In this document: piece by piece, positions 1 through 64,000 of the stretch | Numbering within the stretch: position 1 is the stretch's first letter | How the letters are laid out: every line of letters begins with the position of its first letter | Origin: a virus | Reading direction: 5' to 3' (one strand) | DNA length: 64,000 bases | IMG/VR virus record: IMGVR_UViG_3300012147_000006 | Location: 64,001 to 128,000 of that record | Notes under the pieces: generated by a model | Databases searched by the model: none | What the model was told of the DNA's origin: nothing | Seen by the model: the letters and a program-made list of their open reading frames with translations, nothing else | Program-made: the position numbers and the translations under genes

Positions 1-416
1 ATTTCTTCTCTTGTCTTACCTTTGTATTTTTCGTCATCACCTTTTGCTAAAGTTTTGGCATATGCTTTTGTCCATCCAATTTCTTTAGCCTTTGCTTCAT
101 TAATGAAAATGAATCCTACTTGTCCTGAATCCCAACCACAACTGAATCCCGTTGTGTTCATTGTAATTCCTGAATGGTCATACAAGTAAAGTGGCAAAAT
201 TACAATTGGCTTTTTTTGCTTTACAATTGCTTTTTTAACATCAGCCCAACTATTGCATCCGTCAAGGTCAACCCCATGCTTTTCGTCACCTAAAGAGTAA
301 CGTCCGTGTTGACAAACCATTATTGTTTCATTGTCCCAAGCTGTACGTGGGTTCATTGGACAATCATCACTTTCAATCTCAATTGAATATCCTTTATAAT
401 CTACTGACTCACTCAT
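1..416 (-). CDS. Hypothetical protein, partial (runs off the window)
   Basis: ATG at 416 downstream of a class I promoter; open frame MSESVDYKGY...LPLYLYDHSG...WDSGQVG. Confidence 0.8.
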   Translation of the reverse strand, partial: MSESVDYKGYSIEIESDDCPMNPRTAWDNETIMVCQHGRYSLGDEKHGVDLDGCNSWADVKKAIVKQKKPIVILPLYLYDHSGITMNTTGFSCGWDSGQVGFIFINEAKAKEIGWTKAYAKTLAKGDDEKYKGKTREE

Positions 417-476
417 AATTTCTTTTATTTATTTGGTTATACCTATATAACGATAGGAATTTAAAAAGTTACAAAA

Positions 477-815
477 TCAATTCAATGTACATTCAAAATG
501 TTGCAATGCGTCTGCAATAGCATATTTTTCTGTATTACCTTTTGCTGACAAATGTACATTGTACTTTCCGCTATAAGGGTTACAGTTAAATTTACCTTTT
601 GCTTTGTCAACCTCTTCAAATCTACTGTAAACAGTATAAAGAAATTTTTGAGAGCCATACAGCGTAATATTCAACTTACCTGCAATTGTATTCAAAACAA
701 ATTGAGTATCACTAAACTCTTGCTTTACAATTGTTGCGCCCATATCTAATAAGCCCTTTTTAATTGCTTCAACAAAGTTGTTTTGTTTTTTTAGAGTAAT
801 ATTATCGTGTGCCAT
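477..815 (-). CDS. Hypothetical protein
   Basis: ORF between two class I elements. Confidence 0.8.
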   Translation of the reverse strand: MAHDNITLKKQNNFVEAIKKGLLDMGATIVKQEFSDTQFVLNTIAGKLNITLYGSQKFLYTVYSRFEEVDKAKGKFNCNPYSGKYNVHLSAKGNTEKYAIADALQHFECTLN

Positions 816-869
816 AATGTTTTTATTTGGTTATACCTATATAACGATATGAATTCAAAAAGTTACAAT

Positions 870-952
870 TCCATTCGTCATGATGATAGCACCAGACTTT
901 CGGGCAGGAGTGGATTACTCTTACGATAGGTAAAAAAGAAAACCTATCGGAC
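870..952 (-). ncRNA. Candidate small RNA
   Basis: Class I promoter at 958 with no ORF; CGATAGG/CCTATCG hairpin; 3' part resembles 12960-13040. Confidence 0.35.
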
Positions 953-988
953 ATTTGTATAACGATAGGTTTTCAAAAAGTTACAAAT

Positions 989-1138
989 CTAAATTTCGTT
1001 TCCGTCCTCATCAACTTCATAGCCCCGTGGGTTCTTAATATCTTCCTCCTCACATCTATCACAGTATGCAAGTTTTGGGTTTTCAGTATCTTTGCCTAAG
1101 TTGTTTCCACACTCAGGGTACGTTAAATCACAAGCCAT
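989..1138 (-). CDS. Small hypothetical protein (49 aa)
   Basis: Read manually: MACDLTYPECG...YCDRC...NEI*; directly follows 1141..1536. Confidence 0.6.
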   Translation of the reverse strand: MACDLTYPECGNNLGKDTENPKLAYCDRCEEEDIKNPRGYEVDEDGNEI

Positions 1139-1140
1139 AA

Positions 1141-1536
1141 TTATACAGTTTTTACGTTACTTAATTTTAGGTGAAAATTCTTATCACTAACTTGAAAGAA
1201 TTGGTCTTGAAGTTCTACTTCTCCTTCGTAAACTCCCACAATGTCAATCATGAAAATTCGAATTGTAGTCTTATCTTCTCTCAAAGGCACTTCATTGTTA
1301 CATGAGTAGTTGAGGTCATTTGGTTTGCAGAATTTTTTAATACCCCAAAAGTTGTTTGAAGTAATACTTGCATCTCTAATGGTAATACCATTTACAACCT
1401 TTCCCGTTAAAGAGTCTAAGTACTTTTTAAGCTCACGGTAAATGTAATTGTGCTTGCCTGCATTGGTCTTGTAGGTTTCGTATTTCTTTGGGCTTATGTA
1501 GAAGTCTATAATTGCTCCTGCTAATAATATTTTCAT
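1141..1536 (-). CDS. Hypothetical protein
   Basis: Start corrected to MKILLAG, downstream of the promoter at 1560. Confidence 0.75.
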   Translation of the reverse strand: MKILLAGAIIDFYISPKKYETYKTNAGKHNYIYRELKKYLDSLTGKVVNGITIRDASITSNNFWGIKKFCKPNDLNYSCNNEVPLREDKTTIRIFMIDIVGVYEGEVELQDQFFQVSDKNFHLKLSNVKTV

Positions 1537-1591
1537 AATGTATTGTTTGGTTATGTATGTATAACGATAGCAATTCAAAAAGTTACAAGAC

Positions 1592-1756
1592 ACAAAAAAG
1601 CCAGCGCTTAAAACCTCTTAAAAGCGCTGGCCTAAATTTGCATGGTCCCTAAAACCTCTTAAAGGCTTGATGCATGCGAGCGCTCGAAAAACGCATGGAC
1701 CATAGGTCCCACATCGTAATATATTTCAAAGTATCATGGTCCCTCTCTTGGTCCCT
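1592..1756 (-). ncRNA. Candidate small RNA with repeated GGGACC motifs
   Basis: Class I promoter at 1762, no ORF, four GGGACC copies, ends in a GCCAGCGCTT/AAGCGCTGGC-T6 terminator. Confidence 0.5.
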
Positions 1757-1817
1757 ACAAATATAACGATGAGAATCTAAAAAGTTACAACAGCTGAAGA
1801 AATTAATTTTTAATGCA

Positions 1818-1849
1818 CAAAAAAGTCCTTACTCAATAGTAAGGACTTT
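1818..1849 (-). terminator. Rho-independent terminator
   Basis: AAAGTCCTTACT/AGTAAGGACTTT inverted repeat plus T tract after 1866..2441. Confidence 0.8.
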
Positions 1850-1865
1850 CAATATAATATAATGT

Positions 1866-2441
1866 TTATAAGTTGTATTTGGTAAACTTACCCACGTTGG
1901 TTGCAATGTCCTTGACTAACTTGGGACTGGCATAACCATATATTTCGTTGTAATTGGTGACGTACTCGGTCAAATTTGGTATGGGTTCATTCAATGTAAA
2001 GTTATTAACACTAAAGGTAAACTCGGTCAAATTTGGTATAGGTTTATTGTCGCTCAAAGTAAACTCTGTCAAATTTGGTATGGGTTCATTCAAGGTAAAC
2101 TTATCTATATTCGTGGAATAGCCGTCATCAATAGGTATGTCAAACTTTAAGTTAGAGGTGTACAAGCCTTCCGTGTTCACGGCAAACTCAAAGTCCTCCC
2201 CCACACTTGCGCTATTCACAGACACGTCTGCTGACTGAAAGTCATAACTGACTTGCTCAGTTTCAACGTTAAAGGTAAATTCAGTTACCACTGGCACGAA
2301 TTCAAATGCTACTGCATCAACGTGTGCGCTTTCAATGACAAACTCTGTGTTGTCGTTATTGCTATCAGAATCTGAAGCAAAGGCATTTGAGGAAAATGCT
2401 ACCATCAAGCCGACTACGGCTATCGCAAATAATTTTTTCAT
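1866..2441 (-). CDS. Exported acidic protein with internal repeats
   Basis: Signal peptide MKKLFAIAVVGLMVAFSSNAFA; PIPNLTE repeated three times. Confidence 0.75.
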   Translation of the reverse strand: MKKLFAIAVVGLMVAFSSNAFASDSDSNNDNTEFVIESAHVDAVAFEFVPVVTEFTFNVETEQVSYDFQSADVSVNSASVGEDFEFAVNTEGLYTSNLKFDIPIDDGYSTNIDKFTLNEPIPNLTEFTLSDNKPIPNLTEFTFSVNNFTLNEPIPNLTEYVTNYNEIYGYASPKLVKDIATNVGKFTKYNL

Positions 2442-2619
2442 TCTTTTGGGTTTTAATTAATTTATTGGTTCATTTATATAACGATGAGTTATCAAAAAGT
2501 TACAAATTTCGTTGTGACCACTCTTTAGGTCAGTTTATTATTTCAGATTTGTACTTTTTGAATGGCTCGTTTGCTATTCTTGTTTGTATAACGATGGTAA
2601 TTTAAAAAGTTACAATTTC

Positions 2620-2925
2620 TTATCTGCTCTTAACTTTTTCAATTGCCTCAGTTCCTGAGTTAATCATTTTAATCACTTCTTTCCACTCTCCTGCATCAGC
2701 AGCCCACTCAATATCGTGAATTGTATGTTTCATTTGCCAATTGCTTAAGGCAAATCCCATCCCTGACATTTTAAAGTCACCACTATCATTTTTTCTGAAT
2801 CTAAGCGTCCCAACGTTATCACACATACAACTTATTGTTGTGAAAATAACCTCTCTCGACTGTTTGCTTACCTCCAACTTTGGAGGACTAATTCTTAATG
2901 CTCTGTATTTGTTGTTGTGTGCCAT
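2620..2925 (-). CDS. Hypothetical protein
   Basis: Start corrected to MAHNNK, downstream of the promoter at 2951. Confidence 0.75.
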   Translation of the reverse strand: MAHNNKYRALRISPPKLEVSKQSREVIFTTISCMCDNVGTLRFRKNDSGDFKMSGMGFALSNWQMKHTIHDIEWAADAGEWKEVIKMINSGTEAIEKVKSR

Positions 2926-2979
2926 GTTTTTTTGTTTTTTGTTACAAGTATATAACGACATGAATTTGAAAAGTTACAA

Positions 2980-3447
2980 TTACATGCAACGCTCCATTGT
3001 TTTGTCGTCTTCAATTTCTTTTTGTTCAAGCAATTCAAGAATCTCATCAATAATGTCTTCCTCAAGCTCTTCGTAGCTCAAATCTCCTTCTGAAATTTCA
3101 GTTTCATTGTGGTAAGTAAAAATACCCACACCATCTGTCGAGAATCTTTCAACTAAAACTGAAATATTATTTCTGTTAGTTCCTGTGCTACTAATACAAG
3201 GAGAGCCATCTGCTTCAAGGTCGCAAGTTGACGTACTGTCATCACAACACTTTCTAAGAATTCTTTTTATCTCAGCAATCTTTTGGTCTTTTGAGGTTCC
3301 TACCTCTTCTACTGACAATGTGAATGAATGGGGTTTAAGTGTCATCTCATTCATTTCATCTCCACCAAGAACGTCACAGAATAAATCCATAAGCAAACTT
3401 GTTTGTGCATCCGTTAGGTCGCCAGTATTTATTGTTAATTTTTTCAT
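2980..3447 (-). CDS. Acidic hypothetical protein, probably leaderless mRNA
   Basis: ATG (MKKLTIN) is 5 nt after GTTATA of the promoter at 3453. Confidence 0.75.
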   Translation of the reverse strand: MKKLTINTGDLTDAQTSLLMDLFCDVLGGDEMNEMTLKPHSFTLSVEEVGTSKDQKIAEIKRILRKCCDDSTSTCDLEADGSPCISSTGTNRNNISVLVERFSTDGVGIFTYHNETEISEGDLSYEELEEDIIDEILELLEQKEIEDDKTMERCM

Positions 3448-3595
3448 ATTAGTATAACGATGAGGTTTCAAAAAGTTACAAATAGAAAAAGCCCAGAAGA
3501 ATTTCCTCTGAGCTCTAACTAATATAAATAACAAAACAACTGAATATGAAAACAATCGTTGTGTTAATATAATAAATTAGATATTAAAAATCAAG

Positions 3596-4126
3596 TTACT
3601 CTTTGAATAAAATTCCACTATAATTTTTTGATTCTTTAATTAAATTTTCATTTTGATAATCTGAATGTTCAAGTCGATGACACAAAGCGCAAAGTAAATC
3701 ACATTTATCAAGCTCCTGCTTAACAAGTTTCCATGTTTTATTTGCAACTGTTAGAGCACTAATTCCAAAACTTTTTTCTTCTGAAACTCTGTGGTGAAAA
3801 TCAAATCCAGATATATCACCAGACCAGTCGCATCTTTTACATTTATTTCCAAGATATTCAACAGATGTTTTTCTTTCAATATACCTTCTAACCTTAGTCA
3901 TACAAGTACCGCATTTTGTTCTTTTTCTTGAATTGTTAGTTATTTCTCTTCTACAGATTGAACATTTTATATTTACAGACTTCCTTAGTTGAACCCCATT
4001 TCTTTCAAGAATTAGGTATACATTTTTTCTTTGTATTTTTACAATCTTAGAAATATTAGTACAAGTTTCTCCTTCTTCGGTATATAATCGAATAATATCT
4101 TTTTCTCTGTCTTTATTTTTCATCAT
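3596..4126 (-). CDS. HNH-type endonuclease (putative homing endonuclease)
   Basis: CxxC pairs, FDFHH and ELDKCDLLCALCHR motif; N-terminal HTH-like segment; next to the tRNA gene. Confidence 0.8.
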   Translation of the reverse strand: MMKNKDREKDIIRLYTEEGETCTNISKIVKIQRKNVYLILERNGVQLRKSVNIKCSICRREITNNSRKRTKCGTCMTKVRRYIERKTSVEYLGNKCKRCDWSGDISGFDFHHRVSEEKSFGISALTVANKTWKLVKQELDKCDLLCALCHRLEHSDYQNENLIKESKNYSGILFKE

Positions 4127-4142
4127 AAATAGTATGAAAAAT

Positions 4143-4190
4143 AAAAAGACTCACTTATAAATTGATTAAAAATCTAAGTGAGTCTTTTTT
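4143..4190. terminator. Terminator hairpin downstream of the tRNA
   Basis: AAAAAGACTCACTTA / TAAGTGAGTCTTTTT inverted repeat. Confidence 0.75.
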
Positions 4191-4192
4191 AG

Positions 4193-4284
4193 TGGAGAGA
4201 GCAAGATTCGAACTTGCGACACACGGGTGTTCAGCGCCGCTGCTCTACCTGATTCTTTTACAGAACTCTCTGAGCTACCTCTCC
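4193..4284 (-). tRNA. tRNA-Phe(GAA)-like, atypical (D-loop insertion, bulged anticodon stem, no encoded CCA)
   Basis: Acceptor GGAGAGG/TCTCTCC-A, D stem GCTC/GAGC, T arm GCAAG-TTCGAAT-CTTGC, anticodon loop CTGAACA. Confidence 0.75.
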
Positions 4285-4481
4285 TTCGTGTAGACAATAT
4301 ATAAAAGTATTTTTAGAATATCAAGTGGTAATCGAAGCGTATTTTTAAAAAAGAATGAGCAATAGCTTCACTTGGTTTTTAAACCATCTTTTGCAGGTTA
4401 TTAGCATTGTTGACCATCCGAAAGGGTTATCTTGCTTTTTACCGCTACTACTCATATTCTTGTACAAACCGTTAGCAAACA

Positions 4482-4694
4482 TTAGAGGTTATCAATCTCT
4501 TTCATTACCTCTGTGTAGTAATCAAACTTTTTATCTGCTATTGTTGTAACTGCATCTAATATAGCTTGTACACAAATTTTTGTGCGTTCTTTTGCTCTTT
4601 CAATCTCCTTTAAGTGTCCTTGTTTATCATAATCAAATACACTCCCTTGGTAAAATTTGTTACCTAATTCGTTTGCTTTTTCTTTTGGTGTCAT
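4482..4694 (-). CDS. Hypothetical protein
   Basis: ORF MTPKEKANEL... with A-rich leader. Confidence 0.75.
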   Translation of the reverse strand: MTPKEKANELGNKFYQGSVFDYDKQGHLKEIERAKERTKICVQAILDAVTTIADKKFDYYTEVMKEIDNL

Positions 4695-4842
4695 AATTTA
4701 TTTTTTGTGTTGAGTCACGCCAGCATCTTACTGGATAGATACGAGGTTAAGGGAATCGTACCAATACCGTTGCAGCATCTTAAATCAGTTCGCCTTTGGT
4801 TCTAAATATATAACGATAGGATTTCAAAAAGTTACAAAAGGC

Positions 4843-5139
4843 TTACGCCTCCCATAACATTACGGTTCCAGGGTCGTTGAACTCTGCATACCATCCACGC
4901 TCTTCAAGGAACTCATAAAACTTGTTGTTCACTCCGAATGTGTAGTAGTTGCTTCCACCGTCTTGTGAGTAGTAGTTGAATAAAGGCAGGTGGTTCATAA
5001 TAGGACCATCAATCCCGTCCTCTCCAGAAGTCCATATGCCTCCCTCTGCTCCGTCAAACTGTTCTGTTGTTCTTAGTAACATTTTTGGAAACATTCCTTC
5101 TAATTCCGCTGTCAACTCTTCTCTTGTCAATACGCTCAT
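4843..5139 (-). CDS. Hypothetical protein
   Basis: ORF between class I elements. Confidence 0.8.
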   Translation of the reverse strand: MSVLTREELTAELEGMFPKMLLRTTEQFDGAEGGIWTSGEDGIDGPIMNHLPLFNYYSQDGGSNYYTFGVNNKFYEFLEERGWYAEFNDPGTVMLWEA

Positions 5140-5188
5140 GTCTATGTGTTTTTTGGTTACAAGTGTATAACGATGAGTATTTAAAAAG

Positions 5189-5692
5189 TTACAAAGCTCT
5201 CAAATAATCAGCAACTTCTTGGTCATCTCCTTGAAGGCCAGAGGCGCTTTTGTTGCACCATAGTTCAGCGGCTTCATCCCAGAAGTAGTCATCTCCCATA
5301 ATCATGTCATCAGAATCCTCTTCGTCATATCCCAGACAGCTGCAAATTTCCTCATGACTTTGCCCCCAGTCTTCTCTAAATCTCTTAATTCTCTCTTTTG
5401 TTGGCTTATTCATCTTCACCCCTTCTCCAAATACGTGACTTCCAATTGAATCAATAAATTCTCCATCTACATCAAATAAATCTATGACCAAGAAGTCTTC
5501 ATCTTCAAATTTAACTTGCGTAAAAGAATTGTCCTCGTGAGTAAGGTACACATAATCTTCCACGCCCTCATCATGGTTTGCTTCTACAATTGTTCTCACA
5601 TCGTATTCTCTACTCTCTCCGAGTTTGGTTACTACAATGGTTGTTGGCGTGGTAATCTCAAGAACCCAGCCCTCATGTTCAAATTTTCTCAT
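5189..5692 (-). CDS. Acidic hypothetical protein
   Basis: ORF between class I elements; stop codon supplied by TTGTAA of the next element. Confidence 0.8.
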   Translation of the reverse strand: MRKFEHEGWVLEITTPTTIVVTKLGESREYDVRTIVEANHDEGVEDYVYLTHEDNSFTQVKFEDEDFLVIDLFDVDGEFIDSIGSHVFGEGVKMNKPTKERIKRFREDWGQSHEEICSCLGYDEEDSDDMIMGDDYFWDEAAELWCNKSASGLQGDDQEVADYLRAL

Positions 5693-5882
5693 ATCTTTTG
5701 TTTTAGTCTGGTGTTATAACGACCCAGATTTAAAAAGTTACAAAACACAAATACCCCAACTTGTAGGCTGGGGCATTCTGGACTGACAAATGGTTTTAAC
5801 CATTCAAACAAAAGTGGTAACCGCCATTATCGGCTACCTACGGAATGGGTACGAGACCCAGCAGAGGAGACAAACCCTCCAT

Positions 5883-6074
5883 TTAATTTTTATCATTCAA
5901 GGCTTTCACTGTAGAGACGTACTTTGTCTGTAGGTCTTCTGCTGCGGCTTCATCCATCTCCTTGAGACGGGTAATCAATTTGCCTATCCCAGCGTCCTTA
6001 ACTGTTAATTCTCCTTTGGAAACCTTGCTAATGTTTCCTATAATTTTTCTTTCTAATTGTCTTGCGAAACTCAT
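5883..6074 (-). CDS. Small hypothetical protein with structured 3' UTR
   Basis: ORF after the promoter at 6099. Confidence 0.75.
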   Translation of the reverse strand: MSFARQLERKIIGNISKVSKGELTVKDAGIGKLITRLKEMDEAAAEDLQTKYVSTVKALNDKN

Positions 6075-6127
6075 CTGTGTGTTTTTTGGTTACAAGTGTA
6101 TAACGACACGAATTTAAAAAGTTACAA

Positions 6128-6298
6128 TTAATCTTCTGTAATTTCTGTAATCAAAATATCATCATCATAAGTTCCCTCTAATTCATCAACGCCGCCATGA
6201 ACATTTGCAACTTGCATTTTTCTTGCAATATCTAATAGTCTTGTTGCAATTTGGTCAACTGTACCACTTCCTGCAATTTTAATTTCAAAGTTTTTCAT
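6128..6298 (-). CDS. Small hypothetical protein (56 aa)
   Basis: Read manually: MKNFEIKIAGSG...ITED*. Confidence 0.65.
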   Translation of the reverse strand: MKNFEIKIAGSGTVDQIATRLLDIARKMQVANVHGGVDELEGTYDDDILITEITED

Positions 6299-6303
6299 AT
6301 ATA

Positions 6304-6699
6304 TTAAATTAAATGGTTTCCATTCAAATATTCTCTTGCACTCTCAAACTCTTCTTTGTACTCATCACTTTCAGAACTCTCAAAGTCAAATCCATTCTCA
6401 CTTGAAATGCTTTCCAATTCATCAACAACGTTACAGTGCATATAAATTGGCTCTTCATCTGAAATGTTCTCATCAACTTTATCACGAATCTCATCACTCA
6501 CTTCATTCTCAATCACGTAGTAAAGAGGTGTTAACTCATAAGAAGGTGTAATCTCACAAAGGTTTGTAGTTACAGAACTATCGTACATATAAACCGTTTC
6601 AATCTTTCCACAAGCATCTTGAAGTTGTTGTTTCCAAAATCTTGTTTCATCAATTGCTATTACTCTAATTTCGCTTTTTACTAATGTTGTAGTTTCCAT
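6304..6699 (-). CDS. Acidic hypothetical protein
   Basis: ORF after the promoter at 6725. Confidence 0.8.
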   Translation of the reverse strand: METTTLVKSEIRVIAIDETRFWKQQLQDACGKIETVYMYDSSVTTNLCEITPSYELTPLYYVIENEVSDEIRDKVDENISDEEPIYMHCNVVDELESISSENGFDFESSESDEYKEEFESAREYLNGNHLI

Positions 6700-6752
6700 A
6701 ATTTCTTTTTTTTGGTTATATCTGTATAACGATTAATTTTTAAAAAGTTACA

Positions 6753-6936
6753 AAAAAAGCCCAGAAGAAAATCCTCTGGGCTCTCATATTGTTCGTTATA
6801 TGCAATGTAAAAGTTTTATTAGTGTGTAACACCACCCTTGCAATTATACAGCATATAACACTGTTCAACACCGTTGCCATAAGTGTTTTAATAGTAGGTA
6901 TCACCATTCTACCATTATATGAACATATCGTTTCCT
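6753..6936 (-). ncRNA. Candidate structured small RNA (~180 nt)
   Basis: Promoter at 6942, 5' AGGAAACG, several hairpins, GCCCAGAGGA/TCTTCTGGGC-T terminator, no convincing ORF. Confidence 0.45.
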
Positions 6937-6970
6937 ATTTGTATAACGAAATCAATTTAAAAAGTTACAA

Positions 6971-7252
6971 TTATCTTCTTCTATGGCTAAAATTTCTTTT
7001 TTTAGCCAAATGTTTACCTTTTTGTTTTGTTTCTCTAAATTTAGAAAATGGAACTTTATCTGGTTCAATAAAAACCTCTGGCATTTCTAAAATATCATTT
7101 CTGGTAATTAGAAATACTTCTGGCTCTGGCTCAAAAACATTCTTAACGTCATCAACTACTATGGTATAGCCTTGCTCCATTGCAAGTTCCATCAAAGCTA
7201 ACTTTGCACCAGCAGAACCACCGCTACCGCATCCCACAACAACTACATTCAT
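6971..7252 (-). CDS. Hypothetical protein
   Basis: ORF with ATGA overlap; N-terminal VVVVGCG motif only, no full Rossmann domain. Confidence 0.65.
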   Translation of the reverse strand: MNVVVVGCGSGGSAGAKLALMELAMEQGYTIVVDDVKNVFEPEPEVFLITRNDILEMPEVFIEPDKVPFSKFRETKQKGKHLAKKRNFSHRRR

Positions 7253-7584
7253 ATTGCTACGTTTGTGTAAAACATGAACATTCTCTCGTCATTCATGTGA
7301 ACCCAGACATGACTTCTGGTTCTTCCACATTCAAACTTTCCTGTTCTTTTTGCAGTATCAGAATTACAGAAAGTTCTGCAATCAATCAGCATCTTATCCA
7401 GAACTTCATCATCAAATGCTTTTGTATGTTCGTCTGGCTCTTCCTCTCTGGCAATTTGCAATTCAGCAATTCCCGTATTGTTCCAGAATCTCATACATTC
7501 AAGTAAGTTTCTTGAAATGTAGTTAGACGCACCTTTGAAGGCGTTCTCTACTTTAATTTCTACTATCTGTGTCTGTGTGTCCAT
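7249..7584 (-). CDS. Hypothetical protein, probably leaderless
   Basis: ATG (MDTQTQ) is 5 nt after GTTATA of the promoter at 7590. Confidence 0.75.
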   Translation of the reverse strand: MDTQTQIVEIKVENAFKGASNYISRNLLECMRFWNNTGIAELQIAREEEPDEHTKAFDDEVLDKMLIDCRTFCNSDTAKRTGKFECGRTRSHVWVHMNDERMFMFYTNVAI

Positions 7585-7686
7585 ATCTGTATAACGATGG
7601 TTTTTTAAAAAGTTACAAAAAGCGAAAGAGGATAACAACCTCAGTCATTACCCTCTCTCTATGTTCATAACCAAACAAACAAATAT

Positions 7687-8136
7687 CTATTTTTGCAACT
7701 TGTTTTTCAAGTCCAATAATCCCATATAGCCAAGTTCGTTTTCGTCACATTTTCTGTCGCTAATGTTATTATTAATCAATTGCAAAACTGCTGTTAATTC
7801 TCTATCAGTAAATTCTAATTGAGTTTTATCATTTACATCTTCTATTGGTGTAAATGCGTCCACTATTTCGCAAAGTTGTTCAAACTCAATTCCACTATGT
7901 GCATAACTGTAACCGCTTTCGCTAATCAATGCGTATGGAGAAACTGCAACAACATAAGTTGAAGCTCCATCAATGTTGTACATCAATTCATCATCTTTGC
8001 CGTTTTCTAATTTTAGAACGTTCTCGCTGACAACATTGCTTTTTACTCCTATCCCTTTTGTATTAACAAGTTCAATTATTTTCTGAATAACCTCTTGCTC
8101 AATTTCCTCTAATTTATCTTTAAATCCTTTTGCTAT
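7687..8136 (-). CDS. Hypothetical protein (start uncertain)
   Basis: Frame is open 50 codons upstream of the listed start, to ATA-GCA-AAA just downstream of the promoter at 8161. Confidence 0.6.
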   Translation of the reverse strand: MAKGFKDKLEEIEQEVIQKIIELVNTKGIGVKSNVVSENVLKLENGKDDELMYNIDGASTYVVAVSPYALISESGYSYAHSGIEFEQLCEIVDAFTPIEDVNDKTQLEFTDRELTAVLQLINNNISDRKCDENELGYMGLLDLKNKLQK

Positions 8137-8189
8137 TGCTTTAGTGTTTTTAGTTATGTTTATAACGATTTGTTTTTAAAAAGTTACAA

Positions 8190-8438
8190 TCAATCTTCTA
8201 AGTTAAACACTTCATTTTCATCCTTACCCAATACATCAACTGCGTAGTCTTGAATGTGGTCAATCAAATGAATAATGCCTTGCACTTCGTTAATTTTTTC
8301 TTCACTAACGGTTTTAATTATCCCATTCTTTACACCTTTAACTGCACCCAATATTTCAATCAATGCTTCCTTTTGCTCTCTTAACTTATTAAAGTCAATG
8401 AAGTCTATAATGTCGTCTGCTGAATCAAATTCTGCCAT
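8190..8438 (-). CDS. Hypothetical protein
   Basis: ORF between class I elements. Confidence 0.8.
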   Translation of the reverse strand: MAEFDSADDIIDFIDFNKLREQKEALIEILGAVKGVKNGIIKTVSEEKINEVQGIIHLIDHIQDYAVDVLGKDENEVFNLED

Positions 8439-8488
8439 GTCTTAAAGTTTTATTGGTTATGTTTGTATAACGATTTGTTTTTAAAAAG

Positions 8489-8830
8489 TTACAATATATT
8501 AATAATCTTTTTTGTCTTCTCTAAATCAGGCAATCCGTTGAACTCTCTTGAAAGTTCTTTGTAGTTCTTTACCAAGTACTCAAGCGTAATTACTTGCACG
8601 TAATTGTATTTATCTCCATACACCAAAATTGCGTGGTATCTATCAGAATAAAGTTCGTTGAACTCCTTAACTCCATCAAACAACATATCAGAATTTGAAT
8701 CCTTTGTTGCTTCATCATAGAACTTTCCAAATGCAATGGTAGATTTTTCTTCCTCTTCCTCCTGACGTTCTTCTGCTAAGTCCCATAGCACCACAGACTT
8801 CAGGTCTTTAAATAATTTTCGCTTACTCAT
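8489..8830 (-). CDS. Hypothetical protein
   Basis: ORF; stop lies in TTGTAA of the next element. Confidence 0.75.
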   Translation of the reverse strand: MSKRKLFKDLKSVVLWDLAEERQEEEEEKSTIAFGKFYDEATKDSNSDMLFDGVKEFNELYSDRYHAILVYGDKYNYVQVITLEYLVKNYKELSREFNGLPDLEKTKKIINIL

Positions 8831-9005
8831 CTTCTAATAAATCTTTACAAGCCCCAATGAATAAATCTAATTCGTTCTGCTCTGACTCTCCCGCTTCTAT
8901 TTCATCTTGCATAAGTTGAAACATATCGTTAACTTCATCTTTTAATTCAGGGTTCTTTCCTAAAAACTCTTTTGCAAATTCTTGTGCTTCTGCTGTTGCG
9001 CTCAT
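8823..9005 (-). CDS. Small acidic hypothetical protein
   Basis: ORF after the promoter at 9030. Confidence 0.75.
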   Translation of the reverse strand: MSATAEAQEFAKEFLGKNPELKDEVNDMFQLMQDEIEAGESEQNELDLFIGACKDLLEDE

Positions 9006-9085
9006 GTTATAATGTTTTTGTTACAAGTGTATAACGATGAGTATTTAAAAAGTTACAAGCTGACGCTTTTCCGCTTCGCTTACAA

Positions 9086-9508
9086 TTATGACTTTAAGTA
9101 AAAGTTGTGGTGTTTTTCAAGAATTTCTCTTTGAATCGCTACTTCTTTAATCGCTTCATCAAGTTTTTTTGAATACTTCGCTTCAACTTCTTCAATGAGT
9201 CCATCGACTCTAATTCTTTTATGAAAGAAGGTACGGTTTATGCGCTCTTTTTCAGCCTTAATTCGGTTTATAATACTTTCCTTGGTTTGAAGCGCTCCTG
9301 TATATTCTAAAGACTTTACACAATGAAATGAAGGCTTCATAATTTCTTCGAACTCTGTTTTGAATTCTGAAATGCTTTTGCCAGCATATTTTTCATTTAG
9401 TTTGTCTTCCATCTTTCCTTCGTGAGGAAAATCTGTAATAACACCATCTTTTACGTTAATAAAAATAGGGTGTCCAAATGCTCTGTCTATATAAAATTGT
9501 GCGTCCAT
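9086..9508 (-). CDS. Hypothetical protein, probably leaderless
   Basis: ATG is 5 nt after GTTATA of the promoter at 9514. Confidence 0.8.
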   Translation of the reverse strand: MDAQFYIDRAFGHPIFINVKDGVITDFPHEGKMEDKLNEKYAGKSISEFKTEFEEIMKPSFHCVKSLEYTGALQTKESIINRIKAEKERINRTFFHKRIRVDGLIEEVEAKYSKKLDEAIKEVAIQREILEKHHNFYLKS

Positions 9509-9543
9509 ATCTGTATAACGATTGAAGTTTAAAAAGTTACAAT

Positions 9544-9819
9544 TTAACGAATCTCAATTGTTAAAAGTTTTGACTGCGCATTATAATAAAAATGCGCTTT
9601 ATTGTTGTCGAACTCTGAACTCACGTAAAAACGACCCAACCTTTTCTCTGTTATCGTTCTCTGCTTGTCCAATTGCCCCAGCAACTCAAAACCAATAGCG
9701 TTAGCCTTTTTCATGCTGGGCATCTTTCCTAAAAAACCACCAGCTTTAATAATATCTTTGACTAATTCGCTGGTAGTTATTTCACTTTTTAACCAGCTGG
9801 CTATATTTAACTTTCTCAT
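9544..9819 (-). CDS. Hypothetical protein
   Basis: ORF with ATGA overlap. Confidence 0.7.
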   Translation of the reverse strand: MRKLNIASWLKSEITTSELVKDIIKAGGFLGKMPSMKKANAIGFELLGQLDKQRTITEKRLGRFYVSSEFDNNKAHFYYNAQSKLLTIEIR

Positions 9820-10010
9820 TTCTTTATCATTGTTTGTGAATACTCATTTTCAAAAGTAGTATCTTTGTGTTGAGTTCCCGAAAATCTGTTTTGTTGGTGT
9901 ACCGTCACCACTTGGTGAGAACCCAACGGCTCCCACCCTTCAGCTTGCATGTCAGCAATCTTTTTATTAAGACCGCTTGCGTGTCTTGAAGTAATTATTT
10001 TCTGCTCCAT
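9816..10010 (-). CDS. Small hypothetical protein
   Basis: Start corrected to MEQKII (TAATG coupling). Confidence 0.7.
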   Translation of the reverse strand: MEQKIITSRHASGLNKKIADMQAEGWEPLGSHQVVTVHQQNRFSGTQHKDTTFENEYSQTMIKK

Positions 10011-10225
10011 TATTTTATCTTTAGTTCTTTTCTTAACCATGCGTTACCTTCCCTATTAGGACTTACAATAAATCCTCTTCCCGTTTCAGCGTGCTGAATC
10101 GAGCCACCGTATCCGTTTTCAAGAATGTTAATTGCATTTTCTGCGCTATACTGACCCCCATCACTTGGTTGAAGGCAGTGGTTTTCGAAGTCATCTTCTC
10201 CTAAAGCTTTACTAATTTCGTACAT
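10010..10225 (-). CDS. Hypothetical protein
   Basis: ORF after the promoter at 10254. Confidence 0.7.
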   Translation of the reverse strand: MYEISKALGEDDFENHCLQPSDGGQYSAENAINILENGYGGSIQHAETGRGFIVSPNREGNAWLRKELKIK

Positions 10226-10303
10226 AAGTTGTTATATTAATTTGTTACAATTATATAACGATGCGAATTTAAAAAGTTACAAACTAACGTTTTTCAGCTT
10301 TGC

Positions 10304-10489
10304 TTACAAAGGGAGAGTTCCGTTTTTGTTACCGAACTTAATAATGTTTTTGACTTGCTCACAATTTTCAATAACAGTCTTACCACCAAATTCAACTTTA
10401 ACCTTTATTAGGGAGAGTCTTAAATCTTGTTGTTCTTGGTTTAAATTTTGTCCTTGTGTCAGTTGGTCGAGCGCTTGATTAATTGTCAT
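10304..10489 (-). CDS. Small hypothetical protein
   Basis: ORF preceded by a TATTTATA motif. Confidence 0.65.
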   Translation of the reverse strand: MTINQALDQLTQGQNLNQEQQDLRLSLIKVKVEFGGKTVIENCEQVKNIIKFGNKNGTLPL

Positions 10490-10529
10490 TTTGAGTGTAT
10501 TTAATTACTTCTATAAATATAGGGAGAAT

Positions 10530-10934
10530 TTATAAACTTTCAAAACTTTTCCATGTCAATTCCCACGCTAAATCTTCAAATTCGTTTTTAGTTAAACCCT
10601 TTTCAATTGACTTTAAAAAATCAAAAGTATCTTTGTCTTTTTTTATTTGACGTTTTCTACTTTTAAATGAATCTCTAAAGAAATGCCAACGCTTTAAACT
10701 AAATTTAATTGAAGCTACGTCTTTAAATGGAATGTAAGCTCCTGCAACGCCATATCCACCTATTGTGTTGGCGAAAACTTTATGACACCTTACAAACCTT
10801 CTATCTCCGTCTGAAAAGTTGTAACAAAAGTAGTACCCAGTCACTCTATAGCTTCTACCATCTTTTGTTTGAAAACTCGACAAACCTATGCAGGTGAAAA
10901 GTTTTATCAACCTTTTTTTAATCCAGTTTTTCAT
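10530..10934 (-). CDS. Basic hypothetical protein
   Basis: ORF in operon. Confidence 0.7.
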   Translation of the reverse strand: MKNWIKKRLIKLFTCIGLSSFQTKDGRSYRVTGYYFCYNFSDGDRRFVRCHKVFANTIGGYGVAGAYIPFKDVASIKFSLKRWHFFRDSFKSRKRQIKKDKDTFDFLKSIEKGLTKNEFEDLAWELTWKSFESL

Positions 10935-10937
10935 ATC

Positions 10938-11156
10938 TTAGTTCAGTGTTGCCTTCCAAAATGTATTTCTTTTTGAAAGTAGTTGAGAATATCTGTTTGC
11001 TTTTTGAATTGCCTCTGTAACATCCGCATGGTTGTCGGGCATAATTCCAATTCCATTTGAATCGAAAACCTCTAATTTAAGTTTAGCAATTTCTTCTGTG
11101 AATTCGAATGGCAATCCTGCCAATCCGTCTATTATTTCATCTTTGTCAAATCTCAT
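10938..11156 (-). CDS. Hypothetical protein
   Basis: ORF after the promoter at 11181. Confidence 0.75.
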   Translation of the reverse strand: MRFDKDEIIDGLAGLPFEFTEEIAKLKLEVFDSNGIGIMPDNHADVTEAIQKANRYSQLLSKRNTFWKATLN

Positions 11157-11241
11157 CTTGTTATGTTTTGGTTACATAAGTATAACGATGAATATTTAAA
11201 AAGTTACAAAAAAGCCCCCAAACTAATTGAGGGCTTTTGTT

Positions 11242-11559
11242 TTATTTTCTTTCTATTCTGTGGTCAATTGTCTGCACCAATACGTCAACGTAAACGTTTT
11301 CATCAATGCTAATTACTTTGCCTTTAAGCGTGGTTAAAATTACTTTGAATGTATCATCCCACCCTAAAATAATGTAAACGTGTCCCTTATGCAAAAATCC
11401 TTCTGACTTGAATCTTAAAAACTTGTCTTTGTTAATTGTCCAAGCGTGCGCACCCCAGCACCATACTGTTTGAAGTCTTCTAAGGTTGTTAAACAAATCC
11501 TTTGGGTCAAATCCTCTTTCTCCTATTTCTGCTGGGTTTAAAACGTCTCCTACTTTCAT
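11242..11559 (-). CDS. Hypothetical protein
   Basis: Start corrected to MKVGDV; followed by a terminator at 11208-11240. Confidence 0.8.
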   Translation of the reverse strand: MKVGDVLNPAEIGERGFDPKDLFNNLRRLQTVWCWGAHAWTINKDKFLRFKSEGFLHKGHVYIILGWDDTFKVILTTLKGKVISIDENVYVDVLVQTIDHRIERK

Positions 11560-11618
11560 AATTTCCTTTTGTTTATTGGTTACATAGGTATAACGACACG
11601 AATTTAAAAAGTTACAAA

Positions 11619-11894
11619 TTAGTAAACCCAAGTTTGTTGAATCTCTATTTTAAAATCTTCCTCTCCTACTTCTGCTTCAACTCTAACAACAACATCTAAA
11701 GGTGGGCTATTTTTAACATCAGAAAACCCAAGACCGTCTTGAATTTTAATAGACGTAACTTTAGCGTCAAAATGACTTTCAATTGCTTTGGTAGCTTTTT
11801 TAACCAACTCTTCTTCGTCTGTAGTATTAGAAATAATTGTACCAATGTTCGGTGCTTCACAGTTGTCTAACTCTATAAGTGTTATTGCTATCAT
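11619..11894 (-). CDS. Hypothetical protein
   Basis: ORF between class I elements. Confidence 0.8.
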   Translation of the reverse strand: MIAITLIELDNCEAPNIGTIISNTTDEEELVKKATKAIESHFDAKVTSIKIQDGLGFSDVKNSPPLDVVVRVEAEVGEEDFKIEIQQTWVY

Positions 11895-11950
11895 AATTTT
11901 ATTTTTATTTGGTTATATCTGTATAACGACAGTAATTTAAAAAGTTACAA

Positions 11951-12211
11951 TTACCAACCCATATTGGCTTCGGCTTGTTTTGCCATTCCTTTTGCAAGGT
12001 GCAACAAATAGTCAAATACATCTCCATTATGAAAATCTATTTTTACAAGCATTGTACGAATTTCTTTTTGCATCTCATTAGGAATGCCTTCAATGAATTC
12101 TATAAGGTTTTGGTATGTAATCCCAATGTGACCTTCAATTTTAATTTCAGCATCAACACTTTTACCTTTCTCTTCAATTAAATTTGCTAGGTATGTCTTA
12201 ATTTCGCTCAT
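11951..12211 (-). CDS. Hypothetical protein
   Basis: ORF between class I elements. Confidence 0.8.
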   Translation of the reverse strand: MSEIKTYLANLIEEKGKSVDAEIKIEGHIGITYQNLIEFIEGIPNEMQKEIRTMLVKIDFHNGDVFDYLLHLAKGMAKQAEANMGW

Positions 12212-12265
12212 TGTCTTTATGTATTGGTTACATAGGTATAACGATAGGAATTTAAAAAGTTACAA

Positions 12266-12643
12266 TTAGTCCAGTCTAAACTTTCTGGCTATTTCTTTGT
12301 GCATTTCTGGCTTAATTACAACATAGTTATTTGAACCTCCTGAATAATCTTTGTTGTGTTTTGCTGTACGAACTAACATTTCTGGCTCATTGTTTCTATT
12401 AAAACCGAATCCACCTCTAACATCTGAAATTGAGAAGTAATAAAATTGCTCATCAACTTTAAAAAATCCGCTCAATCCAAAATGACCTTTACTAAATTCA
12501 ATACTTGTTGCTGCAATGTTTAACAACTCTTTTGTAAACTCTTTTTTGAATAATCTGAAGAATTTATTAAACTCATCAGAGTTTCTTGAACTGCTTCCAA
12601 AATAATTAATTCCTCCTAATAAGTTCTGTACAATCGTTTTCAT
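12266..12643 (-). CDS. Hypothetical protein
   Basis: ORF between class I elements. Confidence 0.8.
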   Translation of the reverse strand: MKTIVQNLLGGINYFGSSSRNSDEFNKFFRLFKKEFTKELLNIAATSIEFSKGHFGLSGFFKVDEQFYYFSISDVRGGFGFNRNNEPEMLVRTAKHNKDYSGGSNNYVVIKPEMHKEIARKFRLD

Positions 12644-12690
12644 ATCTTTTTTGTTTGGTTATATCTGTATAACGAAATTAATTTAAAAAG

Positions 12691-12906
12691 TTACAATCTA
12701 CTTGGAACAAATGAAGGTGAATTTATTTTTTGAATGGCTAAATCTTTCATTGACTCGTCATTACCTCTAACGCCTTCAAACTCTTCTGTTGTAACGTGAA
12801 CAAACACAGGAAACATTTCTCCTTTAAATACAGGTGTCAAGTCACGTCCGCCCTTTGCACTTCTTAATGCACGTATTGAACGGATGTTTTCTTTCTTAAT
12901 TTCCAT
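12691..12906 (-). CDS. Hypothetical protein
   Basis: Start corrected to MEIKKE; stop lies in the next element. Confidence 0.75.
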   Translation of the reverse strand: MEIKKENIRSIRALRSAKGGRDLTPVFKGEMFPVFVHVTTEEFEGVRGNDESMKDLAIQKINSPSFVPSRL

Positions 12907-12959
12907 GTCTTTTGTATTGGTTACAAGCATATAACGATAGTAATTCAAAAAGTTACAAT

Positions 12960-13040
12960 TTCATTCGTCATGACGAACAAGGAAAATATAAGGCAGGTTG
13001 GAGTCTACTCTTCCGACTTATAAAGCCAGGCCCGTTTCCT
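12960..13040 (-). ncRNA. Candidate small RNA, paralog of 15913-15989
   Basis: Promoter at 13046, no ORF; shares AGGAAAC..GGGC and CGGAAGAGTAGACTCCAAC with the second copy. Confidence 0.5.
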
Positions 13041-13257
13041 ATTTGTATAACGATACGATTTCAAAAAGTTACAAATCACGTTTTTCCCGCCCCTTGTGAG
13101 GACGAGTTATGATTAGGAAAAATCAGGTCTGCTCTTGCAGTTGTTAATCTCTGTTTTTTGGAAGTTCAGACTTTGCTGTATCAGAATCTTTTTTTCATGG
13201 CTTCTTTATTTTATTGGTTCTTATCTGTATAACGACTGTATTTTAAAAAGTTACAAT

Positions 13258-13443
13258 TTAATCCTCTTCAAGGTCTTCTTCAAATTCTTCAGCCAATTCA
13301 ATCAAATAATCACCCTCCAAATTTTCGCCAACTTCAAATCCTGGATACACCCCAACTTCTTGACCATTCTTTTCAATTAACATACCGTCCTCTATGTTTG
13401 AAAAAATGTACTTATCTAATCCGCTAAAAATTATTCTTTTCAT
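13258..13443 (-). CDS. Small acidic hypothetical protein
   Basis: Start corrected to MKRIIF. Confidence 0.65.
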   Translation of the reverse strand: MKRIIFSGLDKYIFSNIEDGMLIEKNGQEVGVYPGFEVGENLEGDYLIELAEEFEEDLEED

Positions 13444-13718
13444 TTCTGTTGTTTTTATGTTGTCACACATTAAAACTACGCTTCGCTATTGCTAACACGT
13501 TGTATAAGTAATTGCTCCTCCAACCATTTAACATACCTATCGCTAAATAATACATCATTAAAATGAGGTTCAGACCAACATTTATTATAGGTCTTTTTCT
13601 CAAATTCATCTCTTAATTTCTCTTGTTCTTCTTCCAATTTCTTTAGTTTTTAATTCAGAAACTACTCATACAACCATCTGTTACAGCAGTATAACGATGA
13701 GGTTTTAAAAAGTTACAA

Positions 13719-13901
13719 TTAAAACTTAACTACTGTACACCCTTCTCTATCCGTCCACCACAAAGTCTTTTGAACTCCGTTGCCCATTGTCACCACAACG
13801 GCATCCATAATCTCATCATTCTTTGCTGAACCAACTGAATCTACTGTGTAATCAGTTCCATAAAATTTAATTTGAGAGCCTTGTTGTACTGGATTTGTCA
13901 T
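13719..13901 (-). CDS. Small hypothetical protein
   Basis: Start corrected to MTNPVQ, downstream of the promoter at 13925. Confidence 0.7.
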   Translation of the reverse strand: MTNPVQQGSQIKFYGTDYTVDSVGSAKNDEIMDAVVVTMGNGVQKTLWWTDREGCTVVKF

Positions 13902-14003
13902 GTCTTTTGTTTTGGTTACATCTATATAACGATGAATGTTTAAAAAGTTACAAACTAAAAAAGAGGACATAAGCCCTCTTAATTATCGTATATTCAAGAA
14001 ATA

Positions 14004-14192
14004 CTAAGCTGGTATTATCATTATTTCTTTGTTTTTAATACCAGCATACTTAATTGCAATACCTAATAACTCAGCTTCTTCGTTTGCAAAAGCTTCTTGA
14101 GTTAATAAAATTGTTCCTTCATCTCCAGAACAGGCTTTTACGAATTCTGGTAATTCTTTTTCTACTTTTTTTATTACTTCTTGATTTGACAT
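14004..14192 (-). CDS. Small hypothetical protein
   Basis: Start corrected to MSNQEV, downstream of the promoter at 14219. Confidence 0.7.
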   Translation of the reverse strand: MSNQEVIKKVEKELPEFVKACSGDEGTILLTQEAFANEEAELLGIAIKYAGIKNKEIMIIPA

Positions 14193-14324
14193 ATTTTTTG
14201 TTTTATTGGTTATATCTATATAACGATGACATTTTAAAAAGTTACAGAAATGCGAAAAGGCAGGGTAACAACTCCCTGCCTTCTCTATTTGTAACATTGT
14301 AACATATAACAAACAATAATATTT

Positions 14325-14594
14325 TTAGTTCTGGTTCACCTTCTGGACTAACATCTCTAAGGTATCCCTGACCAGCTCCGAGCTGGTAATTTTTTCTTTT
14401 GTCTTCAGGACGGTCTTCTGGTCTTGCTTCAGGTCATCCTTAAAACTTACCTGAACATCCGACTCCTGTATCCTGTATTCACCAGCAATCATGGTTTTGT
14501 ATCCGTCAATCACATCCTGTCCAGTACATCCCCTGTACTCTATCTGGTACACCTGCTGGTCATCAATGGTGAATACTATCCAAGCCCTGTTCAT
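14325..14594 (-). CDS. Hypothetical protein
   Basis: ORF with ATGA overlap. Confidence 0.7.
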   Translation of the reverse strand: MNRAWIVFTIDDQQVYQIEYRGCTGQDVIDGYKTMIAGEYRIQESDVQVSFKDDLKQDQKTVLKTKEKITSSELVRDTLEMLVQKVNQN

Positions 14595-14908
14595 AATTTC
14601 ACGCCTGTAATTCTAACTACTTTGTTGCTGGAGAAATCACCTTCAAAAAGTTCTTCAAATAACGCCTCCTGCTCATTAATAGCGTAAACCTCATCCCAGT
14701 TGACATATAACACAGGCGTTTCACCGTCCATCTCAATATACACCCTTCCCTGTCTGCCTCTACCTTCGTTCTTGTCGTCATCAGCATCAAAGAATCCGTC
14801 ATACTGCTGGTTTCTTAGAATGAATCTCATTGCAGCCTCAAGCTCCTGAACCTTTGCGGCTATGGTTGCTTTTGCCCACTCTTGTAAATCTTTCTTTGCT
14901 GTTTTCAT
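14591..14908 (-). CDS. Hypothetical protein, probably leaderless
   Basis: ATG is 5 nt after GTTATA of the promoter at 14914. Confidence 0.8.
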   Translation of the reverse strand: MKTAKKDLQEWAKATIAAKVQELEAAMRFILRNQQYDGFFDADDDKNEGRGRQGRVYIEMDGETPVLYVNWDEVYAINEQEALFEELFEGDFSSNKVVRITGVKL

Positions 14909-14936
14909 ATCTGTATAACGATTCAGGTTTAAAAAG

Positions 14937-15266
14937 TTACAAAGGGAGAGTTATAAAATTGTCATCTCCCATAATAAAATCATTCTTTGTAGCGCACACA
15001 TCCACTTTGTATCCCAAGCCCATAAGTTCTTCCAGAGCTTTTGCTGAATTATACACCTGCTCCTTCTGGTTAAGTCTGTGAGAAATCTCTGGCATCAGGT
15101 AAATTACTTGGTCTGGCTTCTCACCTTTCATTGAGGCTGGTAACCCATCTCTTTCCCACGCTCTAACATTGCTCATGCTGAATTTGCATACAACAATATA
15201 ATTAGTCCTATCATTGAACTCTAACCCTATCAAAAGTTCTTTTAATATGTTTAAAATATCTTCCAT
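14937..15266 (-). CDS. Hypothetical protein
   Basis: TAATG coupling; stop lies in the next element. Confidence 0.75.
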   Translation of the reverse strand: MEDILNILKELLIGLEFNDRTNYIVVCKFSMSNVRAWERDGLPASMKGEKPDQVIYLMPEISHRLNQKEQVYNSAKALEELMGLGYKVDVCATKNDFIMGDDNFITLPL

Positions 15267-15610
15267 TAGTCCAGTATAATTTTTTTAGTTAATGGCATAT
15301 TTAAAGCCTCTTCCAGTTCATTTATTTCTACCAGTAATTCCTCTTTCAAAACCTCAACCCTATCCATCTTCGTTGGAAATCTTGAAGCGTCTTTCTCAAT
15401 CATTTGAGTTTTATCTGTATTCTGAATTCTGCCAGTATGGTATCCGCCTGCTTCATTAAGGTAAATTACTTTATTGTTTGTCAACGCCTCCAAATAAACA
15501 TCCATTGCTCTGTTGGTCATGTTCATATGCTTCAGGGCAAATTCCAGTTCCTCTGCGGTTCTAATAATCAGCCAGTAACATCCGTTGCTAAATCCAAATA
15601 AAAATTTCAT
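15266..15610 (-). CDS. Hypothetical protein
   Basis: ORF after the promoter at 15634. Confidence 0.75.
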   Translation of the reverse strand: MKFLFGFSNGCYWLIIRTAEELEFALKHMNMTNRAMDVYLEALTNNKVIYLNEAGGYHTGRIQNTDKTQMIEKDASRFPTKMDRVEVLKEELLVEINELEEALNMPLTKKIILD

Positions 15611-15656
15611 AATTGTCTTGTTGGTTATGTATGTATAACGACACAGTTTTAAAAAG

Positions 15657-15869
15657 TTACAAAGACTTTAATACATCATTGACTTTGAAAAACCAATGTT
15701 GTGTGAACTTATGTTCACTGTCATTTACAAGAGAGAGTATTCCATCCTTTATGACCACCTCACGCTCACTGTATCCCCACTTAGGGCAGGTTAAGTAATT
15801 TCCATCAGGCAAAGCATTATCCATTGCCTTAGCGTTTAATTCTGCGTTGGGTGTCTGCGTTAGTTTCAT
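15657..15869 (-). CDS. Hypothetical protein, probably leaderless
   Basis: ATG is 5 nt after GTTATA of the promoter at 15875; stop lies in the next element. Confidence 0.75.
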   Translation of the reverse strand: MKLTQTPNAELNAKAMDNALPDGNYLTCPKWGYSEREVVIKDGILSLVNDSEHKFTQHWFFKVNDVLKSL

Positions 15870-15912
15870 ATCTGTATAACGATGAGGTTTTAAAAAGTTA
15901 CAAGGGAGAGTT

Positions 15913-15989
15913 TTAAAAAAAGAGGGCGTGTTGGAGTCTACTCTTCCGCCATTTTTGAAATGTCATGCCCGTATCAGTTTCCTACCTAC
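15913..15989 (-). ncRNA. Candidate small RNA, paralog of 12960-13040
   Basis: Promoter at 15995, no ORF, conserved 19-nt block, T-rich 3' end. Confidence 0.5.
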
Positions 15990-16106
15990 ATTCATATAAC
16001 GATGGTTATTTAAAAAGTTACAACGCTTCGCTCGTTCGGGGCAAACAAAGAAAAGGGAGACTTTTCAGCCTCCCCTTATTGTCGTAACCACACAAACAAT
16101 AATCTC

Positions 16107-16685
16107 TTAATAGTTCTGTATCTGTGTTAGTGCATACTTTTCGGTGTATCTTCCGTTGTTGTGTTCGTTACAACATTTTCCACAAGCACTAATTCTTTTC
16201 TTCTTTTTGTGACTCGCACTTTTTTTCCCGCATCCATTTTCACAAACTAATGTGTATTTACTTTGAGTGTCGCTAATGTCCTCCGACTTGTAGCATCTTT
16301 CTGCGGTGCAAAGTACTTTTCTTGCTATTGCTTTCCACACGTTGTTGTGGTGGTTTCTTCCTCCCATTGCTCCATCAAGTGCGTGCGCTAATTCGTGACG
16401 CAATGTGTTTTCAAATTCTAATCCTTTGCTTAAGTTTTGAGTTACCAAATACTTTGAAAGGTAAATCGTTTTGTTTCTGTAATTACAAAGACCTGCTGCT
16501 CTTTTTCTTGAATTATACTCAAACTTCCACCCCAATTCTTTTAAGTTAATAACACTTGCTTCTTTGAAACTGTAAATATCAATTGTCCAAATCGTTGCAA
16601 GTAATCTGTTTGCTAATCTTTCAAGTTCTCCAAGGGTTGTCTTACAGTTTTCCTCGAAGTGCATTTCTTTTGTTAAGTCTTTCAT
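16107..16685 (-). CDS. SprT-like zinc metalloprotease
   Basis: RAAGLC, LRHELAH, HHNNVWK and a C-terminal Cys cluster. Confidence 0.85.
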   Translation of the reverse strand: MKDLTKEMHFEENCKTTLGELERLANRLLATIWTIDIYSFKEASVINLKELGWKFEYNSRKRAAGLCNYRNKTIYLSKYLVTQNLSKGLEFENTLRHELAHALDGAMGGRNHHNNVWKAIARKVLCTAERCYKSEDISDTQSKYTLVCENGCGKKSASHKKKKRISACGKCCNEHNNGRYTEKYALTQIQNY

Positions 16686-16866
16686 TGTCGTTGTTTTTAT
16701 GTTACATACATATAACGATACGATTTCAAAAAGTTACAATTTCTTTCTCTGCGCTTTTCTCTTCTCTCTGCGCTTTTCTTTTCCACACTTTGGAATGTCA
16801 AAGTTTTTGGTGGTTCTACCCTCATCACTATAAGGGTTTGTTATGTAATAAATTTTATCAACCATC

Positions 16867-17259
16867 TTATCCAAAAATTACTTCTCCATATAAACAGTGC
16901 TGAAGCAATTCAGTAGCCGTTATCGCATCATCCCCCTCTTCTTTGTAGGTCAACACTATTTCAGACGCATCTTCATTGCTAAGGGCTTCTATCGCACCCT
17001 CAAGCGTGAATTCTAACGCTTCATCCCCCTCATAGTCAAAAAACTGTAAAGGCTTTCCGCTTTTAAGAATTTGAGCGTAAATGTCCTCACGACACGGGCT
17101 ATTGTCATTCTCTGCGTTCCAAGTGTTTTTCGCTTCCTCATAGTCCTCTTGAACTATGTTTAATCGAACCGAACACATTGCGAGTTCGCTTAACCCTCCG
17201 TTGCAAAGTGCGTTATGCACCATCTCTAAAACTTCTACTTTATCTAAAATAATTTTCAT
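16867..17259 (-). CDS. Acidic hypothetical protein
   Basis: ORF after the promoter at 17284; ends LYGEVIFG. Confidence 0.8.
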   Translation of the reverse strand: MKIILDKVEVLEMVHNALCNGGLSELAMCSVRLNIVQEDYEEAKNTWNAENDNSPCREDIYAQILKSGKPLQFFDYEGDEALEFTLEGAIEALSNEDASEIVLTYKEEGDDAITATELLQHCLYGEVIFG

Positions 17260-17316
17260 GTCTTTTGTTTTTGGTTACAAGTGTATAACGATACGATTTC
17301 AAAAAGTTACAATTAT

Positions 17317-17580
17317 CTAAGCTTCAAAATCTCCAATATATAATTTTCCATTTTGAAAACTTGGCTCATATTCTCCATGCTCTGCTTCCATGTCATCAGT
17401 TTCAAAAAACGTGCTATCTGCCGCTTTCTCTAATTTGTGGCATACACATATAACAACTGACATATCTCCTTGCATTGGGTGCTCAAAGAACTCTATCTCT
17501 TGACCCTTTGAGTTTGTCATTGCTCCGTAGCTTGTCGGGTTATGCTCCATTAATTTTTCGTACTTATAATGCTTTGCCAT
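17317..17580 (-). CDS. Hypothetical protein
   Basis: ORF between class I elements. Confidence 0.8.
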   Translation of the reverse strand: MAKHYKYEKLMEHNPTSYGAMTNSKGQEIEFFEHPMQGDMSVVICVCHKLEKAADSTFFETDDMEAEHGEYEPSFQNGKLYIGDFEA

Positions 17581-17630
17581 TTTGTTTGTCTTTATTGGTT
17601 ACAAGTGTATAACGAAATGAATTTAAAAAG

Positions 17631-17873
17631 TTACAAAACGTTTGCAAGGTTTGTGAAATATGCAAAATCAATTAACATCATTTCTTTTTGTGCCACGGGG
17701 AGAGTTGCAAAATTTGGTGAGCAAATCATATCGCCCAAGGCTTGCATTTTTTGTATTGTCTGAGCTTGTAAGTGACCCGTAGGCATTTCGCCCATTTGTT
17801 GAGGTTGGGGAGAGTTTTGTCCTTCTAACTCTTCTGCTTGTCTTTTTGACGGTGTGTTGAATCCTATTGCCAT
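17631..17873 (-). CDS. Hypothetical protein
   Basis: ORF between class I elements; stop lies in the element. Confidence 0.7.
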   Translation of the reverse strand: MAIGFNTPSKRQAEELEGQNSPQPQQMGEMPTGHLQAQTIQKMQALGDMICSPNFATLPVAQKEMMLIDFAYFTNLANVL

Positions 17874-17930
17874 TTTGTTTATCTTTATTGGTTACATAGA
17901 TATAACGATAGCAATTCAAAAAGTTACAAT

Positions 17931-18149
17931 CTAATTAGGGAGAGTTTCAATGCGTTCTAAGGTGTTTTTATCTACTGAGTAAGGCTGGCTATGCCCGTTA
18001 CCTTTTAAGACCAATACAATAGGTATTGGGGAGAGTTCTAATAGTATTCCATGCACAGTAACGCCATCGCCAATGCCACACGTACCAACTGCCTTAACAA
18101 GTCCGCCAATCATCTTTTTTGCATCTTCTAATAATACTATCTTTGCCAT
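17931..18149 (-). CDS. Hypothetical protein
   Basis: ORF. Confidence 0.6.
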   Translation of the reverse strand: MAKIVLLEDAKKMIGGLVKAVGTCGIGDGVTVHGILLELSPIPIVLVLKGNGHSQPYSVDKNTLERIETLPN

Positions 18150-18217
18150 TAGGGAGAGTTTCTAAGTTTATAAAAAAAAAGGGGAGCAATTCGCCCCCCT
18201 CGTTGTTGTTTCGTTTC

Positions 18218-18787
18218 TTATCCCTCAATTAGGTACATATTACCATTCATATTGAAAGAAATTAAGTTGTTAAAGTCAAGCGTTCTGAAAAAGAAGTTAT
18301 TTTCTTCGTTAATCGTTCCACGTCCTGCAACTGCATTTGGTTTCAATCCCGCAGGTGTAATGTAAGTATCATTCCAAACATCTTTACGGTCAACTAACTT
18401 TCCATCTAAAATCAATTGTGTTTGTGGCTTTGAATGTCCTTCAACAATGAATACTAAGTATCTTTTTTCTTGTGTCTTTGTGTCCATACACACTGGGTTT
18501 CCTTCTGAAACATAATCTTTACCTCTCATTGGTTGCGCTTCAAAAACAATTTCCTTTCCCTCTCTGTCAAGAATTTTGTTAACTTTCTTTGCATAATCAC
18601 TCCCTATTGTTGCGTTCGTTTCAACCATTTTCTGTAAAACTTTCTTACCTTTTACAGTTTTAGACTTTGACTCGTCTACTAAGTATGCAATGTTTGAAAA
18701 TGCTACACCCGAAGCCGAAACTTCTTTTTTGTAGTTAGTGAACATTGTTACTGCTTGGTCTCTTGTAATTCTTACTAAATTTTTCAT
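18218..18787 (-). CDS. Hypothetical protein
   Basis: ORF after the promoter at 18817; terminator at 18171-18200. Confidence 0.85.
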   Translation of the reverse strand: MKNLVRITRDQAVTMFTNYKKEVSASGVAFSNIAYLVDESKSKTVKGKKVLQKMVETNATIGSDYAKKVNKILDREGKEIVFEAQPMRGKDYVSEGNPVCMDTKTQEKRYLVFIVEGHSKPQTQLILDGKLVDRKDVWNDTYITPAGLKPNAVAGRGTINEENNFFFRTLDFNNLISFNMNGNMYLIEG

Positions 18788-18816
18788 AATGTTTGTTTTA
18801 TTATTGGTTACATACT

Positions 18817-18943
18817 TATAACGATATGTTTTTAAAAAGTTACAAAATCAAATTTCTACCTTAGAAAGTTCGCTTACTTTCTTATACGCAAATAAAAATT
18901 AATGTTCTATATCTTTGTAACTTTTTGAATTTTGGTCGTTATA
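18817..18943. promoter_or_regulatory. Divergent pair of class I promoters (strand switch point)
   Basis: Minus copy 18817-18844 precedes 18218..18787(-); plus copy 18916-18943 precedes 18972..19232(+). Confidence 0.85.
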
Positions 18944-18971
18944 TATATGTAACCAATAAAAACATTAAAAG

Positions 18972-19232
18972 ATGATTGATTTAACGCAAGAGCAAAAGAA
19001 CAAAATTCAGGAGAATACTGTAAGAGATTCAGGAGTCATTTGCTTTGAAGAGTACCATTCAGCTGACGGTGAAGTAACAGTAACCAATATTAATATTAAC
19101 AAGCAGCCTGGATTCTATGCCGACAGGGTATATACCTTAAAAAACAAAAACAAAAACATTCTTGTCTCTAAAAGCGCTGGTGATATTCTTGATGAATATA
19201 CAAAGATAATGCTTGTAAAATTAAAATTGTAA
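18972..19232 (+). CDS. Hypothetical protein
   Basis: ORF between the two plus-oriented class I elements; stop in TTGTAA. Confidence 0.8.
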   Translation: MIDLTQEQKNKIQENTVRDSGVICFEEYHSADGEVTVTNININKQPGFYADRVYTLKNKNKNILVSKSAGDILDEYTKIMLVKLKL

Positions 19233-19281
19233 CTTTTTAAATTCCTGTCGTTATATTAATGTAACCAAACAAGTAGAAATT

Positions 19282-19422
19282 ATGAGCAAAGATATTAAAG
19301 CACCAAAGTTTGAAGTCATTCAATTGACGCAAGGTGAGATACAAGATGCAATGAAGCATAGCGTACACAAGTCTAAGAAGACGTACACACGAAAGGCAAA
19401 GCACAAAGGTAAGAGGTACTAA
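19282..19422 (+). CDS. Small basic protein with ArfA-like tail (46 aa)
   Basis: Read manually: MSKDIKAPK...VHKSKKTYTRKAKHKGKRY*; follows the promoter at 19228. Confidence 0.7.
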   Translation: MSKDIKAPKFEVIQLTQGEIQDAMKHSVHKSKKTYTRKAKHKGKRY

Positions 19423-20223
19423 CCCCCTACCCTGTTTAAGCCCCTTACAGATAGGCTCTTATTTAAGGGGTCTATTTAAGGCTCGGAAGGAAAATAAGCC
19501 CCTAAAAAAGCCGCCCCTCCATAGGGGGTCCAAGACCTCTCACGAATTTTTCCCCATTTTTTTTACAATATTCTCAACCAACGTATATTCCCTATCATAC
19601 GCATTGTTGCTCCAGGTTTATTATTATTTTTCTCAACCAATCCCGTCAAGGACAAAATGTCCTATAGAATGTCTTTGAGAATTGTGAATATAAGCTATAT
19701 TGCTTATAAAGGACAATATAAGCTCCTGGGCTTATAATACGTTCGGAATGACCATCGGAATTTTCTTAATACTTATTTGCCGCATCCTTTACTGCGATTA
19801 GGATAGCTAACTGCCGTAACGTTCGGAATAAATAGTTCTTTCATCATGACGAGGAAAAGTTTTCTCTTTGTTAATAAGTCAATCCTTAAAAATTTTTTCC
19901 CAAATTTTTTAAGCTAATTTCTGGACCAATTACGCTCGGAATGACCATCGGAATCTCTCTGAGAAAAAACCTCTACACAACACTGATAGCAAAGCTTTAA
20001 CGAGCGGAATGACCATCGGAATTATTTGCCGCATAAAGCGCTGCGATTAGGTGTTCTATTTGCCGCACTCAAAGATATTGTTCATTCGTCATGACGAACA
20101 AGAAACTTTCTCTGGGGGGTAGGGGGTCCGTATAAGGGGGTGCCCCTTTTTCCTATGGACTTACAAAAAGTGAATCCTTAAAAATTTTTTCCCAAATTTT
20201 TTATTGTAAATTTTGGGAACAAG
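19423..20223. repeat. Non-coding region with nested direct repeats (candidate origin or terminus)
   Basis: CGGAATGACCATCGGAAT x3 (19744, 19937, 20005), TATTTGCCGCA x3 (19774, 20023, 20057), CTGCGATTAGG x2, AATCCTTAAAAATTTTTTCCCAAATTTTT x2 (19881, 20173); no ORF of 60 aa or more. Confidence 0.8.
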
Positions 20224-20392
20224 TTAACAGTGGTCTTTGAATAGTTTCTTCATTCTATGTATGTGAGAAATGACAAGACACTTATATGCAAGGTGCAGCA
20301 ACGAAGTTTCTGATAGGCCCATCTTTTTTCTCTTCAAATGTTCGAGTATATTCTTCGTACTTAAATTCCCAGAGTTCTATATCTTCATTCAT
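20224..20392 (-). pseudogene. Frameshifted member of the [DK][HY]C-tail family
   Basis: MNEDIELWEFKYEEY.. continues in a shifted frame as MGLSETSLLHLAYKCL..RMKKLFKDHC*; aligns with 20392..20580. Confidence 0.6.
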
Positions 20393-20580
20393 TAGCAGTA
20401 ATCTTGTATTATTTTTTCACGCCTACACCTGACAGCCAAATCCAGGAAACGATAAGCTCTAACGAGTTCATGAGTACCTGTGCTGAGGCCCCAGAAATGG
20501 ACTTCAGTTTCATAATCTCCTATTGATTGGTTGCACCTGGTTTCCCACTTAATTATTTCTTCTCTTGTAATCTTACTCAC
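20392..20580 (-). CDS. Small protein, [DK][HY]C-tail family
   Basis: Ends REKIIQDYC. Confidence 0.75.
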   Translation of the reverse strand: MSKITREEIIKWETRCNQSIGDYETEVHFWGLSTGTHELVRAYRFLDLAVRCRREKIIQDYC

Positions 20581-20758
20581 AGTGTTTTCTATATATTTTA
20601 TGGTAATGCAATTTAATAATCCAATAGTGAGACTCCTCTTGTTTGTCTTCTCCCATGATTCTTAAATTACTTTCCATTAGATTCAACAATTGCTCCAGCG
20701 TCAAACCTTGTTGCTTGAGAACTCCATTGACTTCTTCTTTTGTTAGGTTATTTATCAC
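20573..20758 (-). CDS. Small protein, [DK][HY]C-tail family
   Basis: Ends KIYRKHCE. Confidence 0.75.
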   Translation of the reverse strand: MINNLTKEEVNGVLKQQGLTLEQLLNLMESNLRIMGEDKQEESHYWIIKLHYHKIYRKHCE

Positions 20759-20987
20759 AATGCTTCAATTTAATTAACATCATCCTATATTCAATTGAAT
20801 TTGTTACACAGAAGAGTGCGGTTTCTTCCCACCCTCTCTTGGAGCCAAGTCTATTCTGAACTGAACCGTCACTTCTAATGTGACTTACATATCCGCAATC
20901 CATAGCCTTGCAGTACTTAACATAATCAAGGTCATAAATTTTGGTCCTATATTCCAATTCGTTTATATCATTTCTAAAATCATCCAC
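20748..20987 (-). CDS. Small protein, [DK][HY]C-tail family
   Basis: Ends RMMLIKLKHCDK. Confidence 0.75.
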   Translation of the reverse strand: MDDFRNDINELEYRTKIYDLDYVKYCKAMDCGYVSHIRSDGSVQNRLGSKRGWEETALFCVTNSIEYRMMLIKLKHCDK

Positions 20988-21186
20988 AGTGGTCTTGTTT
21001 TATTTTTATCATTCTAAGTTGTATTACCTTAAATATTGAAAACACTGACATTTCAGCACATTCTTCATATGACATTTCAATGGTATTATCGTAGAGATTG
21101 TCTAAATATTCTTGATGGACGGTTTCCCAGTTAATAATTTGGTTCTCGGTGACCTTGCCTCCCCTCCTTCTTCTAATATTCGCCAT
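20980..21186 (-). CDS. Small protein, [DK][HY]C-tail family
   Basis: Ends RMIKIKQDHCG. Confidence 0.75.
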   Translation of the reverse strand: MANIRRRRGGKVTENQIINWETVHQEYLDNLYDNTIEMSYEECAEMSVFSIFKVIQLRMIKIKQDHCG

Positions 21187-21430
21187 GGTCTCTAAGTATC
21201 TTTTTCATCCTGTAGTAAATTGATTTCATAAGTGCGTCACATGCTCTCCCAAGAGATAACATGGAGTCTTTGTTGCATTCATAATTAATGTCGTAGTGAC
21301 GAATGTTGTCCTCCAGGGAAAAAGTCTGTTCTATGATTTTTTCAGTAGAAGTAACTTGGAAGTTTAAATATATAAGTTCTCCTTTTGGAGTTATAATCCC
21401 TGGCGGTATAAATTCTTTTCCTTTATGCAC
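21173..21430 (-). CDS. Small protein, [DK][HY]C-tail family (variant)
   Basis: Ends RMKKILRDHGEY. Confidence 0.7.
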   Translation of the reverse strand: MHKGKEFIPPGIITPKGELIYLNFQVTSTEKIIEQTFSLEDNIRHYDINYECNKDSMLSLGRACDALMKSIYYRMKKILRDHGEY

Positions 21431-21713
21431 AGTGTTTTTTTAAAATTAATAAATTCATGTAATACAAATATTTCTCCAGGTGATACATGGTAAACTCATC
21501 TTTATACTCTCCTTGTTTAAAGTAAGCATCTGAATATCTCTTATGAGATTCAACATTATTCTCAATGCTATCCTTGGTATCAATAAAAATGTCCCTCATA
21601 TGAATGGGTGGCATTCTAAGCGATTTCCTCAAACTTGCAAGAAACCGTTCCATATCCTCATCGCTAACTGTATTTGGATACACGACAAACGTTCTTTTAT
21701 TATCCTTACTCAC
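21423..21713 (-). CDS. Small protein, [DK][HY]C-tail family
   Basis: Ends LLILKKHCA. Confidence 0.75.
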   Translation of the reverse strand: MSKDNKRTFVVYPNTVSDEDMERFLASLRKSLRMPPIHMRDIFIDTKDSIENNVESHKRYSDAYFKQGEYKDEFTMYHLEKYLYYMNLLILKKHCA

Positions 21714-21801
21714 AATGCTTCTCTTTTATGTTATAGTGCATTAGGTGGATGCATTTCTTGGGCTTGAACTCGTTGGGGTCATATATATTCTGTTCACTCA
21801 C
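21706..21801 (-). CDS. 31-aa peptide, [DK][HY]C-tail family
   Basis: Read manually from GTG: MSEQNIYD...YNIKEKHCE*; fills the gap with the same 8-nt overlaps as its neighbours. Confidence 0.55.
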   Translation of the reverse strand: MSEQNIYDPNEFKPKKCIHLMHYNIKEKHCE

Positions 21802-22132
21802 AGTAGTCCTTTCTTATTTTCTTCTCCATCACAGTCAAGAGGTTTGCCAGAATATCTTTCCTAAGAAAGTCTGGAATATCTGTATCAAGCATTGACTTCA
21901 TCTTCTCTACTCTTCCCTCCAGAGAAAGAGTGCTAAGTTCAATTGTTTTTGTTTTAGCTATTTCCTTATCAATTTCTTTTTTAAGAATGCTTGTGAGAGC
22001 TGCTTCTATGTCAATGCCATACAGTTCCAACAGCTCTCTTGTTTCTTGTGAAACAGGCTTAATTGAGAACTCGGTGCCATGGAATTCATAGGTGTATTCT
22101 TCTGTTGGCAATTTTATCTCTTCTTTTGTCAT
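21794..22132 (-). CDS. Small protein, [DK][HY]C-tail family
   Basis: Ends EKKIRKDYCE. Confidence 0.75.
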   Translation of the reverse strand: MTKEEIKLPTEEYTYEFHGTEFSIKPVSQETRELLELYGIDIEAALTSILKKEIDKEIAKTKTIELSTLSLEGRVEKMKSMLDTDIPDFLRKDILANLLTVMEKKIRKDYCE

Positions 22133-22395
22133 TAGCAGTGGTCTATTTTTATTTTCTTCATCATAACTCCTATTATTGTATCGAGCGTCAATAATTTTTC
22201 TGTAATTGTTCGCTCATGCGTAATTCTCTCCTTAAGATTTGTTAGCTGCGTGCTTATGCTAATTGTTGAAAGTCCTGCTATTTGCATCATCTCATTGAAT
22301 GCTTCGGCTCCCATATTTTCTCCGTCAACCACAAATCCCACAATATTGGTACCAGTCTGGTTCCAGACAATCTCTGTTTTATTCGATTCGTTCAT
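22132..22395 (-). CDS. Small protein, [DK][HY]C-tail family
   Basis: Ends MMKKIKIDHC; first gene of the operon. Confidence 0.75.
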   Translation of the reverse strand: MNESNKTEIVWNQTGTNIVGFVVDGENMGAEAFNEMMQIAGLSTISISTQLTNLKERITHERTITEKLLTLDTIIGVMMKKIKIDHC

Positions 22396-22400
22396 GTGCT

Positions 22401-22430
22401 CAAAGTTATGAAAAAATGGTCAATTTTCAA
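22401..22430 (-). promoter_or_regulatory. Bacteroidota primary-sigma (-33/-7) promoter
   Basis: TTG-N19-TAACTTTG; similar elements at 25903-25933, 29905-29935 and 47898-47928 (N20). Confidence 0.75.
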
Positions 22431-22482
22431 AAAGAATGTATATTTATTAAATATAACAAAACAACACAAAAACAAAACAATT

Positions 22483-22704
22483 ATGGCATTACCAGGAGTA
22501 TCATTTAAGGAATTCGTAAAGAATCCGATAGTGGCATTACTCTTCATGTCCCTAATGGCGGTGGGTTACCTTTATTACGATAATAAGAGTACCTTAACGT
22601 CACAAGTGGAGACATTGCAAGAGGACATTAAAACCCTCAAAGAGGATTACAAAGAATTAAACGAGAAGTTCATTGAGTCACTCAAAGAGCTTCACAATCA
22701 CTAA
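22483..22704 (+). CDS. Small membrane protein with coiled coil
   Basis: Start corrected to MALPGV; one hydrophobic helix; TATTTAT motif at 22441. Confidence 0.7.
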   Translation: MALPGVSFKEFVKNPIVALLFMSLMAVGYLYYDNKSTLTSQVETLQEDIKTLKEDYKELNEKFIESLKELHNH

Positions 22705-22709
22705 AAAAT

Positions 22710-23270
22710 ATGAAAAAAGAATATAAGAAAGCTATATTAATAGCGGTATCAGGATTGGCGCTGATGTTCATGGTTAAAATGTGCAAGTCAGAAGATTTCA
22801 CAAAGATTTACCAGAAGGATAAGGAGGATATAAAAAAGTTAGGAGAGTTGCAGCACGAGAGCGACAGCTTGCTAACAGAGATGCTTCATGACCTTGATAC
22901 CAGGAGAAATATGTACAGCAGTGAGATTGACAGCTTGAACAACATCGTCCTAAACGATAACCTTACAGTAGAAGAGGTTGAGAAACTTAAAAAGAAAGTG
23001 AAAGATGCGCAGAAGCTATTGAAGGATGCTCAAGATGCCAAGGGTGTTATTATAATTGACGCTGGCATGACGATTAGCGAAATAGTTCTTGACTCAATTA
23101 TTTACAACTATATTTACAAAGATTCTGTACAGTGGAATATTGTTGAGAAAGACTCTATTGTATACAACATAGTCCACAAAGACACTGTGATTGACAGGAA
23201 AGTTTATAAAATAGACACTGTTTACTATGACGGTGATGACGTTAAGAAGCTGAAGCTTAAAAACGATTAA
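22710..23270 (+). CDS. Membrane-anchored coiled-coil protein
   Basis: N-terminal hydrophobic segment, coiled coil, repeated D(S/T)-hydrophobic motifs. Confidence 0.7.
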   Translation: MKKEYKKAILIAVSGLALMFMVKMCKSEDFTKIYQKDKEDIKKLGELQHESDSLLTEMLHDLDTRRNMYSSEIDSLNNIVLNDNLTVEEVEKLKKKVKDAQKLLKDAQDAKGVIIIDAGMTISEIVLDSIIYNYIYKDSVQWNIVEKDSIVYNIVHKDTVIDRKVYKIDTVYYDGDDVKKLKLKND

Positions 23271-23330
23271 GAGGTCAAAAAATTTTTACGTAAAAACGGT
23301 CATTCTAAATTTAGAGTGACTTTTTTTATT

Positions 23331-23753
23331 TTAGACCTTTGACATTACCCAGCTGCTATTTTCCCATTTGCCAGCGCCATAATATTTAACATTACCACCA
23401 CACTTAGGGCAAGGATTGTGAGCCCACATATCACTTTGCATTCCTATCGCTTCGCAGTTACCGCATCTGTTGACTTTTGTAAATGTTCCTCTATAGTATG
23501 TGATGCCAGGTTTAACATGCTCAACTTTCTTCTTTGGTGGAGTTGGCATTGTGCCTTCTTTAATTATCCTTGATGGTGGCGGAGGTGGTGGAGCAACTCT
23601 ACCTTTGATTACCTTTTTGATTGCACCTCCTTCATCACGAATAAATTCATTAATGTTAAACTTGGGTTCTTCCTTAATTTTTTCTCTGGCTTTAATCTTG
23701 GCAATAGCCTTAGACTTAATTCCGATTATGTATCCAATTGCAAATGCAATCAC
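23331..23753 (-). CDS. Hypothetical protein with poly-Pro tract and Zn ribbon
   Basis: PPPPPP; CGNC..CPKC. Confidence 0.65.
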   Translation of the reverse strand: MIAFAIGYIIGIKSKAIAKIKAREKIKEEPKFNINEFIRDEGGAIKKVIKGRVAPPPPPPSRIIKEGTMPTPPKKKVEHVKPGITYYRGTFTKVNRCGNCEAIGMQSDMWAHNPCPKCGGNVKYYGAGKWENSSWVMSKV

Positions 23754-23772
23754 TGCTATAAAAAATATCCCA

Positions 23773-24009
23773 TTATTTAAAGTCTATGTGAAATGTAACA
23801 TCTGTTGTATCGTTGTTATGCATTTCGTAAATATAAGTTGTATCTCCTTCTGCGGAAATCTCAAGTGTTGGCTCCATTGGACTGTCGAGTCTTGTTGATA
23901 GCTTGGTTACGTGTATTGCGTTAATTACGATTACCAGAAGTATCATCCCAAGGATTCCTGGGAGTATCTTTAGAAAGTAATCTAAAAAGCTATTGTGTGG
24001 TTCTTTCAT
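23773..24009 (-). CDS. Small membrane protein
   Basis: One TM helix. Confidence 0.65.
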   Translation of the reverse strand: MKEPHNSFLDYFLKILPGILGMILLVIVINAIHVTKLSTRLDSPMEPTLEISAEGDTTYIYEMHNNDTTDVTFHIDFK

Positions 24010-24533
24010 ATATTAATTGGCGCTTTGGTGCTGTTTACAATCTCCTGGAGCCACGTTCTCTTCTCTTCGGCAATATCTCTTAGATTTTTCATAACGATGT
24101 CTGTAAGGACTTCTTTTTTGATTCTCTCGTAGAAGTTTTTCCCCTCTACATTATCCCAAGCTTTCTTTTCATCATCACGAAGTTTAGCGGCTCTATCGTA
24201 TTCTTGGGCTACTATCATTTCGCCTTTCTCCTCTTTGATTCTGATGAGTTCAGCAATACCGCAATCTTTAGATATTTCTTGATACTTTTCATTAGCAACG
24301 CTCTTCACTTCTTCAGATAAACCTCCTGCTCCGAATCTTTTAGTCAATTTTTCACCAGACACAAGTTGAATTGTGAATTGTACGTGAACGGTTTTCTTTT
24401 TTGGATTGATGATGTCTTTTGTTATATCTAAAAAAGATTTTGTCTCCAATTCTGGAATATACTCCTCCAATTCTGAAATCGTCTCAATGTATTCAGCTGT
24501 AAATATTTTATCATCTAATCTTAGTGTTGTCAT
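24006..24533 (-). CDS. UVR (UvrB/UvrC) motif protein
   Basis: QEYDRAAKLRDDEK. Confidence 0.7.
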   Translation of the reverse strand: MTTLRLDDKIFTAEYIETISELEEYIPELETKSFLDITKDIINPKKKTVHVQFTIQLVSGEKLTKRFGAGGLSEEVKSVANEKYQEISKDCGIAELIRIKEEKGEMIVAQEYDRAAKLRDDEKKAWDNVEGKNFYERIKKEVLTDIVMKNLRDIAEEKRTWLQEIVNSTKAPINI

Positions 24534-24862
24534 TATATTTTATTTAAAGTATCTGTAACAATGTCAAGCGCTGCAGGGCGAGTGCTTCCTTTTCTGTCAA
24601 GGTCTCCTTCTGTGATTCCTTTTCCCTTGTATTTTTCGAACAAAGCAGAGATGTCAGCCATGAAATCTCTGAAGTGAATGTTTACCTCTGTAATACTTTC
24701 TGACTCAACATAGAATCTAAGTTCGTAATTGCTTTCAGTGATGCCGTAGCCGTTTTTAATTCTAAGAATGGCAGCGTCAACCTGTTCAGCATCTTGGTAT
24801 TCCAGGAGCCTTTTATATTCACGATGTTCTCTGGTTTTCTCCAAAAATTCTTCTTCGTTCAT
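24533..24862 (-). CDS. Hypothetical protein
   Basis: ORF with TAATG coupling. Confidence 0.75.
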   Translation of the reverse strand: MNEEEFLEKTREHREYKRLLEYQDAEQVDAAILRIKNGYGITESNYELRFYVESESITEVNIHFRDFMADISALFEKYKGKGITEGDLDRKGSTRPAALDIVTDTLNKI

Positions 24863-24863
24863 C

Positions 24864-25116
24864 TTAGTATTTTTTAATCATTGGATGCTCAATTACTTTG
24901 ACAAATTCTTTCTTTGTCAAGTATATGGATTCGATTATTTTTGTCGAGGAGGGCAGATTTATCTGTATCAGTGTATTCATATAAGACAGAGCCTCCGCCA
25001 CAACCGCCAACTTCGTATCTATAACTACGCCATCCAAAGAAAGTTTTCCTCTGGATGGTGTAATCATGTTTTTCTCCATGTTGGACGAATCTTATATTTA
25101 AGACAAGTCTTCCCAC
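24864..25116 (-). CDS. Hypothetical protein with apparent 1-nt frameshift
   Basis: MGRLVL..LLDK joins IIESIYLTKK..KKY* if one A is removed from the A run near 24940. Confidence 0.5.
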
Positions 25117-25872
25117 TTAGAAGTGTATTTTACCAGTTCTTGTGTGGAAGTTGTATAGCTTAACAAGCTCATTGACCATGTCTCCAACTTTAGATTGTTC
25201 ACGAACGATACCTGAGTTAAGTTTAAGCTTGGTAGTCATTTTCTCATGAACATAGTTAGGGTGCATATAAAGTTTAAGCATTGCCTTAACAAACTTTTCT
25301 TTCTTAGCGAAATCATAGTAATTTTCGAAGATAGCCATGTGAGTAAAGAAATCGTCAATGTCGATGTCTTCTCTAAATTCGAAAGAACCTTGTTTAATGT
25401 TGTGTGAGTGAGAACGTGCGTTCTTTGAGATTTTACCGAATGCACCAACTACAGAAATTCTCTGGTCGTATTTAGCACAAAGGTCTAAAAGCATGATGTA
25501 AGAGTCTTTCCCTCTCTTAGCATAGTGACGAGCATAATCCATAGCGTTCCAGTTCTTAGCAGCTCTGTTGATGTCTGCAGCAGCATAGATATGAATATCT
25601 TCTGATACGATGAAATGAATTGGAAGGCCAAGCTCTTTACATGCAAGGTATCTGTTTTGTCCATCGACAATCTCCATTTGCTTGTTAACAAGGATTGGTT
25701 GATATTGAGTATAATCGTTTGCTTCGATTGACTCTTTAACTTTTTTGTAGTGAGACGGGTCTCTGTTGAATTCGCTTAGTACGAACTTTTCATACTGTGT
25801 AGAAATCCAGATTTTAATGTCGGACATCTTTGCGAATGCTGCATCTTGTGCAGTATCATTTTTCGTTTCCAT
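25117..25872 (-). CDS. ParB/Srx N-terminal domain protein
   Basis: PILVN..EIVDGQNRYLACKELG motif. Confidence 0.8.
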   Translation of the reverse strand: METKNDTAQDAAFAKMSDIKIWISTQYEKFVLSEFNRDPSHYKKVKESIEANDYTQYQPILVNKQMEIVDGQNRYLACKELGLPIHFIVSEDIHIYAAADINRAAKNWNAMDYARHYAKRGKDSYIMLLDLCAKYDQRISVVGAFGKISKNARSHSHNIKQGSFEFREDIDIDDFFTHMAIFENYYDFAKKEKFVKAMLKLYMHPNYVHEKMTTKLKLNSGIVREQSKVGDMVNELVKLYNFHTRTGKIHF

Positions 25873-25936
25873 AAATTTTTGTTTTGTAATTAAATTAGAC
25901 TACAAATCTATAGAAACTTTTTAACCCTTGCAAATT

Positions 25937-26146
25937 TTAAATGCAATATTTGCTCATTATTAGCTGAATTTGTCTATCTATAAGGTATTTTTGAGCCTTT
26001 ATTCTTATTAGATTGAGCGATTGATATTCGTCAGTCTCATAAAAGTCAACAATATTTTCGAGGTACCTCTCAATATCTCGTTCGGCTGCTCCAACTATGT
26101 AGTATATTTCTCCGTTGTGGATAAAACACGCATCTTCCTTGCTCAT
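25937..26146 (-). CDS. Small protein, [DK][HY]C-tail family
   Basis: Ends QLIMSKYCI. Confidence 0.65.
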   Translation of the reverse strand: MSKEDACFIHNGEIYYIVGAAERDIERYLENIVDFYETDEYQSLNLIRIKAQKYLIDRQIQLIMSKYCI

Positions 26147-26297
26147 CTATTTGCTTATTATAAGTCTTAATAATAAATATACAATAAATAAGAAGAAATT
26201 TAATTAGAATATTTTTAAATTTAATTAATGGTGAAAAAATTTTGTCGGAATCCGCCTGTCGGCAATGACTGTGCGATGAAAAAATTGTATTATTTTT

Positions 26298-26627
26298 TTA
26301 TAGAAATTTCTTTAAAAAACAAATTCTTTCCTGCTCTAACTTAATGCCTCTTTCTTTAGAGTCAATATATTTTTGAATATCTTCTTTGCTTATTTCTTGA
26401 AAACACGGGTAGTTTTGATTTTTCACCAGTTTCATTTCACGTTCTAATTCTCCTAAGTTGTGTTTAGAACTATTTGTGAAGTTAGTTAACTTGCATAGAT
26501 AAACGCCAGAAAACTTTCCTGGATAGGATTCTATCAATTCACCAGTGTCCTTAATGAATTCTACAATGAAGTCGCCCATTTGGTAAAACTTACTTGGTTC
26601 AAGTTCTTTTCCGCTAAAGTGCTTCAT
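26298..26627 (-). CDS. Hypothetical protein
   Basis: ORF in operon. Confidence 0.7.
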   Translation of the reverse strand: MKHFSGKELEPSKFYQMGDFIVEFIKDTGELIESYPGKFSGVYLCKLTNFTNSSKHNLGELEREMKLVKNQNYPCFQEISKEDIQKYIDSKERGIKLEQERICFLKKFL

Positions 26628-26629
26628 AA

Positions 26630-27079
26630 TTAATCCATTCCATCTACATCATCTTGAGTAATCTCAAGACAATCAAATTTATCCATGCAATCCTCAAGAA
26701 TTACATGCAAGAAAGAGCTGTTGTTTCTTGGAGACAAACCTCTTAACATGGTGTGTCCATTCTTGTTTTTGTACTTCCACACTGGGATGTTCCACTTCTT
26801 ATAACCTGCATCATCATTTTTTGCCCAGCTATCATCATAAGTTTCGAACATATCAATTCTAAGATTTTTGTCTCCGCCAAATCCTGCTCCAAGTCTATTG
26901 AATCCTTTCGGCATTCCAAGAAAAAACTTACCTATGCCAACTGCTGCAGTTCCAGCTCTGTGATTTCCACAAGCTGAACTTAATCCTTCGTCATCTTTCT
27001 TGAAGCATGTAATGTCGCTTCCAGCCATGCATCCTGGGCACTGGTATTCTTCGATTGCGTCTTTAACGTTATCTTTCAT
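26630..27079 (-). CDS. Hypothetical protein (Cys-rich N-terminus)
   Basis: Start corrected to MKDNVK; CPGC..C..C. Confidence 0.75.
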   Translation of the reverse strand: MKDNVKDAIEEYQCPGCMAGSDITCFKKDDEGLSSACGNHRAGTAAVGIGKFFLGMPKGFNRLGAGFGGDKNLRIDMFETYDDSWAKNDDAGYKKWNIPVWKYKNKNGHTMLRGLSPRNNSSFLHVILEDCMDKFDCLEITQDDVDGMD

Positions 27080-27081
27080 GT

Positions 27082-27384
27082 TTAGTGTTCTAAAAATTCG
27101 TAAACTTCTGTGACTGTATCCCAAACGTCTTGGCCAATAACTTCACAGTATTGTTCGTGAGTAAACCCAAGTTGCTTAAGGATTTCGTTTTGAATGTCAG
27201 TGCTTACTTCAGACTCAGCTTCTCCACGACCAGTTTCTCGATAAGCATCTTGCTCGTCTTCATACTCGTCTTCCCAATCTTCATCAAGATAATTATAGAT
27301 TGCCTCTTCAACTAAATGCTGAAGGACACTTTCTTCATATTCTTTTCTCAAAAATTCGATTACTGATTCTTTAGTAGCTTCCAT
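27082..27384 (-). CDS. Highly acidic hypothetical protein
   Basis: ORF after the class II promoter at 27395. Confidence 0.75.
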   Translation of the reverse strand: MEATKESVIEFLRKEYEESVLQHLVEEAIYNYLDEDWEDEYEDEQDAYRETGRGEAESEVSTDIQNEILKQLGFTHEQYCEVIGQDVWDTVTEVYEFLEH

Positions 27385-27394
27385 ACTTAGGTTA

Positions 27395-27420
27395 TACGAT
27401 AAATAAAAGAAAGTGTTCTA
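27395..27420 (-). promoter_or_regulatory. Class II ECF-type promoter
   Basis: TAGAAC-N16-CGTA; also at 31260-31285, 37153-37178, and as TGAAAC at 44625-44650 and 45853-45878. Confidence 0.75.
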
Positions 27421-27430
27421 TTTATCTCGA

Positions 27431-27898
27431 CTAAGCTGTTTGTTTCCACTTGGTTGGAAACTTATAATCTTTTAAAAGCTCAAAAGCTTTCTCTGGAGTT
27501 ATATAGCCATCAATTTTAACAAAGAACTCTCTCCAGTTCTCATCAGACTTTGCTCTCTTAGCGTTTTTAGCCTTCTCTTTCTTCTTCTTTTCTTCATCAA
27601 GAGAGACTACTGAAAATCCATCACCCATTTCTTCATCACAGACAGATTGGTCTTTTCTGTAAGAACTCCCATCAACTTCAAATCTAAAACCATCTATTGT
27701 AGTGTGGTATGTGCATGTGATATAGCACGAGCCTGTAGTCTCGTCATAGTCATCATAACTTTCTCTTAGGCATTCTACTACCTCCTCGATAGTCATTTCT
27801 TCGCCCTCACCTTCTTCCTCTTGAAAGTATTCTGCAAACACTTTCTTAAGAACTACCATTACATCACTTGGGATGTCTTCTATTTTATCAATATACAT
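27431..27898 (-). CDS. Hypothetical protein
   Basis: ORF. Confidence 0.75.
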   Translation of the reverse strand: MYIDKIEDIPSDVMVVLKKVFAEYFQEEEGEGEEMTIEEVVECLRESYDDYDETTGSCYITCTYHTTIDGFRFEVDGSSYRKDQSVCDEEMGDGFSVVSLDEEKKKKEKAKNAKRAKSDENWREFFVKIDGYITPEKAFELLKDYKFPTKWKQTA

Positions 27899-27912
27899 AA
27901 TTATTTATTTTT

Positions 27913-28164
27913 TTATGAGTCCATTACGTGGTCTGAACATAAGTTATAGTCAACGCAATCTTGGTTAGTTGTATCAACGGGTTGTCCGCAATAACATTTC
28001 TTTGGAACTTCTGAAGCTGGAACTGCGTCCAGGTGCTCCATTAGTTTTTCTTTAAATTTTCTATATCCGTCAGCATTCTCAAACCCTTCTTCGTCCAAGC
28101 AGATACCTATTCCATAAAGGAAATCGTCTATGATTGTTTTCACGCTATATTTCTTGTGACCCAT
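27913..28164 (-). CDS. Hypothetical protein with C-terminal Cys/His cluster
   Basis: CYCG..C...LCSDH. Confidence 0.65.
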   Translation of the reverse strand: MGHKKYSVKTIIDDFLYGIGICLDEEGFENADGYRKFKEKLMEHLDAVPASEVPKKCYCGQPVDTTNQDCVDYNLCSDHVMDS

Positions 28165-28207
28165 CTGGCCATCATAAGTGTTAACGTATTTCTTAAATTT
28201 TTATAAG

Positions 28208-28414
28208 TCAAAATTCTCCATCATCAAGTATATCTTTGTTGCTAACTTTTTCTTTTTCCCACCCCATTAATAATCGACCTATAATTGACACAACAAAACC
28301 TGCAGGTACAAGTGTGTATTTTAAGTCTGGCCTTCCAGTCATCATTGGAATAAACATTACAACGATTCCGATTACATAAAAAAAATATTGAGGCAATTTT
28401 ATAAACCATATCAA
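28208..28414 (-). CDS. Small 2-TM membrane protein
   Basis: Two hydrophobic helices. Confidence 0.7.
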   Translation of the reverse strand: MIWFIKLPQYFFYVIGIVVMFIPMMTGRPDLKYTLVPAGFVVSIIGRLLMGWEKEKVSNKDILDDGEF

Positions 28415-28740
28415 GCTTCTTTTCTTAGTTTTTCAGCAAATTCCTGGAGTTCGTTCCACTCTTTTTCATATACCTCTGGGTCTTCGTTATATTTTTCTTT
28501 TCTATTCTTAAGTCTCCAAGGAGTTATTGAATGCATGGACGTATTGTGGTAATCTAATTCAATTTCTTCAACCGTCTTTAGTATTTCCTCCTTTGTCTTC
28601 GCAAGCCTAAGAGTGAAGTGAATTTGATTCATAGCTGTCTTGGCGGCTTCGTTTTGTTCCTCTATGATTTTTTCAATCTCAACATCAAGTTCTTCAATGC
28701 TTGAGGAGTTGAGCTACTCTAAGTGTTCTTCCCAGTTCAT
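28411..28740 (-). CDS. Hypothetical protein with internal TAG
   Basis: MNWEEHLE-TAG(28714-28716)-LNSSSIEE.. is in frame with 28411..28632. Confidence 0.5.
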
Positions 28741-28741
28741 A

Positions 28742-29038
28742 TTATTGAATTGTAAAATCTACAACTTGTATTTCATCAACAGTGTTGTGCCATCTATTTT
28801 CTCTCTTGTCACATTTTCTCCACTTAAACTCTTCATAGTGCCTTAACATAACTTCATGGTCTTCATCTTCTACTTCAAGTTTTCTATATTCTTCTTGGCG
28901 AGCTATCTCCATTTCAAAAATCCTTGTCGCTTCAGCAACTGCAGCTTCTTTATCTTTGAAGAGGTTTTTGTTGACTCCTCCACCTTCGTAGATGCAGCCT
29001 TGATGTATTCCGTATACAACGTCTTTATCTTCGCTCAT
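28742..29038 (-). CDS. Hypothetical protein
   Basis: ORF. Confidence 0.75.
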   Translation of the reverse strand: MSEDKDVVYGIHQGCIYEGGGVNKNLFKDKEAAVAEATRIFEMEIARQEEYRKLEVEDEDHEVMLRHYEEFKWRKCDKRENRWHNTVDEIQVVDFTIQ

Positions 29039-29286
29039 ATTTACTCGCCATTTTGTTCGTTAATAAACTCTTCTCTAATTGCTACCAAAAGCTCCATTAA
29101 CAATTTATTGGCCTCATCTGCTTTGTCAACCATTCCGAAGCTCATCATTATTTTGATTCTTTCTTCCATTGTGGCAACCTGGAGCACAACTTTTTGCATA
29201 CTTCTCCGACAAGGGCTTGGTGTGCTCGTATGACAATATTTGCATTAATTGTGTTGCTTTTTTCACTGCTCAAATTTAGTTAAAAT

Positions 29287-29517
29287 TTATTTATTTACCA
29301 AATGTATTTTAATGAACCTGGAAATTAACCCTGGAGTTACAGTTGGCATTCCAGTCGGAGGATTAACCCACTCAGGTTCTGAAATATATCTTTTTTCATA
29401 CTTAAGTTTTTTATCCTTCCATATTTTAATAGTTGAAACTCCTTGATAGCCTCTTATTACTGACCACGCCCATAAGTCGCCCCCATCTATCGTTATATTT
29501 CTGTGCTTCTTTTTCAT
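29287..29517 (-). CDS. Hypothetical protein
   Basis: ATGA overlap start MKKKHR. Confidence 0.65.
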   Translation of the reverse strand: MKKKHRNITIDGGDLWAWSVIRGYQGVSTIKIWKDKKLKYEKRYISEPEWVNPPTGMPTVTPGLISRFIKIHLVNK

Positions 29518-29708
29518 ATGCAATGTTTTATAAAAATTTCTCTAAACATTTCGTGGTAATTTCTTTCATACCCTTTAATCAAATAATTTACTTGATAATC
29601 TGAAAGCCCGTTGTTTACTATTATGCGCAAGTCTTTAGATGACAAGTGAACAAATTTCTTGTTTCTGAGATGTTCTGGAAGTCTTCTTATTTTGTCTTCT
29701 TCTAACAT
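29514..29708 (-). CDS. Small protein, [DK][HY]C-tail family
   Basis: Ends EIFIKHCI. Confidence 0.65.
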   Translation of the reverse strand: MLEEDKIRRLPEHLRNKKFVHLSSKDLRIIVNNGLSDYQVNYLIKGYERNYHEMFREIFIKHCI

Positions 29709-29899
29709 TAGCAATATTTTTTTAAGATGTATTTATTTTTCTCCTCAATAGAAAAGATAAGACTTTGCCTTGTCATCCACAAACCTCTTTTTACAAAAGC
29801 TGTATTAGCAAACTTAGGGTCCTTAAGTCTTTCTGTTAAAATTTTATGCAATTGCTCCCCCGCTTTATCCCACTTCATTTTTCTTGCTCTTGTTTTCAT
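29708..29899 (-). CDS. Small protein, [DK][HY]C-tail family
   Basis: Start corrected to MKTRAR, below the host-type promoter; ends KYILKKYC. Confidence 0.65.
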   Translation of the reverse strand: MKTRARKMKWDKAGEQLHKILTERLKDPKFANTAFVKRGLWMTRQSLIFSIEEKNKYILKKYC

Positions 29900-30018
29900 T
29901 GCAGCGAAGGTACGAATAAATGAAAAAATTTCCAAAAATAAAAACTATTTATTAAGACAACACAAAAATAGATGGAGCCTGAAGAAGACTACGATGACTA
30001 TAACTGGTTTAACGAACA

Positions 30019-30804
30019 ATGAATATAAAAAAAATAATACAAGAAGAACTTAAAAAGGTTTTTGAAGCTGTTGTCTATAGTGACTACAAAGACTTTCCAG
30101 ACTTTTTTGACCCACAGTTCAACCCACAGATGAGGAGCTATCCTACGACTGGGCAGCACAAATTTGGAACCATGGTGAAAGAAGATTCTTTGGAAGAGGG
30201 TTATCCTGAAATGTTTAAGATAGAGGAGTTTAAGACTCTTACAACGTTTGCAGAGAGAATTAGATATTGTGAAGCATTTCTTCAAAGGATTTCTTCTGGT
30301 TCGTCAAGAATTGTATATAAAATTGATGATGAGAAAGTTTTAAAGCTTGCTAAGAACAAAAAAGGTATTGCTCAAAACCAGGTTGAGATTGACTTTGCAA
30401 AAGAAGGCTTAGATGATGTTTTGGCTACAATTTATGACTATGACCCAAATAGCTTGTGGACCGAAATGGAATTGGCCCAAAAGCTTAAAGTGGCTGATTT
30501 TAAAAAAATTACTGGATTTGATTTTAGAGATTTTGCTGTAGCTATTCACAATTATGGAGAAGATGCGAATGGGATTGGTGACAGAAGTTCGTATAAGCAA
30601 GATATTGATAAAGCTGTTGTAGAAGAGATGTGGGAAGACGAGTTTGTGTATGGAATATTTCAGTACATAGGAAATTTTGGAATACCTGCAGGGGATTTAA
30701 CAAGACTTAGCTCCTACGGTGTCGTTAAAGAGGGTGGAATAGAAAGGGTTGTGATTATTGATTATGGTTTAAATTCTGAAGTTTACGGCTCTTATTATTC
30801 TTAA
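30019..30804 (+). CDS. Protein kinase-like fold protein
   Basis: SSGSSRIVY Gly-loop, VLK lysine, QNQVE helix-C Glu, GDL catalytic loop, IIDYG. Confidence 0.65.
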   Translation: MNIKKIIQEELKKVFEAVVYSDYKDFPDFFDPQFNPQMRSYPTTGQHKFGTMVKEDSLEEGYPEMFKIEEFKTLTTFAERIRYCEAFLQRISSGSSRIVYKIDDEKVLKLAKNKKGIAQNQVEIDFAKEGLDDVLATIYDYDPNSLWTEMELAQKLKVADFKKITGFDFRDFAVAIHNYGEDANGIGDRSSYKQDIDKAVVEEMWEDEFVYGIFQYIGNFGIPAGDLTRLSSYGVVKEGGIERVVIIDYGLNSEVYGSYYS

Positions 30805-30912
30805 AATCGAAAAAGCCCCCATTGCTGGAGGCTTTTTCTTTGAACCAATAAATAAAGATGTCAATTGCGAGACGCATAGATGACCATCCTTAGATACAGA
30901 CGTTATATATCT

Positions 30913-31251
30913 TTAGTCCCAAATACCCTTGCTGCTGCTTGAGTTTGGAGACTTTTCAATTTCTTCTTCATTTGCAAACTTAAACGCTTCATTTGTTCTA
31001 TCGTAAACTTCTGTTCCAGCCTTAACGACTTTATCATAAGCTTTTGCAACGAATGAATTCATTTGCTCGTTCATCTTTGTCATCTTCTCTCCAAGCAGCG
31101 CTCCAGTTCCTCTTTCGATTTCCTCGTGACACCATTGAGTAAAGACAGCTTTATTATCAACTTCAAGAGTTGAGAACATTGCTTTTAATATTTCAATTTT
31201 TTCTTCTTGGCTTAGCGTTTCTGAGCCAGTTCCTGTGTTTGCTGTTTCCAT
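30913..31251 (-). CDS. Hypothetical protein
   Basis: ORF after a class II promoter. Confidence 0.75.
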   Translation of the reverse strand: METANTGTGSETLSQEEKIEILKAMFSTLEVDNKAVFTQWCHEEIERGTGALLGEKMTKMNEQMNSFVAKAYDKVVKAGTEVYDRTNEAFKFANEEEIEKSPNSSSSKGIWD

Positions 31252-31286
31252 ATTCTTTATACGATTATTATTATAAAATGTTCTAT

Positions 31287-31775
31287 TTAATTTGTTCTAA
31301 TATATTCGACATCATCTAAATCGCTATTTTTTAGATGTTTATTGTTTAAATAAACTTTGTTCATAACGATGCTTTGCTTGTCTTTGAAGTCTGGGTGTTG
31401 CATTAAATCGCTTGCAATAGCCCATCTTCTATCTGCCTCCTCTCTTGAGAGGTCAAGAATAGATGTCATGAGCCATACAATGTGACCTTTTTCTTTAGGC
31501 TCATACTGATAAGCGTCTTTAAACGCTTCGCATCTTGTGCTCCAGGATTTGCTTTTTCTTTTTTCGTCTTCATTCTCTATAGTTTCGAAAATAGAATGTA
31601 CTGTTTTTTCTAATATAGCCTTCTTTTCTCCTATAGATAGATTGAATCCAGATTCATAGAAGTTTATTCTGGCGAAAAGCTTTTCTGAGGCTTCGTTGAA
31701 TATGAAACCTTGTTCTCCATCGTCAGATACGCTGCAGCTTATTTTAACTCCTTTTTCTATTTCTTCATTTGTCAT
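31287..31775 (-). CDS. Hypothetical protein
   Basis: Probable start MTNEEI. Confidence 0.7.
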   Translation of the reverse strand: MTNEEIEKGVKISCSVSDDGEQGFIFNEASEKLFARINFYESGFNLSIGEKKAILEKTVHSIFETIENEDEKRKSKSWSTRCEAFKDAYQYEPKEKGHIVWLMTSILDLSREEADRRWAIASDLMQHPDFKDKQSIVMNKVYLNNKHLKNSDLDDVEYIRTN

Positions 31776-32016
31776 CTGGAATGTTTTTGTAATTATTAAA
31801 TGCGTAAACATATATCAATGATATAAGTGTTGACAAAGATATGATTAAAATCTCAAGTGAAAAAAATAATCTTAAATTAAATTCTAAAGAAATTGGTTTT
31901 CCTTCTGAAACATAATTTACAAGATTCATTACTACTTGAATTGCTATTAGAGTTAGTGTAAAAAGCACTACTCCAAATGTAAACATTTCTATAAAATCTC
32001 TTAACTTATTCTTCAT
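31765..32016 (-). CDS. Small 2-TM membrane protein
   Basis: Two hydrophobic helices. Confidence 0.65.
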   Translation of the reverse strand: MKNKLRDFIEMFTFGVVLFTLTLIAIQVVMNLVNYVSEGKPISLEFNLRLFFSLEILIISLSTLISLIYVYAFNNYKNIPDDK

Positions 32017-32042
32017 GTAAAAATATTAGTTAAACAATAAGC

Positions 32043-32243
32043 TTACTTGTCGCAGCTACAATTTGTGCATTTACAGTCTGGGTTATTTTTTATAGCCTCC
32101 ACTGCAATATTCATCTTAGAGAACATGTCCTTTAAAATAGTCGAAACACTATCAACAGCGTCATAATCATTAATTGACTCAGTTGTTTTTGTTACGATTC
32201 CTTCGGCAATATCTCGAATCTCTTTGTTAGTTACTTCCTTCAT
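32043..32243 (-). CDS. Small protein with Cys-rich tail
   Basis: Ends CKCTNCSCDK. Confidence 0.7.
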   Translation of the reverse strand: MKEVTNKEIRDIAEGIVTKTTESINDYDAVDSVSTILKDMFSKMNIAVEAIKNNPDCKCTNCSCDK

Positions 32244-32440
32244 TTTGTTTTTTTTTTTTTTCTTGATTTGATGTCATAGACTTTGACATAGACAATATAT
32301 TGTTTATAAAAAACTTGTTCAGTTTTAGAAAACTTGTCTTTATGGAAAACTCATACATCATCTGGATAACCTGTTTTTAGTAACAGCTCTTATTACAACA
32401 GTGCTCTCATGAAATTTAATTTCTAAATTATTATCGTTTA

Positions 32441-32836
32441 TCATTTGCTATTATTTTTCCAGAAATCAATATAGTGATTTATTTGCTCATCAAGCTTTAG
32501 CTCTTTTTTATTTAGATGACGATGGTATGATGTAATTATCAATCCAGATATGTCATCAGCATGGCTTAATCCAAGCTTTTTAAAATACTGAAGCAAAGTG
32601 CTGTCTTCTATTCCAAATATCCAATTGTTTCTTATCCATTGGCCAAGGCCGTGATGAGATTCTGCAACAGCCTTATCTTCTGAAGAGGACACAAACCAAT
32701 CGCTATCCTCCGACTCTTTAAATATGTCGTCAAGATGTCTGAAACACTCTAACAAGCTGGTTGGTTGTTTTACTTCTTCTTTCATTTTATTATCTCTTTC
32801 TAATACAAACTTAGATATTTTATTTCGTTTTGACAA
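32441..32836 (-). CDS. DUF6794-like protein
   Basis: HHGLGQWIRNNW..G..HADDIS..I..SYH motif. Confidence 0.6.
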   Translation of the reverse strand: MSKRNKISKFVLERDNKMKEEVKQPTSLLECFRHLDDIFKESEDSDWFVSSSEDKAVAESHHGLGQWIRNNWIFGIEDSTLLQYFKKLGLSHADDISGLIITSYHRHLNKKELKLDEQINHYIDFWKNNSK

Positions 32837-32877
32837 AAAAATAACTACATTTGCTTAGTTTAATATAAGAAAAAAAT

Positions 32878-33447
32878 ATGAAAAACATAATCATTTTTGG
32901 ACCTCCTGGAACTGGGAAAGGAACAATGTCAGAGAAAGTTGCAAAAGAGTTTGGATTTAAACATATTTCTACTGGCGACATAATTAGAAAGAACCAGGAA
33001 GAGAAGACAAAGATTGGAATTCTTGCTGACAAAGTTGTAAATCAAGGAAATTTGCTTCCAGATAATATTGTCAATGAAATGATTAAGCAAGAGATTATTG
33101 ACAACAGCAATGCTTCTGGGCTCATATTTGACGGTTACCCAAGAACAACAGACCAAGCAAAAACTCTGGACCAATTTTTAAACAAAAGAAAGGCTCCAGT
33201 TTCAAAAGTTATTCTGCTTGATGCTGACAAGTATGTTATTAAAAACAGAATTTTAGAAAGAGGAAGAGAAAGCGGAAGAAAAGATGATAACGCTGAAGTT
33301 TTCGAAACAAGATGGAGCGCCTATCAAAAGGAGACAATTCCAGCTTTAAATTATTTTGAAGGTCGTGGAATGGTTGTGAAAGTTGATAGCGAAAAATCTA
33401 TTGAATCGGTTTATGATGAGGTTAAAAGTATAATTAACGCATTATGA
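32878..33447 (+). CDS. adk: Adenylate kinase
   Basis: GPPGTGKGT, HISTGD, FDGYPRT, GRKDD (short LID). Confidence 0.95.
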   Translation: MKNIIIFGPPGTGKGTMSEKVAKEFGFKHISTGDIIRKNQEEKTKIGILADKVVNQGNLLPDNIVNEMIKQEIIDNSNASGLIFDGYPRTTDQAKTLDQFLNKRKAPVSKVILLDADKYVIKNRILERGRESGRKDDNAEVFETRWSAYQKETIPALNYFEGRGMVVKVDSEKSIESVYDEVKSIINAL

Positions 33448-34010
33448 CAATTAATCTAATAGTAGCAACGACTGAGAATGGAGTAATAGGCAAAGATGGA
33501 GACATGCTATGGAGAATGCCTGCAGACCTAAAGCATTTTAAGCATATTACAACGCTCGGAGAGAGCAATGTGATAATCATGGGCAGAAAGACCTATGATT
33601 CAATCGGAAAACCGCTGCCTGGTAGAACTAACTATGTTGTAACCAGAAACAGAAACAAGGAAGAGACAGATTACATTAACACTGAGGTATTCAACACAAT
33701 TGAGGATGCGTTACATCAAGCACAAGGTCTTGAGTATTTTCTAAAGTTAGAATTAGATGTTCACATCATAGGTGGGGCCAGCATATATGAGCAAGTCATG
33801 AAAATGGATAAAGTAGAAAGAATTCATCACACACTTATTCATACTGAATTAGATGGAGATACTTTTTTTAATATTCCAGAAGGTTGGGTTGTAAAAAGCG
33901 AAAAGCCTTATTTAGCAGATGAAGACAATGCTTACAATTACACATTTAGAGTTCTTAGGAAGGAAAAGGATTTATCTTCTCACCAAGGGTTGAATTCACT
34001 CTTTCAATAA
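33444..34010 (+). CDS. folA: Dihydrofolate reductase
   Basis: NGVIG, WRMPADLKHFK, IMGRKTYDSI, PLPGR, IIGGA, GDTFF. Confidence 0.95.
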   Translation: MTINLIVATTENGVIGKDGDMLWRMPADLKHFKHITTLGESNVIIMGRKTYDSIGKPLPGRTNYVVTRNRNKEETDYINTEVFNTIEDALHQAQGLEYFLKLELDVHIIGGASIYEQVMKMDKVERIHHTLIHTELDGDTFFNIPEGWVVKSEKPYLADEDNAYNYTFRVLRKEKDLSSHQGLNSLFQ

Positions 34011-34395
34011 ATGTGTGGTATTCCTCTACGTATCCAGTCTCTGCAATTATCTGAGGCTCATTCGAGCCACGCTCTAATTCAGCAATCCTAAGATTACAGA
34101 AGCTATTGTATTCTGGCCCAATTGTGTGTGTGATTTCTATAATTTGACTTCCTCCATAGCTGGATTCAATCTCAAACATCCAACCCTCTTCAAATTCTGA
34201 ACGTGGGAAGTAGTCGTTCATATAATACTCGGAAAGCCCGTTGATGTCTCTGGATAGTTTATTTTTACCAAACATTCTCCCAGCATCAAAATCGTAAAGA
34301 ATTTGTTCTTCACCAGAAGTTTGAAGCGCTGACCCGTTTATCTCAAGTAATGCCTTCAAAAGTTCTTTCTGTATTATTTCTCTAACTCTTTTCAT
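33955..34395 (-). CDS. Hypothetical protein (IIxEE-like N-terminus)
   Basis: MKRVREIIQKEL; CTATTTAT upstream. Confidence 0.7.
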   Translation of the reverse strand: MKRVREIIQKELLKALLEINGSALQTSGEEQILYDFDAGRMFGKNKLSRDINGLSEYYMNDYFPRSEFEEGWMFEIESSYGGSQIIEITHTIGPEYNSFCNLRIAELERGSNEPQIIAETGYVEEYHTFIERVNSTLGEKINPFPS

Positions 34396-34419
34396 GTACT
34401 AATAAATAGTACTTTAAAA

Positions 34420-34950
34420 TCAGGAAACCACTTTATTAAATGTGTTGACTACATCAGCCATATTGTCTATAGCTTCTATTGTGAGAGGTCTGTCGCTCAT
34501 TAGCTTGTTAACCATTGGTTCTCTAAGCTCTGCTTTTGGCGTATTTCTTATCTTATTTTCCAAAGTAAAATACTTAGCTACAACAGAAAGGTTTTCGCTT
34601 ATTTTTGATATAGGGTCATAACCAAGAGCTACTGCAAAATAAGATTTAACATTATCCTTAAAGTCTGGAGACATTTGAAAATCTGAATCCTCATCGAGAG
34701 CTTTATTAATCAGCAATTTTTTATACTCTTCATAAACAAGTTTTACGTCATTTACGTTGCTTGCTGAATCTATTGAGTTGGCAATGTTAGATTTATCATC
34801 TTGAGTTAGATGAAATTCTGACATTATTCTTGTCGAATATCCAAGTTTAGCGTTAGCAAGCGTAAGTGATTGATTTGATAGCTCCAGATTAAAAACTTTA
34901 ACTTCTAAATCCTTTATCATTTGTTGTTCTGGTGTAATGTTCTCTTCCAT
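34420..34950 (-). CDS. Coiled-coil hypothetical protein
   Basis: ORF after a TATATTTG -7 box. Confidence 0.75.
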   Translation of the reverse strand: MEENITPEQQMIKDLEVKVFNLELSNQSLTLANAKLGYSTRIMSEFHLTQDDKSNIANSIDSASNVNDVKLVYEEYKKLLINKALDEDSDFQMSPDFKDNVKSYFAVALGYDPISKISENLSVVAKYFTLENKIRNTPKAELREPMVNKLMSDRPLTIEAIDNMADVVNTFNKVVS

Positions 34951-35012
34951 ACAACAAATATAATTTATTTTTATGACTTTTCCTCTTCTTTAAGGATTTT
35001 TTTTAATGTTAG

Positions 35013-35999
35013 CTACACTTTTTCTGACTTTGTTCTCATGTCAATGAAGTTGTCTGTTTCGTCAACAATTTCATAACCAAATATTTCTTCATGTATATCT
35101 TCAAGAGTAATGATTCCAAGTATATTGTCATGTTCATCAACAACAATTAACAAGTGCTGTCTTGCGGTTCTAAAAATCTCCAATATGTCATCCAACTTCG
35201 TATCATCCTTTACAGTAATTGGCTCATTTGCTTTGTTCATTATTTTAGTACCCTTTCTCATTCCGAGAAGATTCTTGGCAAGGACGACTCCAACAACTTG
35301 GTCCCTCTTTGTTTTGAAGACGGGCACTCTTGTGTGACCCTTCTGAATTATGCTATCAATTAATTCTGTGGTAAGCTTTTGGTCTTCATAGAATCTATAC
35401 ACATTTTTCTTTGGTGTCATTACCTCTCTTGCTGTCTTATCAGAGAACGTTAGAGCTCCCATAACAGTTTTTGCTTCCCTTTCATCAATATCAGTAGTAA
35501 TGTCCAGCTGGTGGTCTCTAATCATCTCGCCAATTTCAAACTTTGTATGTCGAACTGGAGGCTCAGGCCCAAGAAAATAATCCATAATTTTAGAAAGCGG
35601 CCAACATATAACCCAAAGAGCAATCATAAACACTCTAAATACAGGAGCTGCTTTTGAACCTATTTCAAGAGGATACCTTGAGCATATTGCTTGTGGTAAT
35701 ATTTCACCAAACACAACAACTAATGCTGTTGCAACAATCACAGCCATTGCACCAGTAAACATCTCACTCATGTATATTGCAAGTATGTTGTTAACTAATA
35801 CGTTACCTATAAGAATCGTACAAAGAAGAAGGTTTCCATTCTTTCTAAGTCTATAAACAACATCAGCTCTCTTGTCGCCCATGCTTATTTTTCTTTGCAA
35901 CTCTTCTTTCCCAAGGGACATAAACCCAAGGTTAAGTCCAGAAAATAATCCAGACATAAATAATAATCCTAAAATAATCCCTATACTAATTAGCTCCAT
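35013..35999 (-). CDS. CNNM/CorC-HlyC family (DUF21 + CBS pair) membrane protein
   Basis: SGLFSGL, LLCTILIGNVLVN, VFGEILPQ, VMTP, HTRVPV, VDEH..GIITLED.EE.G..DETD. Confidence 0.9.
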   Translation of the reverse strand: MELISIGIILGLLFMSGLFSGLNLGFMSLGKEELQRKISMGDKRADVVYRLRKNGNLLLCTILIGNVLVNNILAIYMSEMFTGAMAVIVATALVVVFGEILPQAICSRYPLEIGSKAAPVFRVFMIALWVICWPLSKIMDYFLGPEPPVRHTKFEIGEMIRDHQLDITTDIDEREAKTVMGALTFSDKTAREVMTPKKNVYRFYEDQKLTTELIDSIIQKGHTRVPVFKTKRDQVVGVVLAKNLLGMRKGTKIMNKANEPITVKDDTKLDDILEIFRTARQHLLIVVDEHDNILGIITLEDIHEEIFGYEIVDETDNFIDMRTKSEKV

Positions 36000-37143
36000 C
36001 TTCTTTTACGTGGTATTGAACTTTATAACATTCGTTGAGGTCTGGGACATCCAGGGCACCAATCATACTATTAACTGCGTCCTCTGGGACCTTGTAGTAT
36101 CTGTTATGATTTTGATTTAATAAAACTTTATATGGAACCTCTATGTAGATAACTTCTACCTTGGCTCCGTAATCTTCAAATTCTTTAATAGCCTTTCCAC
36201 GCATATCTTTTGTGATATTTGTTGCGTTGAATACAAAATCTTGCTTAACTCTCATGTGAACTTTACACATTTCCTTGATGTCTTGATAGATGTGGCCTTC
36301 TGCTTTGGTGTCTCCACGCTTAACTTTTCTTTCTCTTCTCAGCGCATCAATTGATACCATTGGAAGGTCGGGTATGTTGTTTTTAATAAAAGTGTCTTTA
36401 CCAGAACCTGAAACAGCGCACATAATGTAGGCTATTAAATCTTTTTCATCAAAAGGCTCATAGTCAGGGTGTGCTTCTTCTTTTTGGAAGTAGTATCTTC
36501 TACCGAGGTCGGATGCGAACTCTCTTGCGTTTCCAAAGCATTTATTATCCTTGCAAAGCTCTTCAAACAATTCTACACGCATTAGCATTTCTTCTGAATC
36601 TTTTGCAATCCTACCAAGTATATCAGCTTTTGCAAATAGTCCAAGCATTTTCGTATTAAGAAACAAACTTGCGCCAATAACCTCTTTATCTGGATTCTCT
36701 TTTTCTATAGCCCAAATTGGCAATCCGTGGTGACGAACAAGCTTACAAATATGTTCTCTAATTATAAATGGAGTTGATATGTCTTTGTATAAAATTACCC
36801 TGGCAGTCTTCTCTCCTCTCTTGGCATGACTTCTTGAGGTGATTGCCATTCTCTTGACTCCATTCTCTTCAATTTCCTCTTCTTCTGTTGTGGAACGTTT
36901 TTCTATGTCATGAAACATTGCGGTTGCAAACAATATATGTTGCCCCTGTTCGTCAAAACACTTAAAATCTGGATGTGCAACAAGTGCCTCCGCCACCATT
37001 TTGGTGTGAACGAATACATCGCCTTCAGCGTGCCAGATTTTATCTTGAGGTACTCCCTTCATATCTCGGAACCAATCGAATTCTTTTTCGAGTTTGTCCC
37101 AAGGTATAGGAAGCCCTACTTCATAGTAAGGGAATTTCCACAT
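35986..37143 (-). CDS. HD-domain phosphohydrolase fused to P-loop (AAA_33/polynucleotide kinase-like) domain
   Basis: WHAEGDVFVHT, FHDIEK, AVSGSGKDT, FNATN. Confidence 0.85.
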   Translation of the reverse strand: MWKFPYYEVGLPIPWDKLEKEFDWFRDMKGVPQDKIWHAEGDVFVHTKMVAEALVAHPDFKCFDEQGQHILFATAMFHDIEKRSTTEEEEIEENGVKRMAITSRSHAKRGEKTARVILYKDISTPFIIREHICKLVRHHGLPIWAIEKENPDKEVIGASLFLNTKMLGLFAKADILGRIAKDSEEMLMRVELFEELCKDNKCFGNAREFASDLGRRYYFQKEEAHPDYEPFDEKDLIAYIMCAVSGSGKDTFIKNNIPDLPMVSIDALRRERKVKRGDTKAEGHIYQDIKEMCKVHMRVKQDFVFNATNITKDMRGKAIKEFEDYGAKVEVIYIEVPYKVLLNQNHNRYYKVPEDAVNSMIGALDVPDLNECYKVQYHVKEDGAN

Positions 37144-37175
37144 AATTGTTTATACGTAAATTTAATTGAAATGTT

Positions 37176-37340
37176 CTACTTATTTTTGCTATCTTTCTTG
37201 TAGGGGCAATGCTTGCAATTATTGTTGCAGCAAAAGTTTCTATCTCTAAGGTATGATTCGGTAAATACTTTATAAGTAATGTCACCAGATTTTTCCCAAT
37301 AGAAATCTACACCCTCTTCTAATATAAGCTTCTTACTCAT
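37176..37340 (-). CDS. Small Cys-rich protein (DUF5522-like)
   Basis: EGVDFY..VFTE..R..CCNNNCKHCPY. Confidence 0.7.
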   Translation of the reverse strand: MSKKLILEEGVDFYWEKSGDITYKVFTESYLRDRNFCCNNNCKHCPYKKDSKNK

Positions 37341-37513
37341 TTGCAATAAATATGTAGATATAGTTACCCTCTTCAAGGGTGGATGTGCTTACCCAGGCTG
37401 GCGAATCTTGCTCAACTGCGTATGTTGTGTGTTTTGTCTTCATTATTAGTAAAAATATATACTTTATATTTCAATATCAATAGTTTTTGTCTATTTATAA
37501 TAAAGTGATTTTT

Positions 37514-37765
37514 ATGAAAAAGGAAATAATGGATATTATAAAGGAGGAGTTTGAGAGTGTTTTCTCAAAAACATTTTCTGGTGAAGAGATTTCTAATGCA
37601 ATTAATAACAAGTACTTTATACACACCAAGGGTGGGAACGTCTTTTCTCCCGTAAAGCTAAACAAAGACTTTGTTGTTGGAGTAAACAATGACTGTCAAC
37701 ATGTTAACGTACCATTGGGTGAAATCACATTAATAGAAACCGCAGAAGAAAGATTTAGAAAATGA
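37514..37765 (+). CDS. Hypothetical protein (IIxEE N-terminus)
   Basis: Start MKKEIMDIIKEEF; TATTTATA at 37492. Confidence 0.7.
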   Translation: MKKEIMDIIKEEFESVFSKTFSGEEISNAINNKYFIHTKGGNVFSPVKLNKDFVVGVNNDCQHVNVPLGEITLIETAEERFRK

Positions 37766-37881
37766 TGGAAGTTGAAAACTTTTTAGTCTTTTGGTCGAAT
37801 TTTTGCGTCTTAACAGTAGGGTTTAGTTTTTAGTGAGTCTATTTATATTAGACCAGCAAAAACGGCTAATATAAAATAGAA

Positions 37882-38166
37882 ATGTCACAAGTAGATAAGA
37901 AAATAGAATTCATTAAAATTTGGTATACATCAGAGTGTGCTAAGCTTAGCTTTGGAGATAGTCTTAAGCTTGCCAGAATATGGATTGAAGTTTGTCTTAA
38001 AGATGAGGAGTATGAGATGGCAGCTGCAATAACAGAGGAAAGACAGAAAATAATAAAGAAACACATCAAAAATAAGAGAAGCAAAAGACGTTTGTCTCAA
38101 AAGATTGTGATTTGGATATATCTTTGCAAAAGGAAGATGTCTGCCAAGCTTAAAAATAGACGATAA
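37882..38166 (+). CDS. Small protein with UVR-like motif
   Basis: EEYEMAAAI; TATTTATA at 37840. Confidence 0.65.
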   Translation: MSQVDKKIEFIKIWYTSECAKLSFGDSLKLARIWIEVCLKDEEYEMAAAITEERQKIIKKHIKNKRSKRRLSQKIVIWIYLCKRKMSAKLKNRR

Positions 38167-38484
38167 AAGTATTTTTTTTAACCCGTTAGCTTTACCAATA
38201 GAATCCCGTGTACCCTTTGACTTCGAATACCAAAAAGCTACTACTAATTCTGAATTTTCTATTATTGTTGTATTTCTTAGGAATCCAGCTTTTTTACCAA
38301 ACAGGTCCCACTGGGCAAGGTAAATTTCGGTTGGCAAACCTTTTTCTTTGGCATATCTCTCAGATAATTTGTCGGCACCCCTTGTTCCTCCAGATACTAT
38401 TTTAGTGATATAAAATTGTTCTAAAGTTTTCTTAAGAAGCTCATAATCATTAAACTCCCTACCTCCTATTACTGCTACTTTCAT
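38150..38484 (-). CDS. SLOG/YspA-like (DUF2493) protein; 3' end affected by an A-run frameshift
   Basis: VIGGREF, IVSGGTRGAD, AGFLRN, VAFW..SKGT; one extra A at 38172-38179 gives the ending KKNTFIVYF*. Confidence 0.8.
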
Positions 38485-38487
38485 ATT

Positions 38488-38697
38488 TTAATATTTAAAA
38501 ATCTCTGGAAGAAGGTTTTTTACCATATCTCTAAAACCATCATTACTACCAATTTCTTTTATAAGTAAAAATTTAAACTCTTCCCTATATTTTTCATTTT
38601 TAATGATATTTTCTTTGGTTACATTTTTAAAACCATTTGCCATTAAATTACGAACACCGTTATCTATCAAATGTTCTCTAATTTGTTTATTTTCCAT
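38488..38697 (-). CDS. Hypothetical protein
   Basis: ORF. Confidence 0.65.
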   Translation of the reverse strand: MENKQIREHLIDNGVRNLMANGFKNVTKENIIKNEKYREEFKFLLIKEIGSNDGFRDMVKNLLPEIFKY

Positions 38698-38789
38698 TAT
38701 TTTCTAAATTTAGAAGTGTTAAAAAATATGCCAACTTGGTATTCGTCAATAAAAAACATTTTTAACACTATTTATATAAAAATAAAGTT

Positions 38790-39710
38790 ATGGCTAATAA
38801 GTTTAATACACAAATATTTATAAATAAATCAACAAAAATTCATGGTGAATATTATGACTACTCCTTGGTTGAGTATAAAAATTGTGATTCTAAAGTTAAA
38901 ATAATATGCCCAAAGCATGGTAAGTTTGAGCAAATTCCTTACTTACATTATAAAAAAGGTAGTGGATGTATTAAATGTGCTGAAGAAAAAGTTGGAATGT
39001 CGTTTAGAAAGAGTGGTAAAGATTTTATCTCAGAAGCCAATAAAATACATAATTATTTTTATGATTATTCTTTTGTAAAATATGATGGTGCTCGAAAAAA
39101 CATAACAATAACCTGCTTAAAACATGGAGAATTTGACCAGACTCCAACTAATCACTTAAAAGGAAAAGGTTGTAGGAAATGTTATAATGAAAAAATAAGA
39201 GACAGACTATTGATGACAACAGAAGAATTTACGTCAAGAGCTAAAATAATTCATGATTATAAATTTGACTACTCATTGGTTAGCTATAACGGTGGTAGAA
39301 ATAAAGTAAAAATAATATGCCCTATACACGGAGAGTTTGAACAGACTCCAGAAAATCACCTTAGTAATCGTGGGTGCAGGAAATGTAGAAGTTCTAAAGG
39401 GGAAAAAGAAATAAGAAAAATTCTAAAAGAAAATGAGATTAATTTCAAAGAACAACACACATTTGAATTGTGTAGGCATATAAACAAACTTCCTTTTGAT
39501 TTCTATTTACCTGAACGTAATTTATGTATTGAATTTGATGGTAGACAGCATTTTGAGGTAATTGAATTTTATGGAGGACAAAAAGGCTTTGATTCTACAA
39601 AAATAAATGACCAAATCAAAAATGATTATTGCAAAAATAATGGAGTCACACTAATTAGAATTAAGTATGACTCCATTATAAAAAAAGAGTTAAATAAAAT
39701 TATTTCCTAA
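38790..39710 (+). CDS. Putative homing endonuclease (three CPxHGxF Zn repeats + Vsr/DUF559-like nuclease)
   Basis: YDYS..Y..KVKIICPxHGEF..GCxKC x3; LPFDFYLP..IEFDGRQH..D..K. Confidence 0.8.
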   Translation: MANKFNTQIFINKSTKIHGEYYDYSLVEYKNCDSKVKIICPKHGKFEQIPYLHYKKGSGCIKCAEEKVGMSFRKSGKDFISEANKIHNYFYDYSFVKYDGARKNITITCLKHGEFDQTPTNHLKGKGCRKCYNEKIRDRLLMTTEEFTSRAKIIHDYKFDYSLVSYNGGRNKVKIICPIHGEFEQTPENHLSNRGCRKCRSSKGEKEIRKILKENEINFKEQHTFELCRHINKLPFDFYLPERNLCIEFDGRQHFEVIEFYGGQKGFDSTKINDQIKNDYCKNNGVTLIRIKYDSIIKKELNKIIS

Positions 39711-40554
39711 AAACATCTGTATTAAATGTTGGAATAGGTATCATCTTGTGAAGATTAGCTCTATGTCTTTTTAGATATATTTTCATTACTTCTTTTTCTC
39801 TTTCACTACAATCTTCATATATATGAACACCAAGATTTATGTCATTTGATGCTGTACCTGTATAATAATTCATAGCCCACTCTAATTCTGAGTATGTACA
39901 TCCCAATTGTTCTTCGTCTGTACGAGCGTCATCATGAAGTCCATCTGTAGGAGCAGCAACCAGGATGTCGTTGTTAATTCCAAGCTCAGAACCTAACTTA
40001 TAAACTTCTGACTTCATAAGGTCAGCGATAGGAGATAAATCAACCCCACCATCACCATACTTAGTATAGAATCCGATTCCGAAATCCTCAACTTTGTTTC
40101 CAGTTCCAGCGACAAGCATTTTGTTCATTCCTGCATATTGATAAAGAGTTGTCATCCTAAGTCTTGAACGTGTGTTCGCCATTGAGAAATCAAAGTCTTC
40201 AGCAGAAATCATTCCTACAACTCCTTTTGATTTATTAGCATATGTGTTATAAAGAACGCCATAAGCCTCTGTAAGGTCAATCTCTTTTGAAGTTACATTG
40301 TCGAAGTTATCCTTAAGCCATTGAATGTGGTTCTTGGCTCTATCAACTTCTGCAGTCCCCTGGTGAATTGGCATTTCAAGAACCAAAAGGTTCATTCCAG
40401 TTCTTGCGCATAATGTAGACACTACTGCAGAATCAATTCCTCCAGATACTCCCATTACAAATCCGTTTGTTCCAGATTTTCTAACGTAGTCAGTTAACCA
40501 GTCAGAAATCCCTTCTGCGATGGCGCTATAGTTAAGTGTTGTAGTTGTTTCCAT
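39700..40554 (-). CDS. nadE: NH3-dependent NAD+ synthetase
   Basis: SGGIDSAV, NTRSRLRM, GTGNKVE, TKYGDG, APTDGL, DEEQLG. Confidence 0.95.
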   Translation of the reverse strand: METTTTLNYSAIAEGISDWLTDYVRKSGTNGFVMGVSGGIDSAVVSTLCARTGMNLLVLEMPIHQGTAEVDRAKNHIQWLKDNFDNVTSKEIDLTEAYGVLYNTYANKSKGVVGMISAEDFDFSMANTRSRLRMTTLYQYAGMNKMLVAGTGNKVEDFGIGFYTKYGDGGVDLSPIADLMKSEVYKLGSELGINNDILVAAPTDGLHDDARTDEEQLGCTYSELEWAMNYYTGTASNDINLGVHIYEDCSEREKEVMKIYLKRHRANLHKMIPIPTFNTDVFRK

Positions 40555-40559
40555 TTTAT

Positions 40560-41186
40560 TTATTTTTGAAATAATTTGTGTTCTTCAATGTGTTCAATTA
40601 CCGCATCTGGAACGAAGTATCTATTTGAAATATTTAATTGGATGTTCTTTCTAATTAAAGTGGCAGAAATGTCAATCTGAGGAACATCTTTAAGGTATGT
40701 TGATACTGAGTGAGCTTTGTCTGTCAACTTCCACTTAGAATCCTTCTCAGACACTTCTCGTGGATATACAATCATATCATGCATGTCAAGAATTTCTTCA
40801 CGTTTTCTCCAGTAGTTACCCATTTTTCTCTGAGTATCTGTTCCAACCACGATTGTAAAATGAGTCTCTGGGTGTGCGTTTCGAAGTGCGCTTAGCGTTT
40901 CTGCAGTGTAAGATGGAACTGGCATGCTAAATTCAATATCACATGTAGAAAACTTAGGCTCATCAGCAATTGCCTTAGAAACCATCTCTAATCTATGGTT
41001 GGCATCTTCGAGTTCTCCGCTTTTTACCTTAGCAGGGTTTTGGGGGGACACAACAAACCATAATTCATCAAGGTCTGTGTGCTCAAGAGCTGCCTTAGCA
41101 ACAATGAGGTGGCCAATATGAATAGGGTTGAATGAACCGAAGTATAATCCAACTTTTTTATTTAGAAGTTTAGTCTTCATTTTCAT
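40560..41186 (-). CDS. nadD: Nicotinate-nucleotide adenylyltransferase
   Basis: GSFNPIHIGH, SPQNP, ISATLIR. Confidence 0.93.
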   Translation of the reverse strand: MKMKTKLLNKKVGLYFGSFNPIHIGHLIVAKAALEHTDLDELWFVVSPQNPAKVKSGELEDANHRLEMVSKAIADEPKFSTCDIEFSMPVPSYTAETLSALRNAHPETHFTIVVGTDTQRKMGNYWRKREEILDMHDMIVYPREVSEKDSKWKLTDKAHSVSTYLKDVPQIDISATLIRKNIQLNISNRYFVPDAVIEHIEEHKLFQK

Positions 41187-41847
41187 CTTCGTTTATAACT
41201 TGTTCAGCAATTTTCTTTGCACGCTCCATTCTTTGATTCTCAATAAACTGTCTTCCTGCAGCAACTACTTCAGAATTTCTAAAATGCCAAAGCGCTTGTG
41301 CTCCAATTAGTGTTTTTCCATCACAAATAGTTCCATCAGCAACCATATCAAAGAACTTGCTAACACCATGTGATTCTATCTCAATATTTTCATGCTCCCC
41401 TTCTACTCCTCCGCCATTTGAAGCTTTGTCTTCATTGGTAACAAAAGCTAAGTACAAGTAAATTTTTTCTGAAGAGTACCCTGGAGAAGCAAAGAAAGAG
41501 TTTAGCAAGCCCATCTTTCCTTCTTGTACTTCGTACCCAATTTCTTCTTTTATCTCTCTTAAGGCAGCGTCTGATGGAGATTCTCCTTCATCAACTTTTC
41601 CAGCTGGAATTTCAAGGATATTACCATCAACTTTGTCATCAATTGGATAACGGTGTTGCTTAACAAGAATTACAGTATCATCACTGTTGTTGTAGACAAC
41701 AATAGCTACAGCGTCTGGTCTTGTAAGTTTGAATCTGTCGTAAGTTTGAACTTCTCCGTCTTCAGCAGTCTCTTCAACAATGCCTTTATCAATTTTAAAG
41801 TACTTATCATACTCTCTTTGTTCTGTTATTACTTTAATTTTTGGCAT
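41170..41847 (-). CDS. NUDIX hydrolase, ADP-ribose pyrophosphatase-like
   Basis: Nudix box GKVDEGESPSDAALREIKEEIG; QHRYP, SPG and DGKT motifs of the NudF/NudK type. Confidence 0.85.
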   Translation of the reverse strand: MPKIKVITEQREYDKYFKIDKGIVEETAEDGEVQTYDRFKLTRPDAVAIVVYNNSDDTVILVKQHRYPIDDKVDGNILEIPAGKVDEGESPSDAALREIKEEIGYEVQEGKMGLLNSFFASPGYSSEKIYLYLAFVTNEDKASNGGGVEGEHENIEIESHGVSKFFDMVADGTICDGKTLIGAQALWHFRNSEVVAAGRQFIENQRMERAKKIAEQVINEDENED

Positions 41848-42262
41848 CGTTTATTTTTTTAATTAGGTTTTCAATTTTAGCTTTTGCTCCAACCCCAAGA
41901 GGTCTCTTGTCTCCGTCTTGCTTGTCAATCCTTACAAAAACTGCTCGTGTTTTGCAAACCAACTTTTCCATTCCAGTGTGAACATTATATTTTCTCGCTT
42001 CAAGCGCAATTACTATTGATGTGGTTCCAACACTTATTGGTTCTCCATAAATATTAACTTGCGTATTTTCTCTCACTTTTTTGAGGAATTTTACTCCCTC
42101 CATTTCTCCAGTTACCATACTGCTTGATTCACACAAGCTTGTGGCCCAAATTGCCCCAGCCTTGTCTAAAAAACTCATCATTTTCCCACCAAAAAGATTA
42201 CCATGAATTCCAAGGTCACCTTTCAATACTAATTCTCTTGTAATAAGCTCCATATTAATCAA
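41834..42262 (-). CDS. Hotdog-fold acyl-CoA thioesterase (YciA-like)
   Basis: DL..HGNLFGG.MM..LD, VGTTS, FVRID. Confidence 0.85.
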   Translation of the reverse strand: MINMELITRELVLKGDLGIHGNLFGGKMMSFLDKAGAIWATSLCESSSMVTGEMEGVKFLKKVRENTQVNIYGEPISVGTTSIVIALEARKYNVHTGMEKLVCKTRAVFVRIDKQDGDKRPLGVGAKAKIENLIKKINDAKN

Positions 42263-42552
42263 ACTCTTATTTTAACTCCAGTGCAAATTCTATTTTCATC
42301 CAAAACTACTCCTATAGTTTTTATTGGTCTGTTATTTGAAAACTTTAACAAATCTATTTCTATACTTTTTGTCATCATTCACCTTAAGTTCATTAAGCAA
42401 ATAATTAATAGTGTCATCAACGCCTTTTAAATACGCTTGATTTACGTTTGACCACAATGTTTCATCAGACATGTTGTCTGGAGAATTTGGTTTTATGTTA
42501 TCAGAATAGTCAACTGATTTTTCTTTAAATTTTCTCTAATATTTTTCATATT

Positions 42553-43263
42553 TTATATAAATTTCCAAACATAACCGCATGCTGTTTTTCTTTTTCCTTT
42601 ACAAACTTCTCTTATGTGGTCGTTTTCGTATTTTTTTATAGCAATACTTAAGTTTTCAAACTCTTCTTGCAATTCGTTTTTATCAAACCTTCCAACCCTT
42701 AGTGTTTGATATGCGTTTTTAACTTTTATTTTCTTTTCAAAGTTACAACTTTCTTTCCAAATAAAAAAATAACCACGAGAAAATTTAGGTTTATTTTTTG
42801 GCACAGCACCCAATCGTCCTTTGATACTTTCTTCTGCTTTTTTTTTAGATTCGAACTCTTTTAAAAAATCACCTTTTAAATCATATTGAAGGATTGGTTT
42901 ATATAGTTTTTTTACAACTTCTTTTGGCCTCTTTCTGCCAGTTAAAGATTTTCTTATCTTATCTTTAGTTTCCTCGCTTGTTGTATGTCCAAAAACTGCG
43001 CCACCAACTCCTCCATCTTGTAGGTTATAAAAATCTTCTGATTTAACAGCATCAAAAAAATCTATCCACCACACCTCTCTATTTTCAAGATGGCATCTAT
43101 CTGTGCATTCTTCTAAAGTTATTTTTTTAAAATTTTCTTTGCCATATTTTTTTATAGCTTTAGTCAGCACTGTTCCAGAACCCAAGTAGCTTTTTTTGTT
43201 TTTTACATCTTTACCTATATAACGCTTTTTGTTAATAAGGTTAATTGTCATATAAACTACCAT
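42553..43263 (-). CDS. GIY-YIG homing endonuclease (NUMOD3/NUMOD1)
   Basis: VVY..YIG, YLGSG, YNL..GG, HTTSEETK, GYVWKF. Confidence 0.88.
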   Translation of the reverse strand: MVVYMTINLINKKRYIGKDVKNKKSYLGSGTVLTKAIKKYGKENFKKITLEECTDRCHLENREVWWIDFFDAVKSEDFYNLQDGGVGGAVFGHTTSEETKDKIRKSLTGRKRPKEVVKKLYKPILQYDLKGDFLKEFESKKKAEESIKGRLGAVPKNKPKFSRGYFFIWKESCNFEKKIKVKNAYQTLRVGRFDKNELQEEFENLSIAIKKYENDHIREVCKGKRKTACGYVWKFI

Positions 43264-43333
43264 AGTATTGTTTTACTATAAATAGTTTATAAAAACACTT
43301 TTACACCAAATCCATTAAATCATAATTCCTCCA

Positions 43334-44599
43334 TCAATTTTCCGATACTTCTGCAACCTTTTCTACTTCTTTAATTCTTAAAGTGTCCTTACACAGTTGG
43401 ATTTCTTCTTTGGTGCCAGTGTGTTTAATTGGATTATCACTAAGCTTAACTGTGTCAAACCATATGTCTCCAACTTTTACTTGAACAATCTTGATGACCA
43501 TGTTGAGAGCTTTAACTCCAACGTCATTTGTAAAATGGGTCCCAATTCCAAAAGAACTTTTGATTGCCGCAACAGGAGAACCATAAGCTATCGCTGTCTT
43601 TATACCAAGGTCTTTACAAAACTTGTATAAGTCAACAGCAATGTCTGTATTAAGACCGTCAGAGAATACAATAGTTTTAGAAGATGAGTCAATCTCAAGT
43701 TTTCTATAATGAGCTACAACTTTAGTTGCAAACTCAAAAGGGTCGCCAGAGTCATGACGAACTCCATCAAATAATTTAGCGAATTTTTTATCGAATGTTT
43801 TGAAAAATACATCTGTAGTAAATGTATCAGAAAGTGCAATACCAAGGTCTCCTTCATAAACTTTAACCCAGTTCTCAAGAGCTCTGTAGTTTGCCATTGT
43901 GTATCCGTAATGTACAGCATGGAACATGAACCATTCATGAGCGTGAGTGCCTATCGGTTGAATGCCTGTCTTCATTGCAATATGCACATTAGATGTACCT
44001 ACAAGGAATGGGTTTCCATTATCGAAACAAGAAAGCAAGTCCTCAACTACTTCCAATTGGTTGTCATAAGAATATCTTCTACGAGTTCCAAAGTCAGCAA
44101 CCTTCATTCCGTGAGTGTAGAATTTCTTACCCTTTTCAATATTGTTTGTGTGCCTCTCGCTTCTGCTCTTAATTTTTTCTCCAGTCATCTGGAAGTAAAG
44201 TTCAGATATAAGCGCCATAAGAGGAACTTCCCAAAGGATAGTTCTGTACCAGTAACCAGTAATGTTGATTGTAAGGTCGCCACCGTCTTGCGTGATTCCT
44301 ATTTCAGAAGAGTCATATCTATATGATTTCAAAAAATCAATATATGTAGGCTTTAAAAAGCTACCGCATTTTTGTGTAAGAAAATCAGCTTCAGAGTCTT
44401 TTAAAGATAGTTGTTCCATCTTTTTAAGTTCTTGTCTAAGCCTAAGGTCAAATCCATCTGGGAACTTTGTTCCGCCTCTGTTGATGAAATTGTACTTAAC
44501 CCATTCTCTTTGAAAAAGCTCCACAACAGCTTGTTGTTGGGTAAACTTATATAAATCATTATCTATTATAGACTTAATTATACTTGACTTTTCGTTCAT
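43334..44599 (-). CDS. pncB: Nicotinate phosphoribosyltransferase
   Basis: DNDLYKF, DFGTRRR, GTSNV, GTHAHEW, ALSDTF, GVRHDSGDP, FSDGL, FGIGT, KLSD. Confidence 0.95.
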   Translation of the reverse strand: MNEKSSIIKSIIDNDLYKFTQQQAVVELFQREWVKYNFINRGGTKFPDGFDLRLRQELKKMEQLSLKDSEADFLTQKCGSFLKPTYIDFLKSYRYDSSEIGITQDGGDLTINITGYWYRTILWEVPLMALISELYFQMTGEKIKSRSERHTNNIEKGKKFYTHGMKVADFGTRRRYSYDNQLEVVEDLLSCFDNGNPFLVGTSNVHIAMKTGIQPIGTHAHEWFMFHAVHYGYTMANYRALENWVKVYEGDLGIALSDTFTTDVFFKTFDKKFAKLFDGVRHDSGDPFEFATKVVAHYRKLEIDSSSKTIVFSDGLNTDIAVDLYKFCKDLGIKTAIAYGSPVAAIKSSFGIGTHFTNDVGVKALNMVIKIVQVKVGDIWFDTVKLSDNPIKHTGTKEEIQLCKDTLRIKEVEKVAEVSEN

Positions 44600-44624
44600 A
44601 ACATTATAGTTTTATATAATATTA

Positions 44625-44650
44625 TACGAACAAATTTACAAAATGTTTCA
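44625..44650 (-). promoter_or_regulatory. Class II ECF-type promoter of the NAD cluster
   Basis: TGAAAC-N16-CGTA, 25 nt upstream of pncB. Confidence 0.7.
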
Positions 44651-44651
44651 A

Positions 44652-45341
44652 TTAATCCAATCTTTTTGCAGTCCACCCTTTGTGATGTTTTCTCTCCCCT
44701 TTAATTATCTTTAGTATATTAGCTCCGCTTAGATTATTTTTTTCGCAAAACAAAGTCAAACCATTTTCTGTAATGTAAATGTTTCCATCTGGGTCAGTCA
44801 TCTCAAATTTCTTGATGTTTATTTTTCCTTTTGATGTTTTACTGCGCTTGTCTTTTGTTGCCTGAGTTGTTTTTCTTTTTTTTCTGGCAATACTTAAGTT
44901 TTCCTTATGCTCATCAGTAAACTTCATACCAATTCTGGCTTCACTCATTTTCTTTTTAGTTTCTTCACTGCGCTTACTTCCGAGGTGTGCTTTTCTTATT
45001 TTTTCAGATACCCCAGGAATAGACATTATCCCACCGTCTCCACCATCTGTTAGGTTTTTTAGATTATACCCTTCTTCTCTGAGTTTTTTAATGTAATAGA
45101 TTTCTTTATCATCAACTTGGTCACACGATAAACCACTCTCAACAACCACAACAAGGTTATTGAAATTACTTCCTTCTCTGATAAGTTTTCTTAGTTTGTT
45201 GTATTTTGGGAGAGTATTCCCTTCTTTGACTTCAAATAGATGTTCTCTATTTCTTCTTTTGATGTCACAGGTCTTACCTATGTAAAAATATTGACCCTGG
45301 TCATCTATAAATGCGTAGATAGTGTGTTTTATTTCCTCCAT
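44652..45341 (-). CDS. GIY-YIG homing endonuclease (NUMOD3)
   Basis: TIY..FYIGKT, NLTDGGDG, RSEETKKKMS. Confidence 0.85.
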   Translation of the reverse strand: MEEIKHTIYAFIDDQGQYFYIGKTCDIKRRNREHLFEVKEGNTLPKYNKLRKLIREGSNFNNLVVVVESGLSCDQVDDKEIYYIKKLREEGYNLKNLTDGGDGGIMSIPGVSEKIRKAHLGSKRSEETKKKMSEARIGMKFTDEHKENLSIARKKRKTTQATKDKRSKTSKGKINIKKFEMTDPDGNIYITENGLTLFCEKNNLSGANILKIIKGERKHHKGWTAKRLD

Positions 45342-45586
45342 GATTTATGAGTTTTCTCATAAATAGGAATAAATTTATAAAAGTCGTTGTCATAATTTAT
45401 TTAAGTTGTTATCCAACTAATTATTATCCTTGTTTTCTAATCTAAAAGGTCACGCCAATGTAGGCCTTTGTCAAAGTTTGCTCTAGTTACACTCTTTCTA
45501 TTTCCAATAGAAATAGCAACTATGTATATGATAACTAATAAAGGCAAAATAAAAACTGGTAATATAGTATAAAAAAAGCTCATAAT

Positions 45587-45820
45587 TTAATAATCTTTTG
45601 ACATTCTCTCCAAAGTCTTTGCGCTCTCTTCGTGGTGCAAGTCTTTAAAGTGCGTTCCAACTTGTTCTTTATGTTCGTTTATAATAGGAACTGGCACATG
45701 CACATCCATATTATAAAGAAGTTGATGAAATCTAAGGCTTGGATATTTTTCTATTGCCTTAGATAATTCTTCAATTATTTTTCTATTAGCCTCTTGTCTT
45801 GCGTTATTTTGTTTGTTCAT
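45587..45820 (-). CDS. Hypothetical protein
   Basis: YPSLRFHQLL; class II promoter upstream. Confidence 0.7.
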   Translation of the reverse strand: MNKQNNARQEANRKIIEELSKAIEKYPSLRFHQLLYNMDVHVPVPIINEHKEQVGTHFKDLHHEESAKTLERMSKDY

Positions 45821-45891
45821 AATATTTTTATTTAAAACATTTTTACCTATTCTACGTATAATAAAGAAAAATGTTTCAACTATTTAATTAA

Positions 45892-47304
45892 ATGAGCAAA
45901 GAAATTAGAAATAAAATAGCAAATATACTTAACGAGGAATTTGGAGAATCTCAAAAAGACAAGCTCGTTGGGATGTTAAACGCACTTGAATTTAAGAATG
46001 ACGTTCTTGCAGCAGGAGGAGAAATTTACGCTGTAGGAGGAATTGTGCGTGATGCAATTATGGGAACGCCAAGTGATGACCTTGACATTGTTGTTCGTGG
46101 TGTAGCTTACGACCAGTTATTTGCGATACTTTCTAAATATGGAAAACCGACTGACACGTCTCACGTAGATGAGAATGGTAAGAAGGATTTTGGTTCTACA
46201 AAGTTCGTTTCATCAAATAAAGCCTTTAATCAATTTCTTGCAGACAATGGTGCTGCCAGAGATATTGATGTGATGCTTCCTCGTAAGGACGCAAAGGACG
46301 TTGGAGTAAAGGGTCACAAAGGAATTAAATCTGAAGTAAACCCAATGTTTACAATTCAAGATGACCTTGAGAGACGTGACATAACAATAAACGCAATCGC
46401 CATGGATATGGCTGGCAATCTAATTGTAAATGGAACTGGGGTTGAGGACATTCAAAATGGTGTCATAAAAGCGGTTAATGCAGATGCGTTTATTGAAGAC
46501 CCGCTTAGAATGCTTAGAGCTGTAAGGTTTGCTGCAAGATACAATTACAATTGGGACCCAGAAACTGTTAGACTAATTAAAGAAAACGCCTCACTTCTTG
46601 CTGACAAAGAAGAGTTGCACAGCAGTAGATTCTTAAAAGAGTTTCAGAAGATGATTGGTAAAGCTGATTTATCAAGAGCTGTTCGATTGATTGTTGAACT
46701 GGGTATGTACAAGCATATTTTTGGCGTAGAGTCAAAGATTCAAGATTACACTAAATTTCAATACGCAAATAGCGTTGGGGAGATGGCATACATGATGTTT
46801 GACAACGAAGCTTCAGGAACAATTTTAGGACTGGTTAACAACAATATAACAGATGACAAATACACCGCTGCCGTTGTAGAGTCTCTAATTAACTACGTTG
46901 GCAATGTGAAAAACAAAAACCTTGACTTCATCAAGAGAGTTAATGAGCTTGCTTCTATCTTTCTTAAAAAAATGGATACAGTTGCGAGAACAGGTCCAGG
47001 CGTAGACGTTTTAACAAACTCTTACTACATAGAACCTCATGATAGAGAGATTGCAAGAAAGTTTTCTACTGGAGAACTTCCAGCTGGAGAAAATGACGTT
47101 GCCTTTAAGGGTCAAGAGTTTGCTGAATTTGTAAGAGACATTATAGTAAGCAACCAGGGTGAGTTTAGTAAATCAAAAGATGGCAGAAAGTTTGGTAACG
47201 CAAAAAGACTTGCGCTAACAGCTCTTTACAATGAAGAGATTGAAAACGATGTTGATAGTATTAAAAGATTCTTGATTGATTCCGCAAATCAATGGATGCT
47301 ATAA
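45892..47304 (+). CDS. tRNA nucleotidyltransferase (CCA-adding) / poly(A) polymerase family
   Basis: VGGIVRD, DLDI, DLERRDITINA, FIEDPLRMLRAVRF. Confidence 0.9.
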   Translation: MSKEIRNKIANILNEEFGESQKDKLVGMLNALEFKNDVLAAGGEIYAVGGIVRDAIMGTPSDDLDIVVRGVAYDQLFAILSKYGKPTDTSHVDENGKKDFGSTKFVSSNKAFNQFLADNGAARDIDVMLPRKDAKDVGVKGHKGIKSEVNPMFTIQDDLERRDITINAIAMDMAGNLIVNGTGVEDIQNGVIKAVNADAFIEDPLRMLRAVRFAARYNYNWDPETVRLIKENASLLADKEELHSSRFLKEFQKMIGKADLSRAVRLIVELGMYKHIFGVESKIQDYTKFQYANSVGEMAYMMFDNEASGTILGLVNNNITDDKYTAAVVESLINYVGNVKNKNLDFIKRVNELASIFLKKMDTVARTGPGVDVLTNSYYIEPHDREIARKFSTGELPAGENDVAFKGQEFAEFVRDIIVSNQGEFSKSKDGRKFGNAKRLALTALYNEEIENDVDSIKRFLIDSANQWML

Positions 47305-47424
47305 ATTTGGTGTCTATTTATTTGCATGAGAGGAAATAGAGGAATAAAAATAGATATATCCTTTAAGATTTTAATTGTTATACTGGCGCTGCTAACAGCT
47401 TCTGCCTTGAAGTGTTGTTAAAAA

Positions 47425-47877
47425 TTAACAAACTTCCATAACAGCAAATGCTGGAACTCCTTCCATGTAGGCACCTATGATGTTGTATTCATAATTTTCC
47501 ATTGCCATTGTGTAAAAGCTATAATCTTCATCCTCTTCTAATTATGGGTGAGATTCATATTCGGTAATCATTTGCTCAATCATCTTTTCTCTATCGTGAA
47601 GATAAACTACATAGCCGTCAATATTTAAGTATCCTATAAGGGTATCCTCAAACCCATCAGCCTTTAAAGCTCTTGAATTATATTGGCTAACGTGTTCAAC
47701 TAATTTGTCCATATCGTTTATGATAAATGCATTTATTCCCTCATACATAGGCAAAATGGCTCCCCCAAAACGTTCAGCATAACCAATTAGTTTATCTTCA
47801 TTTTCTTCATCAAACTTAATGCATGGGTCCATTTCCATTAGGTATTGCTTTAGCTCTTCTCTGTCTTCTTGTTTCAT
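47425..47877 (-). CDS. Phage hypothetical protein with internal TAA
   Basis: ADGFEDTLIG..; frame continues past TAA (47542-47544) as LEEDED..YEYNIIGAY..EVC*. Confidence 0.6.
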
Positions 47878-47985
47878 AAACGGGTAAATTTTGATTACGA
47901 ATATACAAAAGTTTTTTTAGCCTTGCAAGAAAGCAGCTAAAATTCCATTTTTTTAACTATTTATGATAAAGTATCTCTAACGACT

Positions 47986-48369
47986 ATGGATAAGAAAATA
48001 ATAAACGAGGAACAATTTAGAAAATTGGTAATCAAGGAAGCAAAAAAAATCTTCTCTGAGGATGTGAAATCGACTCCAGCAATGGAGAGTGGCAAGGTAG
48101 AATCAAAGAGATTGTCTATTGATGAGGTTGAAAGCTTAATCAAAGAGATGGAAGAGATGAATACTTCAATAACTTCTTTAAGCCTTAGCCTGTTAGGTGA
48201 GTCTGAAGCCGCATCTGAAGAAGCAATCGAAGAATCTAAGGGCCCAAATAGAGACCTTGATGTTAATGAGCACAATAAGAATAAGAATTATAAGCACATT
48301 AATGAAAATGAAAAAGATAGAATCAAAAGAATGTTGAATTACAATGTTCCTAAAGATGAGGATAGATAA
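47986..48369 (+). CDS. Acidic hypothetical protein, possible virion internal protein
   Basis: TATTTAT upstream; IINEEQFRKLVIKE N-terminus. Confidence 0.7.
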   Translation: MDKKIINEEQFRKLVIKEAKKIFSEDVKSTPAMESGKVESKRLSIDEVESLIKEMEEMNTSITSLSLSLLGESEAASEEAIEESKGPNRDLDVNEHNKNKNYKHINENEKDRIKRMLNYNVPKDEDR

Positions 48370-48443
48370 TCTTCATCAATAATATTTTAAAAAGCTCTGG
48401 TATCAGGGCTTTTTTTTGTGCTCAAAATTTCTTATAATTACTC

Positions 48444-48917
48444 ATGAATAAATTAAAAGGAGAATATGTTTTTGCCAAGGATTTAATTAAAGGCGAAGCT
48501 GGAGAAGATAAGATTGTAGAGTTTATGGTTGGTCTTGGATTTGAGTTTATTAGCAGAAACAACGACAATAGATATGATGCTGTAATGAAGTTTGATGAAA
48601 CTGAATATAAGTATGAATACAAGACAGATATGTATTGCAACCCAACAAATGACACAGGAAATCTCGTTGTAGAAATAAGAAGTCGTGGAAAAGATTCAGG
48701 CATAACTGTTACTCAAGCAGATTATTTCGTAACATATTATCCTCACCTGGGGGAGATATGGAATATAAAAACTTCTGACCTTAAAAAATTAATAGAAGAT
48801 AATAATATTAGACTAAAAGAAGGAGCAGGAGACCCTGGGAGCAATACTGCTTTTTATTTAGTAAACAGAGCTACGTACAGAAAACATTTCAAAGTACACA
48901 CCATAGCTAAAGTTTAA
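48444..48917 (+). CDS. PD-(D/E)xK nuclease-like protein
   Basis: GE..YD..YEYKTD..TGNLVVE. Confidence 0.55.
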   Translation: MNKLKGEYVFAKDLIKGEAGEDKIVEFMVGLGFEFISRNNDNRYDAVMKFDETEYKYEYKTDMYCNPTNDTGNLVVEIRSRGKDSGITVTQADYFVTYYPHLGEIWNIKTSDLKKLIEDNNIRLKEGAGDPGSNTAFYLVNRATYRKHFKVHTIAKV

Positions 48918-48951
48918 GTTTTGCTGACTATTTATAGAGAAAGCAAATAAT

Positions 48952-49122
48952 ATGAAATTTATAAATAACTGGAAGAGCCCGAACAAACAATGGGACAAAT
49001 GGGAATTCAGACTAAGACTTGGCGCTATAGATGTACTTAGACTTAAATACGACCACTCAGACAAATATTTTGAATTTAGAGTTATTAACTTAGGTGGAAA
49101 ATTAGGTGGACGTAGAAAATAA
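48952..49122 (+). CDS. Small hypothetical protein (56 aa)
   Basis: Read manually: MKFINNWKSPNKQWDK...; TATTTATA at 48929. Confidence 0.6.
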   Translation: MKFINNWKSPNKQWDKWEFRLRLGAIDVLRLKYDHSDKYFEFRVINLGGKLGGRRK

Positions 49123-50431
49123 CATACCAGAAGAAGGGAGAAACTTATCTCACACAGCAAAAAGAAGCGCTAAGTACAGGAACAAAAAAGGTCCTGCTAA
49201 GTATTTCAAGCCGTATAAGAATCTTAAGTACATCGTAATGGACGAAGAAGTTGAGCCAGATGATGTATCAGTTCCTGTTGCGCCATTAAGAGATGAGTTA
49301 AATGCTAAAGTTTGGACTGCAGATAATCAATTAAGACCAGAGGTAAGACAGGCGTTGATTGATATTGCTAATTCTTATTTTGAAGCGCTTGAGCTTGAGC
49401 TGGAAATCAAAGACATTTTGTTTACTGGAAGCCTTGCTAATTATGGATGGACTGAAGGTAGTGATATTGACTTGCATATTATTGTAGAGTATGGAGAACT
49501 TGGAGAAGTTGCATTTCTCGAAGACTATCTTTATCTTAAAAAGAAAAACTGGCTTGATGCTCACAATATTTCTATTTATGGATTCGAAGTTGAACCGTTT
49601 GCAAAAGATGTTGAGAACGAATTTGCCTACAAAGCAATTTATAGCGTTCTAAATAACGAATGGGTGGTTCCGCCAAGAAAAGATAAGCCTGTAATTGATT
49701 TTGAGACAGTTAAAGAAAAGTCTGCAAGTCTTATGAATGATATTGATAAAATCTTATCAATAAAAGATAATGTACAACAATTTGAAGCTGCTGAGAAACT
49801 TAAAAACAAGCTTGGCGGATTAAGAAACATTGGCCTACATAAAAGTGGCGAATACTCTAATGAGAACCTAATTTATAAAACACTTAGAAGAACTGGGTAC
49901 CTTGATAAGTTAGGTGATGCTAAAAATGATTCGTTTGATGCTGGGCTGTCACTTAACGAAGGAGTTAAAAGCAAAGTTATAAGTGAGAATAAAACTGTAA
50001 CTCAAAACCTTGGCGCTACTCCAATGGTTCATACACTAAAAGTGCAGAGTGGAATTGATGGGATGATTCCAGAAAAAATTAGAATAATAAAAGACTTTAT
50101 AAGTTTCGTGTGTGGAAAGCTTGGAATGGAAGAACCTGTAAGCGTATGCCTTAGAAGAGGTAGAGACGCTTATATTGAAACTACAGCTTCGTATGTGCCA
50201 GGAGACAATGAAAATCACATTAGATGCAATGGTAGAGCTCTTGTAGACATACTTAGAAGTATAGCGCACGAACTTACTCACAATAGACAGAGAGAAGTTG
50301 GTATGTTCGGAAATGGAGACCAGGTTCAAAATATTGGAGGCCACATTGAGGACCAAGCTAATTCAGTTGCTGGAATCTTTATAAAAGACTTTACTCACAA
50401 TTACGGGTACGACAATATTTACGACATTTAA
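49106..50431 (+). CDS. Pol-beta-type nucleotidyltransferase fused to HExxH domain (start uncertain)
   Basis: TGSLANY..SDIDLH, VE third carboxylate; C-terminal IAHELTH. Confidence 0.75.
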   Translation: MDVENNIPEEGRNLSHTAKRSAKYRNKKGPAKYFKPYKNLKYIVMDEEVEPDDVSVPVAPLRDELNAKVWTADNQLRPEVRQALIDIANSYFEALELELEIKDILFTGSLANYGWTEGSDIDLHIIVEYGELGEVAFLEDYLYLKKKNWLDAHNISIYGFEVEPFAKDVENEFAYKAIYSVLNNEWVVPPRKDKPVIDFETVKEKSASLMNDIDKILSIKDNVQQFEAAEKLKNKLGGLRNIGLHKSGEYSNENLIYKTLRRTGYLDKLGDAKNDSFDAGLSLNEGVKSKVISENKTVTQNLGATPMVHTLKVQSGIDGMIPEKIRIIKDFISFVCGKLGMEEPVSVCLRRGRDAYIETTASYVPGDNENHIRCNGRALVDILRSIAHELTHNRQREVGMFGNGDQVQNIGGHIEDQANSVAGIFIKDFTHNYGYDNIYDI

Positions 50432-50640
50432 AGGTCTGTAAAACTCTTAAGTTTCACAGCTTCTTTAGCAATATCTTCATCATGAGGAGAAAGCAAAGTA
50501 AATTCACCAAGCAATGATTCTTGAAGTGCTTTTGTAAGCTCTGCAACTCCCTCAGAGTTTGTTTCATTCATTATTTCTTCCCACATTTCATCACCCTTAA
50601 GGTCTTCTTCTGTAAGTGTTATTTCGAATACGTATTTTTT

Positions 50641-51522
50641 TCATAAGTCAAGTATGCTTATTTGTTTTCCTGGAAAGTTTAATTTCTTATCTGGCTTAGA
50701 TATGCCAAATTTCTTTGCAACTTCTTTGATTTGAAAGTTTGCTGAATTATTTCTGTAAGGACCATAATCTGGAAGTCTTGGGTCAATATAGAACGTGTGG
50801 TCGAAGAGCCAGTTTTCTTCAGCGACTCTGATGCACTCGTGAGTAAGAACGTCTTTGTCTTTAAGTTCGAATTGGCTAACATGAAAAAGGAGCGCAGAAT
50901 AAGATTTAAGTTTTGATGGCTTCATGGTAACTCCAGCGGAAGCGAAACCAAGCTCAGACCTTCTATTAAAGGCGTTTGAGTTCATGAATATATCAAGCTC
51001 TTTAGTTCTTCTAACATCAGACAAGATGATGTTGTTGTGACCAGCGGCATCAATTTCCATTGCTTTATTTATCCAATAGTATCCTCCATTGATTTCACGA
51101 AGCTTTTCTCCATACCAAATGATAAATGGCCTAAGTCTTTTTTTAACTGGAATGTCTTCAGTTTGAAAGTCCATCATATCCATTGTAAGAGTTCTCATAT
51201 CTTCAAGCAAGAGAGCGTCAGAAACATCTGGATGTATGTCTTCAGAGAAGTGCGTGTTGGGTATTTCTGCAAGGTACTCATAAACAGCTTTCTTAAGATA
51301 TTTATTCATCTCAATTTTAATGTTGTCAGCAAAAGCTACTCTATGATAACCATAGTCATCAATAAACTTCTTAGCTATTGTATCTTTTCCGCTTTTTGCA
51401 TATCCAACTAAACCTAAAATTATTTTGTTATTTAATAATTCATAATTTATCTTTTCATGCTTTTCTTTAGAAATTAAACAATCTGGAATTTTTATATCAA
51501 AATCATACTGATGGTCAAACAT
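50641..51522 (-). CDS. Deoxynucleoside monophosphate kinase-like protein
   Basis: GYAKSGKDT, FADNIK, R..GE..R, YWI, SDVR. Confidence 0.8.
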   Translation of the reverse strand: MFDHQYDFDIKIPDCLISKEKHEKINYELLNNKIILGLVGYAKSGKDTIAKKFIDDYGYHRVAFADNIKIEMNKYLKKAVYEYLAEIPNTHFSEDIHPDVSDALLLEDMRTLTMDMMDFQTEDIPVKKRLRPFIIWYGEKLREINGGYYWINKAMEIDAAGHNNIILSDVRRTKELDIFMNSNAFNRRSELGFASAGVTMKPSKLKSYSALLFHVSQFELKDKDVLTHECIRVAEENWLFDHTFYIDPRLPDYGPYRNNSANFQIKEVAKKFGISKPDKKLNFPGKQISILDL

Positions 51523-51552
51523 ATTTTTATTTTTTTGTAAAGTTATAATATC

Positions 51553-52353
51553 TTACTCATATTTCCAAATAAATCCTTTAGCTGTTTTCGATTTTCCAAC
51601 ACAAGCTCTTCTAATGTTTTCTTCAATACATTTCATTTTATTAGATGCATCTCTACAGCTATCAAAAGTTCTTATAAATTCTCCACTTAAATCAAATTGA
51701 CCAACACGCCTTGCTGTTTTTTTGCCAGATAATTTATATCCAGATTTACCAGTATTCCACGGATTTGATTTAGTTTTAAAACTTCCATCGTTAGATTTTC
51801 TTTTTCTGTTAATATAGCAATTTATAAAATCATTAAATTGCTTTTCTGTCATAGTTTCGTATGTAATTTTCCTTAGCCATAAAAACCCTCCAGTAGAAAG
51901 TCTTTCTTTATCTATAGATTTAAACATATCTTTTCCAAAAACCCTCCTTGCTATGATATAAGATTCAAATTCTTTAACTACCACTCCAGAATCGCTAATT
52001 TGAAGTATAGGGATAGAGTTTTCTCCTTTTTTAAAAGATGTTTTGTTTGCAAATGTACAGCCATCTCCACCGCTAGTATGGTTAACTAAATCAAAGCCCC
52101 ATGTTTTAATTTGAGAAATCCAATAAGTTTCCCAAAACCTCCAATCATCTAAAGGAACAATATCTATAACTTCTATTATTGGTTTTAATTTTTTCTTTTT
52201 CAAAGACTCAATCCAATTTTTTTTATGAGTTTGATGCTTTCTAGCTTTATTTAAGTGTGCTCTATATCTTTGTGTTACATTATTAGCTTTACCAATGTAT
52301 CTAATTTTATTTGTCTCTGGGTCTCTTAGTGTGTAAATATTTGTAAAATTCAT
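51553..52353 (-). CDS. GIY-YIG homing endonuclease (NUMOD1)
   Basis: IYTLRDP..RYIGK, NHTSGGDG, TAKGFIWKY. Confidence 0.85.
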   Translation of the reverse strand: MNFTNIYTLRDPETNKIRYIGKANNVTQRYRAHLNKARKHQTHKKNWIESLKKKKLKPIIEVIDIVPLDDWRFWETYWISQIKTWGFDLVNHTSGGDGCTFANKTSFKKGENSIPILQISDSGVVVKEFESYIIARRVFGKDMFKSIDKERLSTGGFLWLRKITYETMTEKQFNDFINCYINRKRKSNDGSFKTKSNPWNTGKSGYKLSGKKTARRVGQFDLSGEFIRTFDSCRDASNKMKCIEENIRRACVGKSKTAKGFIWKYE

Positions 52354-52428
52354 AATAATGATTTATTATAAATATGAACAAAAAATATAAAAACGAGAGC
52401 CCATTAATGCTATATCCGCAAAGACCTA

Positions 52429-53118
52429 TTAAACTGAAACTTTTGCTTTAATTGCAGGAAGTGGTTTGTAATCTAAAATCTTAATATCATCATATTGAAA
52501 GTCGAATATGTTCTTAACGTCTGGATTTAGCCAAATACTTGGTAATTCAGGACCATATACATCTGGCATATAATGAATGTTTTTGTTTTCCCAGAAATTA
52601 ATACCACCAGAACCATTAGAATATGTTCTGTCTAAAAGCTCATTTACTTGGTCTTTATGATTTGAATACAGGTGAGCATCCCCAAATGTATGAACAAACT
52701 TACCAGGCTTCATTCCAGTTACGTGACACATCATGTGCAACAGTAGTGAGTATGACGCAATGTTAAAAGGAACTCCAAGAAATGTATCTGCAGAACGTTG
52801 GTACAGTTGTAGAGAAAGTTCGTATTTTGGCACTCCCCAACCATCGCAAACTCCATGTAAATAACCTTTTTCAACATCCCAATTAGCATCTACACCATTA
52901 GTGTTTCCATAATTTACTGAAATGTTCATCCTTTCTCTGGATGTTAATTCTCTTGCTTGAAACTGGAAGAATGCATGGCAGGGTCTGAGTGCCATCTTTC
53001 CTGGTTGGACATGTTTTTTACCAAACTCTTTATTAAATCCTTTATCTGCTTTTAACTTTTCTAAAAACTCTTCTTTTGTAAGCGGAGCTCCATCTTCATG
53101 TGTATACTTTTTATTCAT
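52429..53118 (-). CDS. thyA: Thymidylate synthase, C-terminal half
   Basis: [12 protein letters not shown] (catalytic Cys), [30 protein letters not shown]. Confidence 0.92.
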
Positions 53119-53119
53119 A

Positions 53120-53374
53120 TTAATTTATTTTTTGGTTTCCCCATTTGGTGTTATCATAAGTAACTGTTTCCATTTTATCAACATTTACAAACACTCCCCA
53201 GCCAAACTCTGTTTGATAAAACGCTTCATTATCTTTTAATTGGTATATATCCTCATCATTTGGACCTACCTTTAACTTTCGTTTATGAGATAAATTAAAT
53301 TCCATTGTTTCGTCATAACCATTTAATTTTATGGTTTTTGGTAAATCTATTGTTTTTGTTATTTTATAATCCAT
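53120..53374 (-). CDS. Hypothetical protein between the thyA halves
   Basis: 84-aa ORF tightly coupled to both neighbours. Confidence 0.6.
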
Positions 53375-54213
53375 TCTTTAAAATTTTTATTTTTAACTCT
53401 ACCCCTTACTGTATTTTCAGATAAATCAAGTTGTCTTGCAGCTTCAGCAACGCTTCTATAAACAACTTCATTTATAGAACATTGTTTATTTTGAGCTGAA
53501 TTCAAACTTATATTTTTCTTGTGTTCATCAGTTTTTGGCTTTGAGTTAATTTCGCTCAACATTTTCTTTACTTCATCTGTATGTGTTTTCCCTTTAAAAG
53601 GATTATTTTCTTTCATCCACTGGGAGTGACCATCATTTGTTTTACCATTCCAATAACCCTCTTTTCCTTTGTTAGCCTCACTTATTTTTTTACTAATAAT
53701 TTTTCGCTCTTCATCGGGCAAATTTTGGTGCCATTCTTTTCTTTTGTCTGATATTATTTTTTTTGTCTCTTCAGTGTGAGTATTTCCATACATTGGATTA
53801 TTTTCTCCTAATGATTTGTCACCAAAAGATTTTCTCCATTTTTCAATTTCTTCAGAAGTTCTTTTTCGCCCCCTTGTAGGGTTATTTTCTTTCATCCATT
53901 CAGAGTGGTTTTTAGATATTAAATCTTTATCTTGATGGTTCGATATTGTGTCTCCACCCTCCCCTCCTGTTGCAATATTATATCCGTTAGGATAAAAAGA
54001 ACCAAGTTCATTAATCCAAAAGATTTCTCGCTCTGACATTTGCTCGTATGTTTCGCAATGTTCTAAAATTTCTTTTTTAAAATTATCTTTTCCATAATGC
54101 TTTATGGCATTTTTTAAAATCTTTCCACTCCCCAAATAATCAGGGTTATTAAACTTATCTTTACCAATGTAAAATCTTCCGTTTGCTAAATTTGTTGTTT
54201 TGTATATAATCAT
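53359..54213 (-). CDS. GIY-YIG homing endonuclease (NUMOD3 repeats) between the thyA halves
   Basis: IIYKTTN..FYIG, YLGSG, GYNIA.GGEGG, HTEETKK repeats; own TATTTATA at 54235-54242. Confidence 0.9.
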   Translation of the reverse strand: MIIYKTTNLANGRFYIGKDKFNNPDYLGSGKILKNAIKHYGKDNFKKEILEHCETYEQMSEREIFWINELGSFYPNGYNIATGGEGGDTISNHQDKDLISKNHSEWMKENNPTRGRKRTSEEIEKWRKSFGDKSLGENNPMYGNTHTEETKKIISDKRKEWHQNLPDEERKIISKKISEANKGKEGYWNGKTNDGHSQWMKENNPFKGKTHTDEVKKMLSEINSKPKTDEHKKNISLNSAQNKQCSINEVVYRSVAEAARQLDLSENTVRGRVKNKNFKEWIIK

Positions 54214-54246
54214 AATGGTATTACCTCATTTTATTATAAATACAAA

Positions 54247-54825
54247 TCATTTTATTTTTTTCAGATATTCTTGATAAAGTTCGTCATAACTTCTATTATC
54301 TGGCTCTGACAAATCCGCTACATTCCAAGCAGATACAATAAGGCCTCTATCCATTGGATTGAAATTGTCGTGACCTTCTGTAAGTTTGTCAACTATGTTT
54401 TGAATTTGATTTATGTGCTTATACATAATCTTAGGGTCTCTTGATTTTGATAACAAACCATCAGAAATGCTAATATAATGAGCTACCTCCCAATCTACCC
54501 ACTGCTTCCCGTATACTGGACCAAGGCTACCATCTTCATCGGCCCATTCATCCCAGATGTGAACTTTATTATCTACAAGGTATTTTATATTTGTCATTTC
54601 AAGACCTTCGTATTCTTTAAGGTTGGTATGATTACCAAGGAGCCAAAGTAGTTCATGAGTAACTCCTGGCATCCAAGTTTTCTTTAAAGTAAGAAGTGGG
54701 AATCCGTCATCCATATTATAAGTAGATTGGTGTCCGAATATTTTTACAGTACCAGTGCCAGTTCTATCGTCAGACTTGTGTCCTTCGTTTATAATTCTAT
54801 GAATTAAATCTGTATATTGTTTCAT
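54247..54825 (-). CDS. thyA: Thymidylate synthase, N-terminal half
   Basis: MKQY, DRTGTGT, FPLLT.K, ELLW, IWDEWA, LGPVYG.QW, NQI, IVSAWN. Confidence 0.92.
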   Translation of the reverse strand: MKQYTDLIHRIINEGHKSDDRTGTGTVKIFGHQSTYNMDDGFPLLTLKKTWMPGVTHELLWLLGNHTNLKEYEGLEMTNIKYLVDNKVHIWDEWADEDGSLGPVYGKQWVDWEVAHYISISDGLLSKSRDPKIMYKHINQIQNIVDKLTEGHDNFNPMDRGLIVSAWNVADLSEPDNRSYDELYQEYLKKIK

Positions 54826-55733
54826 ATTTGTATTTTTAAGTATTCATCATCTTCATCGTAGAGAATGTCCATTGAGTCAAGGTACTCTTTTATTGATAGC
54901 TTTTGACTATTTGATATTCCGCTTTCTATTGAACCGAGACAATCGAATTCAAGCCTTCCAACCATGCTAATATACTTGAGACCTATGTAAATGTGTTTAG
55001 ACTCTGTATCATACCCTGAGGTGGCTGCAATATCATACATAGATAGCAATACATATTTTCCAAAATACATTTCATCAATACCTTTGCTTAAATCTTTTAT
55101 TTCTGAATACTTTTCGAGTTCCAATTTATTATCAACAACAGATACAATAAATTGTCCATTGTATTTTTCTGATGACTCAAGATATTTAAACGCCTCAAGA
55201 AACTCTTCTGGCTGCCACTTAAATTCCTTGGAAAAAACATTACTTTTTGGATTAGCTCTTAACGAATTAATTATTTTCTCTTTTTCAAAATAACTAACCT
55301 TTTCTCTTTTCCAGTCTGTTTTTGGTGGTGGCGTTCCTTTTGAGATGGGTTGCTTCAATTGGTCTGCAACTTCTTTAGCTGTCCTGGAAGGCTCTTCCAT
55401 TGTAATACCAGCTGCAGCAACAGATGCTTTTCGAATTTCTTCCTGTCTTTCACGAGAAAGAACTTCATCTATAATAGCTTTTTTGCCGATGTCACCAAAA
55501 TGGACACCTTTGAATTTTTCTTTATTTTGAGACTCTTTAACCTTTTGAATTGTGTCATTATTAAGTTCATCTCTAATATCAAGAAACATAAATTCAGCAA
55601 GCTCACAAAGCTTATTGTTAATGTCTAAGATGTACTTTTCAACTCTATCTTTTCGGTTTTTGTTTATTTCTGCAATGTTGTTTTCCTTTCCGCTGATTGG
55701 GTAGTGGTCAGGATGGTATCTGTTTATGCTCAT
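54822..55733 (-). CDS. Hypothetical protein
   Basis: Long ORF with ATGA overlap to thyA-N. Confidence 0.8.
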   Translation of the reverse strand: MSINRYHPDHYPISGKENNIAEINKNRKDRVEKYILDINNKLCELAEFMFLDIRDELNNDTIQKVKESQNKEKFKGVHFGDIGKKAIIDEVLSRERQEEIRKASVAAAGITMEEPSRTAKEVADQLKQPISKGTPPPKTDWKREKVSYFEKEKIINSLRANPKSNVFSKEFKWQPEEFLEAFKYLESSEKYNGQFIVSVVDNKLELEKYSEIKDLSKGIDEMYFGKYVLLSMYDIAATSGYDTESKHIYIGLKYISMVGRLEFDCLGSIESGISNSQKLSIKEYLDSMDILYDEDDEYLKIQI

Positions 55734-55786
55734 GACTATGCTTTCTAATTTTTATAAAAATAAGAAAATATAGTCATAAAAACAAA

Positions 55787-56926
55787 TTAGGAAATGGAAA
55801 ATAGCTTGAAATATTCTTCTGTAGTAATTTCAGGCTTGTCAAGACTCTTTATAAACTCTATTTTTGTTTTGATGAACTCGACATCTTTCTTTACCATCAT
55901 AGCCTCTTCGAACTCTTCGTTATTAGATAGTGAGTCCATTTTTTTAGAAAGAAACTTGCTCAACTCTTCGGCTTCGTATTCTATATCTCCAGTTGCAATA
56001 AATTTATTACCTTCATAGACTGATTCTGTCTTAATTTTTTCAGACAACTTAATCAACCTATCATATCCCATTCTATTTGTCTCAAAAACAATTGATTGGT
56101 CTGGTTTAAGGTGTTTTTTTACTTCAGCAAGTTTATATGGAAACTTTGTTTCCTTAAGAATCATAGAGTCACCCTTTTCAAGTCTTTTTTGATACTTAAA
56201 GAATCCACTATAAAGTATTCCAACTTCTTTTAGCAAGTCACCTTGGTTCTTGCAGCTTGTGAACACAATTGAGTTTGGACTATTTGGGTCTTTTACTCTT
56301 TCGAATTCTGACTCAACTATTTTTATATAATTTCTATCATCATAATCCTCAGAATCTTTAAAGTCTCCTCCGAACTGGATTATAGGGCTTCCCGTTTGGT
56401 TAAACCCAAACTCCAAGAATAGATAAAAATACAAAGTAACTTTTTCTCTTAATTCAGGCTCTTTGTATTTAAACTTAAACAATTCGCTTTTTGATGCTAT
56501 AAGTTCATTTTTTGTACTTTCTCCTATTGGAGCATCACTTATTTCTTTGTCAAAATCCCCTTCTCCATAAATAAACTCCAGGTTGTTGTGCGCTATTTTG
56601 TCTGTCTCTGCCTTTAGATTGTTCAAATCCTTTACAACACTAACCTCCAACTCTCTACTATAGTTGAGCCCAAGGTTTTCGAGATTATCTCTCATTTCCA
56701 TTATAGTTGAGACAGTTGAATTGTTGGAAGATTCAAATTGAAGACTGCTTGTTTCAGTATATCCAAATTTTTCGAGTATCTCCTTTATGTCTTTATAACT
56801 TTTGTTTTTTACAACGCTTCTATTAAGAGTGTTGCTTCCATTTTTTGTAATAAATATCATATTCCTTCCACCGCTTGCAAAAGGATTTGGTATGATACAG
56901 AAATCTAAATCTACGTCTTTATTCAT
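55787..56926 (-). CDS. Hypothetical protein with C-terminal UVR-like motif
   Basis: Long ORF; NEEFEEAMMVK. Confidence 0.8.
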   Translation of the reverse strand: MNKDVDLDFCIIPNPFASGGRNMIFITKNGSNTLNRSVVKNKSYKDIKEILEKFGYTETSSLQFESSNNSTVSTIMEMRDNLENLGLNYSRELEVSVVKDLNNLKAETDKIAHNNLEFIYGEGDFDKEISDAPIGESTKNELIASKSELFKFKYKEPELREKVTLYFYLFLEFGFNQTGSPIIQFGGDFKDSEDYDDRNYIKIVESEFERVKDPNSPNSIVFTSCKNQGDLLKEVGILYSGFFKYQKRLEKGDSMILKETKFPYKLAEVKKHLKPDQSIVFETNRMGYDRLIKLSEKIKTESVYEGNKFIATGDIEYEAEELSKFLSKKMDSLSNNEEFEEAMMVKKDVEFIKTKIEFIKSLDKPEITTEEYFKLFSIS

Positions 56927-56981
56927 ATAGGCTTTTATTATAAATAGTTTATAAATAATTTGACATTTTTGTCACATATTT

Positions 56982-57586
<605 letters not shown>

Positions 57587-57587
<1 letters not shown>

Positions 57588-57838
57588 TGAATTTATCAGA
57601 AGAAGACGAAATAAGAGCAATGGTTAGAGAAATGCTTGCTGGAGGAATCAAAGAATATGACGCATTGTATTCCAAAGAAAAAGAATGGAAGCAGGAGTCT
57701 AAAGAGCTTAGAGTCTTACTTGTTGACTTGCTTAAAAATATTGAGAATGATGATTACAAAGAGGGTGTCAGCAAAATAGACACCGTTGTTCACAAGCTAA
57801 ATACTTGGAAAAGGAAAATCGAAAAATTTATTGACTAA
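57587..57838 (+). CDS. Hypothetical protein
   Basis: TAATG coupling. Confidence 0.7.
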
Positions 57839-57856
57839 TACCTAAAAAATAACAAA

Positions 57857-57970
57857 ATGAAAGACGTGAAAGAAACCTGTACTTGCAAATGCAAGGAATG
57901 CGAAAAAGATAGCTGTAAAAATTGCTCTTGCAAATCATGCAAGTGTGACGGATGTGCTTGTGACAAATAA
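57857..57970 (+). CDS. Metallothionein-like peptide (37 aa, 11 Cys)
   Basis: Read manually: MKDVKETCTCKCKECEKDSCKNCSCKSCKCDGCACDK*; A-rich leader. Confidence 0.7.
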   Translation: MKDVKETCTCKCKECEKDSCKNCSCKSCKCDGCACDK

Positions 57971-57973
57971 AAG

Positions 57974-58867
57974 TTAATTAACTTTATAAACATGTAGTTC
58001 AGGCTGGCTCATCAAAATGTTGCTCCAGTTGTTATCATCTAACTTATCGAATTTACAATGAGCCAGGAATTTTCCTGGCTTTTCTATTAACAGCTTCTCC
58101 CAGCCAAATGGAGATATTTTATTAATATCCCTATCAAGAACAAGATAAGACAAATCAGGTTCTTCAAACATACAACAAAGCCTTATTGAATAGAATATGT
58201 CGCCAGAAAGGAACTTTTTAAAATTGCAGTAACTAAGCATCTCTGGCCTAATAGATAAAAGATTAATCCAATCTATGCTTGTTAAAGCGTTTATGTCTAA
58301 AAGGTCTAAGCTTTCTTTGCCTGTGTGAGCCAATATTTCAGAAATCTGGTATCCTTTTAATAATTTATAACTTACCTGTTTAATAATGTTTCTGTCGTAA
58401 TTATATCCTTTAATGATATTCATCGACTCTTTGAAGTTAAACTTGTAATTAGAAAGTTTTATATTGTCAAGAAAATATTTCTCCCCCAAAGAAAGAACTA
58501 CTGCAGCTTCAGATGTGGTTATTTTATTGAGGTCAATTTTAAATTTCTCAACATATTCAGGCTTTCTCTTGAGAAGGTGGATTAAGTGCTTGATTTTGTA
58601 GTCATATTTCTCAATACTTACCTTTTTCATTATGTCAGCATCATTGTCGAGGCATCTAATTAGAATTCTAATCATCTTCATTTTATCAATCTTATCCCAT
58701 CTAACAACTTTTCTAACCTCTTCATTTTCAGATATGACTCTATCTGGCACCTGGTTGTAATTAACATTATTCGCCAAATGTTTCAATATTGAACTTGGAA
58801 TCTCGTCCCAGTGCCAACTGAATATATCAGTTATCAAAGCGTCTGCTGTAATTGAAATTACATTCAT
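57974..58867 (-). CDS. Helical-repeat hypothetical protein
   Basis: Repeated L..(D)W..LL..(R/K/Q)P units. Confidence 0.8.
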   Translation of the reverse strand: MNVISITADALITDIFSWHWDEIPSSILKHLANNVNYNQVPDRVISENEEVRKVVRWDKIDKMKMIRILIRCLDNDADIMKKVSIEKYDYKIKHLIHLLKRKPEYVEKFKIDLNKITTSEAAVVLSLGEKYFLDNIKLSNYKFNFKESMNIIKGYNYDRNIIKQVSYKLLKGYQISEILAHTGKESLDLLDINALTSIDWINLLSIRPEMLSYCNFKKFLSGDIFYSIRLCCMFEEPDLSYLVLDRDINKISPFGWEKLLIEKPGKFLAHCKFDKLDDNNWSNILMSQPELHVYKVN

Positions 58868-58903
58868 AATTGATTTTAAGTATTTATTTTCTTATTTTTC
58901 CAC

Positions 58904-59428
58904 ATGGACAATAACATACCCATAAAAATATACAACAAAGATGGAAAAATAAAGCTATCCGTTAAGTATTCTAAAGTCACCAAGACTATTAGTACATATA
59001 AATACAATGGAGAAAGTGTTGACACACATCATCTTACAGTTGATGTTCGTGAGGCTATGGATAAATTGTTACTTGAGTACTCGGAATCAAATTATAATCC
59101 AGCAAGGCTTAGTAGAAAAAGCCCACTTAGCCCTTATCACGCATACTATGAAATGACGAGTGAGGTTGGTGGAGTCTTAAAAAAAAGAGTGTCTGTTTCA
59201 AAAAAATCAATTGAGAAAATTGAGATTGCTGGAGACATGGAAGAGGTGAGAACGACAATTAATCTCGATAGTAAAAATGAGTATGAAAAAAGGATTAAGT
59301 ACTTTGAGGGCGAGAGGTATGAGTCAGAATTTAAAAACGGAGAACTATATGATATTGCCTTCAGATTAAAAGAAAATAAAATTAATGAATATTTAAAAAC
59401 ACTACAAGATGGAAAAGAAAAAAATTGA
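58904..59428 (+). CDS. Hypothetical protein
   Basis: ORF. Confidence 0.75.
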   Translation: MDNNIPIKIYNKDGKIKLSVKYSKVTKTISTYKYNGESVDTHHLTVDVREAMDKLLLEYSESNYNPARLSRKSPLSPYHAYYEMTSEVGGVLKKRVSVSKKSIEKIEIAGDMEEVRTTINLDSKNEYEKRIKYFEGERYESEFKNGELYDIAFRLKENKINEYLKTLQDGKEKN

Positions 59429-59723
59429 CATAGAGATGGCGAACATGGTCGGCAAGACTTATTTTGCAATTGCAACTTGGCATAACCAAGATTTTGATAA
59501 CGAGAAAGAAAAACAAGAAGCTTTGAAGCATGTGTCTGCTGAGATTATACAGCAAATACTTGAAGATACATTCCTTCAGATGGATGGTGTTGTAGACACA
59601 GAAGCTAAAGACGTTAGTCACAGCGTTCCTGCAAAAACAATTAACCAAACATCAGGAGGTACAGGAAAGATGTTTGCTCCTACTGAGGACCCAATAATAA
59701 GAGCTCTAAGAGAAAATAGATAA
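59409..59723 (+). CDS. Hypothetical protein
   Basis: ORF in operon. Confidence 0.7.
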   Translation: MEKKKIDIEMANMVGKTYFAIATWHNQDFDNEKEKQEALKHVSAEIIQQILEDTFLQMDGVVDTEAKDVSHSVPAKTINQTSGGTGKMFAPTEDPIIRALRENR

Positions 59724-59727
59724 TATC

Positions 59728-60612
59728 ATGATAACTATATTCAAAAATATAATAAAGTTCATTACAGACCCTAAAAACACTCGAATGATAATGTTGGGCG
59801 TTATTGTTGTAGTATTATTGTTGTTCTTGCAACAGTGCAATAGAACGCAACACTTTAAAGACCAGGTTGAGCTTGAGAAACAGGAAACAAAAAGAGTTAC
59901 AAATAACTACGAAGCTGCAATGGACACAATTGTTCAAGGCAAAGCAGATGAGAATACGTGGAGAGCTGAAAAAGCGGGATATGAATTAACTCTTGATGAA
60001 CTTGAAGGCAAATATTCTGACCTTCTTGGCGACTTCAAGGTTGAGAAAAATAAGCCACCAAAAGTTATCATAAAAACAGAGTACGTAATAAACGAAGTTA
60101 TAAACAATGTTCCAGTATATGTTGAGATTGATAGTTTTGGAAATACGGTTATGGCATTTAATGACAGCACATACCACGACTCTACAATGACTAATTATAG
60201 ATTTTTAAGCGGAAGGATTCCATATAAGATTGTGTTCGACCCATCTGACTCTCTTTATAAAGCAGTTCCAGATTTTGGCACATTTGACCTTACACTGGGA
60301 ATGAACCTTAACTTAGGGTTATTCCAAGATAAGAAAACAAGAAAGATTAGCATAATGGCTGACACAGATTATCCTGGAGTTACGTTTACAAACATTGAGG
60401 GAGCCAGCATAATGGATGACCCTGCAAACAAAAAAGTTCTTAGACAAATGCGTAAACCATGGGGGTTAGGACTTAATGTTGGATATGGTGCTATCGTAGA
60501 CATAAAGAGTGGAAACATTTCTACTGGCCCTTATTTCGGAGTAGGCTTAAGTTATACGCCTAAATTTTTACAATGGGGAAATAAAATATCTTTTTTAACT
60601 CTATTTATATAA
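59728..60612 (+). CDS. Membrane-anchored protein, possibly spanin-like
   Basis: N-terminal TM followed by Cys, coiled coil, C-terminal amphipathic strands WGLGLNVGYG..PYFGVGLSY. Confidence 0.6.
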   Translation: MITIFKNIIKFITDPKNTRMIMLGVIVVVLLLFLQQCNRTQHFKDQVELEKQETKRVTNNYEAAMDTIVQGKADENTWRAEKAGYELTLDELEGKYSDLLGDFKVEKNKPPKVIIKTEYVINEVINNVPVYVEIDSFGNTVMAFNDSTYHDSTMTNYRFLSGRIPYKIVFDPSDSLYKAVPDFGTFDLTLGMNLNLGLFQDKKTRKISIMADTDYPGVTFTNIEGASIMDDPANKKVLRQMRKPWGLGLNVGYGAIVDIKSGNISTGPYFGVGLSYTPKFLQWGNKISFLTLFI

Positions 60613-60622
60613 AACAAAACAA

Positions 60623-61162
60623 ATGTATACAGAAAGACTTATTGCAAATATGGCAAAGAAGACTGGGATTGACATTAGCAAGTTCGACATAGAAGAGTTG
60701 GTAATGGGAATGGATGTTGAGTTAGAACACGGAAGTGAAAATCCAGAGACAGACGTAACAGGAGATGACCCAGAAGCTACTTTTAAAATTGTAATATCTC
60801 ACATGCGTGAACTTTCAGATTATTACACAAGATTAAAAAAAATGGAAAAGAAAGAAAACATTAGCGAATACGCAAAAAGAATGAGAGAACTTGCTGGTCT
60901 TTCTGAAGGAAATCAGAACAAAACTCTTAAAACTATTCAAGAAGGGGAATCTTCTTTTGAAGAAGGTCAGACTTTCTACGCAAAAGACATGATGACTTCT
61001 AATGATGTTGTTAAAGAATCTGAAGAAAAGGATGAAGATTTTGAAACTCACAAGTTTGAGCAAAAGACAATCGAAGAAGGCGCAGATGATGCTGAGCTTT
61101 ACAACTTAAATGAAAACACTGTTATTGTACTTGACTTCTTAGAAGACGAGGATAATAAATAA
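60623..61162 (+). CDS. DUF5661-like protein
   Basis: GMDVELEHG..DVTGDDP..KI...H..E..DYYTRL; acidic tail. Confidence 0.65.
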   Translation: MYTERLIANMAKKTGIDISKFDIEELVMGMDVELEHGSENPETDVTGDDPEATFKIVISHMRELSDYYTRLKKMEKKENISEYAKRMRELAGLSEGNQNKTLKTIQEGESSFEEGQTFYAKDMMTSNDVVKESEEKDEDFETHKFEQKTIEEGADDAELYNLNENTVIVLDFLEDEDNK

Positions 61163-61215
61163 AAGATACCTTGGGGCGATAACGGACCCCTATCCTTTAG
61201 GACCGTTATAGTTAC

Positions 61216-61248
61216 AAAAAAAGAGACTTATCGCTAAGTCTCTTTTTC
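61216..61248. terminator. Bidirectional terminator
   Basis: AAAAAGAGACTTA/TAAGTCTCTTTTT between convergent genes. Confidence 0.8.
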
Positions 61249-61271
61249 TTTGTCTAATATTTTCTAATTTC

Positions 61272-61508
61272 TTAGTATCCCTGTGGAGCTTCATCGTTTG
61301 ATGCTCTTGGTGCTTCTGTTACAGACGGTGCTGATACAACCTCTTCAGTTGGAGCTGGAGCTGGAGCTTCTTGGTTTTGAAGTGAGTTAAGGTAAGATAT
61401 GGCTACATAAATGTAGTGAGATTCTTCTAATGAGTATACTCCACCTTTGCTATGTGCAACGTTTACTGCTGAAATTAATGTGTTTAATGCTTCTGCTACT
61501 GAATTCAT
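61272..61508 (-). CDS. Small hypothetical protein
   Basis: ORF with Ala/Pro-rich tail. Confidence 0.75.
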   Translation of the reverse strand: MNSVAEALNTLISAVNVAHSKGGVYSLEESHYIYVAISYLNSLQNQEAPAPAPTEEVVSAPSVTEAPRASNDEAPQGY

Positions 61509-61582
61509 AATTCTAAATTTATAAAGTTTTTATTTAACCAAATATATAAACCTGGTTTTGTAAAATAAATAGTTTTTGTTTT

Positions 61583-61975
61583 TTATTTAACTAAGTCGTT
61601 AATCCAAGAAAACCTATGATTAATGTTCTCAATTATATATTCTGGCAATTTTAGGTTGTGTTGTTTAAATTTAACAGAACCTTCTTTGATTGTGTGTGGG
61701 AACTTATAGTTATACATTCCGTCAAACTCAAATGTAGACTGTCTAAGGTCCTCAAAGTTGTTTTTGCCATAATCATACTCTTCTTCTCCTAAGAACTCGT
61801 GAACACGCTTTAAAGTCTCTACTGGATGCTTTGTAAGATGTTCATACTTAACAATAAGTATTCTATCTCCGTATCCAGTTTCAAATGCGTCATTTAAAAG
61901 CCATACTGGTCTTGCTACAAGTCCTCCATCGTTTATAAATGTATCAACCCTTTTAGATAGAGTGGAGAAAATTAC
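61583..61975 (-). pseudogene. Start-less C-terminal fragment of a sulfotransferase-family protein
   Basis: Open frame ..ILIVKYEHLTKHPVETLKRVHEFLG..HTIK..*; no start codon or N-terminal P-loop. Confidence 0.6.
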
Positions 61976-62273
61976 CTAAAGCTCCAGAAATAAAGTTATT
62001 ATACCCACCTGCAATTGCAGCATACGGTGTGTTTGTTATTGTATTTCCTCTTCCAGCGACAAAAGATTCCTGACCACCCGCAATATTTCCAGTTCCATTA
62101 TTTGCTATAATAGAATTAGTACCAGTTGATGCAGACCACAAGTCTCCACTCGTACTTGTAGTAGCAGTAGTTACTATATTGGTGCCATCAAAAACTAATG
62201 CTTGTCCTGCGATAAGCCCTGTGAAATCATGGTCTGTTGCTCCTGTAAAGCTATGTAGTCTTAAATGGCTCAT
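61953..62273 (-). CDS. N-terminal part of a Gly/Thr-rich virion or fibre-like protein, apparently truncated
   Basis: GQALVFDG, AGRGN/AGGYNN beta-roll-like repeats ending abruptly. Confidence 0.55.
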   Translation of the reverse strand: MSHLRLHSFTGATDHDFTGLIAGQALVFDGTNIVTTATTSTSGDLWSASTGTNSIIANNGTGNIAGGQESFVAGRGNTITNTPYAAIAGGYNNFISGALGNFLHSI

Positions 62274-62301
62274 TTGGTTGTTTTATTATAAATATTATTC
62301 A

Positions 62302-62760
62302 TTAAGTTAATTCTACACTTTTTGTTGTTCCAGTCACTTGATAATTCAAGAAAGTTGTACCACCAGAAGTAGTAAACCACATTGAACCGTCTGCTGGAGC
62401 TGCTGCGTTAACTGGCTCCATTATAAGTTGAGCTACAGATGTAGAAGTTAAACTCATCGTATTTGCGCTTACGTTTGTTGTAAATACAGTATCTCCTGTT
62501 ACAGTTCCACCGCTAAGTGCAAGGAAGTTTCCAGAACCTCCTCCTGTTACAGTTCCCACCGCTAATCCAGAACCTCCTCCTGTTACAGTTCCACCGCTAA
62601 GTGTAAGGAGGTTTCCAGAACCTCCTCCTGTCATAAATACAGTCCAAACGGATTCAATTGCACACTCTAAATTTTTAAAGTTTTGATTCCAAAGATTCCT
62701 ACCTTCATCAGGGTTGTGATAAGGTTGTACTTCAGTTATACCAGTTAAACAATAAGCCAT
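62302..62760 (-). CDS. Gly/Thr-rich putative virion protein with tandem repeats
   Basis: LSGGTVTG and GGGSG repeats; DNA repeat at 62493-62631; TATTTATA upstream. Confidence 0.65.
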   Translation of the reverse strand: MAYCLTGITEVQPYHNPDEGRNLWNQNFKNLECAIESVWTVFMTGGGSGNLLTLSGGTVTGGGSGLAVGTVTGGGSGNFLALSGGTVTGDTVFTTNVSANTMSLTSTSVAQLIMEPVNAAAPADGSMWFTTSGGTTFLNYQVTGTTKSVELT

Positions 62761-62813
62761 TTCTTTTGATTATTTATAGTTTCTCTTATAAATATTCAAA
62801 GAAAACTTTAAGT

Positions 62814-63560
62814 TTATGTTTTTGTAATAAAATTAATGTTTAAAAACTTCAACACTTCTTTGTTTCTAAGATTCTTGTAGTCACTCGCAAATAGGGTATA
62901 TTCAAAAAGCATTTCATTATACTTTGCAACTGGCGATTTATTTCCCTTTCCAAATTTTTGAATTAGCTTTCTCGAATTTACATCAAACTCGATTGTAACG
63001 TGAGGCATGTTATGTTTATCTCTAATAGAGACGATGAGAGATTGTTTGTTTTTAACCTTGCTTTTATAACCTTTTCCACCAACGCAATGGCCCATTATAT
63101 TCCCTTCAAGTTTTAGGTCATTTGCTGTCAATAAATACAAGAAATGTTCTTGGTCTGAAAATCTAAATATAACCCTATCTTCTACGATTGTAGGGATGTC
63201 CATTTTTTCGATTCTATACTTCCTTCTCATCTCATCATGCCACTCTGCTTGCATTTGATATGCCTTATTAAAGTCGCATTGAAATATGTCAGCTTTCGTT
63301 TCTGATGCCCAGTCTACTATTAGTCTAATATCTGTAAGTCTGTCGATTATTTCATGAGATTTTTTCACTTCTTTAGAAATCCAAACATCATATTTGTGTT
63401 TTCTTTTTTCAGCTAATTCATTGTCTTGATTTACGTTGTCTCCAATGAATCCAATAGAGTTTCCAACCTCTGAAATCTTCTTAACTAACTTTTCAGCCTC
63501 TTCTTCTGGAAGTTCGCTAAAAAACGTTTTCTTTATGTATTCCTCTCTTTTAGTTAGCAT
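62814..63560 (-). CDS. PcfJ-like domain protein
   Basis: L..EG..MGHCVGG..Y..IVSIRD..PHVTIE. Confidence 0.75.
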   Translation of the reverse strand: MLTKREEYIKKTFFSELPEEEAEKLVKKISEVGNSIGFIGDNVNQDNELAEKRKHKYDVWISKEVKKSHEIIDRLTDIRLIVDWASETKADIFQCDFNKAYQMQAEWHDEMRRKYRIEKMDIPTIVEDRVIFRFSDQEHFLYLLTANDLKLEGNIMGHCVGGKGYKSKVKNKQSLIVSIRDKHNMPHVTIEFDVNSRKLIQKFGKGNKSPVAKYNEMLFEYTLFASDYKNLRNKEVLKFLNINFITKT

Positions 63561-63831
63561 CTTTGTCTTTTTTTTCTCCTACAATTAATCTTAGATTAAC
63601 AATATCATCAAGTTCTTCTATTTCAAATCTACCAGAATGCTCTTTGGGGTCATCCATTTTGAGGCCGTTAATTTTATGTGTTTTTTTAAAGGTGAAGGTT
63701 TGTGTGTCGTCATCAAGTTCAAAACCAACAATTGTGTAGCATTTCATAATAACTCTCAACTTATGCTGCAGAGTTGACAACTTTCTTTTTTTAAAAGTCC
63801 TTGCGTTTATTTTGAAATCCTTGATTACCAT
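63550..63831 (-). CDS. Hypothetical protein
   Basis: ORF. Confidence 0.7.
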   Translation of the reverse strand: MVIKDFKINARTFKKRKLSTLQHKLRVIMKCYTIVGFELDDDTQTFTFKKTHKINGLKMDDPKEHSGRFEIEELDDIVNLRLIVGEKKDKDAN

Positions 63832-64000
63832 ATTATTATTCTTCTGGCAATAAGTGGTCCCAATTACTTTTTAACACACTAATATCTTGACTACTTACGA
63901 CTTCATAAATTCCTGTCCAACCACCATTAACCATATAGTCTAATTCATCTTCATCATCAGTAATTGATGTGAATCCAGAATAACCCATTTCTGCAACTTG

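Follow-up and report, generated by a model that had tools for sequence, protein, structure and literature searches.

A repeated element, probably an ECF-type promoter read by a phage-encoded sigma factor, delimits an array of small variable units in a viral genome

The window, a stretch of 64,000 nucleotides from the genome of a large uncultured phage (positions 64,001 to 128,000 of record IMGVR_UViG_3300012147_000006), opens with a row of short units separated by copies of a 28-bp element (Table 1). The original prediction had counted 43 copies at a fixed spacing, and all of them match TGTAACTTTTT-N9-TCGTTATA where they had been placed, with 0 mismatches, against 0.16 occurrences expected by chance in the window. 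The - strand carries 41 of these copies and the + strand 2, and the orientation flips within the divergent pair at 18817-18844 and 18916-18943, exactly where the coding strand flips, as had also been noticed. The array had been given as 19 kb within the window, and here the prediction fell short: a scan of the whole 142-kb record (G000) detected 74 copies over G000 39419-83255, that is -24581 to 19255 in window coordinates, and a 75th copy lies on an overlapping contig (G001) that brings the recovered sequence to 170 kb.

Element positions 1-10 and 21-28 do not vary among the 75 copies, and positions 11, 13 and 14 are conserved in 74 of them. The conserved block is longer than the 28 bp first proposed, since it includes a T at position -1 (73/75 copies), a pyrimidine 5 nt after the element (74/75), a purine 6 nt after it (75/75) and, in about half of the units, a TAACCAA-type leader following this pyrimidine-purine step. 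The element can be divided into a -35 part (TGTAAC), a T5 tract, a 15-nt spacer between AAC and CGT, and a -10 part (CGTTATA). AAC, T tract and CGT form the signature of ECF sigma factors. Published promoters of this type combine AAC and CGT with a T tract located around -30 to -26 and a spacer of 14-17 bp, so that 15 nt stands at the short end of the range; they deviate little from their consensus, and sigW controls its own expression (PMC5758882). Within each genome, conservation extends to the spacer half TTTTTAAAT, beyond what sigma contacts alone explain, which may reflect homogenisation or another factor. Transcription probably begins at the invariant purine that follows the element by 6 nt. 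An ATG falls exactly there in 10 units, where about 1.4 are expected from the ATG frequency; all ten begin ORFs of at least 70 aa, and a fixed position of the ATG relative to the element is also seen in relatives.

Table 1. Features of the array in the window. Element, ECF-type promoter element; distances to an ATG are counted from the end of the element.
Feature	Position	Strand	Detail	Basis
Array	446..19255		portion of the promoter-delimited array lying in the window	motif matches and whole-genome scan
Element	446..473	-		exact motif match
Element	840..867	-		exact motif match
Element	958..985	-	heads 90-nt ORF-less unit	exact motif match
Element	1560..1587	-		exact motif match
Element	1762..1789	-	heads 174-nt ORF-less unit ending in terminator-like hairpin	exact motif match
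Element	2477..2504	-		exact motif match
Element	2587..2614	-	heads 82-nt ORF-less unit	exact motif match
Element	2951..2978	-	sole copy with C at position 11	exact motif match
Element	3453..3480	-	ATG of ORF 2980-3447 exactly 5 nt after, leaderless candidate	
Element	4809..4836	-		exact motif match
Element	5166..5193	-	own TAA is stop of ORF 5189-5692	
Element	5715..5742	-		exact motif match
Element	6099..6126	-		exact motif match
Element	6725..6752	-	second TAA (positions 11-13) is stop of ORF 6740-6907	
Element	6942..6969	-		exact motif match
Element	7590..7617	-	ATG of ORF 7249-7584 5 nt after, leaderless candidate	
Element	8161..8188	-		exact motif match
Element	8466..8493	-	own TAA is stop of ORF 8489-8830	
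Element	9030..9057	-		exact motif match
Element	9514..9541	-	ATG of ORF 9086-9508 5 nt after, leaderless candidate	
Element	10254..10281	-		exact motif match
Element	11181..11208	-		exact motif match
Element	11589..11616	-	right-hand boundary of ORF replacement relative to L052	
Element	11922..11949	-	L052 homology stops 31 nt after, at ATG of ORF 11619-11894	
Element	12237..12264	-		exact motif match
Element	12668..12695	-	own TAA is stop of ORF 12691-12948	
Element	12930..12957	-		exact motif match
Element	13046..13073	-	heads sRNA-family unit	exact motif match
Element	13228..13255	-	heads 154-nt ORF-less unit	exact motif match
Element	13690..13717	-		exact motif match
Element	13925..13952	-		exact motif match
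Element	14219..14246	-		exact motif match
Element	14914..14941	-	TAA stops ORF 14937-15266; ATG of ORF 14591-14908 5 nt after	
Element	15634..15661	-	own TAA is stop of ORF 15657-15869	
Element	15875..15902	-	ATG of ORF 15657-15869 5 nt after	
Element	15995..16022	-	heads sRNA-family unit	exact motif match
Element	16711..16738	-	precedes SprT-like gene	exact motif match
Element	17284..17311	-		exact motif match
Element	17608..17635	-	own TAA is stop of ORF 17631-17873	
Element	17901..17928	-		exact motif match
Element	18817..18844	-	first of - strand array, one of divergent pair	
Element	18916..18943	+	71 bp from divergent partner	
Element	19228..19255	+	own TAA is stop of ORF 18972-19232	
ORF-less unit	12958..13045	-	second window member of candidate sRNA family	
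ORF-less unit	15903..15994	-	candidate sRNA family, U-rich tail	
SprT-like metalloprotease gene	16107..16685	-	192 aa, only window cassette with Pfam domain	
Terminator-like hairpin	14254..14285	-	directly upstream of element 14219-14246	
Terminator-like hairpin	3488-3516			
Terminator-like hairpin	5749-5778			
Terminator-like hairpin	7624-7659			
Terminator-like hairpin	13961-13980			
Terminator-like hairpin	16052-16077			

The units are packed end to end. The intergenic space is almost wholly element and leader, about a third of the units directly adjoin the preceding gene's stop codon, and of 40 window ORFs that lie upstream of an element, 24 have their end within that element or 0-6 nt short of it. 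The seven stops that TTG-TAA of the element had been said to provide are real, and an eighth ORF (6740-6907) ends on the second TAA of its element. Some units are preceded by a terminator hairpin, found at only about 7 of the 41 - strand window copies. The description of the cargo as unrelated and mostly orphan also held: only 2 paralogous pairs were found among 101 array ORFs, and a Pfam search of the 20 largest window ORFs gave a single match, the SprT-like gene, which we used as query to find relatives. A PHROGs search of the cargo returned a few families without known function, besides families of HNH endonucleases and a single DNA-binding family. Among the ORF-less units, two in the window belong to a conserved candidate sRNA family with the core GGGC..GGAAGAGTAGACTCCAAC..GCC. 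Promoter and leader (about 45-60 bp) are the only sequence common to different units and to related phages.

The same genome encodes a putative reader of the element. An ECF sigma gene (213 aa; G000 44568-45209, - strand) lies inside the array, 19 kb outside the window, and its ATG follows a copy of the element at a distance of 29 nt. The ORF matches Pfam Sigma70_r2 (56.9 bits) and r4_2 (21 bits) and NCBIfam TIGR02937 (sigma70-ECF; 80.9 bits for a cut-off of 42.9), its best equivalog match is SigW, its best PDB match is Bacillus subtilis SigW (5wuq, E 4.6e-17), and an identical protein is encoded on a 364-kb contig. The proposal of an ECF-type promoter is therefore supported by the signature, by a cognate sigma gene behind one of the copies and by the invariant purine 6 nt after GTTATA. 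No anti-sigma gene was evident, and no host-type promoter, from which the first sigma might be made, was found upstream of the sigma gene.

In relatives, the repeated motif changes together with the sigma factor. Sigma factors with 71, 68, 60 and 50% identity to that of G000 are found in lineages whose repeated motifs are TGTAAC..TCGCTATA (L040), TGTAACTTTTACCT..TCGTTATG (L043), TGTCAC..TCGTTATA (L057) and TGTGAT..GTTGTTAGAG (L056), respectively, and L053, with an unrelated sigma (31%), carries TCCGAC..TCGTTAT. Over five orthologous sigma lineages, the repeat thus drifts with sigma divergence (TGTAAC, TGTCAC, TGTGAT); it differs between close phage relatives and is uniform within each genome. 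In six lineages, the sigma gene stands just behind the motif of its own lineage.

We then compared the units with those of related phages. L052 is colinear with the window, whole units being present or absent, with a nucleotide identity of 81-99% per unit. Of 15 L052 homology blocks, 8 start no more than 10 nt from where an element begins (chance 0.043 per block) and 9 end 0-45 nt after an element (chance 0.094), 7 starts and 6 ends lying away from elements, with the caveat that homology blocks necessarily run through any conserved element. At window ORF 11619-11894 the swap is exact from ATG to stop: L052 has a 199-aa ORF there, and the boundaries lie 1 nt before one element and 31 nt after another. 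Sister metagenome contigs hold 134 complete units, of which 66 are missing from the present array, and the 42 neighbour pairs that could be mapped comprise 20 adjacent, 16 that skip forward and 6 backward. Blocks of 60-97 nt with 73-87% identity are common to different units. The idea of an accessory library with the element as recombination handle stands as far as whole-unit gain, loss and ORF-for-ORF replacement with boundaries at elements above chance are concerned, but not as free shuffling, since the order is mostly kept. The differences between relatives look like turnover in place, a pattern that fits homologous recombination, as for the PeSLs of T4-type phages.

We consider it likely that the elements are promoters for the phage-encoded ECF sigma and probably also provide homology for recombination between units. 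That they would be read by a host ECF sigma, the phage sigma serving another promoter class, is improbable: the motif fits the generic ECF consensus and no route was found for making the first phage sigma, but the motif tracks phage sigma divergence between close relatives, the sigma gene lies behind the motif of its own lineage, and the 170 kb showed no further repeat of ECF-like type. A dimeric phage regulator using the TGTAAC/GTTATA half-sites as an operator had been envisaged from the imperfect inverted repeat with 16-nt spacing present in this genome. This seems most unlikely, as the symmetry is absent in the TCCGAC..CGTTATG, TGTGAT..GTTGTTAGAG and TGTCAC..CGTTATA lineages, which keep the architecture, and as the element without exception points the same way as the downstream gene, its distances to the pyrimidine-purine step and to the ATG being fixed.

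The elements could be promoters only, the breakpoints fitting them because end-to-end genes let only rearrangements between genes survive. The close packing of ORF ends and elements agrees with this, as does the fact that about 40% of block ends lie away from elements, and breakpoints at elements may partly reflect selection for intact genes, because the blocks extend through elements and the intergenic space is nearly all element. We nevertheless regard this reading as unlikely, given that the replacement boundaries coincide with the edges of the conserved block, that the identity of adjacent units to L052 varies as widely as expected from crossovers between them, that different units have blocks in common, and that recombination between such modules has been physically shown for PeSLs (PMC2839356). 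A site-specific system, integron-like as originally proposed or of another kind, with its recombinase in the unrecovered part of the genome, would account for a one-directional array of unrelated small ORFs with a repeated boundary element and heavy turnover, and the genome is indeed incomplete (170 kb recovered, compared with the 364-kb contig bearing the identical sigma protein). We give it very little credence, however: neither a tyrosine nor a serine recombinase was found in 170 kb (Phage_integrase and Resolvase domains searched), the element does not fold into an attC-like hairpin (MFE 0 to -1.8 kcal/mol, no better than shuffles), relatives do not retain its dyad symmetry, each unit carries a promoter of its own that faces the gene at a fixed distance, and unit order is mostly conserved.

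The array resembles several known systems. PeSLs (promoter-early stem-loops) are about 50 repeated promoter modules concentrated in hyperplastic regions of T4-type phages, mostly directly upstream of ORFans, with the stop codon of the upstream gene at the module edge and some copies fused to terminator hairpins; where close relatives differ by an insertion, deletion or replacement, the change maps to a module (PMC2839356; PMC4122927). This organisation recurs here, although PeSLs are early promoters for the host sigma-70, whereas the present element has ECF character and its reader is apparently a sigma made by the phage, hairpins are rarer, and a TAACCAA leader or no leader takes the place of a Shine-Dalgarno sequence. 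The host is probably a member of the Bacteroidota. As in the sigma-W regulon of B. subtilis, whose promoter is tGAAACnTTTt ... CGTA (PMC5758882), AAC in the -35, an adjoining T tract and CGT in the -10 adhere closely to a consensus, and the sigma gene, best matched by SigW in family and structure, lies behind its own promoter. Unlike sigma-W, the sigma here is phage-encoded without visible anti-sigma partner, would have at least 75 targets, whose promoters all agree at 20 positions and have a 15-nt spacer, and these targets are unknown small genes and RNAs instead of envelope-stress functions. Phage sigmas with private bipartite promoters are known from Salmonella phage 7-11 (gp47, GTAAtg-N16-aCTA) and phiEco32 (gp36); they redirect the host core polymerase to a phage-specific consensus, with starts 6-9 nt after the motif, and diverged sigmas of related phages use different consensus sequences (PMC8948821). 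The present phage would share the dedicated sigma, the phage-specific consensus and its change with sigma divergence, but the 6-8 promoters of 7-11 and phiEco32 serve late or middle structural operons, in contrast to about 75 promoters in a variable array, each for one small accessory gene, and here the regulon includes the gene for the sigma itself. Integron arrays are likewise one-directional rows of small, unrelated, mostly unknown genes with a repeated separator and high turnover, but they differ in having an integrase, foldable attC sites and one Pc instead of a promoter on every unit, and the order here is largely conserved.

Taken together, each element would act as an ECF-type promoter, most likely read by host core RNA polymerase carrying the phage-encoded SigW-like sigma. 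With the sigma gene itself preceded by a copy of the element, the circuit would reinforce itself once some sigma is made. The early host-takeover or anti-defence role first suggested for the cargo is a guess, and promoters that depend on a sigma supplied by the phage would rather belong to a delayed or middle class than to the immediate early one. At least 75 units would be driven in this way, most of them with the conserved RUAACCAA leader ahead of a small unknown gene; ten appear leaderless, and several may encode small RNAs. Promoter and leader probably also serve as homology for ordinary homologous recombination, which would explain whole-unit deletion, insertion and ORF-for-ORF replacement with the order kept. 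The array would then be a new case, on a large scale, of two strategies already known from phages, promoters for a sigma factor of the phage's own and gene swapping at repeats.

The original prediction described 43 copies of a 28-bp element in the window, and a pattern search with TGTAACTTTTT-N9-TCGTTATA recovered all of them at the claimed sites, each with 0 mismatches, against 0.16 copies in shuffled sequence. Forty-one copies lie on the minus strand and the last two (18916 and 19228) on the plus strand, confirming that the orientation of the element flips with the coding strand. The upstream gene was said to end usually near the next element, which holds for 24 of the 40 window upstream ORFs, whose ends fall inside the element or at most 6 nt away. 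For all seven ORFs proposed to take their last codon and stop from the TTG-TAA of the element, this was confirmed, and ORF 6740-6907 is one further case, its stop being the second TAA (element positions 11-13). The proposed scan of the whole genome showed that the array extends beyond the window. The 142,155-bp virus record containing the window (G000) holds 74 copies, all between 39419 and 83255, and nothing similar elsewhere; an overlapping second contig (G001) contributes one further copy, giving a total of 75 in 170 kb. The copies are concentrated, with 75 in 44 kb and none except one in the other 126 kb.

To read the anatomy of the element, the 75 copies were aligned together with the sequence on either side. 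No variation occurs at positions 1-10 and 21-28, and positions 11, 13 and 14 are conserved in 74 of the 75 copies; TGTAAC and CGTTATA are the same in every one of them, and AAC is directly followed by TTTT in 75/75 and by TTTTT in 74/75. The conserved block exceeds 28 bp, since a T precedes the element in 73/75 copies, the base at +5 after it is a pyrimidine in 74/75 and the base at +6 is a purine in 75/75. In about half of the units, the block is continued by a leader, (A/G)TAACCAA(A/T)AAA, and the ATG follows the element at a distance of 22-31 nt. The ATG lies exactly at the invariant purine in ten units (about 1.4 expected from ATG frequency); all ten open ORFs of at least 70 aa, and this fixed ATG position recurs in relatives. 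ECF (extracytoplasmic-function) promoters carry AAC in the -35 and CGT in the -10 with spacers of 14-17 bp, their recognition is modulated by a homopolymeric T tract at -30 to -26, close adherence to the consensus is typical of them, and sigW has an autoregulatory promoter (PMC5758882). The element shows these sequence features, with AAC, T5, CGT and 15 nt between AAC and CGT, so that the earlier identification of an ECF-sigma promoter pattern is borne out; sigma-70-like sites in the region are not enriched (65 vs 66.9 in shuffles). Because the pyrimidine-purine step stands at a fixed distance from the -10-like box and sometimes provides the A of the start codon, it looks like a transcription start, and it sits at the start position given in the original prediction. 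A start at the invariant purine would put CGT at about -12 to -10. Taken from sequence, the promoter reading of the element appears well supported. The leader starts where the transcript is predicted to begin, about 17-20 nt ahead of the ATG, and is found in all related loci.

The genome was also searched for an ECF sigma gene, as had been suggested, and one was found inside the array, 19 kb beyond the window. Pfam Sigma70_r2 matched this single gene in 170 kb (56.9 bits), with Sigma70_r4_2 on the same ORF (21 bits). The ECF superfamily model TIGR02937 scored 80.9 bits against a cut-off of 42.9, SigW models were matched over the full length of the models, and among solved structures B. subtilis SigW came out best (PDB 5wuq, E 4.6e-17), likewise as a full-length match. 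Having regions 2 and 4 only, the ORF corresponds to a group-4 sigma. An element lies 29 nt ahead of its ATG in G000, which places the sigma gene behind its putative own target promoter.

Sigma homologues are numerous in metagenomes, and the same synteny is kept around every one that was fetched (ParB-like, a 325-365-aa protein, small ORFs, sigma, DUF932 and an 81-aa ORF), a RecA-superfamily ATPase being also present in most of these loci. Within a genome the repeat is uniform, and every genome has a version of its own. The G000 sigma (100%) goes with the motif TGTAACTTTTTAAAT..TCGTTATA, and among loci from related phages and metagenome contigs, sigmas 71%, 68%, 60% and 50% identical to it go with TGTAACTTTTTAAAT..TCGCTATA (L040), TGTAACTTTTACCT..TTCGTTATG (L043), TTGTCACTTTTAAAA..ATCGTTATA (L057) and TGTGATTTTTGAGAA..GTTGTTAGAG (L056), respectively. 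Locus L053 has a different sigma (31%) and the motif TTCCGACTTTTAA..TTTCGTTATG; a SprT-like protein 87% identical to that of the window places this locus in the same phage group. In all six of these genomes, the sigma gene stands directly behind the motif of its own lineage. Since the motif follows the phage lineages, a host sigma as the reader of the element could not account for the tracking, and this co-variation is the strongest argument that the phage sigma would be what reads it. In the L055 lineage, a host-type TAnnTTTG-like module precedes the same leader, which indicates that promoter and leader are separable parts and that the leader, kept even there, may have a part in translation or in the handling of RNA, in a host that does not use Shine-Dalgarno sequences. 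In L052, a close relative of the window array, the TCGTTATA and TCGCTATA versions of the -10 are mixed within one array (6701-18276); presumably a single sigma recognises both, or two lineages recombined recently to give this array.

If the cargo depends on a sigma made by the phage, it would belong to a delayed expression class, and the early host-takeover or anti-defence role put forward for it is a guess. No multisubunit RNA polymerase domain of the phage was detected; a 717-aa protein is annotated as a putative RNA polymerase in one record, and its comparison with solved structures gave no significant match. No convincing host-type promoter for the sigma gene was seen in G000 45200-50200, and the first sigma might come via weak recognition by a host ECF sigma, via read-through or via virion delivery. 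Two neighbours of the sigma gene were also noted. The 302-aa RecA-superfamily ATPase matches KaiC/DnaB_C/AAA_25, with weak PHROG matches to UvsX-like and Sak4-like proteins; its reading frame closes on the second TAA in the promoter element of the sigma gene. This ATPase is kept in most relatives examined and relocated after DUF932 in L056, and it is possibly a recombination protein. The 48-aa proline-/lysine-rich protein is the most conserved of the neighbourhood (89-95% identity in lineages with sigma only 50-71%) and could be a polymerase- or sigma-associated factor.

Coordinates of features in and around the array and in related loci (G000, 142-kb record; L-numbers, related loci)
Feature	Sequence	Coordinates	Strand	Remark
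ECF sigma gene, 213 aa	G000	44568-45209	-	Pfam Sigma70_r2 + r4_2
RecA-superfamily ATPase, 302 aa	G000	45254-46162	-	directly upstream of sigma gene
Proline-/lysine-rich protein, 48 aa	G000	46431-46577	-	two genes upstream of sigma gene
SprT-like ORF	window	16107-16685		Pfam match
Leader, examples	window	420-445, 815-839, 11560-11588		
Candidate small-RNA family	window	12958-13045	-	
Candidate small-RNA family	window	15903-15994	-	
Candidate small-RNA family	G000	53278-53373		beyond window
Candidate small-RNA family	G000	44086-44341		beyond window
Candidate small-RNA family	G000	39447-39571		beyond window
Candidate small-RNA family	L053	~6550-6640		
Candidate small-RNA family	L054	~9280-9370		
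Candidate small-RNA family	L054	~13970-14060		
Candidate small-RNA family	L054	~19230-19320		
Candidate small-RNA family	L055	~7910-8000		
Candidate small-RNA family	L055	~9770-9860		
Candidate small-RNA family	L057	~18650-18740		
IS605 OrfB/TnpB-like gene	L056	11321-12514		PF01385, PF07282
Motif AACTCTCCC(T)	window	10317, 10417, 14950, 15910, 17704, 17814, 17944, 18035, 18158	-	overall G000 38282-82158
Host-type promoter-like sites	G000	59469, 56110, 39970	-	in array, outside window
Palindrome TTCTAAATTTAGAA	G000	1-39000, 83300-142155		outside array, incl. window 19300-64000

The cargo had been described as unrelated small orphan ORFs, and this largely stands: there are only 2 paralogous pairs among 101 array ORFs, a count on which tandem duplication was rejected as the origin of the array, and the 20 largest window ORFs gave a single Pfam match, to a SprT-like domain. 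PHROG matches of the cargo comprise several function-unknown families, HNH endonuclease families and one DNA-binding family. Among the ORF-less units, we found a candidate small-RNA family of conserved, promoter-driven units of about 55-75 nt with a U-rich tail and the core GGGC..GGAAGAGTAGACTCCAAC..GCC, in its fuller form GGGC..(hairpin)..GGAAGAGT(A/G)GACTCCAAC..GCC. The family recurs in L040, L052, L053, L054, L055 and L057; a model with three helices reaches 93% pairing and shows compensatory changes in its middle helix (helix 2), and two members, at G000 44310 and in L040, have an extra inserted hairpin. Rfam gave no family at gathering level in the window, with chance-level matches only around the ORF-less units, and ARAGORN found no tRNA.

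Relatives of the window array were found via the SprT-like cassette protein. One of them, L052 (SprT-like protein 84% identical), carries 28 elements over 18.5 kb that run colinear with the window: the units match window units 0, 3, 4, 8, 10, 12, 13, 16, 18, 19, 20, 24, 27, 28, 35, 39 and 40 in the same order, with 81-99% nucleotide identity per unit. Ten L052 units are missing from the window array, and 24 of the 41 minus-strand window units have no L052 counterpart. Homology blocks start at most 10 nt from an element start in 8/15 cases (chance 0.043 each) and end 0-45 nt after an element in 9/15 (chance 0.094). In one ORF-exact swap, the homology stops at the ATG of 11619-11894, which is replaced in L052 by a 199-aa ORF, and picks up again 1 nt ahead of the next element. 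JGI metagenomes scanned with the exact motif yielded 57 stretches, about 40 of them with at least 2 copies, mostly short contigs from a few sample-id series including that of the source record. In those contigs, 66 of 134 complete units have no counterpart in this array, and the 42 consecutive mapped pairs comprise 20 that are adjacent here, 16 forward skips and 6 backward pairs, 4 of which involve paralogous small-RNA units. More distant relatives are mostly colinear too, with few translocations. Content turns over fast, order does not, and the boundaries lie at promoter-leader modules. The proposed shuffling at elements is thus retained as gain, loss and replacement of units bounded at elements, while order is mostly conserved. 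Since the conserved elements extend any homology block and there is hardly any other intergenic DNA, selection for intact genes could yield part of the signal, and the reading of the element as a recombination handle would be moderately supported.

Loci L038 and L039 are the same phage as G000 and were left out of this comparison. Assemblies of this phage from other samples break at or near elements (L038 1-28 and 9063-9090), and the array is recovered mostly as short contigs (1-6 kb) in other samples; such breaks fit repeat-induced breaks, population heterogeneity of the array, or both. One array unit of L056, near the sigma neighbourhood, is an IS605 OrfB/TnpB-like gene.

The array had been likened to an integron. 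Integron cassettes are promoterless and served by one common promoter with IntI beside the array, whereas here every unit comes with a promoter-like element of its own, set at a constant distance from the start codon, and neither PF00589 (tyrosine recombinase) nor PF00239 (serine recombinase) was matched in G000 and G001 (170 kb of an incomplete genome), in agreement with the earlier statement that the window encodes no recombinase. Nor does the element fold like attC, with an MFE of 0 to -1.8 kcal/mol and z-scores of -1.1 to +1.0 and so no hairpin of its own. The integron-like system was rejected on these grounds, and the analogy holds only for appearance. The TGTAAC/GTTATA dyad, proposed as the site of a dimeric protein or recombinase, is missing from several lineage variants, which makes the palindromic look incidental, and this reading was rejected as well. 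A closer parallel is offered by PeSLs, the promoter-early stem-loop modules of T4-type phages, which show the same turnover pattern with boundaries at promoter modules (PMC2839356). As with PeSLs, a repeated promoter module lies directly upstream of single genes in an ORFan-rich variable region, and where close relatives differ by an indel or a replacement, the difference falls at the modules. Unlike the host sigma-70-like early promoter of PeSLs, the element has the ECF signature. As for a stem-loop in the module, the element itself does not fold, and terminator-like hairpins stand directly upstream of about 7 of the 41 minus-strand window elements (23 in the region in total, 8.3 expected). 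We therefore describe the system, as far as sequence can tell for this and all other readings, as a probable phage sigma regulon with PeSL-like modular exchange.

Other repeated motifs were observed. The strand-polar motif AACTCTCCC(T) lies in ORFs in several frames, between genes, and just upstream of promoters in L040, L053 and L054; the array strand has 33 copies of TCTCCCT and the opposite strand 0, and a processing, termination or Chi-like signal are guesses at its role. Three host-type promoter-like sites share TTTGGTA..N..TAC(A/C)TTTG and precede genes of longer units, so the array mixes two promoter classes. Outside the array, the 14-bp perfect palindrome TTCTAAATTTAGAA recurs, with 6 copies of its 12-bp core TCTAAATTTAGA in one flank and 8 in the other, and 5 copies of each of the 12-mers that extend to its ends; AAATGTTCTATTT is likewise recurrent there, and these repeats may mark another regulatory class.

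The window covers bases 64001-128000 of the record (34.5% G+C). G001 (88 kb) is identical in reverse to the first 60.6 kb of G000 and extends the sequence by 27.7 kb. CheckV completeness of the two records (65% and 36%), together with a protein identical to the phage sigma on a 364-kb contig, indicates that they are part of a large, probably jumbo, phage. No structural family was found among the ORFs of at least 300 aa (20 in the 142-kb record) screened against Pfam or PHROGs. Judged by the 717-aa protein, Cellulophaga phages phi4:1 and phi17:2 come closest among named relatives; the motif is missing from both and from a 462-kb uncultured phage related by the same protein. Megablast of the array against named phages gave no match, and the remainder of the window matched in a 90-nt NAD synthetase stretch only; in IMG/VR, neither the motif nor a relaxed form of it occurred in any other phage, and a search there for close sigma relatives returned the same phage only. 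The Cellulophaga phage relatives, a homologue of one cassette protein deposited under a Bacteroidota bin, host-type TTTG/TAnnTTTG promoter-like sites and A-rich leaders ahead of start codons point to a host that is probably a member of the Bacteroidota.

To our knowledge, phage transcription has been little studied in Bacteroidota. A tentative and rather doubtful proposal is that a widespread group of large phages, probably infecting Bacteroidota, would run an exchangeable accessory genome through a self-reinforcing private ECF sigma circuit with co-evolved, mutually incompatible lineage codes. If so, the codes would be TGTAAC, TGTCAC, TGTGAT and TCCGAC, the sigma having co-evolved with all of at least 75 promoters; co-infecting relatives and the host would be unable to express each other's cassettes, and identical promoter-leader modules within a lineage would let genes and small RNAs be swapped singly as plug-in units, so that a natural set of orthogonal sigma-promoter pairs would be linked with a gene library shared by the population. 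Two known phage strategies would be joined, a private sigma factor and promoter modules doubling as exchange points for accessory genes, on the unusual scale of about 75 near-identical promoters and in an uncultured phage group that is apparently common in metagenomes. What this case contributes beyond the known types is a sigma gene within the regulon it probably serves, a series of lineages and a comparison of units at population level. The lineage series would be a natural experiment in which an ECF sigma and its whole regulon shift specificity together, and synthetic biology could draw orthogonal parts from its sigma-promoter variants. Cases for Shine-Dalgarno-free translation initiation would come from the RUAACCAA leader and from the ATG fixed at the predicted start, and the conserved small-RNA family may be a new candidate phage regulator.

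Follow-up and report, generated by a model that had tools for sequence, protein, structure and literature searches.

The window analysed here is a 64-kb stretch of the virus record IMGVR_UViG_3300012147_000006, a 142-kb record (~65% complete) of a large phage with a Bacteroidota-type host. Ten ORFs at 20224–22395 form a tandem, translationally coupled array belonging to one lineage-restricted family of small proteins (Table 1). The original prediction had listed at least 13 ORFs with similar C-terminal endings, ten of them coupled, and all 13 were recovered, on the minus strand, when the sequence was re-read, though three details of the array had to be amended. The ORF at 20224–20337 is only the 3' part of a frameshifted gene, since the last array gene reads as two ORFs, 20282–20392 (5' part) and 20224–20337 (3' part), with the frameshift at an A6 run (20324–20329). 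The same run is A8 in the relative L013, where the last gene is intact and encodes 56 aa; at least one further sample (L031) also has A6. Most tails contain a Cys, but that of the ORF at 21173–21430 does not. Finally, ORFs of 31 to 112 aa are indeed present, but the two that mark the ends of this range are fusion products.

Table 1. Array members, outlying ORFs and promoter motifs (positions in the 64-kb window)
Feature	Position	Strand	Basis
Member 1, 87 aa, ends KIDHC	22132..22395	-	ORF translation
Member 2, 112 aa, ends KDYCE	21794..22132	-	ORF translation, comparison with L013
31-aa remnant, ends EKHCE	21706..21801	-	ORF translation, comparison with relatives
Member, 96 aa, ends KKHCA	21423..21713	-	ORF translation, family profile
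Member, 85 aa, ends RDHGEY (no Cys)	21173..21430	-	ORF translation, orthologues
Member, 68 aa, ends KQDHCG	20980..21186	-	ORF translation, AF2 two-helix hairpin
Member, 79 aa, ends LKHCDK	20748..20987	-	ORF translation
Member, 61 aa, ends RKHCE	20573..20758	-	ORF translation
Member, 62 aa, ends QDYC	20392..20580	-	ORF translation
Last member, frameshifted, ends KDHC	20224..20392	-	comparison with L013
Outlier, 69 aa, ends SKYCI, terminal motif only	25937..26146	-	family profile
Outlier, 64 aa, ends IKHCI, terminal motif only	29514..29708	-	family profile
Outlier, 56-63 aa (start uncertain), ends KKYC	29708..29899	-	family profile
Bacteroidota-type promoter motif (TTTG, spacer, TAACTTTG)	22401..22431	-	sequence motif
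Bacteroidota-type promoter motif upstream of 29708 gene	29933..29966	-	sequence motif

The three outlying ORFs share with the array only the terminal motif, that is, the last ~6 residues. None of them was recovered by a family profile built without them, and the best non-training match of that profile, the 29708 gene, reached only E 0.38. The outlier at 29514 is coupled to genes on both sides. Host-type promoters had been proposed ahead of both operons, and TTTG...TAnnTTTG motifs do occur at both places, this pattern being only about twofold enriched in the window. The first motif ends 5 nt ahead of the first ATG of the array. At the second, the TTG called as the start of the 29708 gene (29935) lies within the −7 promoter box, hence the true start is probably a downstream ATG, giving a protein of 56–63 aa. 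A promoter of the host type, here a promoter-like motif, suggests early expression of the array.

The conserved C-terminal tail

Among the 1586 six-frame ORFs of at least 25 aa in the 142-kb record, 15 end in [KD][HY]C(x0–2), compared with about two expected by chance from the internal tripeptide frequency, and 12 of the 15 fall within the 10-kb stretch where the endings had been noticed. With the Cys taken as position 0, residue −2 is K or D without exception; at −1, 6 of the 26 distinct tails have Tyr in place of His. In 14 of 24 Cys-bearing members there is no Cys besides the one in the tail; the tail Cys is absent from two members (DHGEY and DHGEE) and from one that ends KKKYT. A zinc clasp or another metal site built from the His–Cys pair would require invariant ligands, and an intermolecular one is conceivable, as are roles of the Cys in thiol chemistry.

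The shared tail is predicted to form the last four turns of helix 2 in a two-helix hairpin of ~50 residues. In the AF2 model of the 68-aa member (pLDDT 84), helices 14–32 and 40–67 make up such a hairpin and the tail is packed on helix 1 at pLDDT above 90. Along the tail a hydrophobic seam (L at −16, I at −12, M at −8, I at −5, H/Y at −1) is flanked by Lys and Arg. Similarity among the array members spans ~50 residues in alignments that include one of 21 members. Since the tail is the end of this common hairpin, the ten array genes constitute a single family of paralogues with variable N-terminal extensions. What had been described as a C-terminal tag on diversified domains with largely unrelated N-termini holds in so far as a common module is joined to diversified extensions, but the module is a hairpin shared by the array members and not a bare tag of 7–10 residues.

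A short detachable tag for docking, lipidation, sorting or degradation (a degron), added to unrelated effector domains, would account for strongly conserved endings on N-termini that differ and even derive from different genes, as well as for the three outliers, which have only the last residues in common with the array. We consider it doubtful nevertheless, given the extent of similarity among the array members and the modelled packing of the tail as an integral part of helix 2. Moreover, the Cys is followed by 0–5 varied residues (none, E, DK, G, A, I, EVVA or EYVAI), and thus the tails contain no CaaX-type lipidation box (a Cys four from the C-terminus, two aliphatic residues and X). Nor were any longer proteins bearing the hairpin module found.

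The array represents a new orphan family. The impression that no described family was involved was borne out: neither Pfam nor PHROG contains a family matching the hairpin, and when 1.84 billion proteins were searched exhaustively with a profile, only proteins of the phage itself and of its close relatives were retrieved.

Part of the conservation had been suspected to reside in the DNA. At six of the nine array junctions the next gene starts with a GTG made of the Cys codon TGT and the following G (the other junctions are TAATG or CATGG), an arrangement that leaves the third base of the Cys codon no freedom and influences which residues follow the Cys. GTG starts are rare otherwise (13 of 280 crude genes), the junction of one gene loss in relatives falls inside tail-coding DNA, and the tail has modest codon biases (ATA, GAC). 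One could therefore suppose that a reinitiation junction, an A-rich start context or a recombination site is conserved rather than a protein motif. As the sole cause, however, such a DNA-level signal is very improbable and already largely refuted. Between the window and its L013 orthologues, dS is 0.33–0.40 across tail, hairpin and extension, whereas dN/dS is 0.09 in the tail, 0.32 in the hairpin and 0.44 in the extension (Fisher p = 0.035 for the two-way partition of tail versus rest); the tail has thus diverged at synonymous sites as much as the rest of the gene has, but several-fold less at non-synonymous ones. At the conserved C, H/Y and K, codons are used as in the genome at large: the tail Cys is encoded by TGT in seven members and TGC in five, the His by CAC in five and CAT in four, and Lys by AAA or AAG. 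The tail is also retained in the last member and in uncoupled members. Furthermore, of 63 other gene pairs that overlap or abut, just one has an upstream gene ending in [HY]C(x0–2), so that coupling alone does not yield the motif. This comparison of synonymous and non-synonymous variation points to strong purifying selection on the tail as a protein, with a DNA-level contribution at the overlap junction only.

Head-protein pieces and turnover of the array

In at least seven members the N-terminal parts are short pieces (17–65 aa) of T4-type head-morphogenesis proteins. They correspond to the N-terminal propeptide of the major capsid protein, MCP (twice), MCP residues ~101–117, the MCP E-loop/spine-helix region, the last 37 MCP residues, the prohead protease (N-terminal part) and a prohead-core-position protein; all MCP comparisons are with MCPs of other phages, the phage's own MCP not being among them in this partial record. 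Matches of the extensions reached E 6e-4 for Pfam Gp23 and E 1e-3 for both the PHROG major head protein and the PHROG head maturation protease. All 18 tblastn matches of a 142-aa member fall in gp23 genes, and those of a 107-aa member, among the matches listed (25 of 240), are prohead protease/scaffold genes or unannotated ORFs at the same position. For a 99-aa member the match is to the MCP C-terminus (database E 2e-4, pairwise 2e-10), and a 109-aa member is 45% identical to MCP residues 1–60 (E 4e-15). Reversed-sequence controls gave 0 matches; elsewhere in the 142-kb record head-protein matches are at background (4 real versus 2 reversed).

The array members themselves as capsid proteins or proteases were ruled out, as they contain fragments only and neither an HK97 fold nor a protease domain. 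The best match to the full-length Gp23 profile (PF07068) scored 19.8 bits, below the cut-off of 24.4, and covered profile positions 157–199 of 376, and pairwise matches extended over no more than 27–65 residues; in place of a gp21-type protease domain (phrog_207), the 107-aa member has residues 6–42 matching protease residues 24–57 or 50–83.

The capsid-like members are found mostly in relatives, and the strongest ones have been deleted from the window phage. Within the window such pieces occur in the 112-aa gene, whose residues 32–60 (about 21953–22039) resemble the MCP E-loop/spine-helix region, in the 31-aa remnant, the first 16 residues of which are the start of the MCP C-terminus-like piece, and, via its orthologue, in the 85-aa gene; this orthologue has 88 aa in relatives, ends KQDHCG and includes the piece like MCP 101–117. 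The extensions of the 87-, 96-, 79-, 68-, 61- and 62-aa members, and thus of most window members, have no detectable similarity to anything.

The array is fast-changing. It differs between relatives by in-frame deletions and fusions that leave intact both the tail at each gene end and the stop/start overlaps. In the 112-aa gene, the N-terminus of a 133-aa gene is fused in frame to the C-terminal part of the 142-aa gene, both parents being present in L013. In the 31-aa ORF, 16 residues from the start of the 99-aa gene are followed by the tail of a 110-aa gene; relatives have both of these genes, and ~2 kb with six genes has been deleted at this point relative to L013. Member 1 is shortened to 39 aa in L013, and the gene of the 68-aa member is absent from L002, L011 and L013 and present in the more distant L015, where the tail is kept and the neighbouring SprT-like protein is 69% identical. 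Individual members are dispensable, as is evident from the 31-aa remnant, the frameshifted last gene and the truncated members in relatives, and some heads may therefore be passengers.

It is possible, though we think it the less probable course, that the hairpin alone is functional and that the capsid and protease pieces are what remains of a duplicate head-gene module that decayed. This module would have been whittled down by in-frame deletions, and the pieces would survive only since tail-ended in-frame ORFs preserve translational coupling. The deletions and fusions are seen directly between strains, the hairpin-less 31-aa remnant is still in frame and coupled, frameshifted and truncated members exist, and within blocks the pieces roughly follow the order of a head module (protease, MCP N-terminus, MCP 101–117; separately, MCP middle and C-terminus). 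However, the MCP-like piece of the 112/142-aa gene retains MCP signature residues, with pN/pS of 0.23–0.53, the overall dN/dS of the extensions is that given above (0.44), and two members begin exactly at MCP residue 1 and change to the hairpin at the end of the MCP propeptide.

Possible function and relation to known systems

In our opinion, the best explanation (with a probability of roughly 0.55) is a tail-constrained paralogous hairpin array with head-protein pieces, in which the hairpin would serve as a constant handle for variable capsid-mimic baits. Its basic face and usually single thiol would engage one common partner, and the extension would act as bait, variable between members, by mimicking segments of capsid-assembly proteins. 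The likely arena would be head assembly, either the phage's own or that of a co-infecting rival, or host immunity of the kind that detects short motifs in capsid proteins. As several members contain capsid-assembly pieces, the family may influence the assembly of capsids or their sensing. A more specific proposal, that an early-expressed battery of capsid mimics blocks host capsid-motif sensors (Lit- or CapRel-like) or poisons the head assembly of rivals, with fusions continually yielding new baits, is decidedly tentative; we know of no phage-encoded MCP-fragment antagonist.

Hyperplastic regions of large phages are filled by arrays of small orphan genes, mostly unexplained. The array described here offers a sharply bounded, protein-constrained module with a single conserved thiol that can be mutated, pulled down and mass-measured, and it provides an unexpected link to capsid assembly proteins. 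It also illustrates how new small proteins can arise from pieces of other genes via in-frame deletions and fusions. If the capsid-like pieces are baits, they would make up a novel class of phage counter-measures or of weapons between phages, with a direct bearing on the evasion of capsid-sensing immunity; should they be passengers, the array remains a clear case of phage gene birth by fragment capture.

The internal proteins of T4 are encoded at a hyperplastic locus and carry a capsid-targeting N-terminal peptide of ~10 residues, which is removed by the prohead protease. Common to both systems are a short conserved module in otherwise diverse small proteins, a locus strongly variable between related phages, and a connection both with the machinery of head assembly and with L/I-x-E processing sites. 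By analogy, a propeptide-like head might carry its protein into the prohead, the protease would cut at the L-x-E junction, and the Cys-ended hairpin would remain within the capsid until its ejection together with the DNA. Indeed, the 109- and 110-aa members of relatives bear MCP residues 1–60 followed by LSE or LNE, which align with INE at the end of the propeptide-like match to a related MCP. Yet such delivery seems quite unlikely for the array as a whole: heads of this kind occur in only these two members, both absent from the window, and N-terminal targeting peptides ending in L/I-x-E were not found in the other members. The conserved part of the family, a C-terminal hairpin ending in Cys, is likewise not an N-terminal targeting peptide, and the array, preceded by a host-type promoter, has small genes of early type as neighbours.

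Proteins of the WXG100/LXG type (type VII secretion) are likewise small two-helix hairpins, often in tandem paralogous arrays and with a functional C-terminal motif. A language model gave an LXG resemblance of 0.83, within the range of shuffled proteins, and this assignment was rejected, with no conserved WxG in the alignments, no Pfam match and no type VII context. An array of RiPP precursors with a follower peptide was also rejected, the products being predicted folded hairpins and the neighbours examined including no modifying-enzyme families. The relation to gp23 (PF07068) and to the prohead protease gp21 consists in stretches homologous to defined regions of these proteins, the array members differing in that they carry fragments only.

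In T4-type hyperplastic regions, according to PMC2839356 and PMC4122927, PeSL-mediated modular shuffling takes place, by which close relatives gain, lose and swap small genes without annotated function, with repeated short sequences at the gene boundaries. The array resembles them in both respects. The PeSL repeats described there, however, are non-coding promoter/stem-loop cassettes, whereas the repeat of the array is a coding tail, its genes overlap, and the events observed are in-frame fusions. Finally, defence systems that read short MCP motifs exist, namely Lit (Gol peptide) and CapRel (PMC13581612, PMC9712102). These are host systems, whereas the array is phage-encoded; that Lit and CapRel recognise short segments of capsid proteins as biological targets makes fragment mimics plausible.

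Cys-ended genes, their relatives and the source phage

All 13 minus-strand ORFs of the original prediction are present in the sequence with the endings it described, and the motif is commoner than chance: [KD][HY]C(x0-2) endings occur in 15 of the 1586 six-frame ORFs of at least 25 aa in the record, where roughly two are expected, and 12 of these 15 are the reported ones. By comparison, among 63 further gene pairs that overlap or abut, one has an upstream gene ending in [HY]C(x0-2); the sole non-family coupled gene so ended, coding for 209 aa, is probably a chance occurrence. The last of the ten array ORFs is half a gene: a frameshift at an A6 run separates it from its 5' part. In a relative, A8 stands at this site and the 56-aa gene is intact; assembly error is ruled out, since the A6 form recurs in a strain, 99.95% identical, that comes from another sample. 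A deletion left the 31-aa ORF as a remnant, and the TTG start of the outlying gene at 29708 falls inside the promoter motif. Two members, one in the window and one in the related phage locus L013, end in RDHGE(E/Y) without Cys; after both, the next gene opens with an ATG whose first two bases come from the His codon CAT and whose G follows it, and the pair looks like a second junction type inside the family. Homology with L013 ends at the downstream edge of the array, where L013 has, on the opposite strand, a gene for 131 aa instead; neither Rfam nor tRNA scans of the region, including the stretch downstream of the array, gave a match.

Coordinates of the features discussed (positions in the window unless stated otherwise)
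Feature	Position	Strand	Observation
Array	20224-22395	minus	ten coupled ORFs
Last array gene, 3' half	20224-20337	minus	frameshifted
A6 run	20324-20329		frameshift site
Array ORF ending RDHGE(E/Y)	21173-21430	minus	no Cys
Relative's ORF ending RDHGE(E/Y)	L013:2737-2967		no Cys
Outlying ORFs	25937, 29514, 29708 (lower ends)	minus	terminal motif
Region ~800 bp downstream of array	19422-20224		no convincing ORF; G/C-rich hairpins
Terminator-like GGGG/CCCC stem	20134-20148		
End of homology with L013	20225		
209-aa ORF, outside window	genome 13884-14513	plus	ends ERKYCL; coupled to next gene
Chimeric 99-aa gene	L010:867-1181		in-frame recombinant
ADP-ribosyltransferase, outside window	L006:7020-8297 (genome 27020-28297)		425 aa; PARP-type catalytic domain, E 5e-25
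Portal gene, abundant IMG/VR T4-type lineage	L033:2822-5773		983 aa; HNH-like insertion

The family was described as one not recognised before, and Pfam and PHROG scans of its members indeed found no family for the hairpin or the tail. An exhaustive search with a profile, over 1.84 billion representative proteins, yielded none but the proteins of the window and two close relatives, and word-indexed protein searches (alignments A2 and A5) found nothing beyond the source phage and close relatives. No matches came from IMG/VR scans with family members; a search via the ParB-like neighbour returned only an unrelated contig from which the family is absent, and no longer fused forms carrying the hairpin were found, which is weak evidence. 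The relatives compared here (L002, L010, L011, L012, L013 and L015/L016) were drawn from metagenomes. In L015 the neighbouring SprT-like protein is only 69% identical, yet five members with the same tail are present; contigs with SprT-like genes only ~40% identical carry no family members.

Bases 64001-128000 of a 142,155-bp record, itself ~65% complete, make up the window, whose G+C content is ~34%. Metagenome contigs from ENA and JGI, 257 and 364 kb long, encode proteins identical to ones in the window, and thus the source is probably a jumbo phage of which the record is a fragment. Sequence motifs of the form TTTG...TAnnTTTG point to a Bacteroidota-type host. The record encodes NAD salvage genes, a CCA-adding enzyme, a PARP-like ADP-ribosyltransferase, amidases and very numerous small ORFs; no structural genes (capsid, portal or terminase) were found in this ~65% complete record. 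The ADP-ribosyltransferase, which shares the genome with the NAD salvage genes, might conceivably be linked to the conserved Cys in the array.

The hairpin and constraint on its tail

Alignments of the last 50 residues, and others of 18-21 members with relatives included, reveal a similarity that is weak yet consistent across ~50 residues. Helix 1 starts with the pattern T/S-x-E-x-I-I-x-aromatic-aromatic-E and is followed by a variable loop; helix 2 starts with a small residue and an aromatic pair. For the 68-aa member, AF2 with the family alignment predicts a confident two-helix hairpin (pLDDT 84, pTM 0.65, helices 14-32 and 40-67), and the model of the 79-aa member is similar, if weaker. A two-copy complex prediction for the 68-aa member scored 0.01, which speaks neither for nor against self-association. 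Foldseek searches of PDB and BFVD retrieved generic helical hairpins only, none at E <= 0.001; a likeness to LXG in the ESM Atlas (0.83) lies within the noise range, and the 68-aa member has no Atlas match. Leave-one-out profiles regained five core members at E <= 0.03, ranked just after the training sequences; others were regained weakly. The three outlying ORFs were not regained by the family profiles and share the terminal motif only; three such endings among ~35 neighbouring genes are unlikely to arise by chance.

Among 26 distinct tails, numbered backwards from the Cys as 0, L stands at -16 in 16, I at -12 in 21, and M at -9 or -8; position -5 is aliphatic and -1 is H or Y in all 26, -2 is exclusively K or D, and the Cys itself is present in 24. 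These positions form a seam with a spacing of 3-4, flanked by Lys and Arg. Of the 24 members with the tail Cys, 14 have no other Cys, which excludes an intramolecular disulfide or a multi-Cys metal site for those 14.

Part of this conservation, it had been suggested, might lie in the DNA. Between orthologues of the window and L013, the last 14 codons, through the Cys, have dS 0.33 and dN/dS 0.09, the remaining hairpin 0.39 and 0.32, and the N-terminal extension 0.40 and 0.44 (an earlier two-way partition, tail against the rest, gave Fisher p = 0.035). This comparison is one that the original prediction had called for. A tail with dS like that of its surroundings and almost no replacements argues for protein-level constraint, and codons at conserved residues among paralogues follow genome usage (Cys, TGT 7 and TGC 5; His, CAC 5 and CAT 4; Lys, AAA or AAG). 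A purely nucleotide signal is thereby largely excluded, and the DNA-level share is confined to the junction. At six of nine array junctions the GTG of the next gene is made from the final GT of the Cys codon TGT and the G that follows, the remaining ones being TAATG or CATGG. This overlap explains the frequent Glu-stop after the Cys and the Met-Ser-Lys starts downstream. It does not explain the Cys, because AGT, CGT and GGT would be equally usable and the members ending TGC-TAA are free of that constraint. The shared C-terminal module of the original prediction is therefore protein-constrained, whereas its description as a bare tag is largely excluded by the ~50-residue similarity and the modelled hairpin.

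Turnover of the array and head-protein pieces

The array of L013 has ~15 members. Compared with it, the window lacks 490 bp (junction overlap 8 bp), a loss that yields the 112-aa gene of the window by fusing the N-terminus from the 133-aa gene with the C-terminal part from the 142-aa gene. It also lacks ~2.04 kb (overlap 6 bp), by which the first 16 codons of the 99-aa gene were joined to the tail of the 110-aa gene to give the 31-aa ORF. The 68-aa gene is absent from L013, L011 and L002, where the adjoining gene bears its tail instead of DHGEY, and is found in the more distant L015. None of these three events shifted the reading frame, and each left the gene with a tail at its end. In L010, another strain, the 99-aa gene is a chimera: its own N-terminal half is followed by the C-terminal half of the KKKYT-ended 63/71-aa gene. 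Members are truncated or frameshifted in various lineages.

First signs of the origin of the extensions were weak matches of the longer members, in profile scans, to the T4 major capsid protein (MCP) family and the head maturation protease; on follow-up these sequence matches became solid.

Head-protein matches of the N-terminal extensions
Member	Matching region	Match details
142 aa	MCP E-loop/spine-helix region (T4 gp23; Flavobacterium phage immuto MCP 295-340)	18/18 tblastn matches in gp23 genes (50,697 phage genomes)
112 aa (window)	MCP E-loop/spine-helix piece, as in 142 aa	
107 aa	prohead protease, N-terminal part	240 matching records; the 25 listed are prohead protease/scaffold genes or unannotated ORFs at equivalent position
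99 aa, residues 6-42	last 37 residues of MCP	E 2e-4 to 3e-4 in database, 2e-10 pairwise
109 aa, residues 1-60	MCP residues 1-60, abundant IMG/VR T4-type lineage	45% identical, E 4e-15
110 aa	N-terminal MCP region, as in 109 aa	
88 aa (orthologue of window 85 aa)	MCP 101-117	
133 aa	protein at prohead-core position	

Reversed-sequence controls of these matches gave none, and across 830 ORFs of at least 40 aa in the 142-kb record head-protein matches are at background (4 real versus 2 reversed). In tblastn searches the 96-, 87- and 79-aa members had no meaningful matches, and matches of the 110-aa member to DNA polymerase genes (E 0.2-0.3) were taken as noise. The hairpin profile does not match T4-type head modules. 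In an abundant IMG/VR T4-type lineage, the MCP N-terminus has at least 600 matching stretches in viral contigs, one on a 321-kb contig, and the HNH-like insertion in its portal gene is possibly an intein or a homing endonuclease.

The main rival reading of these pieces is that they are passengers, fragments left over from a duplicate head module that was whittled down. The 31-aa remnant, the frameshifted member and the rough collinearity of the pieces with the head module agree with it, whereas one piece, being under purifying selection, counts against it: in the 112/142-aa gene the MCP-like part keeps the signature residues of its family, with pN/pS of 0.23-0.53 between lineages.

Possible role in capsid assembly or sensing

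The hairpin family of the array is specific to this lineage; its helix ends in Cys and is constrained as protein, and its genes evolve by in-frame fusion and carry fragments of capsid genes. As for its function, we favour a constant handle with variable baits: the hairpin would hold extensions that imitate segments of capsid-assembly proteins; a host-type promoter would drive early expression, and the products would act either in head assembly or in the sensing of capsid motifs.

The L/I-x-E motif is the site of the T4-type prohead protease. In the 109- and 110-aa members the MCP-like head gives way to the hairpin at LSE and LNE, which align with INE at the end of the propeptide-like match in a related MCP; delivery in the manner of T4 internal proteins is therefore possible, restricted to these two propeptide-bearing members. 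As to the handle and baits that we prefer, sensors of the MCP that read short motifs do exist, namely Lit and CapRel (PMC13581612).

Follow-up and report, generated by a model that had tools for sequence, protein, structure and literature searches.

The window analysed here, a stretch of 64,000 nucleotides, is part of a 142-kb record (65% complete) from a large uncultured phage, probably with a Bacteroidota host. As the sequence-only reading had described, five co-oriented metabolic genes (pncB, thioesterase, NUDIX, nadD and nadE) lay on the minus strand. Three mobile homing-endonuclease genes, which this reading had overlooked, were found inside the operon, upstream of it and in the nadE-SLOG gap. 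The features are as follows.

32878..33447, plus strand, adenylate kinase (Adk; PF00406, 152.9 bits; NF001381, 201.5 bits against a cut-off of 187)
37930..38484, minus strand, SLOG (YAcAr) domain protein (PF10686, phrog_289)
38790..39710, plus strand, HNH-type homing endonuclease between nadE and SLOG (phrog_559, 267 bits)
39700..40554, minus strand, nadE, NH3-dependent NAD+ synthetase, 284 aa (PF02540, TIGR00552, phrog_11189)
40560..41186, minus strand, nadD, nicotinate-mononucleotide adenylyltransferase, 208 aa (TIGR00482)
41170..41847, minus strand, NUDIX hydrolase of the YffH/AdpP (ADP-sugar / ADP-ribose pyrophosphatase) family (TIGR00052)
41834..42253, minus strand, hotdog-fold 4HBT YciA-like acyl-CoA thioesterase (PF03061, phrog_18230)
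42553..43263, minus strand, free-standing GIY-YIG/NUMOD homing endonuclease between pncB and thioesterase (phrog_314, 113 bits; NUMOD1, GIY-YIG)
43334..44599, minus strand, pncB, nicotinate phosphoribosyltransferase, 421 aa (PF04095, PF17767, TIGR01514, NF003704)
44621..44651, minus strand, promoter-like element TTGAAAC-N16-CGTATAAT directly upstream of pncB
44652..45341, minus strand, second GIY-YIG homing endonuclease, upstream of pncB (PF01541, 33.7 bits; phrog_314)

The assignments of all five metabolic genes were backed by family models and motifs; curated cut-offs, where they exist, were passed by every one of them, and the catalytic motifs, reported earlier as intact, proved so in all five proteins and were invariant in their relatives. 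PncB scored 392 bits against TIGR01514 (cut-off 269.55) and 440.9 bits against NF003704 (cut-off 379), and its motif GTHAHEW aligned with GTHPHEW of the best solved relative (PDB 2im5, 318 bits), histidine included. NadD reached 159.9 bits against TIGR00482 (cut-off 112.45), had B. subtilis NadD (1kam) as its best solved relative, and carried GSFNPIHIGH and ISATLIR, which relatives keep as GSFNPIHxGH and ISxTxxR. The score of NadE was 167.3 bits against TIGR00552 (cut-off 63.65), 166 bits against PF02540 and 256 bits against phrog_11189; its SGGIDS motif was kept in relatives, its solved relatives were all NH3-dependent, and the protein, an ammonia-type enzyme, has no glutaminase domain.

In the NUDIX protein, the Nudix box (G-x5-E-x7-REIKEEIGY) is complete and ASPGYSSE is present; the protein scored 103.8 bits against TIGR00052 (cut-off 79.55), and its nearest solved chains were ADP-ribose pyrophosphatases and NudK. 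The earlier description of this protein as ADP-ribose-type holds at the level of the ADP-sugar/ADP-ribose family; its best equivalog matches, NudK (88 bits) and NudF (65 bits), were both far below their cut-offs, and GDP-mannose or other NDP-sugars may be substrates instead. Its substrate is most likely ADP-ribose. The thioesterase matched PF03061 with 49.4 bits, had YciA/HI0827-type thioesterases as solved relatives, and showed a motif (HGNLFGG..D) invariant in relatives; its listed ORF (41834-42262) begins at TTG 42262, and translation probably starts from an ATG at 42253. This protein is a fixed member of the operon with no known place in NAD+ chemistry, and its substrate is presumably an acyl-CoA.

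The thioesterase and NUDIX frames overlap by 14 nt and the NUDIX and nadD frames by 17 nt, and nadD is separated from nadE by 5 nt. The genes do not form a single uninterrupted unit, since homing endonucleases intervene: the pncB-thioesterase gap consists of the GIY-YIG gene and about 290 bp. A survey of cluster conservation showed that gene order is shared with five related phage-like loci (38-79% protein identity), in three of which (L002, L010 and L074) the whole pncB-thioesterase-NUDIX-nadD-nadE order was kept with full-length ORFs; L023 and L029 contained the operon start only, one of the five loci ending after pncB-thioesterase. The thioesterase directly follows pncB in L010, L023, L074 and L029, and both thioesterase and NUDIX lay between pncB and nadD in every clade member reaching that far. 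The internal GIY-YIG gene was present at its site in L002 and missing from it in L010, L023 and L074, the three loci in which pncB abuts the thioesterase, which indicates that the ancestral unit was one five-gene operon. The upstream GIY-YIG gene was seen in L010, L016 and L074 and not in L002 or L023, and the HNH gene was missing from the nadE/SLOG site in L002, L010 and L074. What had been called a class II promoter is GAAAC-N16-CGTATAA (44621-44651), promoter-like by sequence, which immediately precedes pncB in L002 and L010 as well. Five copies of this pattern, which was defined post hoc after the data were seen, occur in the 142-kb record, whereas 200 Markov simulations gave an expectation of 0.2.

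In the PncB tree, the present lineage formed one clade (support 0.93), and the sampled viral PncBs all fell outside the cellular Bacteroidota clade (support 0.88), which argues for long residence in phages. Partner genes were absent nearby in 76 of 80 cellular pncB loci. A 257-kb contig carries the very same PncB. The proposed Bacteroidota host rests on PncB affinity (50-58% identity), a GldE-like gene in the record, and the thioesterase, which has a 43%-identical homolog in Flavobacterium phage immuto; no NAD genes were found within 7 kb on either side of that homolog, and no PncB match was found in the immuto record.

The surroundings of the operon are devoted to nucleotide metabolism (Adk, DHFR, dNMP kinase, split ThyA and CCA enzyme) and are not an anti-defence island. 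The Adk gene, whose presence was confirmed, is located about 4.5 kb beyond the SLOG gene and about 6 kb beyond nadE, is followed by DHFR, and is syntenic in G002.

PncA and Prs, already noted as missing from the window, were not found in the entire record either, nor was PnuC, an NAD-dependent ligase, a Prs-like Adps (PF13793) or a second PF04095 protein. The search for PncA and Prs was equally negative in the relatives G001-G003; the present record (G000) and the collinear G002 together span about 246 kb. Thus, the operon starts from nicotinate and does not recycle nicotinamide by itself. Since nicotinamide, an NADase product, is unusable without PncA, a host nicotinamidase or external nicotinate would be needed, and this dependence makes any "reconstitution" weaker than in NARP1 and NARP2. 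Isochorismatase-family proteins, candidates for such a nicotinamidase, are encoded by the named Bacteroidota whose PncB is closest.

The operon is an intact, conserved gene set for the route from nicotinate to NAD+, and similar clusters have been known from phage sequences since 2024. Very probably, as judged from the encoded families, it is a Preiss-Handler NAD+ operon with which the phage would keep or raise the NAD+ pool of its Bacteroidota host during infection; the higher NAD+ would also blunt NAD+-depleting immunity. PncB would convert nicotinate and PRPP to NaMN, driven by ATP through a phospho-histidine, NadD would adenylylate NaMN to NaAD, and the ammonia-type NadE would amidate NaAD to NAD+. 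The co-translated NUDIX most likely cleaves ADP-ribose to AMP and ribose-5-phosphate, products that the nearby Adk and host Prs could return to ATP and PRPP. The sequence-only reading had proposed that NAD+ is rebuilt by the deamidated route; the chemistry (nicotinate to NaMN to NaAD to NAD+) is upheld by models and motifs, but there is no entry for nicotinamide without PncA. The scheme falls short of a closed recycling loop, since it relies on the host for nicotinamidase and PRPP synthetase. The ancestral unit would have stood behind the promoter-like motif, its intergenic sites being invaded later by homing endonucleases. We infer the NUDIX and thioesterase substrates, the timing of expression and any benefit to the phage.

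The operon had been put forward as a candidate third route of NAD+ reconstitution. That place is already taken by NARP3 (PnuC + NadR; Sci Adv 2026, PMC13464706), and pncB-nadD-nadE "Preiss handler" clusters were published from jumbo phages of Bacteroidota, with a suggested counter-defence role (Microbiome 2024, PMC11662467). The latter "NAD-jumbo phage" clusters (e.g. Kuafu_71 and Kuafu_19) likewise bring these three enzymes together on a large phage; the predicted host of the Kuafu clade belongs to the Bacteroidota, as we infer for the present phage, and counter-defence is a proposal only in both cases. The words thioesterase and NUDIX are never used in PMC11662467, so the fixed thioesterase and NUDIX are undescribed there; the present phage also differs from the Kuafu clusters in the invasion by homing endonucleases and in its 142-kb record, although the contig with the identical PncB is 257 kb long. 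NARP3, like the present operon, is a phage-encoded route from an outside pyridine precursor to NAD+, but it imports nicotinamide riboside, no PnuC was found in the present record, and the enzymes are unrelated. NARP1 (Adps + Namat) also handles ADP-ribose, the second NADase product; there it is pyrophosphorylated and rejoined to nicotinamide, whereas the NUDIX protein here would destroy it. NARP2 (Nampt + Nmnat; NadV/NatV of vibriophage KVP40) resembles the present operon in that an adenylyltransferase acts after a PRPP-dependent phosphoribosyltransferase, and in probably constitutive NAD+ synthesis. A Nudix domain is part of KVP40 NatV as well. Unlike NARP2, which uses nicotinamide directly with two enzymes, the present operon would proceed from nicotinate by a NAPRTase equivalog through deamidated intermediates and requires a third enzyme, NadE.

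Among other phage contigs, PncB lies close to NadE in the IMG/VR lineages L013-L015, L017, L004, L003, L008 and L020 as well, and NUDIX accompanies PncB/NadE in L013-L015, L017, L018 and L021. The former eight lineages differ from the present one in carrying an isochorismatase-family PncA-like protein and in that tblastn of their fetched flanks gave no thioesterase homolog; the present lineage carries the thioesterase instead of pncA. A NadD-like stretch was seen only in L003 among these pncA-type lineages, whereas the present lineage has NadD.

As to the purpose of the operon, its service as a general auxiliary metabolic module, in which environmental nicotinate enlarges the NAD+ pool to meet the redox and biosynthetic load of large-phage replication independently of immunity, is a serious possibility, at somewhat less than even likelihood. 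The operon is embedded in a region of nucleotide and cofactor metabolism, the absence of PncA fits nicotinate scavenging, and marine cyanophages and pelagiphages commonly carry a NadE on its own (42-50% identity). Constitutive synthesis of the NARP2-like type increases NAD+ also when no defence is present (PMC13728456), and phage Preiss-Handler routes are reported to complement hosts with de novo synthesis only (PMC11662467). However, no NAD+-consuming phage enzyme was identified in the record; LigA is absent, no NAD-dependent ligase that could account for a special NAD+ demand was found, and the fixed ADP-ribose-type NUDIX is left unexplained.

That NUDIX protein, suited to clearing and reusing the second cleavage product, favours the more tentative reading that the operon is dedicated to counter-defence and selected for restoring NAD+ after attack by SIR2, TIR or other NADase effectors. 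It would then amount to a fourth pathway of NAD+ reconstitution, with host PncA turning nicotinamide into nicotinate and NUDIX feeding ADP-ribose carbon back to PRPP. NADase defences are common, phages counter them by NARP1, NARP2 and NARP3, and PMC11662467 makes the same suggestion. In other phage PncB lineages, a pncA-like gene is a neighbour of pncB, nadE and NUDIX, which shows that a nicotinamide entry point has been selected in phages; the present lineage, however, has no PncA. Moreover, each NAD+ would cost several ATP-consuming steps besides host PncA and Prs, a slow and expensive remedy when depletion is acute, the operon is placed among nucleotide-metabolism genes, PADLOC gave nothing beyond a generic NUDIX match, and a literature search found no experimental report.

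It is unlikely that the thioesterase and NUDIX are a separate pair outside NAD+ metabolism, kept by linkage only, which might trim acyl-CoA/NDP-sugar pools or break down a nucleotide-based immune signal. The immuto homolog without nearby NAD genes, the best NUDIX equivalog match being the GDP-mannose pyrophosphatase NudK, and a weak match to a PADLOC candidate-system NUDIX model would fit such a pair, but in all clade members reaching that far the two genes are found between pncB and nadD, where the reading frames overlap or abut, and unrelated phage lineages likewise have a NUDIX with pncB, nadE and pncA. A different step order, with NadE converting NaMN to NMN, like the NMN synthetase of Francisella, before NadD adenylylates NMN to NAD+, is very improbable: the best solved NadE relative is 3fiu (104 bits), the Francisella tularensis enzyme characterised as NMN synthetase, but its margin over ordinary NadE structures (93 and 89 bits) is small, and the adenylyltransferase is a NadD-type equivalog (TIGR00482) of a family preferring NaMN.

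The SLOG protein scored 47.3 bits against PF10686 YAcAr (cut-off 28.2), with the match limited to residues 1-106. A SLOG domain is indeed encoded downstream of nadE, but not just downstream as had been stated, since the HNH gene and a 69-codon ORF intervene, and a SLOG homolog follows nadE only in L002, the closest relative. The last ca. 75 SLOG codons are antisense to a convergent ORF (37882-38166) that has a homolog in G002. An A8 run was observed at the end of the SLOG domain.

Five metabolic genes were located on the minus strand between positions 39700 and 44599 of the window, in a phage record of 142,155 bp (G000) with a completeness estimate of 65%. The sequence-only reading had listed co-oriented pncB, thioesterase, NUDIX, nadD, and nadE genes with intact catalytic motifs; this description was borne out, with the correction that endonuclease genes, all three of which had been overlooked, intervene. 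The features are listed below, with bit scores given against those of the model thresholds.

44652-45341: second GIY-YIG gene, upstream of the operon
43334-44599, minus strand: pncB, with both NAPRTase Pfam domains; TIGR01514, 392 bits against 269.55; NF003704, 440.9 against 379
42553-43263: GIY-YIG/NUMOD homing endonuclease gene, between pncB and the thioesterase gene
41834-42262 (probable ATG start at 42253), minus strand: 4HBT hotdog thioesterase, resembling the YciA/HI0827 acyl-CoA thioesterases
41170-41847, minus strand: NUDIX protein, passing the YffH/AdpP subfamily model TIGR00052
40560-41186, minus strand: nadD; TIGR00482, 159.9 bits against 112.45; GSFNPIHIGH (HxGH) and ISATLIR (ISxTxxR) motifs
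39700-40554, minus strand: nadE without a glutaminase domain; TIGR00552, 167.3 bits against 63.65; conserved SGGIDS (SGGxDS PP-loop)
38790-39710, plus strand: HNH endonuclease gene, between nadE and the SLOG gene, along with a 69-codon ORF
35013-35999: CNNM/CBS membrane protein; best match to the Bacteroidota gliding-motility GldE model, 158 bits, under the cut-off

Judged by family model and motif, the predicted Preiss-Handler set of a PncB-type NAPRTase, NadD, and NadE is present. The three genes lie inside 4.9 kb, and the virus record also has phage-type homing endonucleases and PHROG matches. The nearest solved structure of PncB was chain 2im5 (318 bits), with whose GTHPHEW the phospho-histidine motif GTHAHEW of the phage protein lined up. 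The NUDIX protein has a complete Nudix box with ASPGYSSE (SPG..SE motif) downstream of it, and its closest solved chains were ADP-ribose pyrophosphatases and NudK; its scores against the equivalog models of NudF (64.8, cut-off 248) and NudK (88, cut-off 234) were both under the cut-off. It belongs to the YffH/AdpP subfamily and is a candidate ADP-ribose pyrophosphatase. A role as an NrtR-type regulator was ruled out by the complete Nudix box and the lack of a detectable DNA-binding domain, and the match to NudC, the hydrolase of NAD-capped RNA and NADH, was marginal (20.6 bits against 158). The thioesterase and NUDIX genes overlap by 14 nt and the NUDIX gene and nadD by 17 nt, and nadD and nadE are separated by 5 nt.

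PncB scans yielded 20 loci from IMG/VR and 80 loci from species genomes. The survey of cluster conservation in phages suggested by the sequence-only reading was thereby run: the full order pncB-thioesterase-NUDIX-nadD-nadE, with intact and full-length ORFs, was kept in three relatives (L002, L010, and L074), and part of it in two others, of which L023 is cut by the contig end within nadD and L029 just past the thioesterase gene. Protein identity of the relatives to the window ranged from 38 to 79%, and the catalytic motifs were invariant across all alignments. L023, L029, and L074, which come under bacterial MAGs (Deltaproteobacteria, uncultured bacterium), are probably phage contigs binned by mistake; L023 and L074 share the gene of the CCA-adding enzyme, L074 also has a GIY-YIG gene, and L029 is just 1.8 kb long. 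Since pncB abuts the thioesterase gene in L010, L023, and L074, the ancestral unit was one five-gene operon. A PncB tree (FastTree, LG+gamma; 99 sequences, 94 distinct), which was midpoint-rooted, had approximate support values, and was built from a biased sample of best hits only, placed the six operon-bearing loci in one clade (support, 0.93) and 72 Bacteroidota-like cellular PncBs in another (0.88), which was free of viral sequences. Recent capture of a host operon was rejected, because 76 of the 80 cellular pncB loci (mostly Bacteroidota, 50-58% identity) had no partner genes within 6 kb and no viral PncB grouped within the clade of cellular Bacteroidota. When the region was compared with isolated phages by megablast, the only match was one of 90 bp in nadE, to cyanophages, and there is therefore no close cultured relative.

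A two-box element, TTGAAAC-N16-CGTATAAT, was found at 44621-44651, immediately upstream of pncB, and both boxes recur with equal spacing ahead of pncB in L002 and L010. The pattern GAAAC-N15-18-CGTANAA, which was defined post hoc after the data were seen, has five copies in the record, each shortly ahead of a start codon, versus 0.2 in simulated sequence; the enrichment was confined to the two-box motif with fixed spacing, and the exact 12-mer TTGAAACATTTT was not enriched in the window. The element may be regarded as a putative promoter, for which its conservation in the relatives gives independent support. The 'class II promoter' proposed earlier thus stands as a conserved and enriched motif directly upstream of pncB, its promoter status being putative. 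Copies of the class GAAAC-N16-CGTA(T/G)AA lie at 45849-45879 and 44621-44651 of the window, where they flank a block of small ORFs and the GIY-YIG gene ahead of pncB, and, outside the window, at genome positions 17278, 20042, and 23490, where they precede small unknown genes. A scan for sigma-70 promoter and terminator consensus sites found no more of them than in shuffled sequence, which has no bearing on the phage's own promoters. Rfam gave no matches in the window at gathering thresholds, indicating that no known NAD+ riboswitch or intron is present, and tRNAs were not found.

NADases release nicotinamide from NAD+, and a nicotinamidase is needed before this product can enter the nicotinate route. 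PncA and Prs had been noted as absent from the window and proposed to come from the host or from elsewhere in the genome; when the genome was searched, neither was found in G000 or in the related phage records G001-G003 (PF00857, the isochorismatase family, for PncA and PF13793 for Prs), all searches, including that for PnuC, being made in incomplete records. PnuC (PF04973) was not found in G000, G001, or G002, and in tblastn, phage PncA-like proteins had no match at E<=1 in G000, G002, L074, or L023. The collinear stretch of G000 and G002 measures ca. 44 kb, beyond which they extend in opposite directions to a joint span of ca. 246 kb, which is close to the size of a 257,352-bp contig on which a PncB identical to that of the window is listed. 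Since PncA was not found over this span, the phage lineage probably has no PncA of its own. The four-step salvage of nicotinamide (PncA-PncB-NadD-NadE) here lacks a detected nicotinamidase step. Isochorismatase-family proteins are encoded by those named Bacteroidota whose PncB is closest, and a supply of nicotinamidase by the host is therefore plausible.

The encoded enzymes would convert nicotinate via NaMN and NaAD to NAD+. The operon would most likely act as a phage-run supply line from nicotinate to NAD+ with clearance of ADP-ribose, and could plausibly be helpful against NADase immunity, with dependence on the host for nicotinamidase and PRPP. The reconstitution of NAD+ proposed by the sequence-only reading is thus retained as regards gene identities and, by family models, nicotinate-route chemistry, and is made host-dependent by the failure to find PncA and Prs in the phage. 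Since the operon has no nicotinamidase gene, it possibly feeds nicotinate into NAD+ rather than recycling what NADases release.

Other phage PncB lineages have a pncA-like gene beside pncB and nadE, and no homolog of the operon thioesterase was found by tblastn in the fetched flanks of these pncA-bearing loci. The two genes are thus distributed in a complementary manner, the thioesterase without PncA in the operon clade and PncA without the thioesterase in the other lineages; this complementarity represents a single evolutionary event. It is also the one observation that speaks for a far-reaching alternative, which we consider very improbable: the five genes would form a complete, self-sufficient system for reconstituting NAD+ against NADases, with the NUDIX protein returning ADP-ribose toward PRPP and the hotdog protein, in the slot of PncA, supplying nicotinate or clearing a blocking intermediate by chemistry new to its fold. 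Among the pncA-bearing loci, L015 has pncB-GroEL-nadE-NUDIX-pncA-like-IMPDH/GMP reductase in one co-oriented block (9010-14915), also seen in L013, L014, L017, L018, and L021, which is a predicted nicotinamide-capable variant with a chaperonin in its middle. L004, a phage genome of 405 kb that is complete and has terminal repeats, carries nadE, a pncA-like isochorismatase gene, and pncB within 5 kb (5430-10167).

Depleting NAD+ is a widespread anti-phage strategy of bacteria, and experiments have established three routes by which phages restore it. The earlier description of NARP1 (Adps and Namat) and NARP2 (Nampt and Nmnat) matches the literature; the label 'third route' given to the present cluster had to be dropped, since it was taken by NARP3 (PnuC and NadR), published in August 2026 (PMC13464706). 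The operon differs from NARP1 in that the Prs-like Adps (PF13793) was not found and the sole PF04095 protein is the NAPRTase, so that no Namat was seen. Unlike NARP2, its lone predicted phosphoribosyltransferase passes the nicotinate-specific equivalog model, and a second PF04095 protein (Nampt) was not found. Unlike NARP3, PnuC was not found, and the NadR models gave NadD a marginal score (23 bits against 341). PncB, NadD, and NadE are unmentioned in the NARP3 paper (PMC13464706) and in the NARP1/2 preprint. A nearer precedent is the Microbiome 2024 paper (PMC11662467) on 174 'NAD-jumbo phages', which reported a pncB-nadD-nadE cluster in Kuafu_71, assigned the Kuafu clade to Bacteroidota hosts, and proposed counter-defence against NAD+ depletion while stating the need for testing. 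Its phages share with ours the pncB, nadD, and nadE cluster on the phage genome; it mentions no thioesterase and no NUDIX protein, both of which sit inside the operon here. As to the size expected of that class, more than 200 kb, the present record measures 142,155 bp at 65% estimated completeness, and the contig listed with the identical PncB measures 257,352 bp. The present finding adds one example to the class reported in 2024 (PMC11662467); specific to its lineage are a thioesterase fixed in the operon, the failure to detect PncA, and the invasion by endonuclease genes. The literature searched yielded no experiment on a phage cluster of the nicotinate route; should such an operon protect against NAD+-depleting defences, it would count as the fourth route, and the five-gene form in this lineage, compact and well conserved, lends itself to testing.

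The genomic context speaks for a metabolic role no less than for one in defence. The neighbours belong to nucleotide and RNA metabolism (Adk, DHFR, a dNMP-kinase-like protein, a CCA-adding enzyme, and an HDIG and AAA_33 kinase protein); the Adk named by the sequence-only reading is a real gene at 32878-33447, with DHFR adjoining. Among cultured phages, the thioesterase has its closest homolog (43% identity) at 28489-28917 of the record of the Baltic Flavobacterium phage vB_FspM_immuto_2-6A (L105), where that homolog adjoins thymidylate synthase and 7-deazaguanine genes in a nucleotide-metabolism region; that record has no annotated NAD gene within 7 kb on either side and no PncB match. The nearest relatives of NadE are those of marine cyanophages and a pelagiphage. 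The GldE-like gene is unexpected on a phage and hints at the host phylum, and the context is consistent with a large phage, marine or aquatic, that infects Bacteroidota. No NAD-dependent DNA ligase, considered as a source of phage NAD+ demand, was found in G000-G003.

The three endonuclease genes are, from the gene orders compared, variable and later insertions. The interval between pncB and the thioesterase gene holds a further ca. 290 bp with tiny ORFs only. The SLOG protein placed just downstream of the cluster does carry a SLOG domain, and the HNH gene and the 69-codon ORF come between. The match of its ORF (to 38484) to the YAcAr family is confined to the first ca. 106 residues, and over the final ca. 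75 codons a convergent ORF (37882-38166), with a 45%-identical homolog in G002, occupies the opposite strand. Domain end and tail meet at an A8 run; the long tail may therefore be an assembly artefact or chance read-through, and the true SLOG protein may be ca. 110 aa long. Around the operon, genes for the HDIG and AAA_33 kinase (Pnkp-like) protein, the CCA-adding enzyme, and a second nucleotidyltransferase were located at 35986-37143, 45892-47304, and 49106-50431; these proteins could form an RNA/tRNA repair set.
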